From Methanobacteriota archaeon (lineage in GTDB: Archaea > JAADCQ01 > Methanopyri > Methanopyrales > Methanopyraceae): a stretch of 64,000 nucleotides of DNA. Position numbers and translations under genes: made by a program. The notes below the pieces were generated by a model. The model saw only the letters and a list, made by a program, of their open reading frames with translations. It did no database searches and had not been told where the DNA came from. Location of the stretch: contig JAMOPO010000027.1 of assembly GCA_027064425.1 (NCBI GenBank), positions 96,001 through 160,000 of the forward strand, read 5' to 3'. Below are positions 1-64,000 of this stretch, in pieces (the first letter of the stretch is position 1; every line of letters begins with the position of its first letter).

Positions 1-10
1 CCCAGGCCGG

Positions 11-967
11 TCAAACGACCCACTCCCGAGGCAGGTTGGTGAGCACCTCGCACCCGTCCCTTCGAACGACCGCCATCTCCTCCACCCGAACCCCGAACCG
101 CTCGGAGTACAGGGCCGGCTCGACGGTTATTACGGCCCCTTCCGGCAGCTCGCCGGTCAGCCTACCCTCGTGAACGGCTACCCCGACGTGGTGGCCGAGA
201 CTGTGCGGGAACTCGAAGTCCTGGAACTCGTCCTCCATCTCCTTCCGGACACGCTCCTCGATCTCTTTGGGGTTCACCCCGGCCTTGAGCTCGTCCAGGG
301 CTTCCTCCAGGGCCTCACAGACGGTCTCGAGCACCGGGACCGCGTCGCCGTCCCGCGCGCATACGGTCCGGGTGACGTCCGTGCAGTAAACGCACTTCAA
401 GCCGAAATCGACTAGCATCACGTGGTCCCACTCCCTCCGGCGAGGGTCGGGGTGATGGTGGGGGACGCCGGCCCCCTCGTCGTAGCCGACGATGGGATCG
501 AAGGCGGGCTTGGCGCCGATCTCAACGGAGGTCCTCGCAAGCTCGCCGGCCACCTCACTCTCGCTCCGGCCCTCCGCGGGTATGAGGGATCTCATGACGT
601 CCTCGGTGATCCTCACCAGCTCCTGGATCACCTCCACCTCCTCTTTCGTTTTGGAGAGCTTAACGTTCTGGACCCGGTCCGACACCTTCAGCCGGTAGCA
701 CGGCACGTGCTTGGGGGCCCGGTCGGAGTCGCTCACCCGCGCCGGCCTCAGGTCGCCGGCCCGGTCACGCTCGACTACCTCAACCTCCTCCGGCACGGGC
801 CACTCACGGACGGCGCTGAGGTCCATTTTCGGGACGACGAGGACGTACTCTTCCGCCTCGAAGTCGGCGTAAAACGCCAGGCCGGGGAAGTGGGCCGCCC
901 ACTCCACGCTGTCGCGCCGGACCAGCGCGCACCGCTCGCCGTTGCAGGCCTCCTCAAGCCTCCTCAT
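11..967 (-). CDS. Xaa-Pro aminopeptidase (M24 family)
   Basis: M24 metal ligands DFG..Y.TD.TR, HSLGHHVG..VHE, TVEP, VRVEE; start taken at ATG 967, overlapping the upstream stop. Confidence 0.85.
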   Translation of the reverse strand: MRRLEEACNGERCALVRRDSVEWAAHFPGLAFYADFEAEEYVLVVPKMDLSAVREWPVPEEVEVVERDRAGDLRPARVSDSDRAPKHVPCYRLKVSDRVQNVKLSKTKEEVEVIQELVRITEDVMRSLIPAEGRSESEVAGELARTSVEIGAKPAFDPIVGYDEGAGVPHHHPDPRRREWDHVMLVDFGLKCVYCTDVTRTVCARDGDAVPVLETVCEALEEALDELKAGVNPKEIEERVRKEMEDEFQDFEFPHSLGHHVGVAVHEGRLTGELPEGAVITVEPALYSERFGVRVEEMAVVRRDGCEVLTNLPREWVV

Positions 968-1904
968 CTTCGCCCGGAATAATCTCCTCCGGCTCAGCCT
1001 CTCCTTCACCTTCTCCAACCTCTTCCTCAGCCTCCGCTTCCTCTCCTCCATCCTCCCCAGCGCCCTCGTCCCGCCTCGAGAGCTCCATCGTGGACTTGTA
1101 AATCCGAAGAACCTCGAGCGCGTCCTCTCGGGACGGGGCGGCCATCCTACGCTTTCCCACGACCACCTCGATGCCGATGGTCTCGCCGATCTCCTCCACC
1201 ACCTCCGGCTCCAGGTCGCCGGGGGACAGCCCGACCTCTCGGCAGAGGTCCTCGAGCTCCATTGGAACCAGCAGGTCCTCGCGGTCCTTGAGCTTCTCTC
1301 GGAGGCGCTCCACCTCGTCCCGCAGACGCTCGACCTCCTCCTCTAACCGCTCCTTCTCCTCCTCCAGCTCACGGCGCTCCTCCGACACCTCCTCGAGCTC
1401 TTCCCGGAGCTCCTCGAGCTCCTCCTCTTTCTCCTCCAGGCTCTCCTCCAGCTCCTCGAGCTCCTCCACGCGCTCGCGGAGCTCCTCCAGCTCCTCGCGC
1501 ATTTTCTTGAGCTTAACCAGGCCCTTGAGCCCGGCCCGGATGAGGGCGTTGCGGAGCTCCTTCTCCACGATGTCCAGGTTGACGTGCTCCACGTCGTGAC
1601 CGATTGGCATCTTCACCCGCTCGACGTGCCCGACGAGGTCCTTGAGCTCCTCCTTGAACTCGCTGGCCAGCTTCCTTCCCGGCTTGTCGGCGTCGGTGGC
1701 GATGAGGACCACGTCGGCGCCGTCGGCCGCGCGGCGGGCGATGTGAGGGTGCGTGGTGGGGATGATGGAGGTGATGGTGACGTTGAACTCGCCGCCGAGG
1801 GCCATGCGCTGGAGGACCTTGGAGACTACCTCCGCGTCGGCGGCCCCCTCGACGATCACTCGCACGTCGACGGGCGATCGCTTCCGCTCGCGCTTAGGTG
1901 GCAT
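954..1904 (-). CDS. TOPRIM-domain protein with long acidic coiled coil (COG4026-like)
   Basis: N-terminal IVEG..D and IATDAD..G TOPRIM motifs followed by Glu-rich heptads. Confidence 0.8.
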   Translation of the reverse strand: MPPKRERKRSPVDVRVIVEGAADAEVVSKVLQRMALGGEFNVTITSIIPTTHPHIARRAADGADVVLIATDADKPGRKLASEFKEELKDLVGHVERVKMPIGHDVEHVNLDIVEKELRNALIRAGLKGLVKLKKMREELEELRERVEELEELEESLEEKEEELEELREELEEVSEERRELEEEKERLEEEVERLRDEVERLREKLKDREDLLVPMELEDLCREVGLSPGDLEPEVVEEIGETIGIEVVVGKRRMAAPSREDALEVLRIYKSTMELSRRDEGAGEDGGEEAEAEEEVGEGEGEAEPEEIIPGEDEEA

Positions 1905-1916
1905 GCCGGGCCTCCC

Positions 1917-2105
1917 TTACCGTCGCCGCTGCCGGTTGACCTTCTTGTTCTGCCAGTTGTACTTCCGCATCCGCCGCGAGCGCCCGAACCCGCAGGCGGC
2001 GCAGTACCCCTTTCTCACGTGGTAAGCTCGGCGACCGCACCGGCGGCACCTAACGTGGGTCTTCGTCTTGTTACGCTTGCCAAACGAGGGCGTGCCCTTG
2101 GACAA
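1917..2105 (-). CDS. rpl37e: 50S ribosomal protein L37e
   Basis: [18 protein letters not shown]......KG.CAACGFG signature. Confidence 0.97.
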
Positions 2106-2124
2106 GGGTTACCACCCCCTCCGC

Positions 2125-2346
2125 CTACCCGACCTCCGCGGGGGATATTAAGGTCACACTGTCACCACGGACGAGCACGCGTCCGAGCCGGACCTCGGAG
2201 TCGCCCGAGATCTCGACGCAGTCATCCAGAACGAGGTTCAAGTGCCCATCGAAGGATACGAGCCGACCGCGGAGCGTCTTCCCGGTCTTCAGCTCCACGA
2301 TCACGATGTCGTCCAAAAAATCCCGCAGGGCGTCGTGCGGCCTCAA
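2125..2346 (-). CDS. Sm-like archaeal protein (SmAP/Lsm)
   Basis: Sm1 GRLVSFDGHLNLVL and Sm2 VLVRGDSV motifs; conserved position upstream of rpl37e; TTG start at 2346. Confidence 0.92.
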   Translation of the reverse strand: MRPHDALRDFLDDIVIVELKTGKTLRGRLVSFDGHLNLVLDDCVEISGDSEVRLGRVLVRGDSVTLISPAEVG

Positions 2347-2394
2347 CGGGGCTACTACCCCCGTTCGGATCACGGGTGGGGGGAGAAGCGCGAC

Positions 2395-2901
2395 ATGAAG
2401 GTTTCTCGGAGGCATCCGGTGTCGGAGAAGGAGTTGATGAAGGTGTTGGACAGCGTTAGGGAGGCGGTTGGAGTCGATCTCGAGGGGCCGCTGGAGGGGG
2501 AGGACATCGTCGAGCTGGGGCACGTCAAGGAGTCGGACGTAGAGCGGATAATCATCGCGAAGGGTAAGGTAATGGCGTTCGAGATCGAGGGGCTGTGGCT
2601 GCCGACCCTCCACCCGCTCCTAGAGATGGAGCCCGAGGATGTCGGGCACGCGGTGCTTGTGGACATGGGGGCGGTGAAGCCGATCGCCTCGGGCGCGGAC
2701 GTCATGGTGCCCGGGATCGTGGAGGTTCGCGGGGAGTTCGAGGAAGGGGACGGCGTGGTCGTCATGGACGAGCGGAACCAGCGGCCGTTGGCGGTGGGCA
2801 TCGCCCGGTTCGGGGCGTCAGAAATCGAGGAGAGGGATCGAGGACGGGCGATCAAGAACGTGCATCACGTCGGGGACGATCTCTGGGAGGCGCGGTTCTA
2901 G
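2395..2901 (+). CDS. PUA-domain RNA-binding protein (MCT-1/Tma20-like)
   Basis: LPTL..L pre-PUA, VDMGAVKPI.SGADVMVPGI, and NVHHVGDDLW C-terminus. Confidence 0.88.
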   Translation: MKVSRRHPVSEKELMKVLDSVREAVGVDLEGPLEGEDIVELGHVKESDVERIIIAKGKVMAFEIEGLWLPTLHPLLEMEPEDVGHAVLVDMGAVKPIASGADVMVPGIVEVRGEFEEGDGVVVMDERNQRPLAVGIARFGASEIEERDRGRAIKNVHHVGDDLWEARF

Positions 2902-2902
2902 C

Positions 2903-3706
2903 TCACCGCTTACCGAACAGTCCCTTGATGATCCTGGACAGGATGCCCTCCTTGTCCGGGACCTCGATCTCGTACTCGATGCCGAGCAGCTCCGCGGCCA
3001 GCTTCTTGAACGCCTGAGCGGCCGCCGACTTGGGGCTGCGCACCACCACCGGCTCGCCGAACGCCGCGGCGCGGCGCACCTCGGGGTCCTCGGGGATCTC
3101 GGCCAGGACCTTGGTCTCGAGGATCTTCTCGATCTCTTCTTTCGTGAGCTCGGTCTTGTCCTTGGTCACCCGGTTAACGGCGGTTCCGGTGACCTCCGTT
3201 CCGACCCGCTCGGCGACCGCCTTGACCTTGAGCGCGTCGGTGATCGAGGCGATCTCGGGGTTAACGACCAGCAGGCACTCGGTCGAGGCTGAGAGGGCTG
3301 TCAGGGCGTCGCGGCCCAGCCCCGCCGGACCGTCGATGAGCAGGAAGTCGGCCTGGTCGACGATCCACTCCACCACGTCCCGGAGCCGCTCCGGGTTGGC
3401 CTTCCGGATGCCCTCCAGCGAGATCCCGGCCGGAACAACTTTCACGCCTTTGGGACCCTCATACACGGCCTCCTCGACCTCGGCCTCGCCGGCCAGCACG
3501 TCGTGCAGGGTCACGGGCGCGTCCTCCATCTGAAGAATCAGACCCAGGTTGGCCATGGCGATGTCCGCGTCCAGGATGAACACCTCCCCATCCATATCCG
3601 CGAGCGCGGTGCCCAGGTTGGCGGTCACGGTCGTCTTGCCGGTTCCGCCCTTACCCGACGCGATGCAGATGACCCTGCAGCCCTCCCTTTCCTCGGACTC
3701 AGCCAA
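2903..3706 (-). CDS. minD: Cell division ATPase MinD (archaeal type)
   Basis: [11 protein letters not shown] deviant Walker [11 protein letters not shown]-terminal amphipathic [11 protein letters not shown]. Confidence 0.92.
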
Positions 3707-3711
3707 GCTCG

Positions 3712-4590
3712 CTACCCCTCCTCTGAGGGCTTAGCCTTGGACTTGGAAGCTGACGTCTCGGCGGTGAGGTCGATGAGACCCTCCAGGCTGGACGCGAGGG
3801 ACTTGGCAACTTTTTCACACTCTTCGTCAACCTCCTCCAAGTCTGACTCGACGACGAAGGCGACTAAGACATCCTTATAGGGTTTTACCGCCAGAGTTTC
3901 CCCGGAATCGGTCGTGAGCTTTACCCACTCCAGTTCCCCTACCAAGTGCTCGTCCAAGAAGTCCGCCAACCTGCTGACCTCAGCGGCGATTCGGTCCGGA
4001 TTGGATACTCCAGACGAGGCGACCACGAGTCCCTGCCTGTCGGTCACCACGTACGGGGTGTCCGTCTCCTCGGTCGAGGCCGGGAGACTCGCGGACTCTA
4101 TCACCATGCTGAGGTCGTTCCTTAACATGAATATGTCCGCATCCGAGGGCGTTGTCTTGGTCTCGCAGATCGCAATGCTGTCGTTGATCTTGACCGCTAG
4201 GTAATTCGGTCCCTCGCTCTCGGACGACACGATGATCGTGTCCGCGGTCTCAGCGGCCTCGAACACGCTCCTAAGCGCCTCGATGAGCTCGGTCTCGAAC
4301 GACCCACCACCGGACATCCCGATGGGCTTCCCGTCCCTGTCGATGACCACCATCCGCTCGAACCCGAAGTACTCCCTGAGCTCGCTGAGCGCCTTGGACA
4401 TGTCGCGCTTGGCCGTCTCCACCAGCTCGTCCGGCTCCAGCTGCTTAGACGCTATCTGGAGGGCGCGCTGGAGTGCCTCCTCCCTGACCTCCCGAGCCTC
4501 TTCCTCTGGGAGCCTCTCCTCAGTACCCTCCTCCCCTCTCCTGAAGAGCCGCTTGAACTTACCCACTATGCGAGCCACGATGTTCAGCAC
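3712..4590 (-). CDS. Protein with two putative Roadblock/LC7-like domains and an N-terminal amphipathic helix
   Basis: Two repeats of [11 protein letters not shown] / [12 protein letters not shown] roadblock-type strands; adjacent to a Roadblock gene. Confidence 0.6.
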
Positions 4591-4641
4591 CCTAAAACCT
4601 CCTCCGAGTCGTTTGAAGGGATTTGGAGGGAGGAGGAAAGG

Positions 4642-4989
4642 TTATAGCTGCTTGGCGATCTCCTCCGCCGCCTCCTGCGCCCTCAGCCGAATGAGACCCA
4701 GGTTGGCGTCGGGGTCGGTGATTAGGACCAGCGTCGCCTCGTCGCTGATCGCAATGATCATCACTTTACCCTCGGACGACTCGATGAGCATCTGCTCCAG
4801 CTCGCCGAGATCCATCTCGTCGACGACTCGCTCTCCCGAACCGTACACCGTGGTGGCGATGGCTCCCACTACCTCCGAGTCGATGTCCGGCGGCACCGCT
4901 TCGGCGATGATCAGACCGTCGCTCGAGACGACCAGCGAGCCGTGCACACCGTCCACGCGGTTCAGATCCGCCAGCACCTTCTCGATCAA
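4642..4989 (-). CDS. Roadblock/LC7 (MglB-like) protein
   Basis: GVHGSLVVSSDGLIIA and ANLGLIRL signatures. Confidence 0.9.
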   Translation of the reverse strand: MIEKVLADLNRVDGVHGSLVVSSDGLIIAEAVPPDIDSEVVGAIATTVYGSGERVVDEMDLGELEQMLIESSEGKVMIIAISDEATLVLITDPDANLGLIRLRAQEAAEEIAKQL

Positions 4990-5067
4990 GCCGGACGACC
5001 CCCGGCGCTGAGTGCCGGGACTTAACGCTCAAATAAGGCTTAATTGCTTTGGGCCGGGGGGACCGCC

Positions 5068-5916
5068 GTGGGCGCGCTGACGGTGACGATTTCGGCCCTC
5101 TCGACCCTACTGCTCGCGGCCCTCGCCTACACGGTCGGGACGGCGGGCCGAATGCTTGGGTCTCCGGCGGTCGCCATCGGCGGGTCCGCCGCCCTTGGGG
5201 TCGCGGCCGGGGCGTTCCTCATCGTTCCGGCGCTCACGGACCTGCCGGGGGTCGTGGCGGAGTTCTGGAGCGAGCAACCGCTGCTGGCCAAAGTGACCGC
5301 CACCCCCTCCGACCTCCCCTCGGCCCTAAAGGAGCTGCGGAGGCACGGGGCGAGACCGGTCGGGTCCGAAGTGACCGTGGAGCTCACGTTGGGGGAGCCG
5401 GTGGACCCGGAGCGGCAGCGCTGGATCGAGCGGAAAGTTCGGGTCGCGTTCCCCGGGATCGGCAGTGCCCGGTTCGCCTCACCGAGCAAGCTGGTGCTGA
5501 CGCTGGACACCAGGCGGGTTAAACTTGAGGACGTGCCTAAGCTGGTCGACAGGGTTTCGGGGTGGATCACCTACACGAGCGGGTACGTGGTGGTCGGTGC
5601 TTCAGCGACCGTGAAGGTTCGGGCGCGGCGGAGCGCGCTGTCCGACGTGCAGGAGAGGTTCCGTGGCCTGGTCAACGTGAGCGTCCTGTTCGACCCGTCG
5701 CGGGTGGTGAAGCAGAGGGTGGCCCGATGCATCCCGGCCCCGGCCACGGCCCTGGCGACGACGGTGGGCGCGTTCGTGCTGCTGGGGGTCGCCGGGTGGC
5801 ACGGCGCGGTCGGTCGGGTAGTGGGGATTATCAGAAGGAAGGTTAGGGAGCTCGAGATTGAGCGCCGGCGGAGGAGGGTAGTGAGGCTTGGTAAGGCTGG
5901 TGAGGTTCAGCGCTGA
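5068..5916 (+). CDS. Hypothetical membrane protein
   Basis: Two N-terminal and one C-terminal hydrophobic segments with a basic tail; GTG start assumed. Confidence 0.6.
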   Translation: MGALTVTISALSTLLLAALAYTVGTAGRMLGSPAVAIGGSAALGVAAGAFLIVPALTDLPGVVAEFWSEQPLLAKVTATPSDLPSALKELRRHGARPVGSEVTVELTLGEPVDPERQRWIERKVRVAFPGIGSARFASPSKLVLTLDTRRVKLEDVPKLVDRVSGWITYTSGYVVVGASATVKVRARRSALSDVQERFRGLVNVSVLFDPSRVVKQRVARCIPAPATALATTVGAFVLLGVAGWHGAVGRVVGIIRRKVRELEIERRRRRVVRLGKAGEVQR

Positions 5917-6280
5917 CCTTCTCGACTCGCTGCTGGAGGCGAGCCGGGAGAACCACCCGAACGAGTTTTTCACGGTCCTGGGCGGAGAGGTGGACGGGGA
6001 CGAGATCGTCGTGGACTCGGTCCTGGTTGTCCCGTTCGAGGCGTCGGACACGGGGGCCGTGTTCGACCTGATGTCCGTGCACCTGAAGGGGGCGGTGGGG
6101 ACGTTCCACTCCCACCCCTCCGGGGACCCGGCCCCCTCGGAGGACGACTTAATGCTGTTCAAGCGGCTGGGTGCCGTGCACGCGATTGCGGCGTACCCGT
6201 ACCGTCGTCGGGACGTTCGCTTCTACGACAAATCCGGCAGAAATATAACCGAGCTGGTGGCTCTGGCGGACGACCGATGA
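5888..6280 (+). CDS. JAB1/MPN/Mov34 (JAMM) metalloprotease
   Basis: HPNE plus HSHP....PS..D JAMM motif. Confidence 0.9.
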   Translation: MVRLVRFSADLLDSLLEASRENHPNEFFTVLGGEVDGDEIVVDSVLVVPFEASDTGAVFDLMSVHLKGAVGTFHSHPSGDPAPSEDDLMLFKRLGAVHAIAAYPYRRRDVRFYDKSGRNITELVALADDR

Positions 6281-6394
6281 CGAGGCGAACAACCGCGGAT
6301 TCACGCTCATGAAGACCCTGCGACCACGCCGAGGCGGGATGAAGAGATCGAGGTAGGCCGACCCCGGTCGGGTGAATGACGAGCCCTGGGGTAC

Positions 6395-7306
6395 TTGACC
6401 GTGGCGAGGACGCTCAGGTTCGGCGATATTAAGGTCCGGCCCCTGGGGTTCGAGAGCTTCGGAGTCAGATCCATGGCCACGCTGATTGAGACCCCCGACG
6501 TGACCGTGCTCGTGGACCCCGGCGTGTCCATACCCCCGAAGCGCTACGGCCTGCCCCCGGCCGACGAGGAGTGGGAGGCGCTGGAGGAGGTCCGGGAGGA
6601 GATACAGCGGGCGGCGGATCGGGCGGACGTGATCACGATCTCGCACTACCACTACGATCACCACACTCCCTTCCTGGAGCGGGAGTACGAGGCGTGCGAC
6701 GAGGAGACGGCCAAGGAGCTCTACTCGGATCGGCTGGTGCTCCTCAAGGACCCGGAGGAGAACATCAATCCGAACCAGATGCGGCGGGCGAAGGCGCTCA
6801 CGAGCCGGCTGGAGGAGGAGGGCGTCGAGTACGAGGTGGCCGACGAGCGCTCGTTCGAGTTCGGAGACACCCGACTCGAGTTCTCGCCCCCGTTCCCGCA
6901 CGGGCCAGAGGGGACCAGTCTGGGGTACGTGCTGTGCCTGCGCGTCCGGACGGAGAACGCGACGGTCCTGCACGCGTCGGACGTGCAGGGACCCGTCTAC
7001 AGGCCCGCCCTGGAGTGGATCGTCGAGGACCGGCCGGATCTTGTACTGATCAGTGGCCCTCCAACGTACCTCCTCGGCTTCCGGTTCTCCAAGGAGAACC
7101 TGGAGAAGGCCTCCGATCACCTCCTGGAGATGTCCGACCGGGTCGGTCAGGTGATCCTGGATCACCACCTACTCCGGGACAAGAAGTACCGGGACCGGCT
7201 CTCGGACGTGTACGAGTCGAGCAACGTGGTCACGGCCGCCGAGGCGGTCGGGGAGGAGGAGCGGCTGCTGGAGGCGCACCGCGACGAGCTGAGCGGGGAG
7301 GAATGA
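6395..7306 (+). CDS. Metallo-beta-lactamase fold hydrolase (UPF0282-like)
   Basis: ESFGVRSMAT, SHYHYDHH, HASDVQGP, DHHLLRD. Confidence 0.88.
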   Translation: MTVARTLRFGDIKVRPLGFESFGVRSMATLIETPDVTVLVDPGVSIPPKRYGLPPADEEWEALEEVREEIQRAADRADVITISHYHYDHHTPFLEREYEACDEETAKELYSDRLVLLKDPEENINPNQMRRAKALTSRLEEEGVEYEVADERSFEFGDTRLEFSPPFPHGPEGTSLGYVLCLRVRTENATVLHASDVQGPVYRPALEWIVEDRPDLVLISGPPTYLLGFRFSKENLEKASDHLLEMSDRVGQVILDHHLLRDKKYRDRLSDVYESSNVVTAAEAVGEEERLLEAHRDELSGEE

Positions 7307-7307
7307 G

Positions 7308-8192
7308 GTGCTTGAGCGCGTCGGTCGCGCGGTCTGGAAGTTCACGGCCATCGTCGGCTACATCGTGGTGAACCTGCCGTGGTTGATCGTTAAGGCGATT
7401 CGAGAGGGGCCGAAGAGGTCGGCGCAGATGGCGTCTCAGCTGGCCGACTCAGCCGAGCGGTCGATCGAGCTCTTCCACCGGCTGACCAGGACCGCGCAGG
7501 AGACGGTGGAGGCCGTCCGCGAGGGCAGGGTCCTTCTGCCCGAGCTCGAGGAGATCCCGTTCAAGGACATCGAGATCAGGGGTAAGAGGATCGCGGCCGC
7601 GCCGAGGATGCCGTGGGATATCCCGGCCCTGACCTTCCAGCTCTCTTTGCTCGCCACCGTTATCTTCGTGGTGCTGGAGGAGATCGTCGTGCCCCCGGTC
7701 TTCCTTTGGGAGTGGCTCTCCGTCCTCTCAACGTTCGTCGCTGCCTTCAGCCTGGGTTGGCTCCGGCGCGTTTCCCCGTTCGAGGAGCACTGGCAGCCGT
7801 ACCGGTACGCCGCTTTGATCATCCTGGGCTCCGTGATAATCTCCGCCGCGCTGACTAACCTGCCTCCACTGGTGGCGCTGATGTTGCCGCTGGAGCTGAC
7901 CCTGCCCGGTGTCGGAGCCTTCGGCATTCCGATCGCGGGCGTCGTTCTGGCGCTGGTGACGCTCCGGCGCAAGTTCACGCGCGACTGGACGCTCGGCGTC
8001 GTGCTCGAGAGGTCCGGTGAGAATCGAGTGGTGGTCATCGTCGGCAGCGACCTGGCCGCGAACACCCTGCCCGGGGAGTACGAGGTGGAGGGGGACGCCG
8101 AGCCGGGCACTCCGGTGATCGTGGAGGTGAGGAGGAGTAAATTCTCGCTGACGGGGGCCGTGCCGACTAGGATCATTAAGGAGGGGTGGTGA
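7308..8192 (+). CDS. Membrane protein (DUF2101-like)
   Basis: Four TM segments followed by R.WT.GVV...DLAAN..PG.Y beta domain. Confidence 0.65.
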   Translation: MLERVGRAVWKFTAIVGYIVVNLPWLIVKAIREGPKRSAQMASQLADSAERSIELFHRLTRTAQETVEAVREGRVLLPELEEIPFKDIEIRGKRIAAAPRMPWDIPALTFQLSLLATVIFVVLEEIVVPPVFLWEWLSVLSTFVAAFSLGWLRRVSPFEEHWQPYRYAALIILGSVIISAALTNLPPLVALMLPLELTLPGVGAFGIPIAGVVLALVTLRRKFTRDWTLGVVLERSGENRVVVIVGSDLAANTLPGEYEVEGDAEPGTPVIVEVRRSKFSLTGAVPTRIIKEGW

Positions 8193-8268
8193 CCCCTCGG
8201 CCAGCCATCCTCTCGTCACGGGGCCCGCCCGCTCGGCTAACAGCTCAGTCGTCATCGGGGGATCCGCG

Positions 8269-8952
8269 GTGACGAGGCGCGACCGGCTGGAAGAACTTTT
8301 TCGCCGGGCGGTCGCCTCGGGGCGCGGCCGGCTCAGGGTCCCGAGGGACCTGGATGAGGTCAAGCTGGACGTGGACGCCGTCCGGGACATCGTGCACGCG
8401 GCGCTGGAGCTGGACCACTACCTGACGCGCTCGGCCCCGGATCACGTGGTGAAGGGGCGCGAGGCTAGGCGGGTGGCCAAGCTCCTGAACGATATCCTCT
8501 CGGGTGTGGAGCGGATCGCCGGGCTGGAGGCCGAGGAAGAGGTCAGCGAGGAGCGGGTCCGCGAGGAGTTTCGGGACGCCGTGTTCATCGTGGTGAGGGG
8601 TAGGGAGCGGAAGATCCTGCGCGACCTCGTGGAGCGGCCGGTGGTGCAGACGGGTGGCCCGCTGATTCCCGAGGACTATCGGAAGGTGAACCCGAACCTG
8701 CCCGAGGAGCTGCCCGAGGGGATCATTAAAACGGTGAGGCGGGCCCGGCGAGAGGTCCGAGAGAGCGTGGAGAAGTCCGGCGCGGAGCGGCTGGTGCTGG
8801 TGCGGGAGCGAGGGGACAAGGTGGGTAAGATCCTGGAGGAGGAGCTGCCCGAGATCGCGGAAGAGCTGGGCGTCAAGCACGAGGTGATCGTGGTGGAAGA
8901 CTTCTCGGAGCTGAGTCCCGCGGAGCTCCTGTCGGGGTCCGCTCGGTCTTGA
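8269..8952 (+). CDS. Conserved archaeal protein (DUF2100-like)
   Basis: SAP.H and TGGPL.PEDY.KVNPNLP motifs. Confidence 0.7.
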   Translation: MTRRDRLEELFRRAVASGRGRLRVPRDLDEVKLDVDAVRDIVHAALELDHYLTRSAPDHVVKGREARRVAKLLNDILSGVERIAGLEAEEEVSEERVREEFRDAVFIVVRGRERKILRDLVERPVVQTGGPLIPEDYRKVNPNLPEELPEGIIKTVRRARREVRESVEKSGAERLVLVRERGDKVGKILEEELPEIAEELGVKHEVIVVEDFSELSPAELLSGSARS

Positions 8953-10187
8953 CCGAGACCGTTGAGACCCCCTCCGGGGAGCGCCCCAAGATTCCGGCGA
9001 AGGCCCGGGTGACGTTCTCCCGGACGATGCCGGCCGCCCTGCCCGAAACCGTGGAGCACACGGTACAGCTGTACAAGGCCGAGCTGGAGCACGTGGCCGA
9101 GGAGGAGGTGGGGCTGCGGATCGAGGAGAAGAAGGATGGGACGAACGTGCGCGTGGTCCTGGGGAAGGCGCTCGAGGACGTGGTGGGCGAGCCCATCATC
9201 GCGCACACGCGGAGCTGGGTTCGGGTGGAGGAGGTGGAGAAGTTCGTCGAGTCCGTGATCGATCCCTCCGAGCACTTCCTGACCGTGATCGAGGGGGAGT
9301 TCCTGCCGCTTTCCGCCTTCGGGACGTCGGTCTTCCAGCTGTGGGAGGAGACCCTGGACCACATTGATTACCACGTGCGGCTCATGTCCAAGTACACCCT
9401 GAACCCGCGGAGGAAGCGCGTCCCACGCTCGTGGATCGGGAAGCTCTTCGACCGGCTCTCCAAGCTGAGGAAGCACGTGCGGACGCTGGAGGCCGTGCAG
9501 CGCAGGCTTCCGGACGTGAAGCTGGCGGAGGACGACGAGTTTCAGCGGCTGAGGGACGAGATCGAGCGGCTGACGTCGATCGCCGTCGAGAAGGACTACG
9601 TGCCGGACGACGCGGTGGAGATGCTGAAGGAGGTGCTGAGGCGGATGGATGAGCTGGACGCGTACGAGCCGGAGGAGTCTGAGCCCGTATACTACGTCTT
9701 TGCGGTTGACCTGTTCGACGGCGAGGTGACGGTCCGGGAGCCCAAGACCCGGCAGTACGAGCTCCTCTCGGACTTCGTGGACGGGGAGAACATCAAGCCG
9801 GTCCCGACCACGCTGTGCGATCTGGGCGAGGCGGAGTCCGTGGCCCGGGAGATGATGGAAAGGGTGGAGGAGAACCGGCTGGAAGGCCTCGTGATCAAGC
9901 CGGAGCGGGAGGTCCCGGGCGTCCCGCACGCTCGTAAGGTGCGGGCGGAGTGGTACCTCCGCGGGATGAAGCTCACCTCCAGGCTGAACCTGGACGGGTT
10001 CACGGGCGCCGCCGAGCGGGCCGCAAGGAACGAGACCCGTCGCGCCCTGGCCGCCATCGAGACGGCCTACCTGTACCGGGCGCTGAGGGCGCTCTCCGAG
10101 GGTGACCTGGAGCGGGCCGCGCGCATCGTCTCGGAGGCCGAGAGAACCGTTGAAAGTATGTCGGAGTGGGACGACCCGACGGTTTGA
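8949..10187 (+). CDS. ATP-dependent nucleotidyltransferase / RNA ligase resembling the Pnkp ligase domain
   Basis: Motif I EEKKDG, III EGEF.P.S, IIIa YVFAVD, IV EGLVIKP, V RKVR.EWYLR; C-terminal DDPTV. Confidence 0.72.
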   Translation: MTETVETPSGERPKIPAKARVTFSRTMPAALPETVEHTVQLYKAELEHVAEEEVGLRIEEKKDGTNVRVVLGKALEDVVGEPIIAHTRSWVRVEEVEKFVESVIDPSEHFLTVIEGEFLPLSAFGTSVFQLWEETLDHIDYHVRLMSKYTLNPRRKRVPRSWIGKLFDRLSKLRKHVRTLEAVQRRLPDVKLAEDDEFQRLRDEIERLTSIAVEKDYVPDDAVEMLKEVLRRMDELDAYEPEESEPVYYVFAVDLFDGEVTVREPKTRQYELLSDFVDGENIKPVPTTLCDLGEAESVAREMMERVEENRLEGLVIKPEREVPGVPHARKVRAEWYLRGMKLTSRLNLDGFTGAAERAARNETRRALAAIETAYLYRALRALSEGDLERAARIVSEAERTVESMSEWDDPTV

Positions 10188-10210
10188 CCGGTCGGGAGGG
10201 GGTGAGGAGA

Positions 10211-10384
10211 ATGGGCAAGAAGGTCCGTGAGGAGCGGGCCGAGCTGCCGCCCGTCCGGGCCGGTATCCTGAGCTTCTGGGACGAGGAGGCGCCCGGCCTG
10301 AGGGTCGATCCAGACCACGTGATCTACGCCTGCTTCATTATCGCCGCGATCCTGGCCATTCTCCACGTGATGATGGTGGTGTAA
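10211..10384 (+). CDS. Preprotein translocase subunit Sec61beta (SecG)
   Basis: AGILSFWDEE..G.RVDP.HV followed by a C-terminal TM helix. Confidence 0.9.
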   Translation: MGKKVREERAELPPVRAGILSFWDEEAPGLRVDPDHVIYACFIIAAILAILHVMMVV

Positions 10385-10391
10385 GGACCTC

Positions 10392-11047
10392 ATGGCCATT
10401 CACAGCTACGTCCCCGAGGACCCGCTGGAGGAGACGGAGCTGCCGGAGATCGTCTTCGTTGGGCGCTCCAACGTCGGCAAGTCCAGCCTGATCAAGGCCA
10501 TCACCAGGGGCGGCGCCGACGTCAGGGTCGGCAAGCGGCCCGGTGTGACCCGGTGGCCGGTTTTTCACGAGCTGGACGGCGAGCTCGTGCTCGTTGACAT
10601 GCCCGGGTTCGGGTTCATGAGCGGCGTCCCCAGGAGGCACCAAGAGCGCGTCAAGGATCTGATCGTGGAGTACCTGGAGACCAAGGACAACATCCTCTTC
10701 GCCGTCCACGTGGTCGACGCCAAGGCGCTGCCGGAGATCGCTGAGCGGTGGGAGAAGCGTGGCGAGATTCCCATCGATCGGGAGATGTTTCAGTTCCTCA
10801 ACGAGCAGGGCCTGGACCCGATCGTAGCGGCCAACAAGATCGACAAGATCAAGCCCGTCGAGTTCGAGGAGCACATGGACGCGGTCGTCGAGGCGCTCGG
10901 CCTGTTCCCGCCGTGGAGGCAGTGGCTGGACACCGTCTTTCCCGTCTCGGCGAAGACGGGAGAGGGGCTCGTGGAGTTCCTGGAGGCGATGCAGGAGAAG
11001 GTGAAGAAAGCCGGGCACCCGGAGTTCGCTCGGTTCTTCCGGACGCG

Positions 11048-11051
<4 letters not shown>
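10392..11051 (+). CDS. engB: GTP-binding protein EngB
   Basis: GRSNVGKSS, GKRPGVT, DMPGFG, NKIDK, SAK. Confidence 0.93.
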
Positions 11052-14469
<3,418 letters not shown>

Positions 14470-14471
14470 GA

Positions 14472-15164
14472 CTACACCTCCCGGAGCAGCTCCCGGAGGA
14501 ACTCGGCGACTCCCTCCCCGTCGTCGGCGTCCAGGACGACGTCGGCCGCCTTCTTAGCCTTCCGGCTGGCGTTCGCGGGCGCGACACCCAGCCCCGCCTC
14601 GCGGAGCATCGGCGCGTCGTTGTCCCCGTCACCCAGCGCTACCACGTCGTCCGGATCCACGTCCAGAAGCTCGCACGCCCGGAGCAGTCCCTTGCCCTTG
14701 TCCACCCCGCGGAGCTTCAGATGGTACGCGAAGCCCGTGTCCACGACCTCCACCTCCTCGTCGTAACCGTACTCCCGAAGGACCTCGCGGACGCGCTCCA
14801 CGGGGACGTCCCGGTAGATGGCGACCTCGGTGTGCCGGAGGCCGGGCGGTTCGGTCCGCCGCACCCCCAGCTCCTCGCGGAGCGTCTCGTACGCCTCGCG
14901 AACAACGCTCACCCGGTCCTCGTCCGCGAGGACCTCCTTGCGACCGTCCACCTCGATGACGCCGCCGTTCTCCGCGATGAGCGGTCCTTCCAGGCCCAGG
15001 AGGGTGGCGGCCGACCGGGTGTAGTACAGGGTGTTCCCCGTCGCGATGCCGACGGGGATTCCGCGCCGCTGGAGGGCCCGGAGGTACCTCACCGATTTTA
15101 GGTGGACGGAGCGGTCCCCTCCCGTGATCGTCCCGTCCAGGTCCGTGACCACCAACGAGACCAA
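14472..15164 (-). CDS. HAD phosphatase (phosphoglycolate phosphatase/SPP-like)
   Basis: DLDGT, ATGN, AENGG, DKG, GDGDND. Confidence 0.9.
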   Translation of the reverse strand: MVSLVVTDLDGTITGGDRSVHLKSVRYLRALQRRGIPVGIATGNTLYYTRSAATLLGLEGPLIAENGGVIEVDGRKEVLADEDRVSVVREAYETLREELGVRRTEPPGLRHTEVAIYRDVPVERVREVLREYGYDEEVEVVDTGFAYHLKLRGVDKGKGLLRACELLDVDPDDVVALGDGDNDAPMLREAGLGVAPANASRKAKKAADVVLDADDGEGVAEFLRELLREV

Positions 15165-15177
15165 GGGGTAGCCCCCG

Positions 15178-15873
15178 ATGGCGCGGCTGTGCTTCGTGCT
15201 GGCCGAGTCGGAGCTGGAGCTGATCCCGCCGAAGCTTCGGAGCCACCCGCACGTTACCCGGTGGGCCAAGCGGCGTGGTAAGAAGCCCGGGGAGTGCCTG
15301 CTGATCGCGAGCAAGCATCACGTGGCGATGGAGGACAAGCGGCTGCCGGAGCGGGATCGGCGGGGTCGGCCGGACATCGTCCACGTGACGCTGCTCCACG
15401 TGCTCGACTCGCCGGCCTCGCGGGAGAACCTGATCGACGTCTACGTGCACACGCGGCACGACCAGGTGATCTGGTTCCGGAGCGACGTGCGGCTCCCGCG
15501 GGATCAGTACCGGTTCATCGGGTTGATGGAGCAGGTGCTCAAGGAGGGGCAGGCGCCGCCGGACTCCGACGAGCCGCTGATCGAGGTGCTCGACGTGGAC
15601 ATTTGGAAGATCCTGGACTCCAACGACGTGAACGTGCTGTTCTCCGAGAAGGGCGACCGGATCGAGCCGGTGGGGTACATCGCGGGCATCCTGGACGCCG
15701 GGGTGGACCGGGTGGGCGTGATCGTCGGCGGGTTCCCCAAGGGCGACTTCTCGGAGGAGTTCTACGACCGGGCGGACGACGTGGTGCGGCTCTACGACGA
15801 GCCGCTGGACACGTGGACGGTGGCGGCGCGCATCGTGACGGCGTTCGAGCTGGCGGCCGGAGTGCTCGGCTGA
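15178..15873 (+). CDS. nep1: 16S rRNA pseudouridine N1-methyltransferase Nep1
   Basis: RGRPDIVH..LL, RLPR..YRFIGLMEQ, VGGFPKGDF. Confidence 0.93.
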   Translation: MARLCFVLAESELELIPPKLRSHPHVTRWAKRRGKKPGECLLIASKHHVAMEDKRLPERDRRGRPDIVHVTLLHVLDSPASRENLIDVYVHTRHDQVIWFRSDVRLPRDQYRFIGLMEQVLKEGQAPPDSDEPLIEVLDVDIWKILDSNDVNVLFSEKGDRIEPVGYIAGILDAGVDRVGVIVGGFPKGDFSEEFYDRADDVVRLYDEPLDTWTVAARIVTAFELAAGVLG

Positions 15874-16086
15874 TCACTCCTTCACCTTGATGTTCTCGAT
15901 CATCTCCTTGGGTATCTCCACCTCATCGTTCTCCTCAATCTCGCCCTGGGATATCATCTGGGCGAGCCAGGTGTTGATCGCCGTGCAGATGTGGATGGGC
16001 TCAACGCCGGCCTCGAGCGACTTCTCCGCGATCGCCTCGGCGATCTCCTCCTTGTTTTTAATCTTGATATTGTACGTCCGCTCCAT
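15874..16086 (-). CDS. Small hypothetical protein (about 70 aa)
   Basis: Coding-like acidic composition, fills the gap between nep1 and hemA; start uncertain. Confidence 0.55.
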   Translation of the reverse strand: MERTYNIKIKNKEEIAEAIAEKSLEAGVEPIHICTAINTWLAQMISQGEIEENDEVEIPKEMIENIKVKE

Positions 16087-16167
16087 GATCGTCAGGTGCG
16101 CCAGGGCCTCAGACTTCGACAACCCGGCGCTTCCCCCAGCGGGCATCTGGCGTTCGGGGGCACCTGC

Positions 16168-17391
16168 ATGGAGGATTTTGTTTGCATCGGTCTCACGCAC
16201 AAGGAGGCGAAGGTCGAGCGGCTCGAGCGGGCCCGGCTGGAGGGACCCGAGGCTCTACCCGAGGTGAAGGAGGCCTTCGATCTCTCCGGGTGCGCCCTGC
16301 TGCAGACGTGTAACCGGGTGGAGCTGTACGCGTCCGGGGTCGAGGAGGGGAAGGTGGACCGGCTGCGAGAGCTGATCGACGAGGACGCCTGGGTGAAGCG
16401 CGGCCTGGAGGCCGTGGAGCACCTGTTCCGGGTGGCCTGCGGGCTGGAGTCGATGATGGTGGGGGAGCAGGAGATCCTGCGGCAGGTGAAGGAGGCGTAC
16501 GAGACCGCGGCCGAGCTGGGCACGCTGGACGACCGGCTGAAGCTCGTGTTCCGGAAGGCGATCTCGGTCGGGAAGCGGGCCCGGGAGGAGACGAGGATCA
16601 GCGAGGGTGCGGTGTCCATCGGGTCGGCCGCGGTGGAGCTCGCGGAGCGGGAGCTGGGGGGCCTAGAGGGGAAGACCGTCCTGGTGGTGGGCGCCGGTGA
16701 GATGGGTCAGACCGTGGCCAAGGCGCTCGTGGACCGAGGCGTGGACGCCGTGCTGGTGGCCAACCGGACGTACGAGCGGGCCGTCGAGCTGGCCGAAGAG
16801 CTGGGCGGGGAGGCCGTCCGGTTCGATCGGTTGGAGGAGTACCTGGCCGTCGCGGACGTGGTCGTCTCCGCCACGGCCGCCCCTCACCCCGTGATCACGG
16901 CCGATCACGTGAAGCGCGCCCTGAGGGATCGCGGGGATCGACCGCTGCTCATCATCGACATCGCGAACCCGAGGGATGTGGAGGAGGAGGTGGAGCGGCT
17001 CGAGGGCGTGGAGGTGCGGACGATCGATGACCTGCGCGAGATCGCCCGGGAGAACCTGGAGCGGCGCCGCTCCGAGATCCCGAAGGTGGAGCGGATCATC
17101 CGGGAGGAGCTGAAGTCCCTGTCCGCCGAGCTGGAGCGGCTGGAGCGCCGCCGGTCGGTGGCCAAGGTGGCCCGGTCGCTTAACGAGCTGAAGGAGCGGG
17201 AGCTGGAGCGGGCGCTGCGGCGGCTGGAGAGCTCGGACCCGGAGCGGGTGTTGAGGGACTTCGCGGAGGCGTACACCAAGCGGCTGATCAGCGCGGTCTC
17301 CTCCACGGTCCACCGGCTGCCGGGGGAGGACCGAGAGAAACTTTGCGAGGAGCTGGCGAGGGCCGTCCGGGAGCTGGCGAATCGGGGGTGA
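16168..17391 (+). CDS. hemA: Glutamyl-tRNA reductase
   Basis: LQTCNRVE, GLESMMVGEQEIL.Q, GAGEMG, DIANPRDV. Confidence 0.98.
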   Translation: MEDFVCIGLTHKEAKVERLERARLEGPEALPEVKEAFDLSGCALLQTCNRVELYASGVEEGKVDRLRELIDEDAWVKRGLEAVEHLFRVACGLESMMVGEQEILRQVKEAYETAAELGTLDDRLKLVFRKAISVGKRAREETRISEGAVSIGSAAVELAERELGGLEGKTVLVVGAGEMGQTVAKALVDRGVDAVLVANRTYERAVELAEELGGEAVRFDRLEEYLAVADVVVSATAAPHPVITADHVKRALRDRGDRPLLIIDIANPRDVEEEVERLEGVEVRTIDDLREIARENLERRRSEIPKVERIIREELKSLSAELERLERRRSVAKVARSLNELKERELERALRRLESSDPERVLRDFAEAYTKRLISAVSSTVHRLPGEDREKLCEELARAVRELANRG

Positions 17392-17395
17392 GCGC

Positions 17396-18376
17396 GTGGC
17401 CGAGTACCCGCTGGTGCGGATGAGGAGGTACCGGAAGTCCGAGGCCGTCCGGGACCTCGTCGCGGAGACCGACCTGAGTCCGGACGACCTGATTTACCCG
17501 ATCTTCGTCCGGGAGGACGGCAAGACGGGCGAGATCCGGTCGATGCCGGGCCAGCGGTACCACTCCGTTGAGACCGCGGTCGAGCTCGTGGGCGAGCTGC
17601 TGGACAAGGGGCTCCGGGCGTTCATCCTCTTCGGGATCCCGCGGGAGAAGGACCCGGAGGGGCGCGTCGCGGCGGACCCGGACGGGGTCGTGCAGCGGAC
17701 GGTCCGGGCGCTGAAGGACGAGTACGGGGACGAGGTCGTGGTCATCACGGACGTGTGCCTGTGCCAGTACACGACGCACGGGCACTGCGGGGTGGTGGAC
17801 GAGGACACGGGCCGGATCCTGAACGACCCGACCGTGGAGCGGTTGACGGAGGTGGCCCTGTCCCACGCGGAGGCGGGGGCGGACGTGGTCGCTCCGTCGG
17901 ACATGATGGACGGGCGGGTGAAGGCGATCCGGGAGGCGCTGGAGAGTGAGGGGTTCGAGGACGTGCTGATCATGGCGTACTCGGCCAAGTACCACAGCGC
18001 GTTCTACGGCCCGTTCCGGGACGCGGCCGAGTCGGCGCCCAAGTTCGGCGACCGGAGCACGTACCAGATGGACCCGCGGTGCCTGCGGCAGGCGCTCCGA
18101 GAGCTGGAGCTGGACGTGAAGGAGGGCGCGGACATCCTGATGGTCAAGCCCGCGATGCCGTACCTGGACGTGGTCCGGGAGGCGCGCCGGCGGTTCGACC
18201 TGCCCATCGCCGCCTACCAGGTCAGCGGTGAGTACGCGATGATCAAGGCCGCGGCCGAGCAGGGGTACGTGGAGTACAAGGACGCCGTTCTCGAGTCGCT
18301 CGTGTGCATCAAGCGGGCCGGCGCCGACCTGATCCTGACCTACTTCGCCCCGGAGGTGGTGGAGTGGCTGGAATAA
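17396..18376 (+). CDS. hemB: Porphobilinogen synthase
   Basis: DVCLCQYTTHGHCG, PSDMMDGR, MVKP, AYQVSGEY. Confidence 0.98.
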   Translation: MAEYPLVRMRRYRKSEAVRDLVAETDLSPDDLIYPIFVREDGKTGEIRSMPGQRYHSVETAVELVGELLDKGLRAFILFGIPREKDPEGRVAADPDGVVQRTVRALKDEYGDEVVVITDVCLCQYTTHGHCGVVDEDTGRILNDPTVERLTEVALSHAEAGADVVAPSDMMDGRVKAIREALESEGFEDVLIMAYSAKYHSAFYGPFRDAAESAPKFGDRSTYQMDPRCLRQALRELELDVKEGADILMVKPAMPYLDVVREARRRFDLPIAAYQVSGEYAMIKAAAEQGYVEYKDAVLESLVCIKRAGADLILTYFAPEVVEWLE

Positions 18377-18834
18377 TCGAGGCGCTCAAGCGGCTGGACG
18401 AGAGGGTGATAGAGCGCGTACCGCGGCGGCCTCGTCCCTGGGCGGAGGCGGTGAGCTTCGCGCTCAGCGGCTGGACGCTCTTCCCCACCGCTCTCCTCAT
18501 CTGCCTGCTCGTGAGCCACCGGATCGGGCTGAAGATGCTCGAGGCCCTCGTCCTTTCCATGGCGGCCAGCGAGGTGATCAAGCTGCTCGTGGGGAGGAAG
18601 CGGCCGGAGCGGCCCGGCCGGAAGCCCTGGGGGTACTCGTTCCCCAGCACCCACACGGCCCGTATGGCCTCGCTGATCCCCGTGGCCTTCGACGTCTCCC
18701 CGGGCGTTGGGCTGGCGGTCACCGGGCTCGCGGTCCTCGTCGGCGTCGCCCGCATCGCCTCGCGGGCGCACTACCCATCGGACGTGCTCGCCGGGTTCCT
18801 GCTCGGCTGCCTGATGGGGTGCCTGGTGGCATGA
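18364..18834 (+). CDS. PAP2-family membrane phosphatase
   Basis: K....RKRP, SFPSTH, RI....HYPSDV..G. Confidence 0.85.
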   Translation: MAGIIEALKRLDERVIERVPRRPRPWAEAVSFALSGWTLFPTALLICLLVSHRIGLKMLEALVLSMAASEVIKLLVGRKRPERPGRKPWGYSFPSTHTARMASLIPVAFDVSPGVGLAVTGLAVLVGVARIASRAHYPSDVLAGFLLGCLMGCLVA

Positions 18835-19727
18835 ACGAGGCCGACGAGATCGCTGTCAGCCTGACGCTCGGCGCGCTGCTGGAGGTGTCCGGGTGGCCCA
18901 AGCCCGGGAACGTGCACCGGACGCGGGACCACGACGACACCCGGTTCGAGCACTTCCTGGCCAGCGCCGTGGCCGCCTACCCGGTGCTCAGGGAGCTGGC
19001 CGAGACGGCCGCGACGCGGGACCGAGTGCCGCTCGGCAGGTACCTTTACCGGGCCGTAAAGGCCTCCAGGTCCGCGCACACGGGCGGGAACACGAACCTC
19101 GGCATCCTCATCCTCGACACGCTGCTGGCGGCGGCACTGGCCCGCGCCTCGTTGCACCGGCGCGAGGTGCGGAGGGAGGCCCGCCGGCTGGCCCGGGCCA
19201 CCACGGAGGAGGACGCGTACTACCTCTACCGAGCGATCGCGCTCGCGGGGGCGGGCGGGCTGAAGCGGGTCCGGCGGGGTGACGCCCCGGACGTGAGCGA
19301 CCCGAGGCGCGTGCTGGAGGAAGGGATCACGATGTACGACGCGCTGAAGAGCTCCGCCGACCGGGACGCGGTGGCCGAGGACTGGGTGAACGGGCTGAAG
19401 CGGACCCTCCGGGTAGGCCTACGGGTGATGGACTTAATGGCCGAGTACGGGGACGTGAACGAGGCCGTCGTCCGGGCCTTCCTGGAGGAGCTGGCCCGCC
19501 GTCCCGACACGCTGATTTGGCGGAAGCACGGGCTGAGGACGGCGCTGGAGGTCTCGCGGCGGGCGCGGGAGGTGCTGGAAAGCGCGGGGGACGACCCCGT
19601 CACGCAGCGTCGGGAGCTGCGGCTGCTCGACGAGGAGCTGCACGCGCGTGGGATCAACCCTGGGTCCACTGCGGACATCCTCGCGGCGGGGCTGGGGTAC
19701 GCGTGCCGGTTGGGGATGAGGCCGTAG
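18831..19727 (+). CDS. citG: CitG-family triphosphoribosyl-dephospho-CoA synthase homolog
   Basis: LEV..PKPGNVHR, NTNLG, NPGSTAD. Confidence 0.88.
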   Translation: MNEADEIAVSLTLGALLEVSGWPKPGNVHRTRDHDDTRFEHFLASAVAAYPVLRELAETAATRDRVPLGRYLYRAVKASRSAHTGGNTNLGILILDTLLAAALARASLHRREVRREARRLARATTEEDAYYLYRAIALAGAGGLKRVRRGDAPDVSDPRRVLEEGITMYDALKSSADRDAVAEDWVNGLKRTLRVGLRVMDLMAEYGDVNEAVVRAFLEELARRPDTLIWRKHGLRTALEVSRRAREVLESAGDDPVTQRRELRLLDEELHARGINPGSTADILAAGLGYACRLGMRP

Positions 19728-20395
19728 TCCTCGCCCGGGTCCTCTCCTGCCCGGAGCTCTTCGACGTGGAGTCCGTGGAGGAGGCCGAAGAGGTGGCGCG
19801 GAAGCTAGTGGAGGGGGAGCTCGAGCCCCCGCTGGAGTTCTTCGGCCTGAGGTCGGAGGCCGTCAACGAGGTGCTCGCGGTCACCGAGGGGCCCGAGGGG
19901 CGGAACGTCGCCCCGCTCGGGCTGCGCGTGTTCAACGGGGAGCTTGGCGCGGTCCTGTACCCCGGATCGCGGACCCGAAGGAACTTCGAGGAAACGGGGC
20001 GGATGGTGGCCTGCGTGAACCCGAACCCGGTTGACTTCCTTCGCGCCCTTTTCGACGAGCTCCCGATCAGGGAGTGCGGCGGCGTGCCCGTGGCGGAGGG
20101 AACGCGCGCTTTCCTGGTCCTCGAACGGGTCCGGGAGTCAGGGGGAGGCGACGACCCCCTGCGGGTTGAGCTCGAGCCGGTCGACTGGGGGCTGCTGCAC
20201 CCGCGTCCCCGGGCTCTGGTGCGAGGTGAGGGGGCGCTGGTGGAGGCGCTCGTGGAGTTCACCCGCCTCCACCTCGGTGAGAGCCACGCGCGGAGGTGCC
20301 GGGAGGCGCTGGAGGTGGTCAAGAGGACGGTCGGAAGCCGGGAGTACAGGGAGGCGGTGAAGAGGTTGGAGGAGCGGCTGGGGGCCCGGTCTTGA
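19703..20395 (+). CDS. DUF447-family protein
   Basis: NVAPLG...YPGSRT..N and R....LVEALV..TR; start uncertain. Confidence 0.7.
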   Translation: MPVGDEAVVLARVLSCPELFDVESVEEAEEVARKLVEGELEPPLEFFGLRSEAVNEVLAVTEGPEGRNVAPLGLRVFNGELGAVLYPGSRTRRNFEETGRMVACVNPNPVDFLRALFDELPIRECGGVPVAEGTRAFLVLERVRESGGGDDPLRVELEPVDWGLLHPRPRALVRGEGALVEALVEFTRLHLGESHARRCREALEVVKRTVGSREYREAVKRLEERLGARS

Positions 20396-21672
20396 GGGTC
20401 ATCCGAATCCCCGTGCACGGGTTCGTGGAGGTCGACGGAGCCTGCGAGAAGGTGCTCGATTCCCCGGAGGTGCAGCGGCTGCGGCGGGTACGCCAGCTGG
20501 GCCTGGCCGAGCTGGTGTACCCGGGCGCGACGCACACCCGGCTGGAGCACAGCTTAGGGGTGAAGTGCCTCTGCGACCGGGTCCTGGAGATTCACTGGGA
20601 GCGGCTGAGGCGCGACGTCCCGGAGGTCGGCCGGTTCTCCCGCGATTACGTCGAAGAGGTGCTGGGCCTGGCGGGCCTTCTCCACGACGTCGGCCACCCG
20701 CCGTTCTCGCACGTGCCGGAGCCACTGCTGGAGGAGGAGCTGGGGGTCGATCACGAGGACATCGGCGCCGCGGTGGCGCGGGTGGTGCTGGAGCGGGTGG
20801 ACGTGATGGACCCGGAGGCGGTGGTGGAGATCGCGTTCGGGCCGGGTGAGGGTTGGACGCGGCTGCTTCACCAGGTCATCGCCGGGGACCTCGGCGTGGA
20901 CCGGCTGGACTACCTCGTCCGGGACTCGCTGCACGCCGGGGTGGAGTACGGTCGGATCGAGCTGGACCGGGTGCTTCACACGCTGGAGCTGGGCGAGCGG
21001 GTCACGGTGCACGGGAAGGGGGTGGAGGCGGCGGAGTCCGTGCTGGTCGCGCGGTACCACATGTACCGGACGGTGTACTTCCACAAGACCTGCCGGGCCG
21101 GGGACGCGATGCTCCTCCGGGCGATCCGGCTGGCGGCCGACGACGGGCACCTGGACCTGCGCGCCTTCGATCCGAAGCGGCTGCTGAGGAAGGAGGACGC
21201 GATGTCCGCGTTCCTGGAGATGGATGACTGCAAGCTCATGCACGAGCTGTTGGAGCACCCGGAGAGCCGGGAGCTGGTGGAGGGACTTCGCGCGCGTCGG
21301 CTGTACAAGTGCGTGGCCGAGTACAAGGCCTCCGAGGAGCCGGCGCACGGGGAGCTGATGCGGTGGGCGGAGGAGGTGTCGGAGGAGCACCTCGGGGACC
21401 CGAACGGCGTCCTGCTGGACTCGTCGAAGATCGTGCCGTACGATCCCTCCTCGGACGAGGTCATCGTGCGGACCGAGGACGGGGAGGTCCCGCTGTCCGA
21501 GGTGTCGGACCTCGTGCGGACGCTGAGGGAGCGGGCGGAGCGGGAGATCCCCACGCTCCGGGTGTACGTGAGGCCGGAGATTCGGGACGACGAGGAGGTC
21601 GTCCGGAGGATCGTGGAGGACGTGAAGTCCGCGGTCCCGCCGGCCGGGGAGGGTTCGTTACGAACCTCGTAA
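20392..21672 (+). CDS. HD-domain phosphohydrolase (dNTPase/SAMHD1-like)
   Basis: QRLRRVRQLG, HTRLEHSLG, LLHDVGHPPFSH, DRLDYL.RD, MY..VYFH. Confidence 0.92.
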   Translation: MRVIRIPVHGFVEVDGACEKVLDSPEVQRLRRVRQLGLAELVYPGATHTRLEHSLGVKCLCDRVLEIHWERLRRDVPEVGRFSRDYVEEVLGLAGLLHDVGHPPFSHVPEPLLEEELGVDHEDIGAAVARVVLERVDVMDPEAVVEIAFGPGEGWTRLLHQVIAGDLGVDRLDYLVRDSLHAGVEYGRIELDRVLHTLELGERVTVHGKGVEAAESVLVARYHMYRTVYFHKTCRAGDAMLLRAIRLAADDGHLDLRAFDPKRLLRKEDAMSAFLEMDDCKLMHELLEHPESRELVEGLRARRLYKCVAEYKASEEPAHGELMRWAEEVSEEHLGDPNGVLLDSSKIVPYDPSSDEVIVRTEDGEVPLSEVSDLVRTLRERAEREIPTLRVYVRPEIRDDEEVVRRIVEDVKSAVPPAGEGSLRTS

Positions 21673-21677
21673 CAATT
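21655..21677. promoter_or_regulatory. Palindrome GTTACGA-N3-TCGTAAC in the tRNA-Sec 3' trailer
   Basis: Perfect 7-bp inverted repeat; 19/23 identical to 37167-37189; function unknown. Confidence 0.55.
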
Positions 21678-21683
21678 CGGGGG

Positions 21684-21773
21684 CGGCCGCCGCGGGGAAT
21701 TGAACCCCGCGCCCCGTATCGGGGCGCGCCGGATCTGAAGTCCGGCCCGGGGACCACCCCGGTGGCGGCGGCC
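21684..21773 (-). tRNA. selC: tRNA-Sec (UCA)
   Basis: 9-bp acceptor stem GGCCGCCGC/GCGGCGGCC, anticodon arm CCGGA-CTTCAGA-TCCGG, long variable arm, 4-bp T stem with TTCAATT loop, G discriminator. Confidence 0.96.
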
Positions 21774-21843
21774 TGACGGGCGGGCCCGTCCGAACCCGGG
21801 ATAAGACCGGTATTAAGGGGTTTCGCGGGCCGGGGGGAGAGCT

Positions 21844-22488
21844 GTGAACCCGGTGATGCGGATCGTGGAGCTTTACGAGGACCACCCGATCATGGAGCGG
21901 CTGGACCGACGTGAGGACCCGTTCCGCGTCCTCATCCGCACGATCATCTCCCAGCGGACCCGGGACACGGTGACCCGCCGCGTGTCTGAGCGCTTCTTCG
22001 AGCGCTTCGACGGGCCCGAGGACGTGATCGAGGCGGATCTCGAGGAGATCCAGGAGATCCTCCGGGGGGCCGGATTATACCGGCAGAAGGCCCGGTGGAT
22101 CAGGGCGTGCTGCGAGCGGATCGTGAGTGAGGGTATCGACCTTAGCGAGGTGGTCCGCCGCCCGGTCGAGGAGGCCAGGGAGACGCTGCTCGACCTGCCC
22201 GGCGTGGGTCCCAAGACCGCTGACGTGGTCCTGCTGTTCGCCGGTGGGCACGACATCTGCCCGGTGGACGTGCACGTGCGGCGGATCGTCGGGCGGCTGG
22301 GGCTGGTCGACTCCCGGGACTACGACGACGTGCAGCGGGCCGTGCATGAGGCGGTTCCGGAGGGGAAACGAGGAAAAGCTCACCTCGCCCTCATACAGTT
22401 CGGCCGTGAGATATGCAGGTCGGAGCCCAAGTGCGAAGCCTGCCCAGTCCGTCCCCTTTGCCCGACCGGAGGTGGTGAGCGCGGTTGA
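21844..22488 (+). CDS. nth: Endonuclease III
   Basis: HhH LPGVGPKTA, VDVH, C-terminal C-X5-C-X2-C-X5-C FeS motif. Confidence 0.92.
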   Translation: MNPVMRIVELYEDHPIMERLDRREDPFRVLIRTIISQRTRDTVTRRVSERFFERFDGPEDVIEADLEEIQEILRGAGLYRQKARWIRACCERIVSEGIDLSEVVRRPVEEARETLLDLPGVGPKTADVVLLFAGGHDICPVDVHVRRIVGRLGLVDSRDYDDVQRAVHEAVPEGKRGKAHLALIQFGREICRSEPKCEACPVRPLCPTGGGERG

Positions 22489-24971
22489 GCGTGAAGGCCG
22501 TCTACGAGGAGCTCCGGGAGGTCGTGCTCGAGAAGCTGGACAAGGGAGAGGACCCAATACCGCAAATTCTCGGCCAGGACGAGGTCAAAATGCACGTTCT
22601 CTCCGCGCTGATTGCGGGCCGACACGTGCTCATCGAGGGTCCGCCCGGGGTGGGCAAGACCACGCTGGCCCGGGCCATCGCCGACCTGCTGCCGCCGGCC
22701 GAGGCGGTGAAGGGGTGCCCGTTTCACTGTCACCCGGAGGATCCCGTGTGCCCGCTCTGCAAGTCGAAGCCGAAGGACGAGCTCGAGACCGAGGTCATCC
22801 CGGGCCGGGAGCGGTTCGTGCGGATCCAGGGCAGCCCCGACCTAACGCCGGAGGACCTGCTGGGCGACATCGACCCCGTGGCCGCCCTCAAGTACGGGCC
22901 CACCGACCCCCGCGCGTTCACACCGGGCAAGCTGCTGCGAGGTAACCGCGGCGTCGTCTTCTTCGACGAGATCAACCGGTGCCCCGAGAAGCTGCAGAAC
23001 GCGCTCCTTCAGGTTCTGGAGGAGCAGCGGGCCACCATCGCGGGGTACGAGGTGGACTACCCGGCCAACTTCATCATGATCGCGACGATGAACCCGCACG
23101 AGTACGCGGGCACCGAGGAGCTCTCCGAGGTTCTGCTGGACCGCTTCGACACCGTTGAGATGACCTACCCGAAGTCCAAGGAGGTCGAGAAGCAGATCGT
23201 CGTCGAGCGCGGGAAGGACCTGGACGTGGAGGTCCCGGAGCACGTGCTCGAGTTCATCGTTGACCTCGTCAGGGCCACCCGGGAGCACGAGGAGATCGAG
23301 CGGCCGGCGAGCGTCCGGGCCACGATCGGGCTGTACGAGCGGGCCCAGGCCCACGCGGCCCTCGAGGGCCGGTCCGAGGTCGAGATCCAGGACGTCGTGC
23401 AGGTGGCCCCCTCCGTGCTGAAGAAGCGCATCAAGCTGAGCCCACGCGTCCAGCACGTCAAGTCGGAGGAGGAGGTGATCCTGGAGATCATCCGCGAGCT
23501 GCTGGAGGAGAACTACGACATCAAGCTCGAGCAGCTCGACGTCGATCTGGGCGAGGGGGAGGGAAAGGAGGAGGCGGGAAAAGGGAGCCGGGGAAAGGAG
23601 CCTGAGGAGCGGCGCGGGCAGCGGGTGAGGGCTCGCAAGGAGGAGAGTGGGGAGGAGAGTAGTGGGCGGAGCTCCCAGGGCCGATCGAGGGTCCGATCGC
23701 TCGGGTCAACGTCGGCGGCATCGTCCGAGGCCTCGGGCGCGGGCGGCGGGTCCGGGGTCGAGGCGGAAGCCGAGGAAGTCGCCGGGGAGGAGGGTCACCG
23801 TTCGAGCCGCGGCAGGCTGCGTTTCCAGCACCTGACGAAGCGGGATCAGCTGAGGTACGTCGAGGGCGACGAGCGGTACGTGTTCTCGGCCCGGGTGCTC
23901 CGCAGCCTCCTGAACCGGGGAATCGAGTACCTGCGTCCCCATCAGCTCGCGGAGTCGCTGGTCGTGAGCGCGGCTCACATCAAGAGCAAGTACGGGCGCG
24001 AGTTCATCGAGGATATCACCGGGTACGATTACGAGGTGATCGTGCAGCGCCAGCACGACTACTCGTTCATCGACGAGCTCGAGGAGCGCATCCGAGAGCG
24101 TCTCAAGATCCTGGAGGAGCTCGGGTTCATTCGACCCTCCTACCAGGGCGGCGTAAGCATCACGCTGAAGGGCAAGGAGCTGGCGGCCTTCTCCGCGTTG
24201 ATCGAGGAGCTCGAGGCGTTCGAGGGCGAGGAGTTCGGGCACCACGCGTCCAAGCGGCTGAGCGCGCACGGAACGGGGCACCGAGGACACGTCCGCGAGT
24301 ACCGGCGCGGCGATCCGTACAGCAGTATCGACGTGAGGAAGTCCATCCGGACGTCGGTCCGGCGGGGCCGGAAGAAGGTGCTCCCGGAGGACCTTCGAGC
24401 CTGCGATCGGGAGGAGGAGGTCGGTATCGACATCGTCTACGCGATCGACACGTCCGGCAGCATGGCGGGCGACCGGATCGACGCGGCCAAGCGGGCGGCG
24501 ATCGCCCTCACGCACTTCAGCCTCAGGCACCAGGACCGGGTGGGAATCGTTGAGTTCAACTCCAAGGCTCGAGTGGTCACCGACATCACGTCGGACATCG
24601 AGAAGATCATCACGGAGGTGATCTCTCTGAAGCCTGGCGGGGCCACCGACATCGGGGACGCCATCCGCGTGGGCGTGAAGCTGTTCGAGCGGTGCGGGGA
24701 GCGGGACCGGGACTGGCACATGATACTGCTCACGGACGGGGTTCCGACGAAGGGCGAGCCGGACCCGGAGAGCAAGGCCGTGTCCGAGGCGATCGCGGCT
24801 GCCCGGCGCGGCATCACCATCTCCACGATCGGGATCCGGCTGCCCCGGGAGGGCAGGCGCCTCATCGAGCAGATCGCCAGCATCACGGGCGGTCGGTCGT
24901 ACCACATAGCGAGCCCGGAAGAGCTGACGCTGGTCACGCTCAACGAGTACAGGCGGGCGAAGATCAGTTGA
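22485..24971 (+). CDS. Chelatase ChlI/ChlD-like AAA+ ATPase fused to a vWA domain
   Basis: GPPGVGKT, FFDEINR, ATMNP; low-complexity linker; MIDAS DTSGSM, T, TDG. Confidence 0.88.
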   Translation: MSVKAVYEELREVVLEKLDKGEDPIPQILGQDEVKMHVLSALIAGRHVLIEGPPGVGKTTLARAIADLLPPAEAVKGCPFHCHPEDPVCPLCKSKPKDELETEVIPGRERFVRIQGSPDLTPEDLLGDIDPVAALKYGPTDPRAFTPGKLLRGNRGVVFFDEINRCPEKLQNALLQVLEEQRATIAGYEVDYPANFIMIATMNPHEYAGTEELSEVLLDRFDTVEMTYPKSKEVEKQIVVERGKDLDVEVPEHVLEFIVDLVRATREHEEIERPASVRATIGLYERAQAHAALEGRSEVEIQDVVQVAPSVLKKRIKLSPRVQHVKSEEEVILEIIRELLEENYDIKLEQLDVDLGEGEGKEEAGKGSRGKEPEERRGQRVRARKEESGEESSGRSSQGRSRVRSLGSTSAASSEASGAGGGSGVEAEAEEVAGEEGHRSSRGRLRFQHLTKRDQLRYVEGDERYVFSARVLRSLLNRGIEYLRPHQLAESLVVSAAHIKSKYGREFIEDITGYDYEVIVQRQHDYSFIDELEERIRERLKILEELGFIRPSYQGGVSITLKGKELAAFSALIEELEAFEGEEFGHHASKRLSAHGTGHRGHVREYRRGDPYSSIDVRKSIRTSVRRGRKKVLPEDLRACDREEEVGIDIVYAIDTSGSMAGDRIDAAKRAAIALTHFSLRHQDRVGIVEFNSKARVVTDITSDIEKIITEVISLKPGGATDIGDAIRVGVKLFERCGERDRDWHMILLTDGVPTKGEPDPESKAVSEAIAAARRGITISTIGIRLPREGRRLIEQIASITGGRSYHIASPEELTLVTLNEYRRAKIS

Positions 24972-26032
24972 CGGTGGTAGGGGTCGTCGCGGCCTCTGAG
25001 CTGGCGGAGCGGGAGGTCCTGAGGGAGGCCGAGCGGCGACTGAGGGAGCTGGGGCTGGACGGTGTCGAGACCGTCACCGACCCGGAGGATGTGCCCGACG
25101 ATCCCGCGGTCGTCCTGGTCGCCACCGGTGGAACGGAGGACATCTTGGAGTCGATGATGGAGGAGTGTCCGGCCCTGCTCCCACTGTACTGGCCGTCCTA
25201 CAACTCGCTCGCCGCCGCGGTCGAGGTCGGCCTGTCGCCGGTGAGCGTGGAGGGTTGCGACGCCGTGGTCGAAGCCTTCCGGCGGCTCGTTGAGCGGAGA
25301 GTGCTCGTGCTGGAAGGCAAGTGCAGGTGGGTTCGGAGCGAGGAGCCGGATGAGTTGCCCTACCTGAACGTGGCCACCGTGAACGTGGACGACCTCGGTG
25401 AGGTCGAGCCCGCGATCCGGAAGGTTAAGCGCCTGCTTTCCTCGGCGGGCGTCGACCCGGGGAGCTTGGATGAGGAGTTCCTGGAGCTGGCGGGACGGTT
25501 GCACGCGCTGGCCGAACGTGAGGGCGCGGACGTGATCACGGGCGACTGCTTTGGCCTGTACGAGGAGTACGGCGCGGTGCCCTGTCTCTACTTCTCGGCT
25601 CGGACCGGGTACTGCTGCGAGGGGGACGCGACCGCGCTCCTTACCGTGCTGGCCTGTCGGGATCAGCCGTTCGTCGCCAACGTGGTGGAGCTCGCCGAGG
25701 ACCGGGTGCGGCTGGCTCACTGCGCCTGCCCGGTGGAGCTCGTGGACGACCCCCGGCCCTGCGATCACATGGAGACCGGGGCGCCCCACGCGGTCCGGGG
25801 CACCGTCCGTTCGGGCGAGCTCGGGCTGGTCAGGTTCCCGGACGTGTGGCGCGTCGAGGCCGTGGAGACGGAGTGGCGGGAGGATCAGTGCCGGGTCCAG
25901 GCGGAGGTGGTCGTCGGCGAGGGGTTCAGGCCCCGGGGGAACCACCACTGCCTGGTGCGGGTGAAGGAGGCTGAGGTCCTCGAGCGGCTGTTCTCGTCGG
26001 TGGTACTGTCGCGGTCGCCGTCAGCCGAGTGA
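24968..26032 (+). CDS. L-fucose/L-arabinose isomerase-like protein
   Basis: TGGTE, NSLAAA.E, CEGD, LAHC, CR.Q, GNHH motifs. Confidence 0.7.
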   Translation: MTVVGVVAASELAEREVLREAERRLRELGLDGVETVTDPEDVPDDPAVVLVATGGTEDILESMMEECPALLPLYWPSYNSLAAAVEVGLSPVSVEGCDAVVEAFRRLVERRVLVLEGKCRWVRSEEPDELPYLNVATVNVDDLGEVEPAIRKVKRLLSSAGVDPGSLDEEFLELAGRLHALAEREGADVITGDCFGLYEEYGAVPCLYFSARTGYCCEGDATALLTVLACRDQPFVANVVELAEDRVRLAHCACPVELVDDPRPCDHMETGAPHAVRGTVRSGELGLVRFPDVWRVEAVETEWREDQCRVQAEVVVGEGFRPRGNHHCLVRVKEAEVLERLFSSVVLSRSPSAE

Positions 26033-27643
26033 CCCTCGCATGCGACCCATCTCGAGCAGGAGGTCGCGGACGAAGGGGTTGACCTCCTCGACGCCGCCCT
26101 CCGCGACCACGTATCGCAGGTAGGGTTCCAGCGTATGGACCAGGTTCTGGTACTCGAAGTCGGACGGTGGCTCGAGGTCGAGGTACTCGACGCAGTACTC
26201 CAGGTCCGCGTTCACCATGGACACGCCGGAGGTGGGCAGGACGGACCCGGCCGTCTCCAGGAAGGTGTGCTGGACCGCGAACTGCAGGTCCTCGCGGAGC
26301 ATCGGGTACAGCCGGGAGATCACGGCGTCCAGGGCGTCCTCGCCCAGGCGCTCCTCCACCTCGGCGAGTCCCCGGCCGGTGCCGATGAGCTCGGGCGGCA
26401 TCCCAACGGTGTAACACGCGCCGGTGAACTTGATCGCTCGTGGCAGCTCCGGCAGCTTCTCGACGCGCATTCGCCGGAGCTCTCGGTAGAGCTCGCGCCC
26501 CACGTCGTCGTTCACCTGCTTGCAGAGCTTCCCGACCTTGTCCGGCTCGGGGATGTCCCGGGCGTAGCCGACGGGTCCCTTACGGGCGAGCCGGTCCCGG
26601 GTGTTGGGGATTAGGTCCGAGATGATGTTGAGCGTGCCGATGCACCGGTAGAAGACGCTCAAGTAGTGCTTCACGAAGATCCCGGTCGCGAGGATCAGGT
26701 ACTCGACCTCGTCGTCTGAGAGCTCGATCGGCTCGTTGGCGGCGAGGTCGTTGATTCGGCGGATGGACCGGATGACCTCGTCCTCGTCGTGGTCGTACCG
26801 GAACCCGGACTGGATGGTGTACGTGGCCGCGCCGGCGTACTCCTCGGTGAAGTCGTCCTCCGCGCCCGGCTTGATGTGTCCGCGGAAGGGCAGGCAGCCG
26901 CCGCCCAGGATGGGGGCCATCGGGATCCCGAGCTCGTCCGCGAGCTCGTAAACCTGGAAGATCGCGTACTTGCAGGCCAGCACGGCCGGGACGTGACCGT
27001 AGGACAGGGCCGGATCGGAGCGCCCGATAAAGACTCGGAGGTAGCTGACGTCCATCCCGATGTCGCGCATCCCGTTGATGTACCCTTTCAGGATGCTGCG
27101 GATGGTCAGGAGCTCGGGCACCTCCTCGATGAGCGGGATGATGCGCAGGTGGCCCGCGCTCAGCGGGATGTCCAGCTCGCGGGAGGCGAACCGCCGGGCG
27201 TAGGATATGCGGTCCGCGGTGTCCAGCAGCTCCTCCGGGGAGGAGGTCATCGGGTGGACGACCTCGAAGATTCCTCGAGCGTCGGGATCCTCCTTAAGCA
27301 GCTCCGAGTTGGCCTCCATCACGCCCAGCAGCGCCTGGATCTGGCGGAGGACGTTCTCCTTCGACGCGCTCGGCACGCGGACGATCACGAACTTATCCTC
27401 GCCGACCTCGACGCCCGCCTCGTGCAGCTCCATGAGCACCTGGATGGGCTGCAGGTAGGGCGTGAGCTTGCCCTCGAAGTCGATCATGTACTCCTCAGCG
27501 TCGTACTTCGTGAGACACTCGACGGCCTCCTCGGGCTCCTCCTGAACCCGCACGGACTTGGTCGCGTCCGGGTGTTGCGTCGCGAGCGTCCGCGCGATCC
27601 TCGCCTCGCGTACCCTCTCCACCTCTCTCACGACCTCGTTCAA
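26021..27643 (-). CDS. ppcA: Archaeal-type phosphoenolpyruvate carboxylase
   Basis: ATQHPD, DFEGK, RSDPALSYG, GCLPFRG, LPRAIKF, R.SLG end. Confidence 0.96.
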   Translation of the reverse strand: MNEVVREVERVREARIARTLATQHPDATKSVRVQEEPEEAVECLTKYDAEEYMIDFEGKLTPYLQPIQVLMELHEAGVEVGEDKFVIVRVPSASKENVLRQIQALLGVMEANSELLKEDPDARGIFEVVHPMTSSPEELLDTADRISYARRFASRELDIPLSAGHLRIIPLIEEVPELLTIRSILKGYINGMRDIGMDVSYLRVFIGRSDPALSYGHVPAVLACKYAIFQVYELADELGIPMAPILGGGCLPFRGHIKPGAEDDFTEEYAGAATYTIQSGFRYDHDEDEVIRSIRRINDLAANEPIELSDDEVEYLILATGIFVKHYLSVFYRCIGTLNIISDLIPNTRDRLARKGPVGYARDIPEPDKVGKLCKQVNDDVGRELYRELRRMRVEKLPELPRAIKFTGACYTVGMPPELIGTGRGLAEVEERLGEDALDAVISRLYPMLREDLQFAVQHTFLETAGSVLPTSGVSMVNADLEYCVEYLDLEPPSDFEYQNLVHTLEPYLRYVVAEGGVEEVNPFVRDLLLEMGRMRGSLG

Positions 27644-27671
27644 GGCGCGAGGGCCCGATGGGGAGGGCGGG

Positions 27672-28571
27672 TCAGGCGCTCAAAATGTTACTCCCCAGCG
27701 CCTTCCTGACCTCCTCCACGTGCTCCGGATCCCAGTCTACGCGATCCAGCTCCCTCTCCATCTTGGACAGCGTGCGCTCGTCCGTCAGCGGGCCCGACCA
27801 GACGTAGCCCACCCCGGGCTCCCGGCGCAGGTTTTCGAGGGCCCGGTTCGCGTACGATTTACCCCGACGACACTCCAGACAGACCCGAACGCGCAGCCTC
27901 GGCTCCACGAGGCAGTACCGGGGGAACGCCCCCACGTCGACCGAGGCGGCCAGGCGCACGAGGGTGCCCACGATGGCGCGCGCCTCGAGCTCCGGGTCCC
28001 GCTCCTGGAGGGGCCCCTCGAGAAGGTACTTCCGCCGGGCGGCTGGGGTGTAGAGCGACTCCAGGTCCGTGGCCGTGAGGTGGACGTACCCGTCCCCCAC
28101 GCCTCGAAACGCGACCTGAGCGAACGGAACGGGGGACCCGTGCACGTCCAAGTCCACCGCGTCGAGGTCGAAGCTGGCCAGGACGATCGCCGCGTCGTGA
28201 CAGTAGACCTGCGCCTTGAGACCATGCCTTCGCACGTTCATCCGCGCGACGCGGCAGGCGAGCGGGTTCACGTCGGACAGCACGGACTCCTCGACGCCCG
28301 CCTCGAGGTGCAGGCGAACGGCCCGCGCCCCCACACCGCAGAACACGTCTCCGAACCGGGAGATCCGATTCACCCGGTGAAACAGCACCAGGATCGACCG
28401 GTTCACCGCGGCGTTCGGGGCGAAGGCGATCGGGGAGTCCTTGGAGGGGAGGCCGCCCTCGCAGTACCGGTTAGGGTCGGGGACGTAGAACTCCGACGAT
28501 CCCTCCCGGTAAAGGACGAGATCAGCGCCTGCGACCCTCTTCACCCCTCCGTCGGTCCTCACCCTCATCAT
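27672..28571 (-). CDS. Short Trm1-like tRNA N2-guanine methyltransferase paralog
   Basis: NRS, CGVGARAVR, DVNP.A, DLDVHGSP.PF, TATD. Confidence 0.75.
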   Translation of the reverse strand: MMRVRTDGGVKRVAGADLVLYREGSSEFYVPDPNRYCEGGLPSKDSPIAFAPNAAVNRSILVLFHRVNRISRFGDVFCGVGARAVRLHLEAGVEESVLSDVNPLACRVARMNVRRHGLKAQVYCHDAAIVLASFDLDAVDLDVHGSPVPFAQVAFRGVGDGYVHLTATDLESLYTPAARRKYLLEGPLQERDPELEARAIVGTLVRLAASVDVGAFPRYCLVEPRLRVRVCLECRRGKSYANRALENLRREPGVGYVWSGPLTDERTLSKMERELDRVDWDPEHVEEVRKALGSNILSA

Positions 28572-29898
28572 CCCCGGGTTCCACGAGCGAGTGGCACGGG
28601 TACGTCCACGAAAGTTCTCCGGGGACGATCCCCAGCCACTCGTCGGCGAAGGCCAGCTCCCAGGGCTCCAGCCACTCCACCAGCTCGGCGAAGGGTCTCC
28701 TGAGCCCCTTTACGAGCCTTCGCCCCTCGAGTGACCCGAACCGCTCGCGGAGACGGCGCCGGTACAGGTGCAGCTCCGGCCGGCCCTTGGACACGTCGTC
28801 AAACACGAAGACGCTGCGCTTCGTCCCGGGCACCCACCGCTCCAGCTCCTCGCCTCGGCGGGACAGCTCCTCCATCCCGCGCCACGCGGCCGGGTGCGTG
28901 CGGCAGACCGACTCAGCGAGCTCCCACAGCTCGCCGGAGGCGATCGCCTGCCGGACGGTGCGGACTATCCGGTGGAGCTCGTAGAGGTTGTGCCGGGCGA
29001 GGAGCTCCGTCCGCTCATCTTCGTCCATCTCCCGCAGCTCCTGCGGGTCGTGCTTGGTGCAGACCGGGCAGGAGCACGGGAACTCCCGCAGCTCCTCCAG
29101 CTTGATGGTCCCGAGCGCGGACAGGTACCGGCCGGTCCTCGCGTAGATCGCGTAGGAGGCGGAGTCGAACAGGTCGCACCCCATGCAGACGGCCAGCGGG
29201 ATCGCCAGCGGGTGACCGCAGCCGAAGAGGTGGACCGGTCGGTGGGGCGGTAGGGCGGACTTGGCGGCGAGGACGACCCGGACGACGTCGGCGAACCGGT
29301 AGTCCTCCAGCAGGGGCACCACGCCGCCGATGGGGTACACCGCGGCCGGGAGCTCGGAGAGCCGCTCGGCGCAGGACCGCCGCAGGTCCTCGTAGGTGGA
29401 CCCCTGCACGGTCAGCGCCAGTGGCGGGCGCTCCTCCAGCGAGACGGCCTCACGCGCCCGCTTAACGGTCGTTTCCACGTCCTTTTCAGCCCGTTCCCTG
29501 GGAGCGTCCGGCGGCGTCGGGATGTCAAGGATGGTTCCGACGTCCGATCCGATCCTGGACTGGAACTCCACGATCTCCCGGTTGGTCACGTCCACGTCGC
29601 CGTACTCCGCGAGCTGGAAGGAGCCGGAGTCGGTCATCACGAACCCATCGAACTCCAGCAGCCCGTGCACGCCGCGTTCCAGCGCCTTCTCCCGCAGGTG
29701 CTCGTGCTTCCTGATGATGTAGGAGTTGGTGATCACACCGTCGAAGCCCATCCGCTCGATCTCCTTGGGCGGGACCACCAGGTCGTTGGGGTTAATGACC
29801 GGGAGCAGGGCGGGGGTCTCGAGCCGGCGTCCGTTTACCTCGAACCGGGCGAGCCGGCCGGCGACGTCTCGATCCCTCACCTCGAACCGGACCTCCAA
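28522..29898 (-). CDS. tgtA: Archaeosine tRNA-guanine(15) transglycosylase, lacking the C-terminal PUA domain
   Basis: ETPALLPVINP, MTDSGSFQ, HLFG.GHP, DLFDSASY, CSCPVC. Confidence 0.95.
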   Translation of the reverse strand: MEVRFEVRDRDVAGRLARFEVNGRRLETPALLPVINPNDLVVPPKEIERMGFDGVITNSYIIRKHEHLREKALERGVHGLLEFDGFVMTDSGSFQLAEYGDVDVTNREIVEFQSRIGSDVGTILDIPTPPDAPRERAEKDVETTVKRAREAVSLEERPPLALTVQGSTYEDLRRSCAERLSELPAAVYPIGGVVPLLEDYRFADVVRVVLAAKSALPPHRPVHLFGCGHPLAIPLAVCMGCDLFDSASYAIYARTGRYLSALGTIKLEELREFPCSCPVCTKHDPQELREMDEDERTELLARHNLYELHRIVRTVRQAIASGELWELAESVCRTHPAAWRGMEELSRRGEELERWVPGTKRSVFVFDDVSKGRPELHLYRRRLRERFGSLEGRRLVKGLRRPFAELVEWLEPWELAFADEWLGIVPGELSWTYPCHSLVEPGDDEGEDRRRGEEGRRR

Positions 29899-29902
29899 CG
29901 GA

Positions 29903-30574
29903 TCACACCCTCACGAACACCGTGACGGCGACCTCTTCCTCCAGCACGCTCGCGAGCTCGTTCGGGTCGGGTCCGGACTCCTTCCCGTCCTTTCCCACGT
30001 ACCGCTGGACGACGACGTAGTCCGGATCGATCTCTTTGACGGACTCGATCAGCGGCTCACAGTCGTCCGGCAGGTACGGGTGCGCGGTGATTCTAAGCTC
30101 CAGCTCGGCCCGGCCGCGGACGGCCTGGACCGCGCGCCTCAGCTCGGCCGCGTCCATGACATCACCGGTCGCCCTGAGGTAGGCCTCGTCCCGCAGCGGG
30201 GCCTTCAGGTCGAGCGCGACCCGATCGAAGGAGTCCGCCACGCGGTCCAGGCGCTCCGCCGGGTACCCCGAGGTGTCGAGGACGGGGGATAGGTCCATCC
30301 GGCGGATCAGGCGACAGAGCTCTCGGAGCTCGTCGATCGGCTGGGCGAGCGGCTCACCACCCGAGACGATGACGGCGTCCAGGTAGTCCGCGTACCTCTC
30401 GATCTCTCCAGCCACCTCGCTCGGGCCCATGTCGGTGCCGCCGTCCGGCGGGCGCAGCTCGGGGTTGTGGCACCACGGGCACCGCAGCGGGCATCCCTGG
30501 GTCCAGACTACCGAGCACACCTCTCCGGGCAGCCCGTCCGAGCAGCTGATGACTCTGAGTCCGGCGACCTTCAG
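29903..30574 (-). CDS. Radical SAM activase (NrdG/PflA-like)
   Basis: GCPLRCPWCHN, SGGEP, LDTSG, DLKAP; frame open upstream to CTG at 30574. Confidence 0.85.
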   Translation of the reverse strand: MKVAGLRVISCSDGLPGEVCSVVWTQGCPLRCPWCHNPELRPPDGGTDMGPSEVAGEIERYADYLDAVIVSGGEPLAQPIDELRELCRLIRRMDLSPVLDTSGYPAERLDRVADSFDRVALDLKAPLRDEAYLRATGDVMDAAELRRAVQAVRGRAELELRITAHPYLPDDCEPLIESVKEIDPDYVVVQRYVGKDGKESGPDPNELASVLEEEVAVTVFVRV

Positions 30575-30589
30575 TGCGCTTCCCCCTCC

Positions 30590-31225
30590 TCACATGAACT
30601 CGTCGAGCGTGGACTGCTTCCGCTCGGAGGCGACGCGATCGTAGGTGCTCCAGGACCTGCGAAAGTAGTCCAGCAGCGGTCCCCGGCGCTCCAGCTCCCG
30701 CCTGAGCGCCTCAATGGTCCTAGGGTCGGATGGGTACCCGGAGCCCACGCTGGCCCCGAACTCCCGCTCCAGCAACCTGACGATCCAGTCCCGGTAGGTT
30801 TTGGCAACGATGGACGCGGCGGACACGATCTCGTAACGCTCGTCCGCCCGGTCCTCCGCGATGACTTTCACGTCTGAGGGCGGTCGAAGCTCCCGCTTCA
30901 CCCGCTCGGGATCGTAGTTCCCCGGCTTGTCGACGAGGACCAGGTCCGGATCGTGCCTGCGAATCAGCGCGCTCATCGCCCGGAAGCCGGCCTCGCTGAC
31001 CCCCTCCTCGTCGATCTCCCAGGGCCAGACGACCTCAACGTCCACCTTCAGCCGCTCATCCCTGAGAAGCTCCAGCAGCTTCCTCCTCCGGGCTCCGGGA
31101 GTCAGCCGCTTGGAGTCCCTGGCGCCCACTCCCAGCTCCTTGTCGGGTCCGAGGACGCCGGCCACTACCATTGGGCCGAACACCGGGCCCCGACCCGCCT
31201 CGTCGATCCCCAGTACCCCGCTCAC
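30590..31225 (-). CDS. rnhB: Ribonuclease HII
   Basis: GIDEAGRGPV.GP, RDSK, SAASIVAK, GSGYPSDP.T, PIP box QSTLDEF. Confidence 0.97.
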   Translation of the reverse strand: MSGVLGIDEAGRGPVFGPMVVAGVLGPDKELGVGARDSKRLTPGARRRKLLELLRDERLKVDVEVVWPWEIDEEGVSEAGFRAMSALIRRHDPDLVLVDKPGNYDPERVKRELRPPSDVKVIAEDRADERYEIVSAASIVAKTYRDWIVRLLEREFGASVGSGYPSDPRTIEALRRELERRGPLLDYFRRSWSTYDRVASERKQSTLDEFM

Positions 31226-31267
31226 CTTTTGTAACCCCCGTCCCGCCGGGTGGCGGCGGGGCTGAGC

Positions 31268-31591
31268 ATGGAGGACCTGGAGGAGGCGCTAGAGACGCTG
31301 GTTCGGTACGGCAGGAAGGAGGAGCTCGAGGAGCTGCCGGGCGATCTCTCCAGCGTGGCCAAGCAGATGCAGAATATCATCAACACGGGGGGCAGGTACG
31401 AGATAGTGGTCGAGGAGGGCGAGGAGGGGGCCAAGGTGACGGTCTATACCTTGCGCCGCTCGCGAAGGCTCGGCACCTCCAAGTACCCGGGCTGGGAGCG
31501 GACGAAGAAGATCGCCGAGCTGGAGCTGAGCGAGGAGGAGGTGGAGGAGGTGATGGAGCTGTCGGAGAAGGTCGCGGAGCGAGTCTCCTAG
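31268..31591 (+). CDS. Hypothetical protein
   Basis: Acidic ORF with typical codon usage between rnhB and the creatininase gene. Confidence 0.6.
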   Translation: MEDLEEALETLVRYGRKEELEELPGDLSSVAKQMQNIINTGGRYEIVVEEGEEGAKVTVYTLRRSRRLGTSKYPGWERTKKIAELELSEEEVEEVMELSEKVAERVS

Positions 31592-32262
31592 CCCCTCTCT
31601 CGCAGCTCCTCCACGATCTCCGAGACCCGCCGCACCACCTCCCGGAATATCCTCCTTCCCTTCTCGCGGTCCGCCGGCCTGGGGTCACCCTTCACGCCCG
31701 TCTCCGAGATCTCGTGGTAATCCGGGTACTCCCACACCTCCGTCCTACGACCGTCCTTGACCAGCTCGTCCTCGCGGACCAGCTCAGGGTACAGGTACAT
31801 CATCACCGAGGTCTCCAGCTCGTCCGCGTGCCCGCCCCAGTCGGTCTCCAGCACGTCCGTGGGCGCCAGCCTCCACCAGCTGACCCAGTAAAACCGCTCC
31901 TCTTCCTCCGCGACGGTTCCCAGCGCGGGCTCGTTGCCACCGTGCCCGTTGATCGCCAGCGTGGCCGCGGCCCCGTGGTGCAGGAACGACCGATGGATGT
32001 CCCGCAGCAGCCTCACCATGGTCTCCGTCCGCAGGGACACGGTCCCGGGGAACCCCATGTGATGCCGGGAGACGCCGTAGGGCACCGCCGGGTACCAGGG
32101 CGCCCCGGTCCTGCGCGACACCTCCCGGCAGATCGCGGTCGCGATGAGGTGGTCCGTGCCCAGCGGTAGGTGCGGCCCGTGCTGCTCCGTGCTCCCCACG
32201 GGCAGCAGCACGACCTCGCCCTCCAGGTCCACCTCCGGGTGCGGAAGCTTCCGAGCCTCCAC
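31588..32262 (-). CDS. Creatininase-family amidohydrolase (ArfB-like candidate)
   Basis: GSTEQHGPHLPLGTD, NGHGGN, HADELETS. Confidence 0.88.
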   Translation of the reverse strand: MEARKLPHPEVDLEGEVVLLPVGSTEQHGPHLPLGTDHLIATAICREVSRRTGAPWYPAVPYGVSRHHMGFPGTVSLRTETMVRLLRDIHRSFLHHGAAATLAINGHGGNEPALGTVAEEEERFYWVSWWRLAPTDVLETDWGGHADELETSVMMYLYPELVREDELVKDGRRTEVWEYPDYHEISETGVKGDPRPADREKGRRIFREVVRRVSEIVEELRERG

Positions 32263-33069
32263 CTAGGCCTCCCCCAGCATCTCCTTGAGCAGCTCCTTCG
32301 CCTCGCCCAGATCCAGCGGGGGCTCGTCCACGCCGAGCTCCCGGAGCAGCTCCACGTGCTCGGGCGGCTTCAGCCCCGCGGACCGCATCAGGTCCACGTC
32401 GGTGAGCACCTCCTCCGGGGTACCGTCGGCGATCACGTCTCCCCGCTTGATCACCACCACTCGGTCCGCCAGCTCCGCCGCCACGTCCACGTCGAACGTC
32501 GTGAGCACCAGGGTGAACCCCATCCGCTCCTTCAGCTCGGAGATCAGCCGCACGAACCTCCTCGTCGCCCGGTAGTCCAGCCCGGAGGTCGGCTCGTCGA
32601 GGATCAGCAGGTCGGGCTCCGTGACCACGGCGCCCGCGAGCGCCACGAGCTTCTTCTGTCCCTCGCTGAGAAACTGCGGCGGGCGGTCCTTCAGGTGCTC
32701 GATGCCCAGATCCCTCAGCACCCTCTCCGCCCGCTCGAACGCCTCCTCCCGAGGCACGCCGCGGTTCACCAGGCCGAAGGCCACGTCCTCCAGGACGCTG
32801 GGCATGATCAGCTGGTCGTCCACGTTCTGGAACACGACTCCCAGCCGCTCCCTAACCCGCGCCGACTCCTCCGGCAGCTCGTGCCCCAGCACCTTGATGC
32901 GACCGTCCTTGGGTTTCAAAAGGCCCAACATGTGGTTCAGCAGCGTCGTCTTGCCCGACCCGTTGGGCCCGAGGACGACCACCGACTCCCTCTCCCGGAT
33001 CTTCAGCGTCAGGCCGCACACGGACCGGGTACCGTCCGGGTACTCGTGCTCCAGGCACTCGATCTTCAC
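32263..33069 (-). CDS. cbiO: ECF Co/Ni transporter ATPase
   Basis: GPNGSGKTT, VFQN.DDQL, LSEGQKK, LDEPTSGLD. Confidence 0.9.
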   Translation of the reverse strand: MKIECLEHEYPDGTRSVCGLTLKIRERESVVVLGPNGSGKTTLLNHMLGLLKPKDGRIKVLGHELPEESARVRERLGVVFQNVDDQLIMPSVLEDVAFGLVNRGVPREEAFERAERVLRDLGIEHLKDRPPQFLSEGQKKLVALAGAVVTEPDLLILDEPTSGLDYRATRRFVRLISELKERMGFTLVLTTFDVDVAAELADRVVVIKRGDVIADGTPEEVLTDVDLMRSAGLKPPEHVELLRELGVDEPPLDLGEAKELLKEMLGEA

Positions 33070-33077
33070 CGCGTAAC

Positions 33078-33783
33078 CTATCCCGGCCCACCCCCCAGGA
33101 GGAGCGCGCAGGTGACGGAGAGCAGCGTGAGCGTCGCCCACGCGGCGTCCGCCGCGGACAGGCTCGGGGGTCGCAGCGGCCGCACCCTGCCGCGGACCCC
33201 GCGGACCTCTATACTGGCCCTCAACCGCCGCGCGGAGGCGTAACCCCGGGCGACCAGCGACGCCACGATCACCCCGAGCAGCCGGGGTCGGATCCTCGCG
33301 CCGCGCACGCGTGCCGACCTGATGATGCCCTCAAGGTCGCGCATCAGCCCGTAGAAGGACCGGTGAAACAGCAGGGCCATCTCCGCGAGAGGACCGGGCA
33401 TCAATCGCGCCAGCGAGGACCACAAGGCGTTGAAAGGGGGTGGTCAGGGTCACGAGCAGCGTCGCCAGCAGGGCGGTGAAGCCGCGGGCCGCGTAGAGCG
33501 CGACGTCCCTCGCGGGGACGCCAGTGGGTAGCATCAGTACCAGAATCGCCCCTAGGAAGCCCGCGGGGAGGGCCGCGAGCCTCAGCAGCACGCGCCACGG
33601 AATCCGGGCCGCCAGCGCCCCCGCCAGGTAGGGGAGGGAGGGGATCAGGGCGCTCCAGGGGTCTCGCACGACGAGCAGGGCGACAAGGGTCATCGCGAGG
33701 CAGCCCAGCTTGGTCACCGGGTCGACCCGGTGAAGGACGGTGTCCGCCGCCAGCGACCACTCCAGCACTTCCTCCACGGTCAA
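33078..33783 (-). pseudogene. cbiQ: ECF transmembrane component CbiQ, split by an apparent +1 frameshift near 33433-33440
   Basis: N-terminal LHRVDP..KL in one frame and ...RG C-terminal half in another; removing one base in CCCCCTTT restores TTPFNALWSSL. Confidence 0.7.
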
Positions 33784-33786
33784 CGG

Positions 33787-34365
33787 CTAGCGCACCCATT
33801 CCGGCATCATCCTCTCCAGCGCCACCACGGCGTGGGGCGTGATCAGCGCCTCGAGCACCGCCACAAGGACCCAGTTCGGCGTCAGCGTGACCAAGAAGTA
33901 GGTTGCGGAACGGCCGGTGGCCCAGGCGACGACGAACGCCGTGACGAACGCCGTGATCGTCAGGACGACGAAGGTGGCGATCCCCGCCGACACCAGCGGG
34001 CTCAGTACCGCTCTCAGCCCCCGGTACAGCGCCCACACTCCCGCGCACTCGGACCAGTTCAGCAGCGTGTTGAGGCCGACGATGGTGATCCCGCCGTGCC
34101 CCAGCAGCGCGCACGCCAGGTTCACCAGGAAGACCACCGGGGCCGACGCCCAGGGGCCCAGGAGTATTCCTATCAATCCCACCAGGCTAACGTGCGCGTG
34201 GAGCAGCGGGATCTGCATCGCGGCGAACGATAAGCCGGCCAGGATGCCGGCCGGGACGACCTTCTCCCGGGGCGTCCTGTAGGCGCCCAGGGCGACGAGC
34301 GCTCCCGCCGCGGCGTAGAGGACCGCGCACCACTTAATCGGGATCACGCCGTCGGGCAGGTGGAC
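33787..34365 (-). CDS. cbiM: ECF Co/Ni substrate component CbiM/NikM
   Basis: HLPDG upstream of the track start, H......GILLGP, LLGHGGIT..G.N; true start codon unclear. Confidence 0.85.
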   Translation of the reverse strand, partial: VHLPDGVIPIKWCAVLYAAAGALVALGAYRTPREKVVPAGILAGLSFAAMQIPLLHAHVSLVGLIGILLGPWASAPVVFLVNLACALLGHGGITIVGLNTLLNWSECAGVWALYRGLRAVLSPLVSAGIATFVVLTITAFVTAFVVAWATGRSATYFLVTLTPNWVLVAVLEALITPHAVVALERMMPEWVR

Positions 34366-34418
34366 GTGCGCTAACCCGACTCCCCCCGAACGCGCTAGAT
34401 GAGGACCATCAAAGCTGC

Positions 34419-34440
34419 TAATACCGTCCGCGTATTAAAT
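34419..34440. promoter_or_regulatory. Palindrome TAATAC-N7-GTATTA overlapping a TATA-like TATTAAAT between cbiM and vhuG
   Basis: Perfect 6-bp inverted repeat in an AT-rich divergent intergenic region. Confidence 0.5.
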
Positions 34441-34474
34441 TCAACGCGCCGGACCGCCCGGGGACGCGCTCTCC

Positions 34475-35386
34475 ATGGGAAAGGCAACCGTGGCGACCGC
34501 GCAGCTGTCGTCCTGCGTGGGCTGTCACGTATCGCTGCTGGACCTGCACGAGCGGCTGCTTGACCTGGTGGAGGACGCCATCGACATCAAGTACTGCTAC
34601 GTGCTGGTGGACCAAAAGGAGATCCCAGAGGAGGTCGACGTGGCGCTCATTGAGGGCAGCATTCGGAACGAGGAGGACCTGGAGGTGGCGGAGGAGCTCC
34701 GGGAGGCGGCGGAGGTCGTGGTGGCGGTGGGCACGTGCGCCTGCTTCGGCGGCGTGCACGGGCTGGCCAACCTCTTCGACCGCGAGGAGCTGCTCAAGTG
34801 GGTGTACGAGGAGTCTCACAGCACGGACGACGAGGGCGAGACGCCCAGCGAGATCGTCCCGGAGCTCTTCGAGCGCGTGAGGCCGCTCGGCGAGGTCATC
34901 GACGTCGACTACACGGTCCCGGGGTGCCCGCCTAAGCCGGACGCCATCGCGGAGGTGGTCACGGCCATCCTGGAGGACCGGGAGCCGGAGCTTCCGAGAA
35001 CCAACCTCTGCGAGGAGTGCCCGAGGGAGAAGGAGAACAAGCCCATCGAGGAGCTGAAGCTCCGGACCGGGCAGGGTAAGCCGGACCCGGACAAGTGCCT
35101 GCTGGAGCAGGGATACCCGTGCATGGGCCCGGCCACGGTGGCCGGCTGCGGGGCGGCGTGCCCGTCGCGGGGACTGCCGTGCCGAGGCTGCAACGGGCCG
35201 ACGCGGGAGGCGGCCGACCAGGGCGCCGCGTTCCTGGACGCGATCGCCTCCGTGTCCTTCGAGGCGGACGTGGACGTGGAGGAGCTCCTGGACGACCTCG
35301 TGGACCTGCCCGGACGACTCTACATGTTCTCCATGGCCGCCTCGCTCCTGAAGGGACGCCGGGACGTGATCGGCGGGGGGAGGTAG
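34475..35386 (+). CDS. vhuG: F420-non-reducing [NiFeSe] hydrogenase small subunit
   Basis: SSCVGCH.SLLDLHE, GTCACFGG, PGCPP, CLLEQG.PCMGPAT. Confidence 0.93.
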   Translation: MGKATVATAQLSSCVGCHVSLLDLHERLLDLVEDAIDIKYCYVLVDQKEIPEEVDVALIEGSIRNEEDLEVAEELREAAEVVVAVGTCACFGGVHGLANLFDREELLKWVYEESHSTDDEGETPSEIVPELFERVRPLGEVIDVDYTVPGCPPKPDAIAEVVTAILEDREPELPRTNLCEECPREKENKPIEELKLRTGQGKPDPDKCLLEQGYPCMGPATVAGCGAACPSRGLPCRGCNGPTREAADQGAAFLDAIASVSFEADVDVEELLDDLVDLPGRLYMFSMAASLLKGRRDVIGGGR

Positions 35387-35387
35387 G

Positions 35388-36695
35388 GTGGCGGAGATTA
35401 AGATCCACCCGCTGACGAGGGTGGAGGGTCACGGAGAGGTCGTCATCGAGGTTGAGGACGGCGAGATCAAGGACGTCAAGTTCGCCATCCTGGCCGTCCG
35501 CGGCTTCGAGAAGTTCATCCAGGGTCGACCGGCGGAGGACGTCCCGTACATCGTGTCCCGGATCTGCGGCATCTGCCAGACCGCGCACCACCTGGCGGCC
35601 TGCAAGGCGGTGGACGGGTGCTTCGGCGTCGAGCCGCCCGAGGGAGGCCACAAGATCCGCTGGCTGATGCACCTGGGTAACATGATCCACAGCCACGCCC
35701 TGCACTTCTACTTCCTGGCCGCTCCGGACTACGTGATCGGCCCGGACGCCGATCCGCTGCAGCGGAACGTGATCCAGCTGGTGAAGGAGAACCCGGAGCT
35801 GGGCAAGCTGGCGATCGAGCTCCGCAAGTTCGGCCAGGACATCGTTGAGGCGACGGGAGGCAAGGCGATCCATCCGGTGTCCGGCGTCCCGGGAGGCGTT
35901 TCCGCGCCGGTGGACGAGGAGGACCGGGACGAGCTGCTCGACCGCGCGGAGGAGATGGTGGAGAAGGCCTACGAGGGTGCCAAGGCCGGGATCGAGGCCA
36001 TCAAGGAGACGCTGGATGAGTACAAGGAGAAGCACGACCTCGACCTGCTGGAGACGCTGGGCAACATCGAGACGTACCACATGGGCCTCGTGGCGGACGG
36101 GAACAGGCACGAGTTTTACGACGGTGAGGTCCGCGTCGTGGACCCGGAGGGCAACGAGTTCACGAAGTTCAAGCCGGAGGAGTACCTGGACGTGATCGCC
36201 GAGCGGTCCATCGAGTACTCGTACGTCAAGCACCCGTACCTGAAGGAGGTCGGGTACCCGGACGGCATCTACCGCGTCGGGCCGGGCGCCCGGCTGAACG
36301 TGTGCGAGGAGATGAAGACGGACCGGGCGCAGGAGCTCTACGAGGAGTACGTCGACGAGTTCGGCGAGTGCGTGAACTACTCGCTCACGATCAACTGGGC
36401 CCGGCTGATCGAGCTCGTGGCGGCGTGCGAGGAGGCCAAGCAGCTGCTCGAGGACGACGTGATCACCGAGGAGGATGAGTGCAAGGAGGACTACGAGCCG
36501 CAGGAGGGTGAGGGCGTCGGCATCGTCGAGGCCCCGCGAGGCACGCTGATCCACCACTACAAGACGGACGAGGAGGGCCGGATCACCGAGGCCAACATGA
36601 TCGTCGCCACGACCCACAACGTGCCCGCGATCGAGATGGCGCTGCGCGACGCCGCGAAGAAGCTTGAGGACGAGATCGTCAAACTGGCCGAATAG
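35388..36695 (+). CDS. vhuA: F420-non-reducing hydrogenase large subunit (N-terminal part; C-terminal motif supplied by VhuU)
   Basis: TRVEGHG, SRICGIC, EAPRGTL.HHY, IVATTHN; no DPCxxCxxH at its end. Confidence 0.93.
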   Translation: MAEIKIHPLTRVEGHGEVVIEVEDGEIKDVKFAILAVRGFEKFIQGRPAEDVPYIVSRICGICQTAHHLAACKAVDGCFGVEPPEGGHKIRWLMHLGNMIHSHALHFYFLAAPDYVIGPDADPLQRNVIQLVKENPELGKLAIELRKFGQDIVEATGGKAIHPVSGVPGGVSAPVDEEDRDELLDRAEEMVEKAYEGAKAGIEAIKETLDEYKEKHDLDLLETLGNIETYHMGLVADGNRHEFYDGEVRVVDPEGNEFTKFKPEEYLDVIAERSIEYSYVKHPYLKEVGYPDGIYRVGPGARLNVCEEMKTDRAQELYEEYVDEFGECVNYSLTINWARLIELVAACEEAKQLLEDDVITEEDECKEDYEPQEGEGVGIVEAPRGTLIHHYKTDEEGRITEANMIVATTHNVPAIEMALRDAAKKLEDEIVKLAE

Positions 36696-36722
36696 GTCGA
36701 CTGAATGGGGGATCGGGTCCCG

Positions 36723-36848
36723 ATGGCCGAGAAGAAGGACGTGCTGAACTACCTCGAGATGATCATCCGGAGCTACGACATCTGACTGTCGTGCGCGGCC
36801 CACGCGCTGGAGAAGGTCAGGATCCGGGTCAAGAAGCGCGGAGACTAA
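36723..36848 (+). CDS. vhuU: Selenoprotein VhuU (Sec at TGA 36783-36785)
   Basis: MAEKKDVLNYLEMIIRSYDI-U-LSCAAHALEKVRIRVKKRGD; follows vhuA; SECIS downstream. Confidence 0.93.
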
Positions 36849-36865
36849 CGCCCCCGGCCGATGAG

Positions 36866-36897
36866 GGCCCGGGGGAACCCTAACGGGACCCCGGGCC
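36866..36897 (+). promoter_or_regulatory. Archaeal SECIS element
   Basis: GGCCCGGGG-GAA-CCC-TAAC-GGG-A-CCCCGGGCC: 9-bp GC stem, GAA/A internal loop, 3 GC pairs and apical loop. Confidence 0.9.
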
Positions 36898-37167
36898 GGA
36901 TGGTCCGGGCCTCCCCCACCTCCACGCTATCCCGTACGCGAGCAGCGCGACCAGCGTCTCCAGCGGGAGTCGGTACAGACCCACCTTCTCGATCATGACC
37001 GCGTCCACGGTGGCCGAGCCGAGCACACCGGGCAGGATGGTCAGCACCCGGAACCACCGGGGAAGCCCATACCGGAGTGAGAACCAGGTGAAGGCCGCGA
37101 ACCCGGCGACCGCGAGCGCGTTCAGCACGCAGATTCTAGCGAAGACGTCCAACCGGACACCCCTCAT
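36880..37167 (-). CDS. Small hypothetical membrane protein
   Basis: About 95 aa with three hydrophobic segments; start assumed at ATG 37167. Confidence 0.5.
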   Translation of the reverse strand: MRGVRLDVFARICVLNALAVAGFAAFTWFSLRYGLPRWFRVLTILPGVLGSATVDAVMIEKVGLYRLPLETLVALLAYGIAWRWGRPGPSGPGSR

Positions 37168-37189
37168 CGTTACGAATTTCATAACGATT
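37167..37189. promoter_or_regulatory. Palindrome GTTACGA-N3-TCATAAC in the tRNA-Gln 3' trailer
   Basis: Extended inverted repeat ATCGTTA...TAACGAT; near-copy of 21655-21677. Confidence 0.55.
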
Positions 37190-37194
37190 GCCGG

Positions 37195-37270
37195 TGGTAG
37201 GGCCGCCCGGATTTGAACCGGGGTCGCGGGGTCCAAAGCCCCGCAGGATAGACCGCTACCCCACGGCCCT
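37195..37270 (-). tRNA. tRNA-Gln (UUG) with encoded CCA
   Basis: AGGGCCG/CGGCCCT acceptor stem, CGGGG-CTTTGGA-CCCCG anticodon arm, GGTTCAAATCC T arm. Confidence 0.96.
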
Positions 37271-37301
37271 GCCTCCTCCATGCGTGCCACGGCGCCCGGT
37301 G

Positions 37302-37310
37302 ATATTTAAC
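37302..37310 (-). promoter_or_regulatory. Putative TATA box for tRNA-Gln
   Basis: GTTAAATAT on the minus strand, about 32-40 nt upstream of the mature 5' end. Confidence 0.5.
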
Positions 37311-37407
37311 GATTTCGGGCGTGGGTGCGGCCTGGGTCCAAAACCTTTAACTAGGTGAAGGTTGCCGCTAGTTCTCTAATGAGAGTTGAAAGGGGGTGAG
37401 CTCAACC

Positions 37408-37533
37408 TTGATCGAGAAGAAGGCCAAGCACGAGGGAGAGATCCCACGGGACTACCGGATGTCCAGCCGGGACCCGTTCGAGCACTACTTCGTCTTCAGG
37501 CGGGGGAAGGCGGCCAAGAAGTCTCGACGGTAG
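37408..37533 (+). CDS. Putative 41-aa basic small protein
   Basis: TTG start after strong RBS GGGGGTGA (37392-37399) and AAAACCTTTAA promoter-like motif; MIEKKAKHEGEIPRDYRMSSRDPFEHYFVFRRGKAAKKSRR. Confidence 0.5.
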   Translation: MIEKKAKHEGEIPRDYRMSSRDPFEHYFVFRRGKAAKKSRR

Positions 37534-38113
37534 CCCCGGCCGCATCGAACGCGACGGCCGTGACGTAGTTCAACAGCGTGAACCGGCCCACGCGGACGTC
37601 GAACCCCTTGACGTCCGAGCACCGCTTTATCAGTCCAGCCTCGGCGCACTCCGGCAGCAGCCGCGAGATCGTTGACACGACTCTCCCCACCCACAGCCCC
37701 TCCTCCACGTCCTCAGGTGGTTCTCCCACGTAGGCCGCCCCGTCGCGCGCGTCGTCGGTCATTATGTCAAGCTTAAGCCCGTCCAGCCGGTCCAGCTCGC
37801 ACCCCTGGTACATGAACTCCTCCGGTTCGAACTCGTGCTTGACGCCCTCGATCACGTCGAACGCGCTGAACACGACCTTCGGGACCTCCTCCAGCTCCAC
37901 CCGGTGCATGCGCTCGAGCTCGCTCTCGTAGAACTCGCGCGCCTCCTCCACCGTACGGATCTCTTCGCCGTAGTACTCCTTCACGATCGGGAGCGGGCGC
38001 AGGTCCACCTCCTCCGTCCCGTGGTCCTCCGCGAGCTCGATCTTAATCCGGACGAGGGAGCGGAGCTTCTTCAGCCCCTGCTTGAGCGTCCGCCTCCTGA
38101 CCTCCAGCGTCAT
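37496..38113 (-). CDS. Hypothetical protein
   Basis: Typical codon usage; translationally coupled to the upstream regulator (ATGA overlap). Confidence 0.65.
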   Translation of the reverse strand: MTLEVRRRTLKQGLKKLRSLVRIKIELAEDHGTEEVDLRPLPIVKEYYGEEIRTVEEAREFYESELERMHRVELEEVPKVVFSAFDVIEGVKHEFEPEEFMYQGCELDRLDGLKLDIMTDDARDGAAYVGEPPEDVEEGLWVGRVVSTISRLLPECAEAGLIKRCSDVKGFDVRVGRFTLLNYVTAVAFDAAGATVETSWPPSPA

Positions 38114-38544
38114 GACTCGCGAACCTCCTCGATGATGCTCCGGACGTCCTCGCTTTCCCTGTACCGCTCCTTCAGCAGCTTAAAGAGCTTGACCAGGCGG
38201 CGGAAGGACTGCTCGTCCAGGAAGTGCTCCATGGAGCAGGCGTCGCGCTCGGCGGTCTCGGGGTCGACGCCGAGGAACCGGAGGAACTCGGTGATGACGA
38301 CGTGCCGGTTCCACACGCTGCGCCCGATCTTTCGCCCCTTCTTCCTGAGCCGGATGGAGCCGCGGGAGTACTCGACGAGGCCGCGGTCCTCCATCTTGCG
38401 GATCATCTCGAGGGCGGTAGGCTTGGAGACTCCGAGGTACTCGCTGAGCTCGGAGATGCGGACGTCTCCGTCCTTAGACTCGGAGAGCACGTAAATGGCC
38501 TCGAGGTAGTCCTCCATCCGCGGCGAGAGCTCGTTGCCGGTCAT
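38110..38544 (-). CDS. DtxR/MntR-family metal-dependent repressor
   Basis: EDYLEAIY, LGVSKPT, RH....EFL, A..DAC.MEH. Confidence 0.92.
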   Translation of the reverse strand: MTGNELSPRMEDYLEAIYVLSESKDGDVRISELSEYLGVSKPTALEMIRKMEDRGLVEYSRGSIRLRKKGRKIGRSVWNRHVVITEFLRFLGVDPETAERDACSMEHFLDEQSFRRLVKLFKLLKERYRESEDVRSIIEEVRES

Positions 38545-38618
38545 TCCCGGGTGTACCCCGATCAGGTGTGGCCGCTTCTTCTCATCGGCCGGAGGCCTCG
38601 ATCCCGGTCCCGTGATCA

Positions 38619-39326
38619 TCATCCTTCCGGCACGGGGGCCTTGACGAACCCCGTTTCGGGCAGGCTGGGCGGGTGCCAGACCTCCTTCTCGCGCAGCACG
38701 GCGACCTCCCGGACCGCGTCGTGGAAGGCGGGAACGCGGTCGATCACCCCGGAGTCAGACGTCACCGGGACCCCGGGGAAATTTACCAGTTTCTCGTCCA
38801 CCCCCTTGACCGCCGCGGCCTTCACGGGCACGTCCAGCTCCTCGCTGAGGTGCCGCTCCACGGTGGCCGCGAGCTCCCCGCTGCCGCTGACGGGCGCGTC
38901 GAACAGGACCTTGACCGAGGAGGGTTGCACGTGCTCCAGGTACTCGACCAGGAGCTCCAGCGCCGTATCCACCTCGTCCTCCTCGATCTTGGGAGACATG
39001 CGCAGGTCCCGGACGACGCCGTCGTCGCAGATCACCGCCTCGCCCTGCTCGAGGGCCGCGAGGCCGACGAGCACGTTGTAGCCGTCGATGATCAGGTCGT
39101 GTCCCTGGAGGAGCTCGGTGGGCGCCCGCTTGCCTGCGCGGGCCAGCGCCTCCATCCGGGGCCAGACGATCCGGTAGATCGCCTGCACCTCCTGGTTGCT
39201 GAGTCCCCAGGTCCGCTGGGCGGCCTTCAGCGCTCGTCGCTTGGGGATCCCGGAGTCGACCATCCTGCGCACGACCAAAAGGTATTTTTCGATAGACTCT
39301 AGGAGCAGCTTGAACTCCACCCTCAC
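38619..39326 (-). CDS. DUF434-like protein (PIN/NYN-type fold)
   Basis: IDGYNVL, DDG..RDL, FDAPVS.SGELA, TSDS..ID. Confidence 0.8.
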   Translation of the reverse strand: MRVEFKLLLESIEKYLLVVRRMVDSGIPKRRALKAAQRTWGLSNQEVQAIYRIVWPRMEALARAGKRAPTELLQGHDLIIDGYNVLVGLAALEQGEAVICDDGVVRDLRMSPKIEEDEVDTALELLVEYLEHVQPSSVKVLFDAPVSGSGELAATVERHLSEELDVPVKAAAVKGVDEKLVNFPGVPVTSDSGVIDRVPAFHDAVREVAVLREKEVWHPPSLPETGFVKAPVPEG

Positions 39327-39402
39327 CCGCCCCTGTCGATGACGAGGCTACCCCACGCCGAGTTCCCCGATGAGGAGGAATCGGGGTGAGGGCGGAGACG
39401 CG

Positions 39403-40221
39403 TTGACCGTCGCCCGCCGGGTTATTCCGTGCCTGGACGTCAAGGATGGGCGCGTGGTTAAGGGAGTAAAGTTCCGCGGGCTGCGGGACGCGGGCGACCC
39501 GGCGGAGCTCGCCGAGCATTACTACCGGGAGGGTGCCGACGAGATCGTGTTCCTGGACATCTCCGCCTCGCCCGAGGGCCGCAAGTTGATGGTGGACGTC
39601 GTCAGGCGGACGGCGGAGTCCGTGTTCATCCCCATGACCGTTGGTGGAGGCATCTCGAAGCTCGAGCACTTCCGGGAGGCGCTGTCGGCGGGCGCGGACA
39701 AGGTCTCCGTGAACACGGCCGCGGTCGAGAACCCCGAGCTCGTTTCCGAGGCGGCGGACGTGTTCGGCAGCCAGTGCGTGGTCGTGGCGATCGACGCCAA
39801 GCGGGAGCCTTTAACCCCTGAGAACGAGCACCTCGCGGACTACGTGTTCCGGGACGGGGACCGCGAGTACTGGTTCCGGGTCTACGTGCGCGGGGGCCGG
39901 GAGCCGACGGACCTGGACGCGATCACCTGGGCCAAGAAGGTAGAGGAGCTGGGTGCGGGCGAGATCCTGCTCACGAGCATCGACGCGGACGGCACGAAGG
40001 AGGGGTACGACCTGGAGCTGACCCGGGCCGTCTGCCGCGCGGTGAGCATCCCCGTTATCGCCTCGGGCGGCTGCGGGCACCCCAGGCACATGCTGGAGGT
40101 CTTCGAGGAAGCGGACGCGGACGCGGCGCTGGCGGCCTCGATTTTCCACTACGGTGAGTACTCCATCCGGGAGGTAAAGGAGTTCCTGGCGAGCCGGGGA
40201 GTGCGCGTACGCCCGTGCTGA
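39403..40221 (+). CDS. hisF: Imidazole glycerol phosphate synthase subunit HisF
   Basis: [46 protein letters not shown]. Confidence 0.97.
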
Positions 40222-40856
40222 GGGTCCTCCTCCTGTACCCGGAGCGCGAGCGGTGCAAGGTGCTGACGGCGTTCGAGGAGCTGCCGGAGGACCTGAAGCC
40301 CGACACCAGGATCACCCTGGTCAGCTGCCGGGGTCGCCCCGAGGGACCCAAGACCGTCGTCTCCGGCGGCACCGCGGTGGTCACGCTCCCGGCCCGGGGC
40401 GACCTGACCCAGGTGAAGCTGTCCCTGGCGCACGAGCTGGCGCACGTGCTCCAGGCCGAGCGCGGGGTGCTGCCGGGGGACCGCGTGCCACCGCTCCGCG
40501 CCCTCTCCCTTCCGATCGAGTCCGGGGCGGAGGAGCTGGTACTCAAGACCATACCCGGGTCGATCGACCGGAGGATCGAGATGGGGTTGGAGCTGGTTCG
40601 CAGGATGTCACCGCGGGACTTCCTCACGGACCTCGAGCGATCCTTGGTGCTGGAGCCCGTGCGCATGGCGGCGGAGCGGCTGGGCGTGCGGGCGGAGGTG
40701 CCCGAGGTGGAACCCGTGCGCCGGAGCGCGCGCCGGGTTAAGGAGGAGCTGGTGCGCGCGGCGGAGGAGGTGGACCCGTGGGACCCGCTGGCCGTGCGCC
40801 GGTACGTTGAGGACGCGCTGGCGGCCGTTAACTCAGCTCTTCGGCGAGTTTCCTGA
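40215..40856 (+). CDS. Hypothetical protein with HExxH motif (putative zincin)
   Basis: [10 protein letters not shown]; overlaps the hisF stop. Confidence 0.55.
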
Positions 40857-41802
40857 GCCGCTCGATGCGCTTCTCCGTGGGCGGGTGCGTGCTGAACAGG
40901 CGCGCCAGCCGGCCGCTGAACGGGTTCCGGATCCACAGGTGAGCGGTGGACGCGTCCGCCGCGGTCTCCGCGGGGATCGAGACGCCGCGCACGGCCTCCT
41001 CGATCTTAGCCAGCGCGTTCGCGAGGCCGAGCGGGTCACCGGTCAGCCGGGCGCTGCCCTCGTCCGCCAGGTACTCCCGGGTGCGACTGATGGCGGCCGT
41101 GATCAGGGTCACGATCAGGGACACGACGATTCCCAGCCCGATCAGCGTCAGCCAGTCTTCCTCGGAGTCGGTGGCGATGTTAATGAACGGGTCCAGGGCG
41201 TAGGACAGCGTCGTCCCGATCGCGGCGGCGAGCGTCATGATCAGCGTGTCGCGGTTTCGGATGTGCGAGACCTCGTGTCCGAGTACGCCGCGGATTTCCC
41301 GGTCGTTCAGCAGCTTCAGTAGGCCCTCCGTAACGCCCACGACCGGGCTGGACCGCCGCCCCACCGCGAAGGCGTTGGGCAGGGCTCCGAGCCCGGTCTC
41401 CTCGGGAACGACCACGAGCTTGGGCTCCCGAATGCCGGCCTTGGAGGCCAGCTCGGAGACGATCTGGCGGACCCTGTCCAGCCGGTCGGATAGCTCCGGC
41501 CTCAGCGCCCGGAACTCCTCCTCCCTGACGGCACCCATGCTCACGAGGACCATCTTGGGTCCGAGGAGGTACGAGACCGCCGCCCAGGCCAGCCCGATGA
41601 CCGCCCCTACGACCACGCTCTTCGTAAGGAGGGCCGTGACTCCCGCGAGCACCGAGAACAGGAGGCCCAGCAGCCCGACGGTCCTCAGCACGATGAACGT
41701 GCTCCGATCGCTCAGTCTGCCGATTGCGAGCAGGGCCAGCGAGGCGGCCGCCATCGGCGCGAGGACTTTGAGCGCCAGTTCCGCGCTCATCGCGTACCCC
41801 AC
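40828..41802 (-). CDS. htpX: Zinc metalloprotease HtpX (M48)
   Basis: PNAFA.G, GVLGHEVSHI, SRTREYLAD, FSTHPP..KRI. Confidence 0.93.
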   Translation of the reverse strand: MGYAMSAELALKVLAPMAAASLALLAIGRLSDRSTFIVLRTVGLLGLLFSVLAGVTALLTKSVVVGAVIGLAWAAVSYLLGPKMVLVSMGAVREEEFRALRPELSDRLDRVRQIVSELASKAGIREPKLVVVPEETGLGALPNAFAVGRRSSPVVGVTEGLLKLLNDREIRGVLGHEVSHIRNRDTLIMTLAAAIGTTLSYALDPFINIATDSEEDWLTLIGLGIVVSLIVTLITAAISRTREYLADEGSARLTGDPLGLANALAKIEEAVRGVSIPAETAADASTAHLWIRNPFSGRLARLFSTHPPTEKRIERLRKLAEELS

Positions 41803-42948
41803 CTAGAACTCCCTCTCGTACACGATCCGGCCGGGTAGCTTCCCGGCTCTCGTCACGTAAACTACGTCGTACCGCTCATAGCTTTTCCGCAGCCGGGCGA
41901 CGTCCCGGCGGTTCAGCCGCACCCCGATCGAGCGCACGGTCGGCGGCCCCTCCCCCTCCTCACCCACCTTGACCACCCGGACCACGTGATCGGGCGGGTC
42001 CTCCGGCGGTTCCCCGGTCGTGGCGAGCAGGGACTCGCTCCCAGGAACCAGCGTTGGGTACGCATCCAGCTCCTCCGCTAAAGTCGTTGATAACCTGGCC
42101 TTGCGCACGGCCGGGTCCTGCTCGATGACGTAGCTGACCCGGTTCGGCCTCGGGGCATCCTTCGGGACCTCGGGCGTCCCCTCCAAGACGGCGTAAGTCT
42201 CGGAGACCACCGCGGCCGCCCCATCCGTCAGGTTCGTCCAGCAGACCGCGCGCACCTCCCGCGCCCGGCTGAACACCACGGTCCCCGGCCTCGTTTCGGT
42301 CGCCGGCGGCACCTCGATCAGGTGGGGGAGGTCGGAGAGGATCTCTCGCAGCCGCGTCGCGGGTGGGCGCGTCTCCTGGGGGCGGCGGGCACCGCGCCGG
42401 CTCGGATCCGCGTGGGCGACGTCGGCGTCGCCGGTCGGCGGCTCTCGGATCGCGTCGGCCTCCAGCACGCGGACCTCGCCCTGGGCGTGGAGGCGGGCGT
42501 TCACGCGCAGGGCGCGGGCGCGGGACCCGTCCCGCTCGACGGAGTGCACGGAGTAGTGCTCGGACAGCGCGAGCGAGTCACCGCCGATCCCGGCGCAGAG
42601 ATCGAGGCACTCGCGACCGCCCGCGCGGTCCCTGAGGAAGCGGGCCTTGGCGCGCGCCACCGCCTCCCCGGTGAGCTCCTCGGCCGCGCGCGTGTCCGGG
42701 CACGCGAGCGGGGCCCAGTCCTCGACCTTCTCGGCCACCTTGGTGTGGATGGTGACCAGGACGGTGACCAGCGGGTCGGTGCCGACGTTGGGGTCCCGCC
42801 GGAGCCTCTCGAGCGGGTCGGTGCAGTCGGTGTAGGGGAGGGCGACGGCGGCCTCCCGGGGCTCGAGGCGTCGGACGACGTCCTCGGGGTTCCTCGTCTC
42901 CTCGAGCACGGACTTGATCCTCTCCCAGTCTAGGTCGAGCGTCCTCAC
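41803..42948 (-). CDS. Class I SAM-dependent methyltransferase (probably RNA-targeting)
   Basis: DLCAGIGGD motif I, ADPSRR, C-terminal E.DPAV.KA region. Confidence 0.75.
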   Translation of the reverse strand: MRTLDLDWERIKSVLEETRNPEDVVRRLEPREAAVALPYTDCTDPLERLRRDPNVGTDPLVTVLVTIHTKVAEKVEDWAPLACPDTRAAEELTGEAVARAKARFLRDRAGGRECLDLCAGIGGDSLALSEHYSVHSVERDGSRARALRVNARLHAQGEVRVLEADAIREPPTGDADVAHADPSRRGARRPQETRPPATRLREILSDLPHLIEVPPATETRPGTVVFSRAREVRAVCWTNLTDGAAAVVSETYAVLEGTPEVPKDAPRPNRVSYVIEQDPAVRKARLSTTLAEELDAYPTLVPGSESLLATTGEPPEDPPDHVVRVVKVGEEGEGPPTVRSIGVRLNRRDVARLRKSYERYDVVYVTRAGKLPGRIVYEREF

Positions 42949-43655
42949 AGGATGCCCAGCTCCCTTGGATCCGTCTCGCTGGGTTCCACGCCGAGCTTCC
43001 TCGCGACCTTAATCAGCGGCTTGAACCGGCCGACCTCCTCGGGCGCGTGAGCGTCGGAGCCGAAGGTGATGGGGGCGCCCACGCGCACGGCGATCTGGTA
43101 CAGGGTGAAGTCGCGCGGCAGGTGGCGGGCGTTGAGCTCCAGGCCGACGTTGTGGTCGGCCGCGGCCCGGGCGATCTCCTCGGCTTCCTGCGCGGTGATG
43201 CGGCAGTTCAGCTCCTCTAGTATCCACACGGGGTGGGCGATGATGTGAACCTCGCCGCGCTCGATGCAGCGGAGGGTGGCCTGAACGATGGCCCGGCGCG
43301 TTTCCTCCGTTGGCGTCGCGCTGGGAACTAGAAGGTGCGGGTGGTGGACGGCGCCGAGGACCAGGTCAGCCTGTTCCAGCATTCCCGGGGTCGCGTCGAT
43401 CTCGCCCGTGGGTGAAACGATGTTGGCCTCCACGCCGGCGTAGACCTTCACCGACAGCTGGCGCTCCGCCTCGCGGGCCTCGGCGACCAGGCGTCGGAAG
43501 GAGCGGTCGCTGAGTCCCTCGGGTGAGGCGGGACCGTGGTCGGTCAGCGCCACCGCCTCGAGGCCTCTCTCCTCGGCGGCGGCCGCGTTCTCGAACGGCG
43601 TTCCGAGCCCGTCGGAGTAGATGGTGTGGGTGTGCAGATCGTACCGCAGCCTCAA
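42945..43655 (-). CDS. PHP-domain hydrolase
   Basis: DLHTHT.YSDG, TDH, GVE, AHP, GSDAH. Confidence 0.88.
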   Translation of the reverse strand: MRLRYDLHTHTIYSDGLGTPFENAAAAEERGLEAVALTDHGPASPEGLSDRSFRRLVAEAREAERQLSVKVYAGVEANIVSPTGEIDATPGMLEQADLVLGAVHHPHLLVPSATPTEETRRAIVQATLRCIERGEVHIIAHPVWILEELNCRITAQEAEEIARAAADHNVGLELNARHLPRDFTLYQIAVRVGAPITFGSDAHAPEEVGRFKPLIKVARKLGVEPSETDPRELGIL

Positions 43656-43668
43656 AGCGGGGGTCCCG

Positions 43669-44853
43669 TCACTTCAGCGCTCTTAGCCGCACCTCCGGCT
43701 CCAGCGTCCTCGGCTCGGCCGCCACGATCGCCGCGCCCTTGGCGACCACCGTCATCGGGTCGTCGGCCAACTCGGCGGGGATGTCCGTTTCCTCCTCGAT
43801 GCGAGCCTGCAGTCCCGGCATCAGGGACGTGCCGCCGACCAGGACGGTGTTGTCGTACACGCCCGGGACCAGCTCCGCCGGTAGCCGGTCCAGGATCCGG
43901 CGGATGGCGCGGATGATCTCCTGCACGACGGGCTCGGCGGCCTTGGCCACCAGCTCCGAGTCGATCGTGATCTCCTTGGGCTTGTTCGTCTCGACGTCCT
44001 TCCCCACGACCTCGATCTCCTTGTCCTCGAGGTCCTCGGTCTCCGTGAACACCCTGCCCACCTCGATCTTGGCCCGCTCGGCCTCGTGAATGCCTATTCG
44101 AACGCCGTACTCCTCCTCGACCAGCTCGACGATGTTCTGGTCGATGTCGTCGCCGCCGACGCGCATGGTCTCCTGGTCCGTGATGCCGCCCAGGGAGATG
44201 ACCGCGATGTCGGTGGAACCCGCGCCGATGTCGATCACCATCGTGCCCGTCGGCTCGGCGATGGGGAGGCCGGCGCCGATGGCCGCCGCCAGGGCCTCCT
44301 GGATGACGATCACGTTGCTCTCGTCGATCCCAACCTCAACGGTCGCCTCCTTGATCGCGCGGCGCTCCACCTCGGAGGCGTCGCCCGGGACGCCAACGGC
44401 GACCCGCTCGACCTCGTCCGGGTTGTTGTCGGAGCCGACCTCGATCGCGTACTGGACGATGAACTTGGCGTACTCCATCGACTCGATAACTCCGTGCCGG
44501 AGGGGTCGGACGGCCACGATGTCCTCCGGGGTGCGTCCGAGCATCTTGCGGGCTTCCTCACCGATGGCGAGGACCTTGTCGGTCCCCTTCTTCACGGCCA
44601 CCACGGACGGGAACTGCTTAACGTGGAACTCCTCCTCGGAGGGCCGCGCCACGACGGTGTTCATGGTGCCCAGGTCGATGCCTAAGGCGGCGTAGTCCCC
44701 GTAGATCTCGACCTCCTCCGCCTTGGCCTCCTCGCTCTCCAGCTCCTCGGTAATGGACTTGCGCTCCTCCTCTTCCTCCTCCTGCTCCTCGGCCCGCTCC
44801 TCCTTCTCTCCTGCCTCCTCCTCTTCCTTCCTCCTCCGCTTCCAAAGCGGCAA
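43669..44853 (-). CDS. mreB: Actin-like rod-shape protein MreB
   Basis: GIDLGT.NT, MLGRTP, AAAIGAGLPI, DIGAGSTD, LVGGTSL, VAKG. Confidence 0.93.
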   Translation of the reverse strand: MPLWKRRRKEEEEAGEKEERAEEQEEEEEERKSITEELESEEAKAEEVEIYGDYAALGIDLGTMNTVVARPSEEEFHVKQFPSVVAVKKGTDKVLAIGEEARKMLGRTPEDIVAVRPLRHGVIESMEYAKFIVQYAIEVGSDNNPDEVERVAVGVPGDASEVERRAIKEATVEVGIDESNVIVIQEALAAAIGAGLPIAEPTGTMVIDIGAGSTDIAVISLGGITDQETMRVGGDDIDQNIVELVEEEYGVRIGIHEAERAKIEVGRVFTETEDLEDKEIEVVGKDVETNKPKEITIDSELVAKAAEPVVQEIIRAIRRILDRLPAELVPGVYDNTVLVGGTSLMPGLQARIEEETDIPAELADDPMTVVAKGAAIVAAEPRTLEPEVRLRALK

Positions 44854-44868
44854 GGGGCGGGTTCCCCG

Positions 44869-45489
44869 CTAATCCTCCTCCCCGGTCTTAGGGATCTCGT
44901 AGGCGTAGATACCGCGCTCCTCCACAATGTCTCGGAACCCGTCAGGGTCCTCAACGGACAGGACCATGATGCTGAAAGTCTCCTCCTCCACTCCCAAGAA
45001 CATGCTAATAATGTTCCTGACGGGGCGCGGCATCAAGTCGAAGAGCACCATCGAGGTCTCGATGAACGCAACACCTCTCCTCCTTTTGTTAACCTTGATG
45101 TTCATCCGGCTCCGGGCCCTCGACAGCACGCCCTTGAGCACGGAGTCGGGCCCGGCGACGACGTAGTCCCCATCGCTTTCCCCAAAAACGAGCGATAAGA
45201 GCTCGGACTTGGTGGCTACCCGGCTGATGAGCGAGGTGATCTCCGGGGTAGAGCGGATGAGCGTTACCCCGTACCGCCAGACGATGACCCCATGGCGCGT
45301 TTTGATTACCTCGTTGTCCACGATCTCGAAGTTCGAGAACCGCATCGTCTCGTACAGCGCCTCCTCGATATCCTCCGGGTCTCCCAGGATGAGGCAGTAG
45401 GAGTTCATCTCCTCGTCCATCTCCTCGTACGACACGGCGGCGGACCGCAGCAACTTGACTCTGGTCTCCGGATCATCGGTCACCTTCAA
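44869..45489 (-). CDS. Hypothetical protein in the oap-mreB operon
   Basis: Start overlaps the oapC stop; no recognised motif. Confidence 0.65.
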   Translation of the reverse strand: MKVTDDPETRVKLLRSAAVSYEEMDEEMNSYCLILGDPEDIEEALYETMRFSNFEIVDNEVIKTRHGVIVWRYGVTLIRSTPEITSLISRVATKSELLSLVFGESDGDYVVAGPDSVLKGVLSRARSRMNIKVNKRRRGVAFIETSMVLFDLMPRPVRNIISMFLGVEEETFSIMVLSVEDPDGFRDIVEERGIYAYEIPKTGEED

Positions 45490-45761
45490 CGCTCGCGTCC
45501 CCGCTCGTCCGCGGGTGGGAACAAGATGAAGTACTTTCCAGACTTGTAAACAGTGACGACGTCGTCAATGTTGTTAATGTTAATCCTGTACACTCCGTCG
45601 CGCTCAACGACGATTGTGGCTGGATCAGAGTCGTCATTCTCCGGGATGCGCTCGAACAGCTTACATCCGCAGTTTGGGCAGCCCTTACGGATCAAGTCGT
45701 CGTTCAACTCAGTGAGGATCTCGCCGCAGTTAACGCACCGGTGCGGCATGCCGGCGGTCAC
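45486..45761 (-). CDS. OapC/ArvC-like Zn-ribbon protein (DUF2072)
   Basis: MPHRCVNCG...GCPNCG..LF, G.Y.IN, G.YFI. Confidence 0.85.
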   Translation of the reverse strand: MTAGMPHRCVNCGEILTELNDDLIRKGCPNCGCKLFERIPENDDSDPATIVVERDGVYRININNIDDVVTVYKSGKYFILFPPADERGRER

Positions 45762-46129
45762 CCTAGCTTTAACGTGATAAAGTCCTCGCCCTTCTTCAGG
45801 TCCTTGAGCACGTCCGCCGGGGAGATCACCGTCACTCCCTCCTCCGACCGGCGACCCAGGAGCTTGTCAACGAGGCTGCGCCTGGACCGCTGGGCCTTGG
45901 CCTTGGGAGGAACGACGTAGATGTCAATTCCCGTGAACTCCTCCACGTCCACCTCCTCCATCGTGCGCTGGATGATCTCGGTGAGGAGGTCCGGGTTCAG
46001 CTGTCCCTCGAAGACGATCACCGCGCCGTCCTTCGCCTTCTCGATCACGTAGTCGACGATCTCCGTCCTGGACATCCCCTCGAGCGCCGACTTCGCCATA
46101 ACCTCCACCTTAATCTCCTCGCCCGTCAA
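45758..46129 (-). CDS. OapB/ArvB-like protein (DUF2073)
   Basis: IVFEG.L.P....IIQRTM.EVD...FTGI, KLLG, TVI.PA. Confidence 0.85.
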   Translation of the reverse strand: MTGEEIKVEVMAKSALEGMSRTEIVDYVIEKAKDGAVIVFEGQLNPDLLTEIIQRTMEEVDVEEFTGIDIYVVPPKAKAQRSRRSLVDKLLGRRSEEGVTVISPADVLKDLKKGEDFITLKLG

Positions 46130-46755
46130 CTCGTGAACTCCCTGACCATCGCCTTATAGAGGTCCTCCATGTTCTCTCCGGTCTTCGCGGAGACCTTAAC
46201 GATCGGGTAGTCCGAGAAGGCGTCTTCCACGGCGCTCGGGTCCGCCTCTTTTAAGTCTATCTTGTTCGCTACGACGATGAACGGGATCTCGTTCGCCTCC
46301 AGGTTGCCGATCAGCGTCACGTTCACCTGCGTGAGCGGATCCTTCGTGGAGTCGATCACGACCAGCGCTCCATCAATGTTCTTGAGCATCCGGATGGCCT
46401 CGACCACGCCCCGCGTCGCCTCCTTGGCCCGCTGCTTGGCCTCCCTCACGTCCAATCCGTACTTAAGGAACTTCCGATAGTCAACCTTCGTGGCGACGCC
46501 GGGCGTGTCCACGATCTCAAAGTCGACCCGGGACGAGCCGAGCTCTATCCGCACCCGCCTGCGGACGGAGCACCTGGTCTCGTGCGGGATCTCGGAGACC
46601 TCGCCGAACCTCTCCGCGCCCCAGTCCTCGGCGATCCTGTTGGCGAGGGTCGTTTTGCCGACGTTGGGGGCCCCGTAGATCCCGATCCTCACCTCCTCCC
46701 TCGACCGCGATCGAAAGTACCTCAGGAGCCGCTGGATGACGCTCTTAGGCTTCAC
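46126..46755 (-). CDS. Era-like small GTPase OapA/ArvA
   Basis: IGIYGAPNVGKTTLANRI, PHETR, DTPG, EAT.GV.EAI, DP..QVN, NKIDL. Confidence 0.9.
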   Translation of the reverse strand: MKPKSVIQRLLRYFRSRSREEVRIGIYGAPNVGKTTLANRIAEDWGAERFGEVSEIPHETRCSVRRRVRIELGSSRVDFEIVDTPGVATKVDYRKFLKYGLDVREAKQRAKEATRGVVEAIRMLKNIDGALVVIDSTKDPLTQVNVTLIGNLEANEIPFIVVANKIDLKEADPSAVEDAFSDYPIVKVSAKTGENMEDLYKAMVREFTS

Positions 46756-46781
46756 GTGATCACCCCGTTGGGGGCGGCGAG

Positions 46782-47327
46782 GTGGGGCTGGCACGATTCG
46801 TGAAGAGGGCTATCAGGTGCCCGAGGCGAGTGGGGGCGCCGGCGCCCACGCTCAGGAGGACGGCGAGGTTCATGATCGAGGTCACGGGCGTCGGAAAGGG
46901 AGACGTGATCGTGGACGCGGGCACCGGGACGGGGGTAATCGCCCTCGAGGCCGCGCGGCGCGGCTGCGAGGTGATCGCCGTGGACCTGGACGAGGAGCTG
47001 CTGCGGGTGGCCCGAGCCAGGGCGCGGGAGGAGGGGCTCGACGACCGAATCGAGTTCGTGCGAGCGGACGTCCGGGAGCTGCCCGAGCTCGTGGACCGAG
47101 TCGACGCGGTGATTTCCACGGTCCCCATCAAGACGCTCCCCGATCCAGAGCGAGTCTTTGAGGCCTACGCCGAGGTGATTCGACCCGACGGTAAGATCAC
47201 GCAGCTCACGCACTGGCCGCGCCACTTTCGGCGCGTGATCTCCCGAGCTCCGGTGCGGGTGGAGCGGCGTTACCTCAGGTGGGTTCACCTAATCCCGGGG
47301 TTCATCTTCGTCTGCCGGCGGGAGTGA
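46782..47327 (+). CDS. Phospholipid N-methyltransferase-like protein (PmtA/COG3963)
   Basis: VGAPAPT...TARFM, VDAGTGTG, DAVISTVP, DG.ITQLT; upstream of psd and pssA. Confidence 0.72.
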   Translation: MGLARFVKRAIRCPRRVGAPAPTLRRTARFMIEVTGVGKGDVIVDAGTGTGVIALEAARRGCEVIAVDLDEELLRVARARAREEGLDDRIEFVRADVRELPELVDRVDAVISTVPIKTLPDPERVFEAYAEVIRPDGKITQLTHWPRHFRRVISRAPVRVERRYLRWVHLIPGFIFVCRRE

Positions 47328-47333
47328 CGCGAG

Positions 47334-47999
47334 ATGATGGCCCCAAAGTGGCGGAGGTTCGTCCTCCCGCCCGCCATCCTCGGCGCGCTGGCCGCGCCCG
47401 CGTGCAAGCCCCTCTCCGCGCTGCTCCTGGCCGCCGCCGGCTTCCTGGCGTTCTTCTTCCGCAACCCGGGGCGCGAGCCGCCGAGCGATCCAAACGTGAT
47501 GGTCTCGGCCGCCGACGGCAGGCTCCTGGGCAGGGTCATGCACGTCGGTCCGGGCGATGAGGAGGTGGAGTCCTACCTGGATAATCCCGTGATGGTCTCC
47601 GTGTTCATGTCCCCGCTGGACGTGCACGTGAACCGTGCCCCGTTCGATGGCGTCGTCCGAGAGGTGGAGCGGATCAGGGGCCGGACCGTGCCCGCGTTCA
47701 AGGGCTCCTCGGCCCTGGAGAACCACCGGGCCGTCCTTCTCTTCGAGGGCCGGATCCCGTTCCTCGTGCGGCTCGTCGTCGGGGCGGTCGCGCGGCGAAT
47801 TGATCTGTACGTCGACGAGGGCGACCGAGTGCGCCGCGGACAACCAATAGGAATGATAAGGTTGGGATCCCGGGTGGACGTGGCTGTCCCTCGCTCCCAC
47901 GTTGACAGCGTCTTGGTGTCGGAGGGGGACCGCGTCAAGGCGGGAGAGACGCCGATAATCAGGCTGAAAGAGGGGATACGACGTGAGCGGCGCGAGTGA
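47334..47999 (+). CDS. psd: Archaetidylserine decarboxylase proenzyme
   Basis: FFRNP.R, SAADG, FMSPLDVHVNRAP, ARRI, GMIRLGSRVD self-cleavage site. Confidence 0.93.
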   Translation: MMAPKWRRFVLPPAILGALAAPACKPLSALLLAAAGFLAFFFRNPGREPPSDPNVMVSAADGRLLGRVMHVGPGDEEVESYLDNPVMVSVFMSPLDVHVNRAPFDGVVREVERIRGRTVPAFKGSSALENHRAVLLFEGRIPFLVRLVVGAVARRIDLYVDEGDRVRRGQPIGMIRLGSRVDVAVPRSHVDSVLVSEGDRVKAGETPIIRLKEGIRRERRE

Positions 48000-48717
48000 G
48001 AGATGGAAGATCACCAACATGATCAACGCTCCGTCGATCGTGTCCATGTTCAACGTCGCCTTCGGGACGGTCTCCATCCTCGCGTCCCTCTCCGGGTGCC
48101 CCGGCATCGCCTCTCGCATGATCCTGCTCTCGTTCATCGCCGACTCCCTCGACGGCTTCGTGGCCCGGAAGAAGCGCGAGACGTCCGAGTTCGGCAAGAA
48201 CCTGGACTCGATCGCGGACGTGGTCTCGTTCGCCGTGGCTCCCGCCGCCCTCGTCATCTCCGCGAAGATGGTCCCACCACCCGTGGTTTACCCGCTGGCC
48301 GTGGCGCTGGTCTGCTGCGGCGCCCTGCGCCTCGCGCGATTCAACACGATGTGCTCCGAGGGTTACACCCCGGACGATTACTACCTCGGCCTCCCCGTCC
48401 CCTGGGTCGGCACCGCCACCGCCTGCCTCTACTTCCTGACGTTCGACCTCCCCTCGCGCCTCTGGCCTCTCGTTAACGCCGGGGTGCTGACGGGAGCGTC
48501 GGCCCTCATGATCTCCACGGTCAAATTCCCGAGCTTCAAGCACCCGCACCCCACCGTGATCGCCCTCGGCGGCATCTCGCTGCTAGCGCTGATCTTCAGC
48601 CCGCTGGTCTGGCCCGGCGGGCTCCGGGAGAAACTGGAAATAGCCTCATCGGGGGCCATCGTGGGCCTCCTCTCGTACTACGTGATCAAGGGGGTGGTGA
48701 GGTGCGTCCGTCGGTGA
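47983..48717 (+). CDS. pssA: Archaetidylserine synthase
   Basis: DSLDGFVAR....S.FG..LDS.AD.VSF and LRLARFN. Confidence 0.93.
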   Translation: MSGASERWKITNMINAPSIVSMFNVAFGTVSILASLSGCPGIASRMILLSFIADSLDGFVARKKRETSEFGKNLDSIADVVSFAVAPAALVISAKMVPPPVVYPLAVALVCCGALRLARFNTMCSEGYTPDDYYLGLPVPWVGTATACLYFLTFDLPSRLWPLVNAGVLTGASALMISTVKFPSFKHPHPTVIALGGISLLALIFSPLVWPGGLREKLEIASSGAIVGLLSYYVIKGVVRCVRR

Positions 48718-49811
48718 TCACCACCACCGCCATCATCGGCCGGGACATTCCGGAGGAGCGCCGGCACGCCATCGTGGGCGCGCTGGTGCTCGGTCTGATC
48801 ATCCTCGGGGCGGCCGTCGGCGCATGGTACTTCCTGTACTACCGACCGTACATGAAGCAGCTGGAGAAGCTCCGTCAGCAGAAGCTGGCTGAACTGAACA
48901 AGTACTTCACAGGGCCGCTGGCTACCTCCCCGGTTCGGGCTAAGCTGCAGCAGCAAATCTTGTCTGCGGAAACGATAGAGCAGCTGCAGGCTATAGACGT
49001 GGTGGGTGCGGCCACGGTTGAATGGCAGAAGTACCAGATTTCCCAAATTAAGCGGAATCAGAAGAACGGTCGGGTGGAGCTGGTCACGCCTCAGGGACCG
49101 CAGCTGATGTCCGTCAAGGACGCGATCGCTAAGGTGAAGTCGATGTCCGTCGACGACCTGATGCGCCTGGTCGTTAAGCGCCCGGAGACGGTGCTAATCG
49201 CCGTTTGGGCCGACCCCAACAAAACGGGTGCCATCCGCGTCGGGGACAGGGTGACGCTCTCGACCGTGAACTGGGTGATCAAAACCGCCCTGCGCAAGCG
49301 CGGAGAGGCCAAGGTCCCGTCGGAGTTGTTGAGAGGCCCTAACCAGATCAGCGGCGGCGTCGTCAGGTACATCTTCCTGGTTCGCGGCGGGCAGCTGAAC
49401 CTCAACACGAAGATCAACCTGCAGTCCGCCGCCAAGGCGGCCGAGCTGTACCGGTCCGGTAGCGTCGACATTGCCGCGAGGAAGATCGTGATCCCGGCGT
49501 CTCTGGTCGGCGCGGCAGCCGGTGGGCCCGGCGCGGGCGGGCCCGGAGCCGGGAGGACCCTCACCGAGCGGGCTAGGGAGCCGATGGTTGGAATCGTTGA
49601 TTTGACCGACTTCGTGAAGGCCATGGCACTGGCCAGGGCGAGGAAGGGTGGCGGATTTATCAAGCAGCTGATGTCGCTGGAGCAGCGGGAGGGTATTCGG
49701 GGATGGGATAAGCTGATCGTGGTCGTCGAGATCCCGAAGGATGCCGTAACGCCGAAGATTCTCATAGCTGCCGCGATCCGCGGTGGCTTCTGGATCATGC
49801 CGGAGCGGTAG
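48702..49811 (+). CDS. DUF515-like single-pass membrane protein
   Basis: RR..IVGA.V TM, K..ELNKYFTG, I.SA.T.EQL..IDV..AAT..W. Confidence 0.65.
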   Translation: MRPSVITTTAIIGRDIPEERRHAIVGALVLGLIILGAAVGAWYFLYYRPYMKQLEKLRQQKLAELNKYFTGPLATSPVRAKLQQQILSAETIEQLQAIDVVGAATVEWQKYQISQIKRNQKNGRVELVTPQGPQLMSVKDAIAKVKSMSVDDLMRLVVKRPETVLIAVWADPNKTGAIRVGDRVTLSTVNWVIKTALRKRGEAKVPSELLRGPNQISGGVVRYIFLVRGGQLNLNTKINLQSAAKAAELYRSGSVDIAARKIVIPASLVGAAAGGPGAGGPGAGRTLTERAREPMVGIVDLTDFVKAMALARARKGGGFIKQLMSLEQREGIRGWDKLIVVVEIPKDAVTPKILIAAAIRGGFWIMPER

Positions 49812-49882
49812 CGGCTCTCTCATCGAAACGTCTTAAAGAATGCCGGGCTCACTAGCCGAACGCACGGGGAGGGGGATACTCA

Positions 49883-50848
49883 TTGACCCCTCCTAGGTCA
49901 ATGATCGCGCTGCTAATCGCCGGCCTGACGATCGCACTCGGCGCGTGGGTGACCGGAACGTCGTGTCAGGTCAAGCTAGGCCAGACGCCGGCCGAAGCGC
50001 AAGCCGCCGGAGCGCATGCGGCCGGCAGGGCCGCTGCCGGAGCCGCTGCAAAGGCGGCGGGAGCCGCCGCATCTCCGGGCAAGGGGGCCGGCGGTGGCGA
50101 CCCGTTCACCGTTGACAAGGCGGTGATCAAGGTAGAGGCGGCAGGTAAGGGCGCTAAGAAAGTGACGAAGGTCAAAGAGATCCCGAACGCGAAGGTGAAG
50201 GAGTGCAAGGTGTCAAGGAACCGGGCAACCGCCGTCATCGAGGCGCGCGACGTGCCGATCGGCGGGCTGCCGGTGGAGGTGGACCCGGGCTGGCCGTTCG
50301 ACATGGACGAGTGCTGGTACGAGCGGATTCAGGTGACCATGAGGCTGAGAGCGAACACGGACAACGCGGAGGAGACGGACTTCGCGGGAGTCGTGGCACT
50401 GATCAACGGCCGGGTGGTCTCCGCCGACCCGCGCCCGGATCGTGTAGAGGACGGTACCGTGATCTGGCGGGTAGCCATTCGGGACGGCAGGTTCGTGATC
50501 AATGGGAGGGAGGACGGCGCCTTTCCGAGGCTCGAGTACACGCTGGTCTACGGTAGGGGGGCCGGTGGCGGCGGTGGTGGGGTCAGTGGCAGGGGTGGAA
50601 GGGGCGTCGGCGGCGTTGGAGGCGCCGGTGCAGGTGGCGCCGGTGCGGGAGCCGCGGGTGCGGGGCCGGGTGCCGGTGGTCCGGGTGCCGGCGGAGCGGG
50701 GGCGGCTGCGGGTCCAGGGGTCGGAGGGGCCGGTGCCGGAGTACCGGTGGGCAAGTACCGGACCGGTGAGTCCCTGTTCCTGATCACGGCGGCCGTCATC
50801 GGGGCGCTCGTGGGCGCCTACCTCGTGTACAGGGGCCTCAGCAGGTGA
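49883..50848 (+). CDS. Secreted Gly/Ala-rich surface protein, putative sortase substrate
   Basis: N-terminal signal peptide, Gly-rich stalk, KYRTG + TM + basic tail; stop overlaps the sortase start. Confidence 0.75.
   Translation: MTPPRSMIALLIAGLTIALGAWVTGTSCQVKLGQTPAEAQAAGAHAAGRAAAGAAAKAAGAAASPGKGAGGGDPFTVDKAVIKVEAAGKGAKKVTKVKEIPNAKVKECKVSRNRATAVIEARDVPIGGLPVEVDPGWPFDMDECWYERIQVTMRLRANTDNAEETDFAGVVALINGRVVSADPRPDRVEDGTVIWRVAIRDGRFVINGREDGAFPRLEYTLVYGRGAGGGGGGVSGRGGRGVGGVGGAGAGGAGAGAAGAGPGAGGPGAGGAGAAAGPGVGGAGAGVPVGKYRTGESLFLITAAVIGALVGAYLVYRGLSR
50552..50740 (+). repeat. Low-complexity Gly/Ala/Pro (GAGG/GPGAG) coding repeat
   Basis: Recurrent GCCGGTG-type units encoding GAGGAGAGAAGAGPGAGGPGAGG. 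Confidence 0.7.
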
Positions 50849-51330
50849 GACCGCGGTACCTGGTGCCGGGGTTGCTCCTGCTGCTTCCGTCCACGGTTTA
50901 TTTGGGACATCTGCTGGCGCGGGAGCTCGCGTATTATCTGTACCATGAGTCCGTGTCCGTTCCCGGATGCGAGCTGATTATTCCGAAGCTGCACCTGCGA
51001 GAGCCCATCAACATGGTCTCTCCCGATTACGGGGTTTACTACGACACCGAGACGCCGGCGCCGGGTGAGCGCGGGGTCACGATCCTGTACGGGCATCGAA
51101 CGCTTTTCGGCTCTCCTTTCCGCAAAATAAATGAGCTCGACAAGGGTGACGTGGTCGTCGTGTACTGGTTCGGTACCAGGTACGTGTACAGGGTGTACGA
51201 GAAGCGCGTGGTGGCACCGGGGATTAAGGTGGACCCGTACTCGGTGCACCGTGACGAGCTTTGGCTGGTCACCTGCACGCCGCTGTGGACGGCGAGCTAC
51301 CGGCTGGTGGTGAAGTGCGTGCGGGTTTAG
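50845..51330 (+). CDS. Sortase
   Basis: N-terminal TM, LIIPKL, GHRT, LVTCTP and downstream Arg (His-Cys-Arg triad). Confidence 0.92.
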   Translation: MRPRYLVPGLLLLLPSTVYLGHLLARELAYYLYHESVSVPGCELIIPKLHLREPINMVSPDYGVYYDTETPAPGERGVTILYGHRTLFGSPFRKINELDKGDVVVVYWFGTRYVYRVYEKRVVAPGIKVDPYSVHRDELWLVTCTPLWTASYRLVVKCVRV

Positions 51331-53603
51331 CCGGTGGCGTCGCGGAGGATCTTGCGGACGAGCTCCTCGAGGACCTTGTTCCGGTGCGCTTCGACGAATG
51401 ATATGGACCCGGCGGTCTCGTGTCCGCCACCCTCCACGGCGGCCTCCGGGAGCTCCTCCTTCAGCTCCTCGACGATCTTGTTGAGGTTGATGTCCAGGTT
51501 CTCGGTGGCGCGGACCACGGCGAAGTCCGGGCCGTAGGCGATGGTGACGACCTTGGCGTCCTCGCCCTCCTCCTCGACCTTGAGGTCGTGGACGAGGCCG
51601 CAGGTCTTGCCGGGACCCGGGTACTCGAACTTGCGAGCGTAGCGCTCGACGTCGACGGTGACCACCTTGACGCCGTTGGACTCGTACTCCTTCACGCCGG
51701 AGAGCACGGCCTGCAGCTGCCGCTCGCAGGCGCGCTTGTGCTGCTCGTACAGGTTCTCGACGAGGCGGCGGTGCCGGACGTCGTTCCCGGTCGTGCCGAG
51801 GACGTCGTTCATGAGGTGGCGGCCCGGGGTGTGGCGGAGCTGGAAGGCCTGGTAGTCCACGCTGGCGGCGATCTTCTTCAGCCACTCCTTGTCGTAGCCG
51901 GCCTCCTCGGCGATCTCGAGGTACTGCTCGGCCTCCTCGGACTCGGCGTGGTCACCGATGCAGGCGACGGCGGGCAGGTGCTTGATGCGGTCCTCAACGT
52001 CGGGGTTGATCAGCCGGGCGATCTCGGTGGCCAGGATGCCCGCGGGGATGTTCTTGCCGTCGCCGCCCGCGGCGTAGGGGTTGATGTGGACGTCCACGTG
52101 GTCGTCGATCGGGAACTTCCTCAGCCCGTCGGCGCTCTCGCCTACGGGCTCGCCCGGGTAGTGGTGGTCGATGACGATGACGTCAATGCCGTAGGAGCGC
52201 ATCTCCTCTATGGCGGGTATGTCCTCCTCGGTGCAGCCGATGTCCAGTAGGACCAGCAGCGGCACCTGGTGGCCGTAGCGGTGGACGTCCTCGAGCGCGT
52301 GGTTGAGGTCCCGGGACGCGTCCTCCATCGTGTAAATCGGGGCCTTGTTCGGGAAGCGCTTGTAGAAGTGGTACTCCGCCTCGGGGTCGGGGTTGTTCTC
52401 TCGCAGGATGGGCAGGATGGCCTCCTCGAGTGCGATGCCGCCGGAGATACCGTCGGCGTCGGCGTGGTGTCGGATGAGCACGGGCCGGCCCTCGAGCACG
52501 GCCCGTTTGATCATCTTGGCCGCCTCTCGGATCCTCGGCCAGAGCCGCTCGAGGATCTCGCTCTCGACCATCGGGCCGACGTCCTCGGGCGGCTCGGCCT
52601 CGCGCTCGATGGCCTCGTCGATCGCGCGCTTGATCTCGACCTTCTCCGTGCCGACGAGCTTCTCCATGTCCAAGATCTCGACCTGGAGCTGGCCGTCGTG
52701 GGTGGTGACCTCACCGACGACCTGGACGTAGTCGCCGGCCTCGATGTCCGGGTAGGCCCGGATGCCCGGGCCCTCGAAGGCGGCCATCCAGATGCTGCCG
52801 GTCTCGTCGCGGAGGGTGAAGACGGTGGGGCCGGGCGTCTGCTGGACGTGGATGATCTTGCCCTTGAGCAGGACGGTCTCGCCGACCTTGGACTCGTCGA
52901 TGTCGCGCACGTAGGTCCGCTCGAGCTCCTTCTCGACGACCTCCTCCTCGTACTTCTCGGGTCGGTGGTCGATGCCCTCGATGGTGAAGTCGATCTCGCC
53001 CTCCTCGGGTCGCACGTCGATGACCTTCACGACGACCTCCTGGTCGATGGAGAAGTCCTGCGGCTCCTTGTCGCCCATGTCGCGCTTGTGGAGCAGTCCG
53101 AGGGTGCGGTCGTTCAGCTGGATGAACACGCCGTACTTCTCCACGCGGGTGACGCGGCCCTTGTACAGCTCGCCCACCTCGACGTCCTCGTACCCGCAGG
53201 CGGGTGACAGGACCTTGACCTTCGGCCGCTTCTTCTTCCGGATCTCCTTGATCTTCTCCCGGCACTCCTCGCACAGGTCCTCCTCAGCGTCCGGGTCCAG
53301 CTCCTTGCCGCACTCCCGACAGACGACGATGTGGCCGGTGCCCTGGCACCGGTCGCACTCCTCGTAGACCGTGATGACGCCCTCTCCCTGGCACTTGGGG
53401 CACGGTACCTCCCGCGAGCCGGCGAGGTCGTACCCCTCGACCGCGTGCTGGGCGGCGCCCTTGAAGTGCTCGCTGATGTCCACGTCTCCCACGTAGCCGG
53501 TGCCGCCGCACTCGGGACACTCCTTCCTGCCGGCCGGGATCTTACCCTTGCCGTCGCACTTCGGGCACTTCTTCTTCGGCAAGAAAAGGGCTCCCCTGAT
53601 CAC
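51327..53603 (-). CDS. Archaeal RecJ-like DHH exonuclease with DnaJ-type Zn fingers, S1 and OB domains (COG1107)
   Basis: CxxCxGxG repeats, S1 YGVFIQL, HHADADG, IDHH, GGGH. Confidence 0.9.
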   Translation of the reverse strand: MIRGALFLPKKKCPKCDGKGKIPAGRKECPECGGTGYVGDVDISEHFKGAAQHAVEGYDLAGSREVPCPKCQGEGVITVYEECDRCQGTGHIVVCRECGKELDPDAEEDLCEECREKIKEIRKKKRPKVKVLSPACGYEDVEVGELYKGRVTRVEKYGVFIQLNDRTLGLLHKRDMGDKEPQDFSIDQEVVVKVIDVRPEEGEIDFTIEGIDHRPEKYEEEVVEKELERTYVRDIDESKVGETVLLKGKIIHVQQTPGPTVFTLRDETGSIWMAAFEGPGIRAYPDIEAGDYVQVVGEVTTHDGQLQVEILDMEKLVGTEKVEIKRAIDEAIEREAEPPEDVGPMVESEILERLWPRIREAAKMIKRAVLEGRPVLIRHHADADGISGGIALEEAILPILRENNPDPEAEYHFYKRFPNKAPIYTMEDASRDLNHALEDVHRYGHQVPLLVLLDIGCTEEDIPAIEEMRSYGIDVIVIDHHYPGEPVGESADGLRKFPIDDHVDVHINPYAAGGDGKNIPAGILATEIARLINPDVEDRIKHLPAVACIGDHAESEEAEQYLEIAEEAGYDKEWLKKIAASVDYQAFQLRHTPGRHLMNDVLGTTGNDVRHRRLVENLYEQHKRACERQLQAVLSGVKEYESNGVKVVTVDVERYARKFEYPGPGKTCGLVHDLKVEEEGEDAKVVTIAYGPDFAVVRATENLDINLNKIVEELKEELPEAAVEGGGHETAGSISFVEAHRNKVLEELVRKILRDATG

Positions 53604-54787
53604 GTGGAGTAGGCGGAGACGACCTTCTCCACCGCCCTAACGACGTCCTCAAGGTCCTCGCGGGACAGGCCGGGGTGCACGGGGATGGACACGACGGTTC
53701 GGGCCGCGAGCTCGGAGCTGGGCAGGCTCGTGGCGTGGTACCCGCGCTTGCGGTAGACGGGCTGCCGGTGGAGCGGTTTCGGGTAGTGAACGGCGCAGTC
53801 GACGCCTTCGGCCCGGAGGGCCCGCGCGAACTCGTCCCGAGAGCACTCGAGCGCGTCGGGGTCGAGGCGCAGGGTGAACTGGTGGTAAACGTGTTTCGCC
53901 CAGGACTGCTCGCGCGGGAGCCGGATCGCGGGCTCGAGGTCGCTTAGCTCCTTGATGTAGAACTTGGCGTTCTCCCGGCGCCTGCGGTTGAACTCGTCCA
54001 GCTTCTTGAGCTGCTCCAGCCCGATCGCCGCGGCGATGTCGGTCATCCGGTAGTTGTAGCCCAGCTCCACGTGATCGTACCGCTCTCGCTCCCCGTGGGA
54101 GCGGAGCATCGCTGCGGCCTCCGCCAGGTCCTCGTCGTCCGTCGTGATCGCGCCCCCCTCACCCGTCGTTATGTTCTTCGTCGGGTAGAAGCTGAAGCAG
54201 CCCGCGTCGCCGAGGCCCCCCACCCGCTCGCCTCGGTACTCGGCCCCGTGGGCCTGCGCCGCGTCCTCGATCACGATCAGGTCGTGCTCCTCCGCGAGCT
54301 CGAGGATCGGGCGCATGTCCGCGGGGTGGCCGTACAGGTGCACCGGGATCACGGCGATGCGGCGCGGGGTAAGCCGGCGGTCTCGCTCCAGGTCCTTGAG
54401 GAGCTCTTCCAGGGAGGAGGGGTCCATGCAGTAGGTCTCCAGGTCGATGTCGACGAAGGCGACCTCGGCCCCGGCGTGGAGGGCGGCGTTGGCCGTCGCG
54501 ATAAACGTAAAAGCCGGCACGATCACGAGGTCGCCCGCGCCGATTCCGGCCGCCTCCAGCGCGAGATGTAGGGCGGTCGTGCCCGAGCTCGTCGCCACGC
54601 AGTGCTCGGTTCCCACGTACTCGGCGAAGCGCCGCTCAAACTCCTCCACCCGTGGACCCTGCGCCAGCTGTCCGGAGCGCAGCACCTCTTCCACGGCGCG
54701 TATCTCCTCCTCGCCGATCATGGGCTGCGCGATGGGGATCGTGTCCTTCCGTACCGGTTCACCGCCTTCGATGGCCAGCTTAGACAA
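53600..54787 (-). CDS. DegT/DnrJ/EryC1/StrS sugar aminotransferase
   Basis: SSGTTALH, EDAAQAHG, SFYPTKNITTGEGG, GYNYRM. Confidence 0.93.
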   Translation of the reverse strand: MSKLAIEGGEPVRKDTIPIAQPMIGEEEIRAVEEVLRSGQLAQGPRVEEFERRFAEYVGTEHCVATSSGTTALHLALEAAGIGAGDLVIVPAFTFIATANAALHAGAEVAFVDIDLETYCMDPSSLEELLKDLERDRRLTPRRIAVIPVHLYGHPADMRPILELAEEHDLIVIEDAAQAHGAEYRGERVGGLGDAGCFSFYPTKNITTGEGGAITTDDEDLAEAAAMLRSHGERERYDHVELGYNYRMTDIAAAIGLEQLKKLDEFNRRRRENAKFYIKELSDLEPAIRLPREQSWAKHVYHQFTLRLDPDALECSRDEFARALRAEGVDCAVHYPKPLHRQPVYRKRGYHATSLPSSELAARTVVSIPVHPGLSREDLEDVVRAVEKVVSAYST

Positions 54788-54813
54788 CCCGCCGCCCCCT
54801 GGGGGTTGACCCG

Positions 54814-55095
54814 ATGGCGGAGGTGAAGGTGAAGCGCGGCGTGATCGTGAACTACCGGATGGGGCGGCACACGCAGGACCCGAGGCAGTGCATAATAGAG
54901 TTTCAGGGTATTAACAGCAAGTCCGAGGCGGCGCAGCTGATCGGCAAGGAGGTGGTCTGGAGGCACCCGAAGACCGGTAAGGAGATCCGGGGTAAGATCG
55001 TGGACACGCACGGCAACAACGGCGCCGTTCGGGCCCGGTTCGAGCGGGGTCTCCCGGGCCAGGCCCTCGGGACGGAGGTCGAGCTGCGCGACTAA
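54814..55095 (+). CDS. rpl35ae: 50S ribosomal protein L35Ae
   Basis: YRMGRHTQ, GKIVDTHGNNGAVRARF..GLPGQALG. Confidence 0.96.
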   Translation: MAEVKVKRGVIVNYRMGRHTQDPRQCIIEFQGINSKSEAAQLIGKEVVWRHPKTGKEIRGKIVDTHGNNGAVRARFERGLPGQALGTEVELRD

Positions 55096-55112
55096 GGCCT
55101 CCGGGGCCGGCG

Positions 55113-56252
55113 ATGAAGGTCGAGAAGGTCCGGGAAGGACGGACGGTCCTCAAGGTTCCCCGCGTCCGCGGCCAGCCCTCCTCCCGCGACCCCGTGTTCT
55201 ACAACCCTCACATGCGCCTCAGCCGGGACCTAACGGTGGCCTCGGTGGGGCCCGCCAACCCGCGGGTCGTGTGCGACCCGCTGGCGGGCGTGGGAGCCCG
55301 CGGCATTCGGATCGCGGTGGAGCTGGACCCGGACACGGTCGTGCTCAACGACATCAACGAGCGCGCCGTCGAGCTGATCGAAGAGAACGTTCGGCTGAAC
55401 GGCGTCGAGGACGTCTGCCGGATCGAGAACCGGGACGCGAACGCGCTGATGTACGAGGACGAGCTGGCCGGCTCGTTCGACTACGTCGACCTGGACCCGT
55501 TCGGCACCCCCGTACCCTTCCTGGACGCGGCCGTCCGGACCCTGAGGAACCGCGGCCTCGTGGGCGTGTCCGCGACCGACGTCTCCGCCCTCGCGGGCCG
55601 TTACCCCCGGGCGGCGCGCCGCAAGTACTGGGTGGAGGTCGAGCGGGTCGAGTTCTACCAGGAGGTGGCCATCCGGGCCCTGATCTCGTACGTGGTGAGG
55701 ACGTGCGCGAAGTACGACCTGGCGTTCGAGCCGCTGGTCGCGTTCTTCCAGCGTCACCACGTGCGCGTGGTGGGCCGGGTGCGGCGCGGGGCGAAGCGCG
55801 CGGATCGGGCGCTGAGGCGGCTGGGGCACGTGGGCCACTGCCGGGAGTGCGGGTTTACGGACGTGGTCGAGCCGGGCGAGGATGAGTGCCCGGAGTGCGG
55901 GGAGGATCTTACCATCCTGGGTCCGCTCTGGGTGGACGACTTCGCCGATCGGTCCTGGGCTAAGCGGGCCGCGAAGGTGGCGGGCCGGCTGGAGCTCGAG
56001 CGGGCGAGGGAGCTTCTGGAAAGGCTGGCCGAGGAGCCTGGGACGCCGCCCTGGGCCTACGACATTCACCAGTGGGCGTCGCGGCTGGGCCTGGCCCGCG
56101 TCCCAAAGCTGAAAGATGTATTGGAGAGGCTCCGGGACGAGGGGTACCGAGCGCTGCGCCCCCATTACTCGACGAAAGCCGTGGTTAAGACGGACGCCAG
56201 CCCGATCGAGTTCCGGGAGCTGCTGCGCGAGCTGGGGGAGGAATCATGCTGA
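55113..56252 (+). CDS. trm1: tRNA (guanine26-N2)-dimethyltransferase
   Basis: VFYNP.M.LSRD, G.RGIR, DLDPFGTP.PF, SATD, Zn knuckle, KTDA. Confidence 0.94.
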   Translation: MKVEKVREGRTVLKVPRVRGQPSSRDPVFYNPHMRLSRDLTVASVGPANPRVVCDPLAGVGARGIRIAVELDPDTVVLNDINERAVELIEENVRLNGVEDVCRIENRDANALMYEDELAGSFDYVDLDPFGTPVPFLDAAVRTLRNRGLVGVSATDVSALAGRYPRAARRKYWVEVERVEFYQEVAIRALISYVVRTCAKYDLAFEPLVAFFQRHHVRVVGRVRRGAKRADRALRRLGHVGHCRECGFTDVVEPGEDECPECGEDLTILGPLWVDDFADRSWAKRAAKVAGRLELERARELLERLAEEPGTPPWAYDIHQWASRLGLARVPKLKDVLERLRDEGYRALRPHYSTKAVVKTDASPIEFRELLRELGEESC

Positions 56253-57229
56253 CGCAGGTGGCCCTGGACGTTACCTCGCTCTCTCGAGCGGTCGAGATCG
56301 CGGAGGAGTGCGCCGAGGCCGGCGTTCACCTCCTCGAGGCCGGCACCCCGCTCATCAAGTCCTGCGGCGTCCGAGCGGTGGAGGTCCTCGTCGAGCGCTT
56401 CCCGGAGCGCCCGGTGGTGGCGGACACGAAGACGATGGATACCGGAGCGTTGGAGGCGGAGCTCGTGGCGTCCCGTGGGGCCGGGGTCGGGTGCGTGCTG
56501 GGGGCGGCCCCGGAGGAGACGATCGAGTCGTTCGTGTCCAGGGTCCACGAGATGGGCGCGGGTGCGATGGTGGACACGATCGGGGTGCCCCCGGACACCG
56601 TGCTGGAGAAGCTGGAGCGCGTGTCGGCGTCGCCCGACTACCTGCTGGTTCACGCCGCCGTGGACGAGTCCACCACCGGTGAGCGGCTGCTAGAGGAGGC
56701 GGGGTTGGAGGACTGCCCGTACCGCACGGCCGTCGCCGGCGGCCTCACGCCCGAGAAGGTGGAGGGGCTGGACGGCGTCGACGCGGTGGTGGTGGGCGGG
56801 TACATCACGTCGTCCAGCGATCCGGGCCGCGCCGCGGAGGAGATCCTGGAGTCCGCGGGGGCCGAGCCGTACGACTTCCGACCGGACGAGCGGCAGCGCG
56901 AGGCCCTGCTGGGGATTCGGCGCAAGGAGCGCGTCGGGATCGTCGTGAGGGACCCGGACCGCGTGTCCGAGGTGCTCCGCGCGGCGGTGCGCTCGCTCCG
57001 GTGGGTTCGGCGGGAGGCGGACGTAGGCATCGTCGGGGACGACGAGCTCGGGCTCCTGCCGGAGGTCGTGGAGGGCGATGGTCGCGACCTGCTGATCGTC
57101 ATGAATGCCGAGGAGTTCGAGGGAGAGGAGCTCGAGCGGCTAACGCGCGACAGCCGGCGAGTCGTGCTGGTCTCCGAGGAGCACGTCCTGAAGGTCTACG
57201 GGGTGGCGGAGGAGGTCTACGAGGTGTAG
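56246..57229 (+). CDS. 3-hexulose-6-phosphate synthase-like protein with C-terminal extension
   Basis: [38 protein letters not shown]. Confidence 0.8.
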
Positions 57230-57240
57230 GGGGGCTCGCG

Positions 57241-58974
57241 TTGAGCGAGAAGGAGCGGGAGGACCGGGACCTGTACGAGCAGGTGATGGAGGTGGCCCGC
57301 CGGAGAGGGTTCATCCTGCCGGCCTTCCGCATCTACGGTGGGGCTCGAGGCTTCTACGACTACGGTCCGCTGGGCACGCTGCTGAAGCGGAAGATCGAGG
57401 AGAAGTGGCGCGAGTATTACGTGCACAAGGAGGGCTTCATGGAGATTGAGGCGCCCACGCTCCTCATCGGCGAGGTGTTCGAGGCGTCGGGCCACGTGGA
57501 GCACTTCATCGATCCGATGACGTACTGCAAGGAGTGCGGCGAGTTCTTCCGGGCGGACCACCTGGTGGAGGAGGAGCTGGGCATCGACGCGGAGGGACTG
57601 TCGGTCAAGGAGCTGGCGCGGCTGATCGAGGAGCACGAGCTGCGCTGCCCGGAGTGCGGCGGCGAGCTGGGCGAGGTGACGGAGTTCAACCTGATGTTCC
57701 GGACGAACATCGGGCCGAAGGAGGGCCGGGACGGGTACCTTCGGCCGGAGACGGCCCAGGCCATTTTCATCCAGTTCAAGGACCTGTACCGGTGGGCCCG
57801 GCAGAAGCTGCCGTTCGGCGTCGTGCAGATCGGTCGGGCGTACCGGAACGAGATCAGCCCGAGGCAGGGCGTGATCCGGCTCCGCGAGTTCACGCAGGCC
57901 GAGGCGGAGGTGTTCCTGGACCCGGAGGACAAGCGCTACCCGGGCAACGGGGACTACGAGCGGGAGAGGCTGCTCTTCTACCCGATCGAGGAGCAGCGGA
58001 AGGATGACGGCGAGATGCTCGAGATGCGCGTGGAGGAGGCGATCGAGGAGGGCATCGTCAGCCAGCCCATCGGCTACTTCCTGGGCCTCACGAAGCGGAT
58101 GCTGGTGGAGTTCGGTATCGACGAGGACGCGATTCGCGCGCGGCAGCACCTGCCGGAGGAGCGGGCGCACTACGCCAAGGACTGCTGGGACGTGGAGGTC
58201 AAGCTGGACCGGTTCGGGTGGGTGGAGGTCGTCGGCATCGCGGACCGTACGGACTACGACCTGCGGCACCACGCGGAGCACAGCGGTGAGGACCTCCGGG
58301 CGTTCGAGGAGCTGGACGAGCCCAAGCTGGTCTACCGCCCGGAGCCGATCATGGAGAAGCTGGGCCCGAAGTTCAAGTCGGACGCCCCGAAGATCGCGGA
58401 GGAGCTGAGGAAGATTAAGGCGGAGTCGAGGGAGGAGTTGGAGGGCGGTCTGACGGTCGAGGTGGACGGTGAGGAGGTCGAGGTGCCGCCGGACTGCTAC
58501 GAGATCGTGGAGGAGAAGATCACCGGGCGCCGGTTCTACCCGCACGTCGTCGAGCCCTCGTACGGTATCGACAGGATCCTGTACTGCGTGCTCGAGCACA
58601 ACTTCGACCCGGAGGAAGGAATGTTCCGGTTCCCCGCCTGGCTGGCGCCGATCGAGGTGGGCGTGTTCCCGCTGCTCAAGCGGGACGACATGGTGGAGTA
58701 CGCGAAGCGGGTCGCGCGGGAGCTGCGCGAGGAGGGGTTCACGGTGGAGTACGACGATTCGGGCTCGATCGGGCGGCGGTACGCCCGGGCCGACGAGATC
58801 GGTGTGCCGTACTGCGTGACCATCGACCACGACACGCTCGAGGACGACACGGTGACGATCCGGGACCGGGACACGACCGAGCAGGTCCGAGTGCACGTGG
58901 ATGAGCTGCCGGAGGTGCTCCGGAAACTCATCGACGGCGAGATCGAGTTCGAGGAGGCCGGCGAGCCCGTTTGA
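57241..58974 (+). CDS. glyS: Glycine--tRNA ligase
   Basis: [52 protein letters not shown]. Confidence 0.97.
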
Positions 58975-59368
58975 GCCACCCCGGGAGGCGGACCTCCCCC
59001 TCCGGTCCGTCGCAGTCGGGGATGTAGGGTTTCAGATCGATCACGGGGGATCCCTCCCGCGCGTCGATCCCTTCCACCTCCACCCTGCCCCGCTCGGCGT
59101 CCACGTCAACCAGCCGGCACAGCGTGAGGAGGACGGGGTTGGGCCGGTCGGGGCTGCGGCTGGCGAACACGCCCACGATCACGGGCGCCTCGCCGTGCAG
59201 CGGCCGCACCCGCGTCACCGACCGGTCGGACTCGTGCCCCCACCAGATCACCCAAACGTGGGAGAAGTCCTCTAGCCCCTCCAGGCACTCCCTATACTTT
59301 TCGTAAATCATCAGGACGGCCCGGTCTCCCCCGACCCTCGAGACCTCGCCGACGGGCCTGAGCCGCAC
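58928..59368 (-). CDS. TrmO/TsaA tRNA N6-methyltransferase family
   Basis: [35 protein letters not shown]. Confidence 0.9.
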
Positions 59369-59394
59369 CCGATTACCCCCTGGGGAGTGGAGCG

Positions 59395-60219
59395 GTGGCC
59401 CGGTACACGCACGTGATGGAGTGCCTGGGGCGAGTGCCGGTCCGGGTGGTCTGGGAGGACGGTGAGATCCGGGCCGAGGCGCGAGGCGACCCCATCATCG
59501 AGGAGTGCCCGCTGATGAGATCCCGGGAGGGGGTCGATCGGCTCACCCCGGAGGCGGCCGAGCGGCACGTCCTGCGCAAGGCCCGGGAGATCGGGATGTT
59601 CACGCCGGAGCGCCGACTGCGGTCGTGCCGACGGTACACGCCCTTCGGCGTCTCCGAGACCCTGATGGTGTGCCTGAGGTACGGGCTCGTCAACGCGGCG
59701 GTGGTGGTGTCGGACTGCCTGGGTACCGTGGTGACCGACCGGCCCTCCGTGGTGCAGGGGCTCGGGGGCGAGGTCTCCGGGATCGTGGAGACGGACCCGA
59801 TCCCGGAGGTGGTGGAGCGGGCGGAGCGGCTCGGGTGCACGGTGCTGGAGCGGATCGACCAGGTCGAGGGCGTGGAGGCGGCCCTCGAGGAGTTCGAGCC
59901 GCCCGTCGCCGTGACGGTGGCGGACCCGGATGAGGCGGTGCGGATTCGGGAGGAGTTCGGCCGGGACGTGCTCATCGCGGCCGTGCACACCTCGGGTCTC
60001 GACGAGCGGGACGCGGATCGGCTGCTGGACGCCTGCGACATCGTCACGGGCTGTCCCGCCGGGGCCGTTAAGGAGGCGTGCGACCGGTCCTTCCTGGTCA
60101 AGTCGGGCCGCAGCATCCCGGTCTACGGCGTGACCCCGATGGGCGCCGAGGCGCTGCTGCTCAACGCCCGGGAGCTGTCCGGTGAGGAGCCGATCCGCAT
60201 CCTGCGCGGGCGGGGGTGA
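59395..60219 (+). CDS. Methanogenesis marker protein 8 (DUF2099)
   Basis: HVME.LG, CPL, GMFT..R, FGVSE, VQG.GG..SG...T.PI.EV, IDQ..G. Confidence 0.85.
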   Translation: MARYTHVMECLGRVPVRVVWEDGEIRAEARGDPIIEECPLMRSREGVDRLTPEAAERHVLRKAREIGMFTPERRLRSCRRYTPFGVSETLMVCLRYGLVNAAVVVSDCLGTVVTDRPSVVQGLGGEVSGIVETDPIPEVVERAERLGCTVLERIDQVEGVEAALEEFEPPVAVTVADPDEAVRIREEFGRDVLIAAVHTSGLDERDADRLLDACDIVTGCPAGAVKEACDRSFLVKSGRSIPVYGVTPMGAEALLLNARELSGEEPIRILRGRG

Positions 60220-61610
60220 GGAGGTTGCCCGAGATGGTGCACGTGGGCCTGTTCGGTCACATCGACCACGGCAAGACCGCGCTGGCCGCGCAGCTCACGG
60301 AGAAGGCCTCGACCGCGGCGCTCGATAAGCACCCGGAGGAGCAGGAGCGCGGGATCACGATCGATCTGGGATTCTCCTCGTTCCGGCTGGGCGATTACGA
60401 GGTCACGCTGGTGGACGCCCCGGGGCACGCGGACCTGATCCGGACGGTCGTGGCGGGGGCGGAGATCATCGACGCGGCCATCCTGGTCGTGGCGGCGGAC
60501 GAGGGGCCGCAGGTGCAGACGGGCGAGCACCTGGTCGTGTTGGACTACCTCGGCGTGGACCGCGGGGTCGTGGCGCTCAACAAGATCGACCTGGTCGATG
60601 AGAGCACGGTGGAGCGGCGCATCGAGGAGGTTCGGAACGTTCTACGAGGCACCTCCCTGGAGGACGCCCCGATCGTCCCGGTGTCGGCGAAGACGGGGGA
60701 GGGCATCGACGAGCTGCGTGAGGCGCTGCTGGAGGTGCTGGAGCCGCCGGAGCGGGAGGTGGACGCGCCGTTCCGGATGCCGATCGACCACGCGTTTCAC
60801 GTGAAGGGGGCGGGCACGGTCGTCACGGGCACGGTCCTGTCCGGCGAGGTGGAGGTGGGTGAGGAGGTGATGCTCTACCCGTCCGGTAAGGTCGTGGAGG
60901 TGAAGTCGATCCAGTGCTTCGGCCGGGACCTCGACGCCGCGCGGGCGGGCGACCGGGTGGGGATGGCGCTGCGGGGGGTGAAGGAGGAGGAGATCGAGCG
61001 CGGGTTCCAGCTGGCGGAGCCCGACTCGCTGACGGTCACGAAGTACCTGGACTTGGCCGAGGTGGAGATCCACCCGCTGTTCCCGCAGTCGCTCCGGAAG
61101 CGAACCATGGTGCACGTTCACGTCGGCCTGCGCTCCGTGCCCGGGCACGTGGTCCCGCACGAGGACGGGTTCTTGAGGGAGGAGCTGGGCCCGGGCGAGT
61201 CCAGCGAGCTGTACGTGAAGCTCAACGAGCCGGTGGCGGTGCGGGAGGGTGACCCGGTCATCCTCATGAAGATGGACCTCCCGCCCACGAAGCTGCGGAT
61301 CGCGGGCGCGGGCCGAGTGGCGGGCACGGAGCGTCGGGAGACGTTCAAGCGCGTATCCGAGCGGCGGGGGCGGGTCACGGACCCGAACCACATGGGGAAG
61401 GGGCTGGCGGTGGTGGACGGCCTCGCGTTCAACAAGGAGCACGCGGAGAAGCTGGTCGGCGAGGAGGTGGAGACGGAGAGCGGGGTGAGGGGCCGGATCG
61501 TGGACACGCACGGGACGCGCGGTGCCGTGCTGGTCGAGTTCGAGGGGGACGTGAAGTCCGGGGAGAAGGTGCTGCTGAAGCGGGTGCGAGAGATCAAGGT
61601 GGACCTCTAG
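60216..61610 (+). CDS. selB: Selenocysteine-specific elongation factor
   Basis: GLFGHIDHGKT, ASTAALDK.PE...RGITIDLGFSSF, DAPGHADLIR, QTGEH, LRI.G.G. Confidence 0.94.
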   Translation: MRRLPEMVHVGLFGHIDHGKTALAAQLTEKASTAALDKHPEEQERGITIDLGFSSFRLGDYEVTLVDAPGHADLIRTVVAGAEIIDAAILVVAADEGPQVQTGEHLVVLDYLGVDRGVVALNKIDLVDESTVERRIEEVRNVLRGTSLEDAPIVPVSAKTGEGIDELREALLEVLEPPEREVDAPFRMPIDHAFHVKGAGTVVTGTVLSGEVEVGEEVMLYPSGKVVEVKSIQCFGRDLDAARAGDRVGMALRGVKEEEIERGFQLAEPDSLTVTKYLDLAEVEIHPLFPQSLRKRTMVHVHVGLRSVPGHVVPHEDGFLREELGPGESSELYVKLNEPVAVREGDPVILMKMDLPPTKLRIAGAGRVAGTERRETFKRVSERRGRVTDPNHMGKGLAVVDGLAFNKEHAEKLVGEEVETESGVRGRIVDTHGTRGAVLVEFEGDVKSGEKVLLKRVREIKVDL

Positions 61611-61655
61611 TCAGCGCTGGAACGTCTCTTCACGGCTCCGCTCCCGAGGGGCTCA

Positions 61656-62408
61656 TCATCTGAAGTGCTCCTTGGCGATTGGCAGGGTCTCGTTCGCCTC
61701 GTCCCGGGAGGTGATCCCGACCGCGACCGCGTCGGCGTACTGGGCGGCGTAGGGGATCCCTTCCTCCGGGGGGATGGAGCCCGCGGCGAGGACCTTCTTA
61801 GCGATGATCGTCCGGTCCGTGTCCTCCAGGATCTCCTCGACCCGCTTCCGGTCGCCCATGAAGGCCCCTTCAGGGTTCAGGGGTACCATGTACACGTCCA
61901 CGCCCTCGCGCGACTCCCAGCGGGGTAGGGTGGCGTCCGGCCGGTGCGTGGCGATGCCGACGGGGACCTCGAACCGGTCGCGGAGCTCGCGCAGCAGGGG
62001 GAGCACGTCGTCCGGGTCCCGCCCGTCCACTAGGCTGGCGTGCAGGAGAACCGCCCGCAGGTTCATCCCGTCGATCGTTCGCACGTCCTCGCGGAGCGGG
62101 CCGAGACCGACGACGGCGACAACTTCAAGGTCGTGCTCGACCTCCCGGAGCGCCTGGACTATCACGGGGTCCGCGAGGGCCTGGACTCCGCGGACGCCGT
62201 GCCTCTTCGCGCAGTACTCGACGAGGCGCGTGATGTTGCGCGGCTGCTCGTAGAACTTCTCCCGGTAGGTGATCGCCCTGGGACCGAATTGTCCCGCGCC
62301 CAGGAACGGTGAGGTACCTATCATAACCTTGGGGATCAGGGGTGCTTCCCCCGGCGGGGGTCGGTAGCGCGGACCCTCCTCACCGATCAGCCCGTGGTCC
62401 GTCGTCAT
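61656..62408 (-). CDS. Hypothetical TIM-barrel (aldo-keto reductase-like) protein
   Basis: GTSPF.GAGQFG, GIATH, PLNP.G..M, AKKVLAAG.I.P. Confidence 0.65.
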   Translation of the reverse strand: MTTDHGLIGEEGPRYRPPPGEAPLIPKVMIGTSPFLGAGQFGPRAITYREKFYEQPRNITRLVEYCAKRHGVRGVQALADPVIVQALREVEHDLEVVAVVGLGPLREDVRTIDGMNLRAVLLHASLVDGRDPDDVLPLLRELRDRFEVPVGIATHRPDATLPRWESREGVDVYMVPLNPEGAFMGDRKRVEEILEDTDRTIIAKKVLAAGSIPPEEGIPYAAQYADAVAVGITSRDEANETLPIAKEHFR

Positions 62409-62430
62409 CCCCCGCCAGGGGGCTGTGGGT

Positions 62431-64000
62431 ATGAGCGAGAAGGTTGAAGTGTGCTTCGATGAGGCCCTGCTGGACTACGCGGACGTGGACGAGATCGTGC
62501 TCGACGTCGGGGAGGAGGCGCTGGCCGAGGCCCTGGCCAACCGGCACCGGCAGATGGTGGTATTTCAGGGTGACGAGCTGAAGGCCGCCGCCGCGGGCGT
62601 GGTGGCCGCCGGGGCCGCGGACGTCCTGGTCGAGGTTAGGGACCGGCCCGTCTCCGTGCTCTACGTGACCGACAGCCTGAAGGAGGACACGTACGCGCGG
62701 GAGCGGTACGAGGAGTTCCGGGACGTGTTCGAGGGTTTCCTGGAGGAGGTCGGCGTGGACTACGAGCTGGAGGCGCTCACGTTCGGCGGCTCGAAGCGCG
62801 TCCTGGGCACGACCTGGGACATCCTGGTCATGGACCTGTCCTACGAGCTCGACCCGGACGCGATCGGTCGCCTGATTGAGACCGTGCGCGGCGGCGGACT
62901 GATCCTCATGCTCACGCCTCCCTTCGACCGGTGGAGGCGGATGTGGACGGCCTTCCACAAGAGCCTGGTCACGCCCCCGTACACCCTGGATCACGTGGGT
63001 AAGCGGTTCAACCGACGGTTCATCCGGAAGCTGGAGGAGCATGACGGGATCTGGATCGTGGACACGGACGAGTGGGAGGCGGACCCGGAGCCGAGCGAGG
63101 ATCCCGAGCTGGAGGTGAAGGTGAAGCGCCGGGAGCCCCCGGACGTCGAGCCCCCGAGGCGCGCGCTGCTGCCCGAGGAGCTCTACGAGATGTGCGCGAC
63201 GGAGGACCAGTTCAAGGCCCTGGCCAAGTTCGAGGAGCTGCTGCGCGCCCGGAGCAAGACGGCGTTCATCCTCACGGCCGACCGGGGCCGGGGCAAGTCC
63301 GCGCTCCTGGGCATCGCCATCGCCGGCGCCGGGGTGGCCGTCGAGGACATCTACGACGTGGTGGTCACGGCCTCGGAGCCGGAGAACGTGGGCGTTCTGT
63401 TCGAGTTCCTGTTGAAGGCGCTGGACCGGCTCGGGGTGGATTACGAGGTCGAGAAGGACGATGATGGCAACGTCGTCTACGTCGAGACGGACGAGTTCGT
63501 GGTCGAGTACGAGCGCCCATCGGACGCGGCCGAGATCAAGTGTGACCTGATGGTCGTGGACGAGGCGGCCTCGATCCACGTGCCGATTCTGCACCGGATC
63601 CTGGACAACAACGACCTCGTGGTCTACTCGTCCACGATCCACGGCTACGAGGGCGCGGGTCGGGGCTTCTCGGTCCGGTTCCTGCAGAGCGTGGAAAAGC
63701 GGGACGACGTGCGGCTGATCAAGTTCAAGATGCACGAGCCGATCCGGTACGACGCGGACGACCCCATCGAGCGATGGCTGTTCGACACGCTGCTGCTCGA
63801 CGCGGAGCCGGCCAAGCTGGAGAAGGAGGACATCGAGTGCGTGAAGAGTAAGCGGGTCGAGCTCGAGAAGCCGGACCTCCGGTTCTGGTTCGAGGACGAG
63901 GAGGGCGAGGAGGAGCTGCGCCAGTTCATCGGAATCTACGTGATGGCGCACTACCGGAACCGACCCAGCGACGTGATGGTGCTGGCGGACGCACCGCACC
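62431..64000 (+). CDS. tmcA: tRNA/rRNA cytidine acetyltransferase TmcA/Nat10 (partial, runs off window)
   Basis: Open frame from ATG 62431 with TADRGRGKSA, VDEAA, STIHGYEG.GRGF, EPIRY...DP.E.WL, AHYRN.PSD; missing from the ORF track because there is no stop. Confidence 0.93.
   Translation, partial: MSEKVEVCFDEALLDYADVDEIVLDVGEEALAEALANRHRQMVVFQGDELKAAAAGVVAAGAADVLVEVRDRPVSVLYVTDSLKEDTYARERYEEFRDVFEGFLEEVGVDYELEALTFGGSKRVLGTTWDILVMDLSYELDPDAIGRLIETVRGGGLILMLTPPFDRWRRMWTAFHKSLVTPPYTLDHVGKRFNRRFIRKLEEHDGIWIVDTDEWEADPEPSEDPELEVKVKRREPPDVEPPRRALLPEELYEMCATEDQFKALAKFEELLRARSKTAFILTADRGRGKSALLGIAIAGAGVAVEDIYDVVVTASEPENVGVLFEFLLKALDRLGVDYEVEKDDDGNVVYVETDEFVVEYERPSDAAEIKCDLMVVDEAASIHVPILHRILDNNDLVVYSSTIHGYEGAGRGFSVRFLQSVEKRDDVRLIKFKMHEPIRYDADDPIERWLFDTLLLDAEPAKLEKEDIECVKSKRVELEKPDLRFWFEDEEGEEELRQFIGIYVMAHYRNRPSDVMVLADAPH

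What the first reader, a model, noticed from the sequence alone, without database searches (positions are those of the whole stretch)
21655..37189. Same AT-rich palindrome immediately downstream of both tRNA genes
Seen: TCGTTACGAACCTCGTAACAATT (21655-21677) and TCGTTACGAATTTCATAACGATT (37167-37189) are 19/23 identical, and all four differences are transitions. Both contain GTTACGA-N3-TCRTAAC in the same orientation, with the palindrome core 10-12 nt past the discriminator base of tRNA-Sec and tRNA-Gln. The tRNAs are unrelated and 15.5 kb apart, and the background is very GC-rich. I found no other full copy by eye. Inference: a dedicated cis-element for stable-RNA 3' ends, either a terminator or roadblock protein site, a pre-tRNA trailer hairpin for processing or editing, or a recombinase site. 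It is unlike the usual archaeal oligo-T terminators, and I know of no description of it.
Basis: partly seen in the sequence, partly recalled or inferred. Interest (0 to 1): 0.8.

Follow-up and report, generated by a model that had tools for sequence, protein, structure and literature searches.

The report
Palindromic 3'-end signal of Methanopyrus genes
A 25-base palindrome sits just past the end of every tRNA gene, of the other stable-RNA genes and of some protein genes in this heat-loving methanogen genus, and most likely marks where transcripts end, in a way not yet described for archaea.

Summary
Both window sites are copies of a 25-bp dyad, AATCGTTAYGAR-N-YTCRTAACGATT. It starts 5-8 nt after the CCA of every credible tRNA gene: 38 in this genome, 26/26 and 27/27 in two sister species. 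It also follows 5S, SRP, RNase P, 16S and 23S RNA genes and 43 protein-gene stops.

The genome holds about 101 strong copies, 60 of the 63 non-tRNA ones intergenic. They favour convergent gaps (17/74) over divergent ones (3/177). All 6 genomes of the genus carry the motif; 15 other archaeal families searched do not.

So it is a general 3'-end element, not one dedicated to stable RNA. Its tRNA association was already published for M. kandleri AV19 in 2017 (PMC5217627), with function untested.

The two arms vary independently, with no covariation. The spacing is fixed, lone half-sites are not enriched, and the hairpin is predicted unfolded at 85-98 C. In RNA contigs of an AV19-like genome, RNA 3' ends lie 5-6 nt upstream of the palindrome, on both sides.

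My best reading (0.45) is a bidirectional terminator read as double-stranded DNA by a dimeric protein. The main rival is an RNA-level processing signal (0.3).

The parts
21653..21677 (.). Palindrome copy 1 (25 bp). Read on the tRNA (minus) strand it is AATTGTTACGAGGTTCGTAACGAAC.
   Evidence: 39.0 bits on the minus strand. It starts 4 nt after the ARAGORN end of tRNA-SeC, which has no encoded CCA.
21682..21773 (-). tRNA-SeC (anticodon TCA), the unit whose 3' end faces copy 1.
   Evidence: ARAGORN. One search shows a TATA-like box upstream.
20392..21672 (+). HD-domain protein gene, convergent with tRNA-SeC. Its stop codon TAA (21670-21672) lies inside the palindrome.
   Evidence: My gene call. 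Pfam HD_assoc_2 1.7e-30 and HD 7e-09. The ortholog in G002 also ends inside a palindrome, at -16 versus -20 nt.
37165..37189 (.). Palindrome copy 2 (25 bp). Read on the tRNA (minus) strand it is AATCGTTATGAAATTCGTAACGATG.
   Evidence: 44.4 bits on the minus strand, with a 5-nt spacer (CCGGC) after the encoded CCA.
37195..37270 (-). tRNA-Gln (anticodon TTG), the unit whose 3' end faces copy 2.
36880..37167 (-). Small conserved membrane-protein ORF directly downstream of copy 2. Its ATG at 37167-37165 overlaps the last 3 nt of the palindrome. The start conserved with G002 is more likely the TTG at 37152-37150. There is no room for a promoter of its own.
   Evidence: A homologous open frame follows tRNA-Gln in G002. 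No Pfam family.

Best explanation
The two window sites are copies of a genus-wide (Methanopyrus) 25-bp dyad-symmetric element that defines RNA 3' ends in both directions.

Proposed mechanism:
- A dimeric protein reads the element as double-stranded DNA, each subunit recognising one AATCGTTAY(GAR) half-site.
- RNA polymerase coming from either side is stopped, so transcripts end about 5-6 nt before the edge of the element.
- For tRNA genes that point coincides with, or lies 0-3 nt past, the encoded CCA.
- Termination is not always complete. Some copies lie inside operons or directly before a co-directional gene.

What is shown: the anatomy, distribution, 3'-end bias, conservation, lack of arm covariation, and a few mapped RNA ends. 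What is inferred: the DNA-level reading, the protein, and termination as opposed to cleavage.
For: 1. Ubiquity behind RNA genes.
- 32 of 35 ARAGORN calls in G000 carry the element. The other 3 lack a TATA box and a CCA and lie in coding-like sequence.
- 6 more copies follow tRNA-like 3' ends that ARAGORN missed, recognised by eye. One of these was confirmed by Rfam.
- 26 of 26 tRNAs in G002 and 27 of 27 in G001 carry it.
- By Rfam boundaries it lies 11 nt after 5S, 15 nt after SRP RNA, 23 nt after RNase P RNA, 84 nt after 16S and 134 nt after 23S.

2. 3'-end bias.
- Of 63 non-tRNA copies scoring >=20 bits, 60 are intergenic although 88.6% of the genome is called coding.
- They occupy 17 of 74 convergent gaps, 30 of 352 tandem gaps and 3 of 177 divergent gaps of >=25 nt.
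- The distance to a facing stop codon is tight, with many at 7-40 nt. The distance to a facing start codon is scattered.
- The five most enriched 7-mers within 40 nt after stop codons genome-wide are all pieces of the element, at 8.5-11.6-fold.

3. Canonical signals are scarce. Only 39 of 1511 genes have T5+ within 60 nt after the stop.

4. Selection on position.
- In 13 of 19 G002 motif rows with an identifiable flanking ortholog, G000 has a copy at the same gene end.
- Distances often match: AtpA 19/19 nt, L7Ae 30/30, DHQS 29/31.
- The genome GC of these species ranges from about 58% to 68%.

5. DNA-type symmetry.
- Across 101 copies, Watson-Crick pairing at mirrored variable positions is 443, against 440.9+-8.0 for shuffled partners (p=0.42).
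- In tRNA trailers, sense-strand G.U pairs (17) do not exceed C.A pairs (22).
- The CGTTAY-RTAACG spacer is N7 in 43 of 44 cases.
- 97 of 109 strict half-sites lie inside palindromes. Only 12 are lone, against about 28 expected from composition.

6. A hairpin is implausible on its own. All 38 G000 and all 26 G002 tRNA copies are predicted unfolded at 98 C, and 32 of 38 G000 and 24 of 26 G002 copies at 85 C. Some orthologs, such as G002 tRNA-Gln, have three arm mismatches.

7. RNA ends, from contigs of 4 coded RNA runs (at most two samples, one study) laid on a 20-kb stretch of the AV19-like genome G002.
- RNase P RNA: A-runs absent from the genome mark an end at 4091 in 4 of 4 runs, 5 nt before the 25-mer.
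- A surface-protein mRNA: contigs stop at 936 in 3 of 4 runs, two of them with 22 unmatched letters. That is 6 nt before the 25-mer and 15 nt after the stop codon.
- A convergent mRNA ends at 615, 5 nt before the palindrome whose other side faces tRNA-Gly. One run shows this, with 24 unmatched letters.

8. The published RNA-seq study lists tRNA intermediates with 5' leaders but none with 3' trailers, and it puts 3' processing first (PMC3695527, section 13 read).

9. The spacer from the CCA to the element is never below 5 nt: 5-8 nt in 31, 21 and 22 tRNAs of the three species, with one outlier.
Against: 1. Polarity. In tRNA trailers the half-site nearer the tRNA fits the consensus better than the far half in 25 vs 1, 21 vs 1 and 21 vs 1 cases. 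A symmetric dimer on DNA does not predict this. An RNA-level or direction-dependent role does.

2. Copies where full termination would hurt.
- One lies between mcrB and mcrD in an mcrBDCGA cluster, 18 nt before the next start.
- One lies directly before the conserved small ORF after tRNA-Gln.
- About 11 of 30 tandem copies leave <=30 nt to the next predicted start. Those starts come from my own crude gene caller.

3. Geometry. By recalled figures, stalled polymerases usually stop 12 nt or more before a roadblock. Here the ends are only 5-6 nt before the element, or 6-9 nt before its first conserved bases.

4. One contig (1 run) begins at the exact centre of the tRNA-Ile palindrome and runs 365 nt downstream. 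This could be a cleavage product or read-through.

5. The RNA ends rest on assembled contigs of one study over one 20-kb stretch. The tool warns that contigs cannot in general show ends. Reading the A/T runs as library tails is my inference.

6. A full-length though divergent RNase Z homolog is present (187 bits, cut-off 293). tRNA 3' processing may therefore exist regardless.

7. No binding protein is identified.
Confidence: 0.45

Rival explanations
1. RNA-level signal. The element is transcribed, and a protein such as an endonuclease recognises it in the RNA, either as a protein-stabilised hairpin or as the single-stranded word AAUCGUUAY. The RNA is cut about 5 nt upstream. This would release tRNAs, RNase P RNA and mRNAs from longer or read-through transcripts. 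It is a punctuation or 3'-maturation signal, as the 2017 authors speculated.
For: - The transcript-proximal half is better conserved: 25/1, 21/1 and 21/1.
- Some copies lie inside co-directional units where cleavage makes more sense than termination: mcrB|mcrD and tRNA-Gln|small ORF.
- The distance from RNA end to element is fixed at 5-6 nt on both strands.
- One contig starts at the palindrome centre.
- A 9-10-bp hairpin is possible at 37 C for both window copies: -10.8 and -14.3 kcal/mol in a 43-nt context, z -1.08 and -2.79.
- The speculation in PMC5217627.
Against: - There is no covariation between the arms: 443 vs 440.9+-8.0. C.A mismatches on the sense strand are not avoided.
- The 25-mers are predicted unfolded at 98 C in 38/38 and 26/26 tRNA copies. 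Arms are poorly paired in G002, with a mean of -4.2 kcal/mol at 37 C.
- If only the first half mattered, lone half-sites should occur and the spacing need not be fixed. In fact 97 of 109 half-sites are paired and the spacer is N7 in 43 of 44.
- No RNA containing the palindrome joined to an upstream gene was among the contig pieces listed. That list was cut, with 260 pieces not shown.
Confidence: 0.3
2. The element is a protein-binding DNA site with a role other than ending transcripts. One example is a boundary or recruitment site for a nucleoid protein or topoisomerase downstream of heavily transcribed units, to handle supercoiling or to insulate neighbours. It may also affect polymerase passage.
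For: - It has the symmetry, fixed spacing and independently varying arms of a DNA site.
- It sits behind the most heavily transcribed genes: tRNA, rRNA, 5S, thermosome, McrB, AtpA and ribosomal proteins.
- It is restricted to one genus, which has unusual DNA-topology enzymes. That topoisomerase V is confined to Methanopyrus is recalled, not tested here.
Against: - The 5-8-nt register with the CCA end and the 5-6-nt register with other RNA ends would be unexplained.
- Ordinary genes carry it too: TruD, macro domain, PdxS, Topo VI-A.
- Most genes lack it.
Confidence: 0.12
3. The element is a dispersed selfish or neutral palindromic repeat of the REP, BIME or MITE type that accumulates in permissive intergenic DNA and has no function of its own.
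For: There are about 100 dispersed intergenic imperfect palindromes, sometimes two or three close together: C3:131777/131794, C2:2999/3123/3337, and G002:720742/720803.
Against: - It follows every tRNA in three species in a fixed 5-8-nt register.
- Positions are orthologous in 13 of 19 comparisons.
- It is nearly absent from divergent gaps, which are the longest: 3 of 177.
- No longer repeat unit surrounds the 25-mer at most sites.
Confidence: 0.03
4. The element is an integrase or recombinase attachment site associated with tRNA genes.
For: By recall, tRNA 3' regions are classical integration targets. The site is a palindrome with a short central spacer.
Against: - It is present at all tRNAs and at 63 non-tRNA places.
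- It lies outside the tRNA body.
- Positions are conserved across species.
- No direct repeats or inserted elements were seen next to the copies inspected. I ran no systematic integrase search.
Confidence: 0.01

Closest known systems
CGTTA(N)9TAACG 'tRNA downstream' motif of M. kandleri AV19 (PMC5217627, BMC Genomics 2017; passages read)
   Same: It is the same element: the same core, the same place (~10 bp after tRNA genes), and the same genus restriction ('specific to M. kandleri').
   Different: - That paper found it computationally, at about half of the tRNA genes of one strain, and speculated on a 3'-maturation enzyme site.
- Here it follows all credible tRNAs in three species and also 5S, SRP, RNase P and rRNA genes and 43 protein-gene ends.
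- I could not see that paper's supplementary tables, so I cannot exclude that non-tRNA copies are listed there.
Protein-roadblock terminators of eukaryotic RNA polymerase I and mitochondria: Reb1/Nsi1, TTF-I 'Sal box', mTERF1 (recalled, no call)
   Same: A sequence-specific DNA site lies just downstream of stable-RNA genes. RNA ends fall a short fixed distance upstream. At the mRNA copies a pyrimidine-rich stretch precedes the site (pyrimidine fraction 0.67 vs 0.51).
   Different: - Those sites are asymmetric and polar. This one is a dyad and seems to work from both sides.
- No binding protein is known here.
- The distance to the RNA end is shorter (5-6 nt).
- The host is an archaeon, where no such terminator is described in the library searched.
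Archaeal intrinsic oligo-dT terminators (e.g. PMC2253867, search listing/abstract only)
   Same: Both are placed directly after genes and are AT-rich relative to the genome.
   Different: - The element has no T run; TT is the longest.
- The conserved letters include invariant C and G.
- T5+ follows only 39 of 1511 stops in this genome.
Bacterial rho-independent terminators and REP/BIME palindromes (recalled)
   Same: Both are inverted repeats in 3' intergenic DNA, and the bidirectional use between convergent genes is similar.
   Different: - Those are defined by structure (covarying GC-rich stem plus U tract) or are mobile families.
- Here the sequence is conserved rather than the pairing, and the stem is AT-rich.
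- RNA ends lie upstream of the repeat, and positions are orthologous.
FttA/aCPSF1-dependent termination in archaea (recalled)
   Same: It could be the release or cleavage activity acting at these sites. A ~650-700-aa metallo-beta-lactamase frame consistent with aCPSF1 shows up as a weak secondary hit.
   Different: By recall, the known signal is a U-rich tract with cleavage downstream of it. A conserved palindrome with ends upstream is not part of that picture.

Membership tests
Published M. kandleri tRNA-downstream motif CGTTA(N)9TAACG | Core CGTTA-N9-TAACG about 10 bp after the tRNA gene end | tested here: met
   Window copy 2 and 27 of the 32 G000 tRNA trailers match it exactly. Window copy 1 has the TGTTA variant. 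The core starts 7-11 nt after the tRNA end.
Published M. kandleri tRNA-downstream motif CGTTA(N)9TAACG | Restricted to Methanopyrus | tested here: met
   - 6 of 6 genomes of the genus carry it, and 0 of 15 other archaeal families searched.
- An exact 23-mer scan of 185,579 species genomes found 7 stretches. Five are in Methanopyri/Methanobacteriota MAG records and two are single hits in bacteria.
Archaeal intrinsic oligo-dT terminator | Run of about 5 or more T on the non-template strand at the RNA end | tested here: not met
   The longest T run in the consensus is 2. T5+ lies within 60 nt of only 39 of 1511 stops.
Hairpin (rho-independent type) terminator or 3' stabiliser | Stem maintained by compensatory changes | tested here: not met
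   Watson-Crick pairs number 443, against 440.9+-8.0 expected from independent arms, over 101 copies. Per-position p values are 0.05-1.0.
Hairpin (rho-independent type) terminator or 3' stabiliser | RNA 3' end downstream of a stable stem | tested here: not met
   The mapped ends are 5-6 nt upstream of the repeat. The 25-mers are predicted unfolded at 98 C in 38/38 and 26/26 tRNA copies. This is an extrapolated energy model that ignores the cell's salt.
Protein-roadblock terminator (Reb1/TTF-I/mTERF kind) | Conserved sequence-specific duplex site just downstream of the RNA end, at a fixed distance | tested here: met
   the spacer is 5-8 nt after the CCA. RNase P RNA and two mRNAs end 5-6 nt before the element. 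This rests on few cases, on contigs, and on one study.
Protein-roadblock terminator (Reb1/TTF-I/mTERF kind) | A protein that binds the site and halts the polymerase | not testable with these tools
   Needs a pull-down or EMSA and in vitro transcription.
REP/MITE-like mobile palindrome | Copy positions variable between relatives, with no fixed register to genes | tested here: not met
   13 of 19 orthologous gene ends are shared between G002 and G000. The register to the CCA is fixed.
tRNA-linked integrase att site | Site overlaps the tRNA 3' part and bounds an inserted element | tested here: not met
   The site lies outside all tRNAs. It is present at every tRNA and at 63 other places.
CRISPR repeat | Regular arrays of repeats with unique spacers | tested here: not met
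   Copies are single, or at most 2-3 at irregular distances.

The most novel reading that the evidence does not exclude
Methanopyrus uses a sequence-specific, factor-bound, bidirectional terminator, which would be the first of its kind in Archaea and an analogue of the Reb1/TTF-I/mTERF roadblocks.

The factor stops RNA polymerase so precisely that tRNA primary transcripts end at, or within 0-3 nt of, the encoded CCA. Stable-RNA 3' ends would then be made largely by termination rather than by trimming. The genus has almost no oligo-T terminators and lacks the transcript-cleavage factor TFS.
Probability: 0.3. Interest if true: 0.85.

Novelty: new variant of a known kind. Interest (0 to 1): 0.6.

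Why it matters
How archaea end transcription is only partly understood: oligo-T tracts, FttA/aCPSF1 and Eta (recalled). This genus is GC-rich, grows at 84-110 C (PMC5217627 passage), has almost no T-tracts after its genes and lacks TFS.

It nevertheless has one sharply defined 25-bp signal behind every stable-RNA gene and behind many highly expressed protein genes. That gives a concrete, mutable handle on a possibly new termination or 3'-end mechanism.

It also gives a way to fish for the responsible factor, because the bait is a single short duplex. In practice the element can be used to annotate transcript ends, and it flags tRNAs that tRNA finders miss. Six such tRNAs were found that way here.

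Tried and rejected
- Chance. Rejected: 0.02 matches are expected in the window, and the reversed-pattern controls gave 0 in all genomes.

- 'Only stable RNAs'. Rejected by gene context and Pfam.

- Promoter or operator of the downstream gene. Rejected: copies occupy 3 of 177 divergent gaps against 17 of 74 convergent gaps, and distances to facing starts are scattered. tRNA genes have ordinary TATA boxes upstream.

- 'No tRNase Z, hence termination makes the 3' end'. Not supported: a full-length, divergent RNase Z-like frame exists in G000, G001 and G002.

- Two independent one-way signals placed back to back. Disfavoured by the fixed N7 spacing and the lack of lone half-sites.

- Link to the topoisomerase V paper that holds the strings CGTTA and TAACG. 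It is a coincidence of crystallisation oligonucleotides.

- C/D-box sRNA association. My regular expression found only 7 candidates, 1 of them followed by a palindrome. That is too few to say anything. One clear C/D-like unit precedes C2:2999, and a weak sR60 hit lies near C15:345596.

- RNA contigs. Parts of the 20-kb stretch without cover, and the absence from the listed pieces of contigs bridging a gene and its palindrome, are not evidence. 260 pieces were not shown.

- Supplementary tables of PMC5217627 and PMC3695527 were not opened, since supplements are closed. They may list further copies or 3'-end read counts.

- Literature searches for an earlier or fuller description found only PMC5217627. 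Subscription journals are not in that library.

Full report
**What is in the window.** They are 19/23 identical and all four differences are transitions. Both tRNAs are on the minus strand (tRNA-SeC 21682-21773, tRNA-Gln 37195-37270), so the motifs lie 3' of them. The strict pattern occurs twice in the window against 0.02 expected. The unit is 25 bp long: 21653-21677 and 37165-37189.

Copy 1 also contains the stop codon (21670-21672) of a convergent HD-domain gene. Copy 2 abuts a small membrane-protein ORF that is conserved in a sister species and has no room for its own promoter.

**Genome-wide picture.** The window's genome (G000) has 57 contigs, 1.54 Mb and 67.8% GC.
- ARAGORN gives 35 tRNA calls. 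32 have a TATA box upstream and, except tRNA-SeC, an encoded CCA, and all 32 carry the element.
- The 3 calls without it look like false calls in coding sequence.
- A PWM built from these 32 trailers finds 112 loci at >=12 bits, in a bimodal score distribution. 101 loci score >=20 bits.
- Six further copies follow tRNA-like 3' ends that ARAGORN missed (by eye; one confirmed by Rfam).
- The consensus is AATCGTTAYGAR-N-YTCRTAACGATT.
- The spacer from the CCA to the first A is 5 nt in 23 tRNAs, 6 in 1, 7 in 5 and 8 in 2. tRNA-SeC has no encoded CCA.

**Not only tRNAs.** By Rfam boundaries the element lies 11 nt after 5S rRNA, 15 nt after SRP RNA and 23 nt after RNase P RNA. It lies 84 nt after the 16S 3' end, with a second copy further on, and 134 nt after the 23S 3' end.

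I called genes with my own codon-usage caller: 1546 genes, 88.6% coding. On those calls:
- 60 of the 63 non-tRNA copies are intergenic.
- They occupy 17 of 74 convergent, 30 of 352 tandem and 3 of 177 divergent gaps of >=25 nt.
- 37 of the 60 have a protein-gene stop within 60 nt. Because convergent sites face two genes, that amounts to 43 gene ends.
- The 3' UTR before the element is short and pyrimidine-rich (0.67 vs 0.51). It often holds a CACGC box: 13 of 43, against 104 of 1512 for all genes.

I scanned 40 of these 43 proteins against Pfam. I left out three short or doubtful ORFs: C2:875-1165, C26:42723-42887 and C29:382-612.
- The set includes thermosome, AtpA, McrB, ribosomal proteins S10, S15, L7Ae and L32e, EF-1beta, rubrerythrin, polyferredoxin and FrhB-like.
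- It also includes ordinary enzymes: NrdD, TruD, PdxS, DHQS-II, Topo VI-A, a macro-domain protein and others.
- Ten have no Pfam family.

The most enriched 7-mers after stop codons genome-wide are pieces of the element. T5+ tracts follow only 39 of 1511 stops.

**Relatives.** The strict pattern is present in 6 of 6 genomes of the genus and in 0 of 15 other archaeal families searched. Reversed-pattern controls gave 0.
- In G002 (one contig, 1.69 Mb; ~61% GC over the fetched loci), 26 of 26 distinct ARAGORN tRNAs carry AAT[CT]GTTAY-N7-RTAAC[GA]WT. A looser pattern has 44 sites there and 0 in the control.
- In G001 (~58% GC over the fetched loci), 27 of 27 tRNAs carry it.
- Of 19 G002 motif rows with an identifiable flanking ortholog, 13 have a copy at the same gene end in G000, often at the same distance. 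A fourteenth (C27:217017) lies 88 nt from its gene, beyond my 80-nt cut-off.
- An exact 23-mer scan of 185,579 species genomes returned 7 stretches. Five are in Methanopyri/Methanobacteriota MAG records and two are single bacterial hits.

**Prior art.** PMC5217627 (2017) reports CGTTA(N)9TAACG about 10 bp downstream of about half of the tRNA genes of M. kandleri AV19. It calls the motif specific to that organism and speculates on a 3'-maturation enzyme signal (passages read). No other description turned up in five full-text searches.

The RNA-seq paper on AV19 does not mention the motif. It does list 5'-leader intermediates but no 3'-trailer intermediates, and it puts 3' processing first (section 13 read).

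**DNA site or RNA hairpin?**
- Over 101 copies, Watson-Crick pairing at mirrored variable positions equals that of shuffled partners: 443 vs 440.9+-8.0, p=0.42.
- In tRNA trailers read on the sense strand, G.U pairs (17) do not exceed C.A pairs (22). Position 8:16 gives CG 16, CA 7, TA 6, TG 5, CT 4.
- The spacing is fixed, with N7 between CGTTAY and RTAACG in 43 of 44 cases.
- Strict half-sites lie inside palindromes in 97 of 109 cases. The 12 lone ones are fewer than the ~28 expected from composition.
- With ViennaRNA energies, all 38 G000 and all 26 G002 tRNA copies are unfolded at 98 C, and 32/38 and 24/26 at 85 C. This is an extrapolation that ignores the cell's salt and any proteins.
- At 37 C the two window copies can form 9-10-bp stems.

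These points favour recognition of two half-sites as sequence, as by a dimer on duplex DNA.

Against a purely symmetric reading, the half nearer the tRNA fits the consensus better in 25 vs 1, 21 vs 1 and 21 vs 1 tRNAs of the three species. At one-sided protein-gene copies the bias is weak, 16 vs 10.

**Where RNAs end.** Four coded RNA runs (at most two samples, one study; size-fractionated, 2013; kept as contigs) hold the AV19-like sequence. I laid them on L035 = G002:36500-56400 and read the sequence. Runs of 19-25 A, or of T on the other side, that are absent from the genome mark RNA 3' ends. I read them as library tails, which is an inference.

| RNA | End in L035 | Support | Position relative to the 25-mer |
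|---|---|---|---|
| tRNA-Ala | 15123 | CCA end | 5-nt spacer after the CCA |
| tRNA-Ile | 15311/15313 | CCA end | 5-nt spacer after the CCA |
| Intron-containing tRNA | 18723 | CCA end | 6-nt spacer after the CCA |
| ~325-nt RNA whose G000 counterpart is RNase P RNA | 4091 | 4 of 4 runs | 5 nt before it |
| mRNA of a secreted, anchored protein (stop 952-954) | 936 | contigs stop there in 3 of 4 runs, two with 22 unmatched letters | 6 nt before it |
| Plus-strand mRNA convergent with tRNA-Gly | 615 | 1 run, 24 unmatched letters; two other runs stop at 602 and 604 | 5 nt before the palindrome that faces tRNA-Gly on its other side |

One contig starts at the centre of the tRNA-Ile palindrome and runs 365 nt into the next gene region. 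The evidence is thin: contigs, one study, one 20-kb stretch, and a piece list that was cut. It is consistent, though: stable RNA ends lie just upstream of the element, on both sides, and do not include it.

**Context of the transcription machinery.**
- The TFS zinc ribbon (PF01096) is not found in G000, G001 or G002, all ~99% complete. It is found in 2 of 2 other archaea searched and in 4 archaeal controls. This agrees with the review statement in PMC7289017 (passage read).
- A full-length but divergent RNase Z-like frame is present: 187 bits against a cut-off of 293.

**Reading.** The element is a genus-specific, bidirectional 3'-end signal. I put 0.45 on a DNA-level, dimer-bound terminator. 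This explains the symmetry, the fixed spacing, the independent arms, the thermal argument, the ends upstream on both sides, the lower limit of 5 nt to the CCA, and the missing 3' trailers.

I put 0.3 on an RNA-level cleavage or processing signal. This explains the polarity, the intra-operon copies such as mcrB|mcrD and tRNA-Gln|ORF, and the contig starting at the dyad centre. Smaller weights go to a non-terminating DNA-topology or boundary site (0.12), a selfish repeat (0.03) and an att site (0.01).

The element's existence behind tRNAs is already in print. Its full scope and the mechanistic constraints above are, as far as my searches reach, not.

Noticed in passing
G000 C2:514, C2:3123, C13:2061, C46:129, C48:891 (outside the window): A conserved box, CAGCAAYCAACTTATRCGATGAGCTCGC, lies upstream of a palindrome copy at five loci on small contigs, separated from it by about 55 variable GC-rich nt. 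It looks like a family of small transcription units with a shared promoter-like start, or the end of a repeated element. Rfam found nothing there.
   Followed up: partly
G000, 3' UTRs of 43 protein genes; e.g. C15:42883-42915, C26:19972-20002: Between the stop codon and the palindrome the sense strand is C/pyrimidine-rich (0.67 vs 0.51). It often carries CYCACGCCCC. CACGC occurs in 13 of 43 of these UTRs, against 104 of 1512 for all genes.
   Followed up: partly
G000 whole genome: Oligo-T tracts are rare after genes. T5+ occurs within 60 nt of the stop in 39 of 1511 genes, and T4+ in 92.
   Followed up: yes
G000, G001, G002: No TFS zinc ribbon (PF01096) is found in the three Methanopyrus genomes searched, although it is present in the other archaea searched. 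The RNase Z homolog is full-length but far below the family cut-off.
   Followed up: partly
G000 C15:145874, C15:250588, C57:86033; and C5:15712-15822, C15:~183650, C15:~204600, C15:~289800, C27:~32050, C57:~59000: Three ARAGORN tRNA calls lack TATA, CCA and palindrome and are probably false. Six tRNA-like 3' ends, probably intron-containing tRNAs, were missed by ARAGORN and turned up only through the palindrome.
   Followed up: partly
G000, upstream of the tRNA genes (listing): tRNA genes have canonical TATA boxes about 30-40 nt upstream. They also share a short conserved leader, YGGAGGC-like, directly before the mature 5' end.
   Followed up: no
window 36880-37167 (minus strand): A ~90-aa hydrophobic ORF follows tRNA-Gln with no promoter space. 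It is conserved after tRNA-Gln in G002 and ends in ...GRPGPSGPGSR in both. It is probably expressed by read-through from the tRNA promoter.
   Followed up: partly
G000 C26:18637-23889: This is an mcrBDCGA cluster by gene sizes; only McrB was checked with Pfam. A strong palindrome lies between mcrB and the next gene, and a weak one (17.0 bits, C26:23944) lies 54 nt after the last gene.
   Followed up: partly
G000 C3:131777/131794; C5:15594/15679; C2:2999/3123/3337; G002:720742/720803: Palindromes sometimes come in twos or threes, 17-200 nt apart. Examples are between convergent genes, behind one tRNA, or flanking C/D-box-like sRNAs.
   Followed up: no
window 644-668: A weak PWM hit (17.6 bits, TTTCGTTTTGGAGAGCTTAACGTTC) lies inside what reads as minus-strand coding sequence. 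It is probably not a functional copy.
   Followed up: partly
G000 consensus half-site: In G000 each arm is itself nearly palindromic (TCGT-W-ACGA), so the element can also be read as two 9-bp dyads 12 bp apart. In G001 and G002 the inner GA/TC is much less conserved.
   Followed up: no
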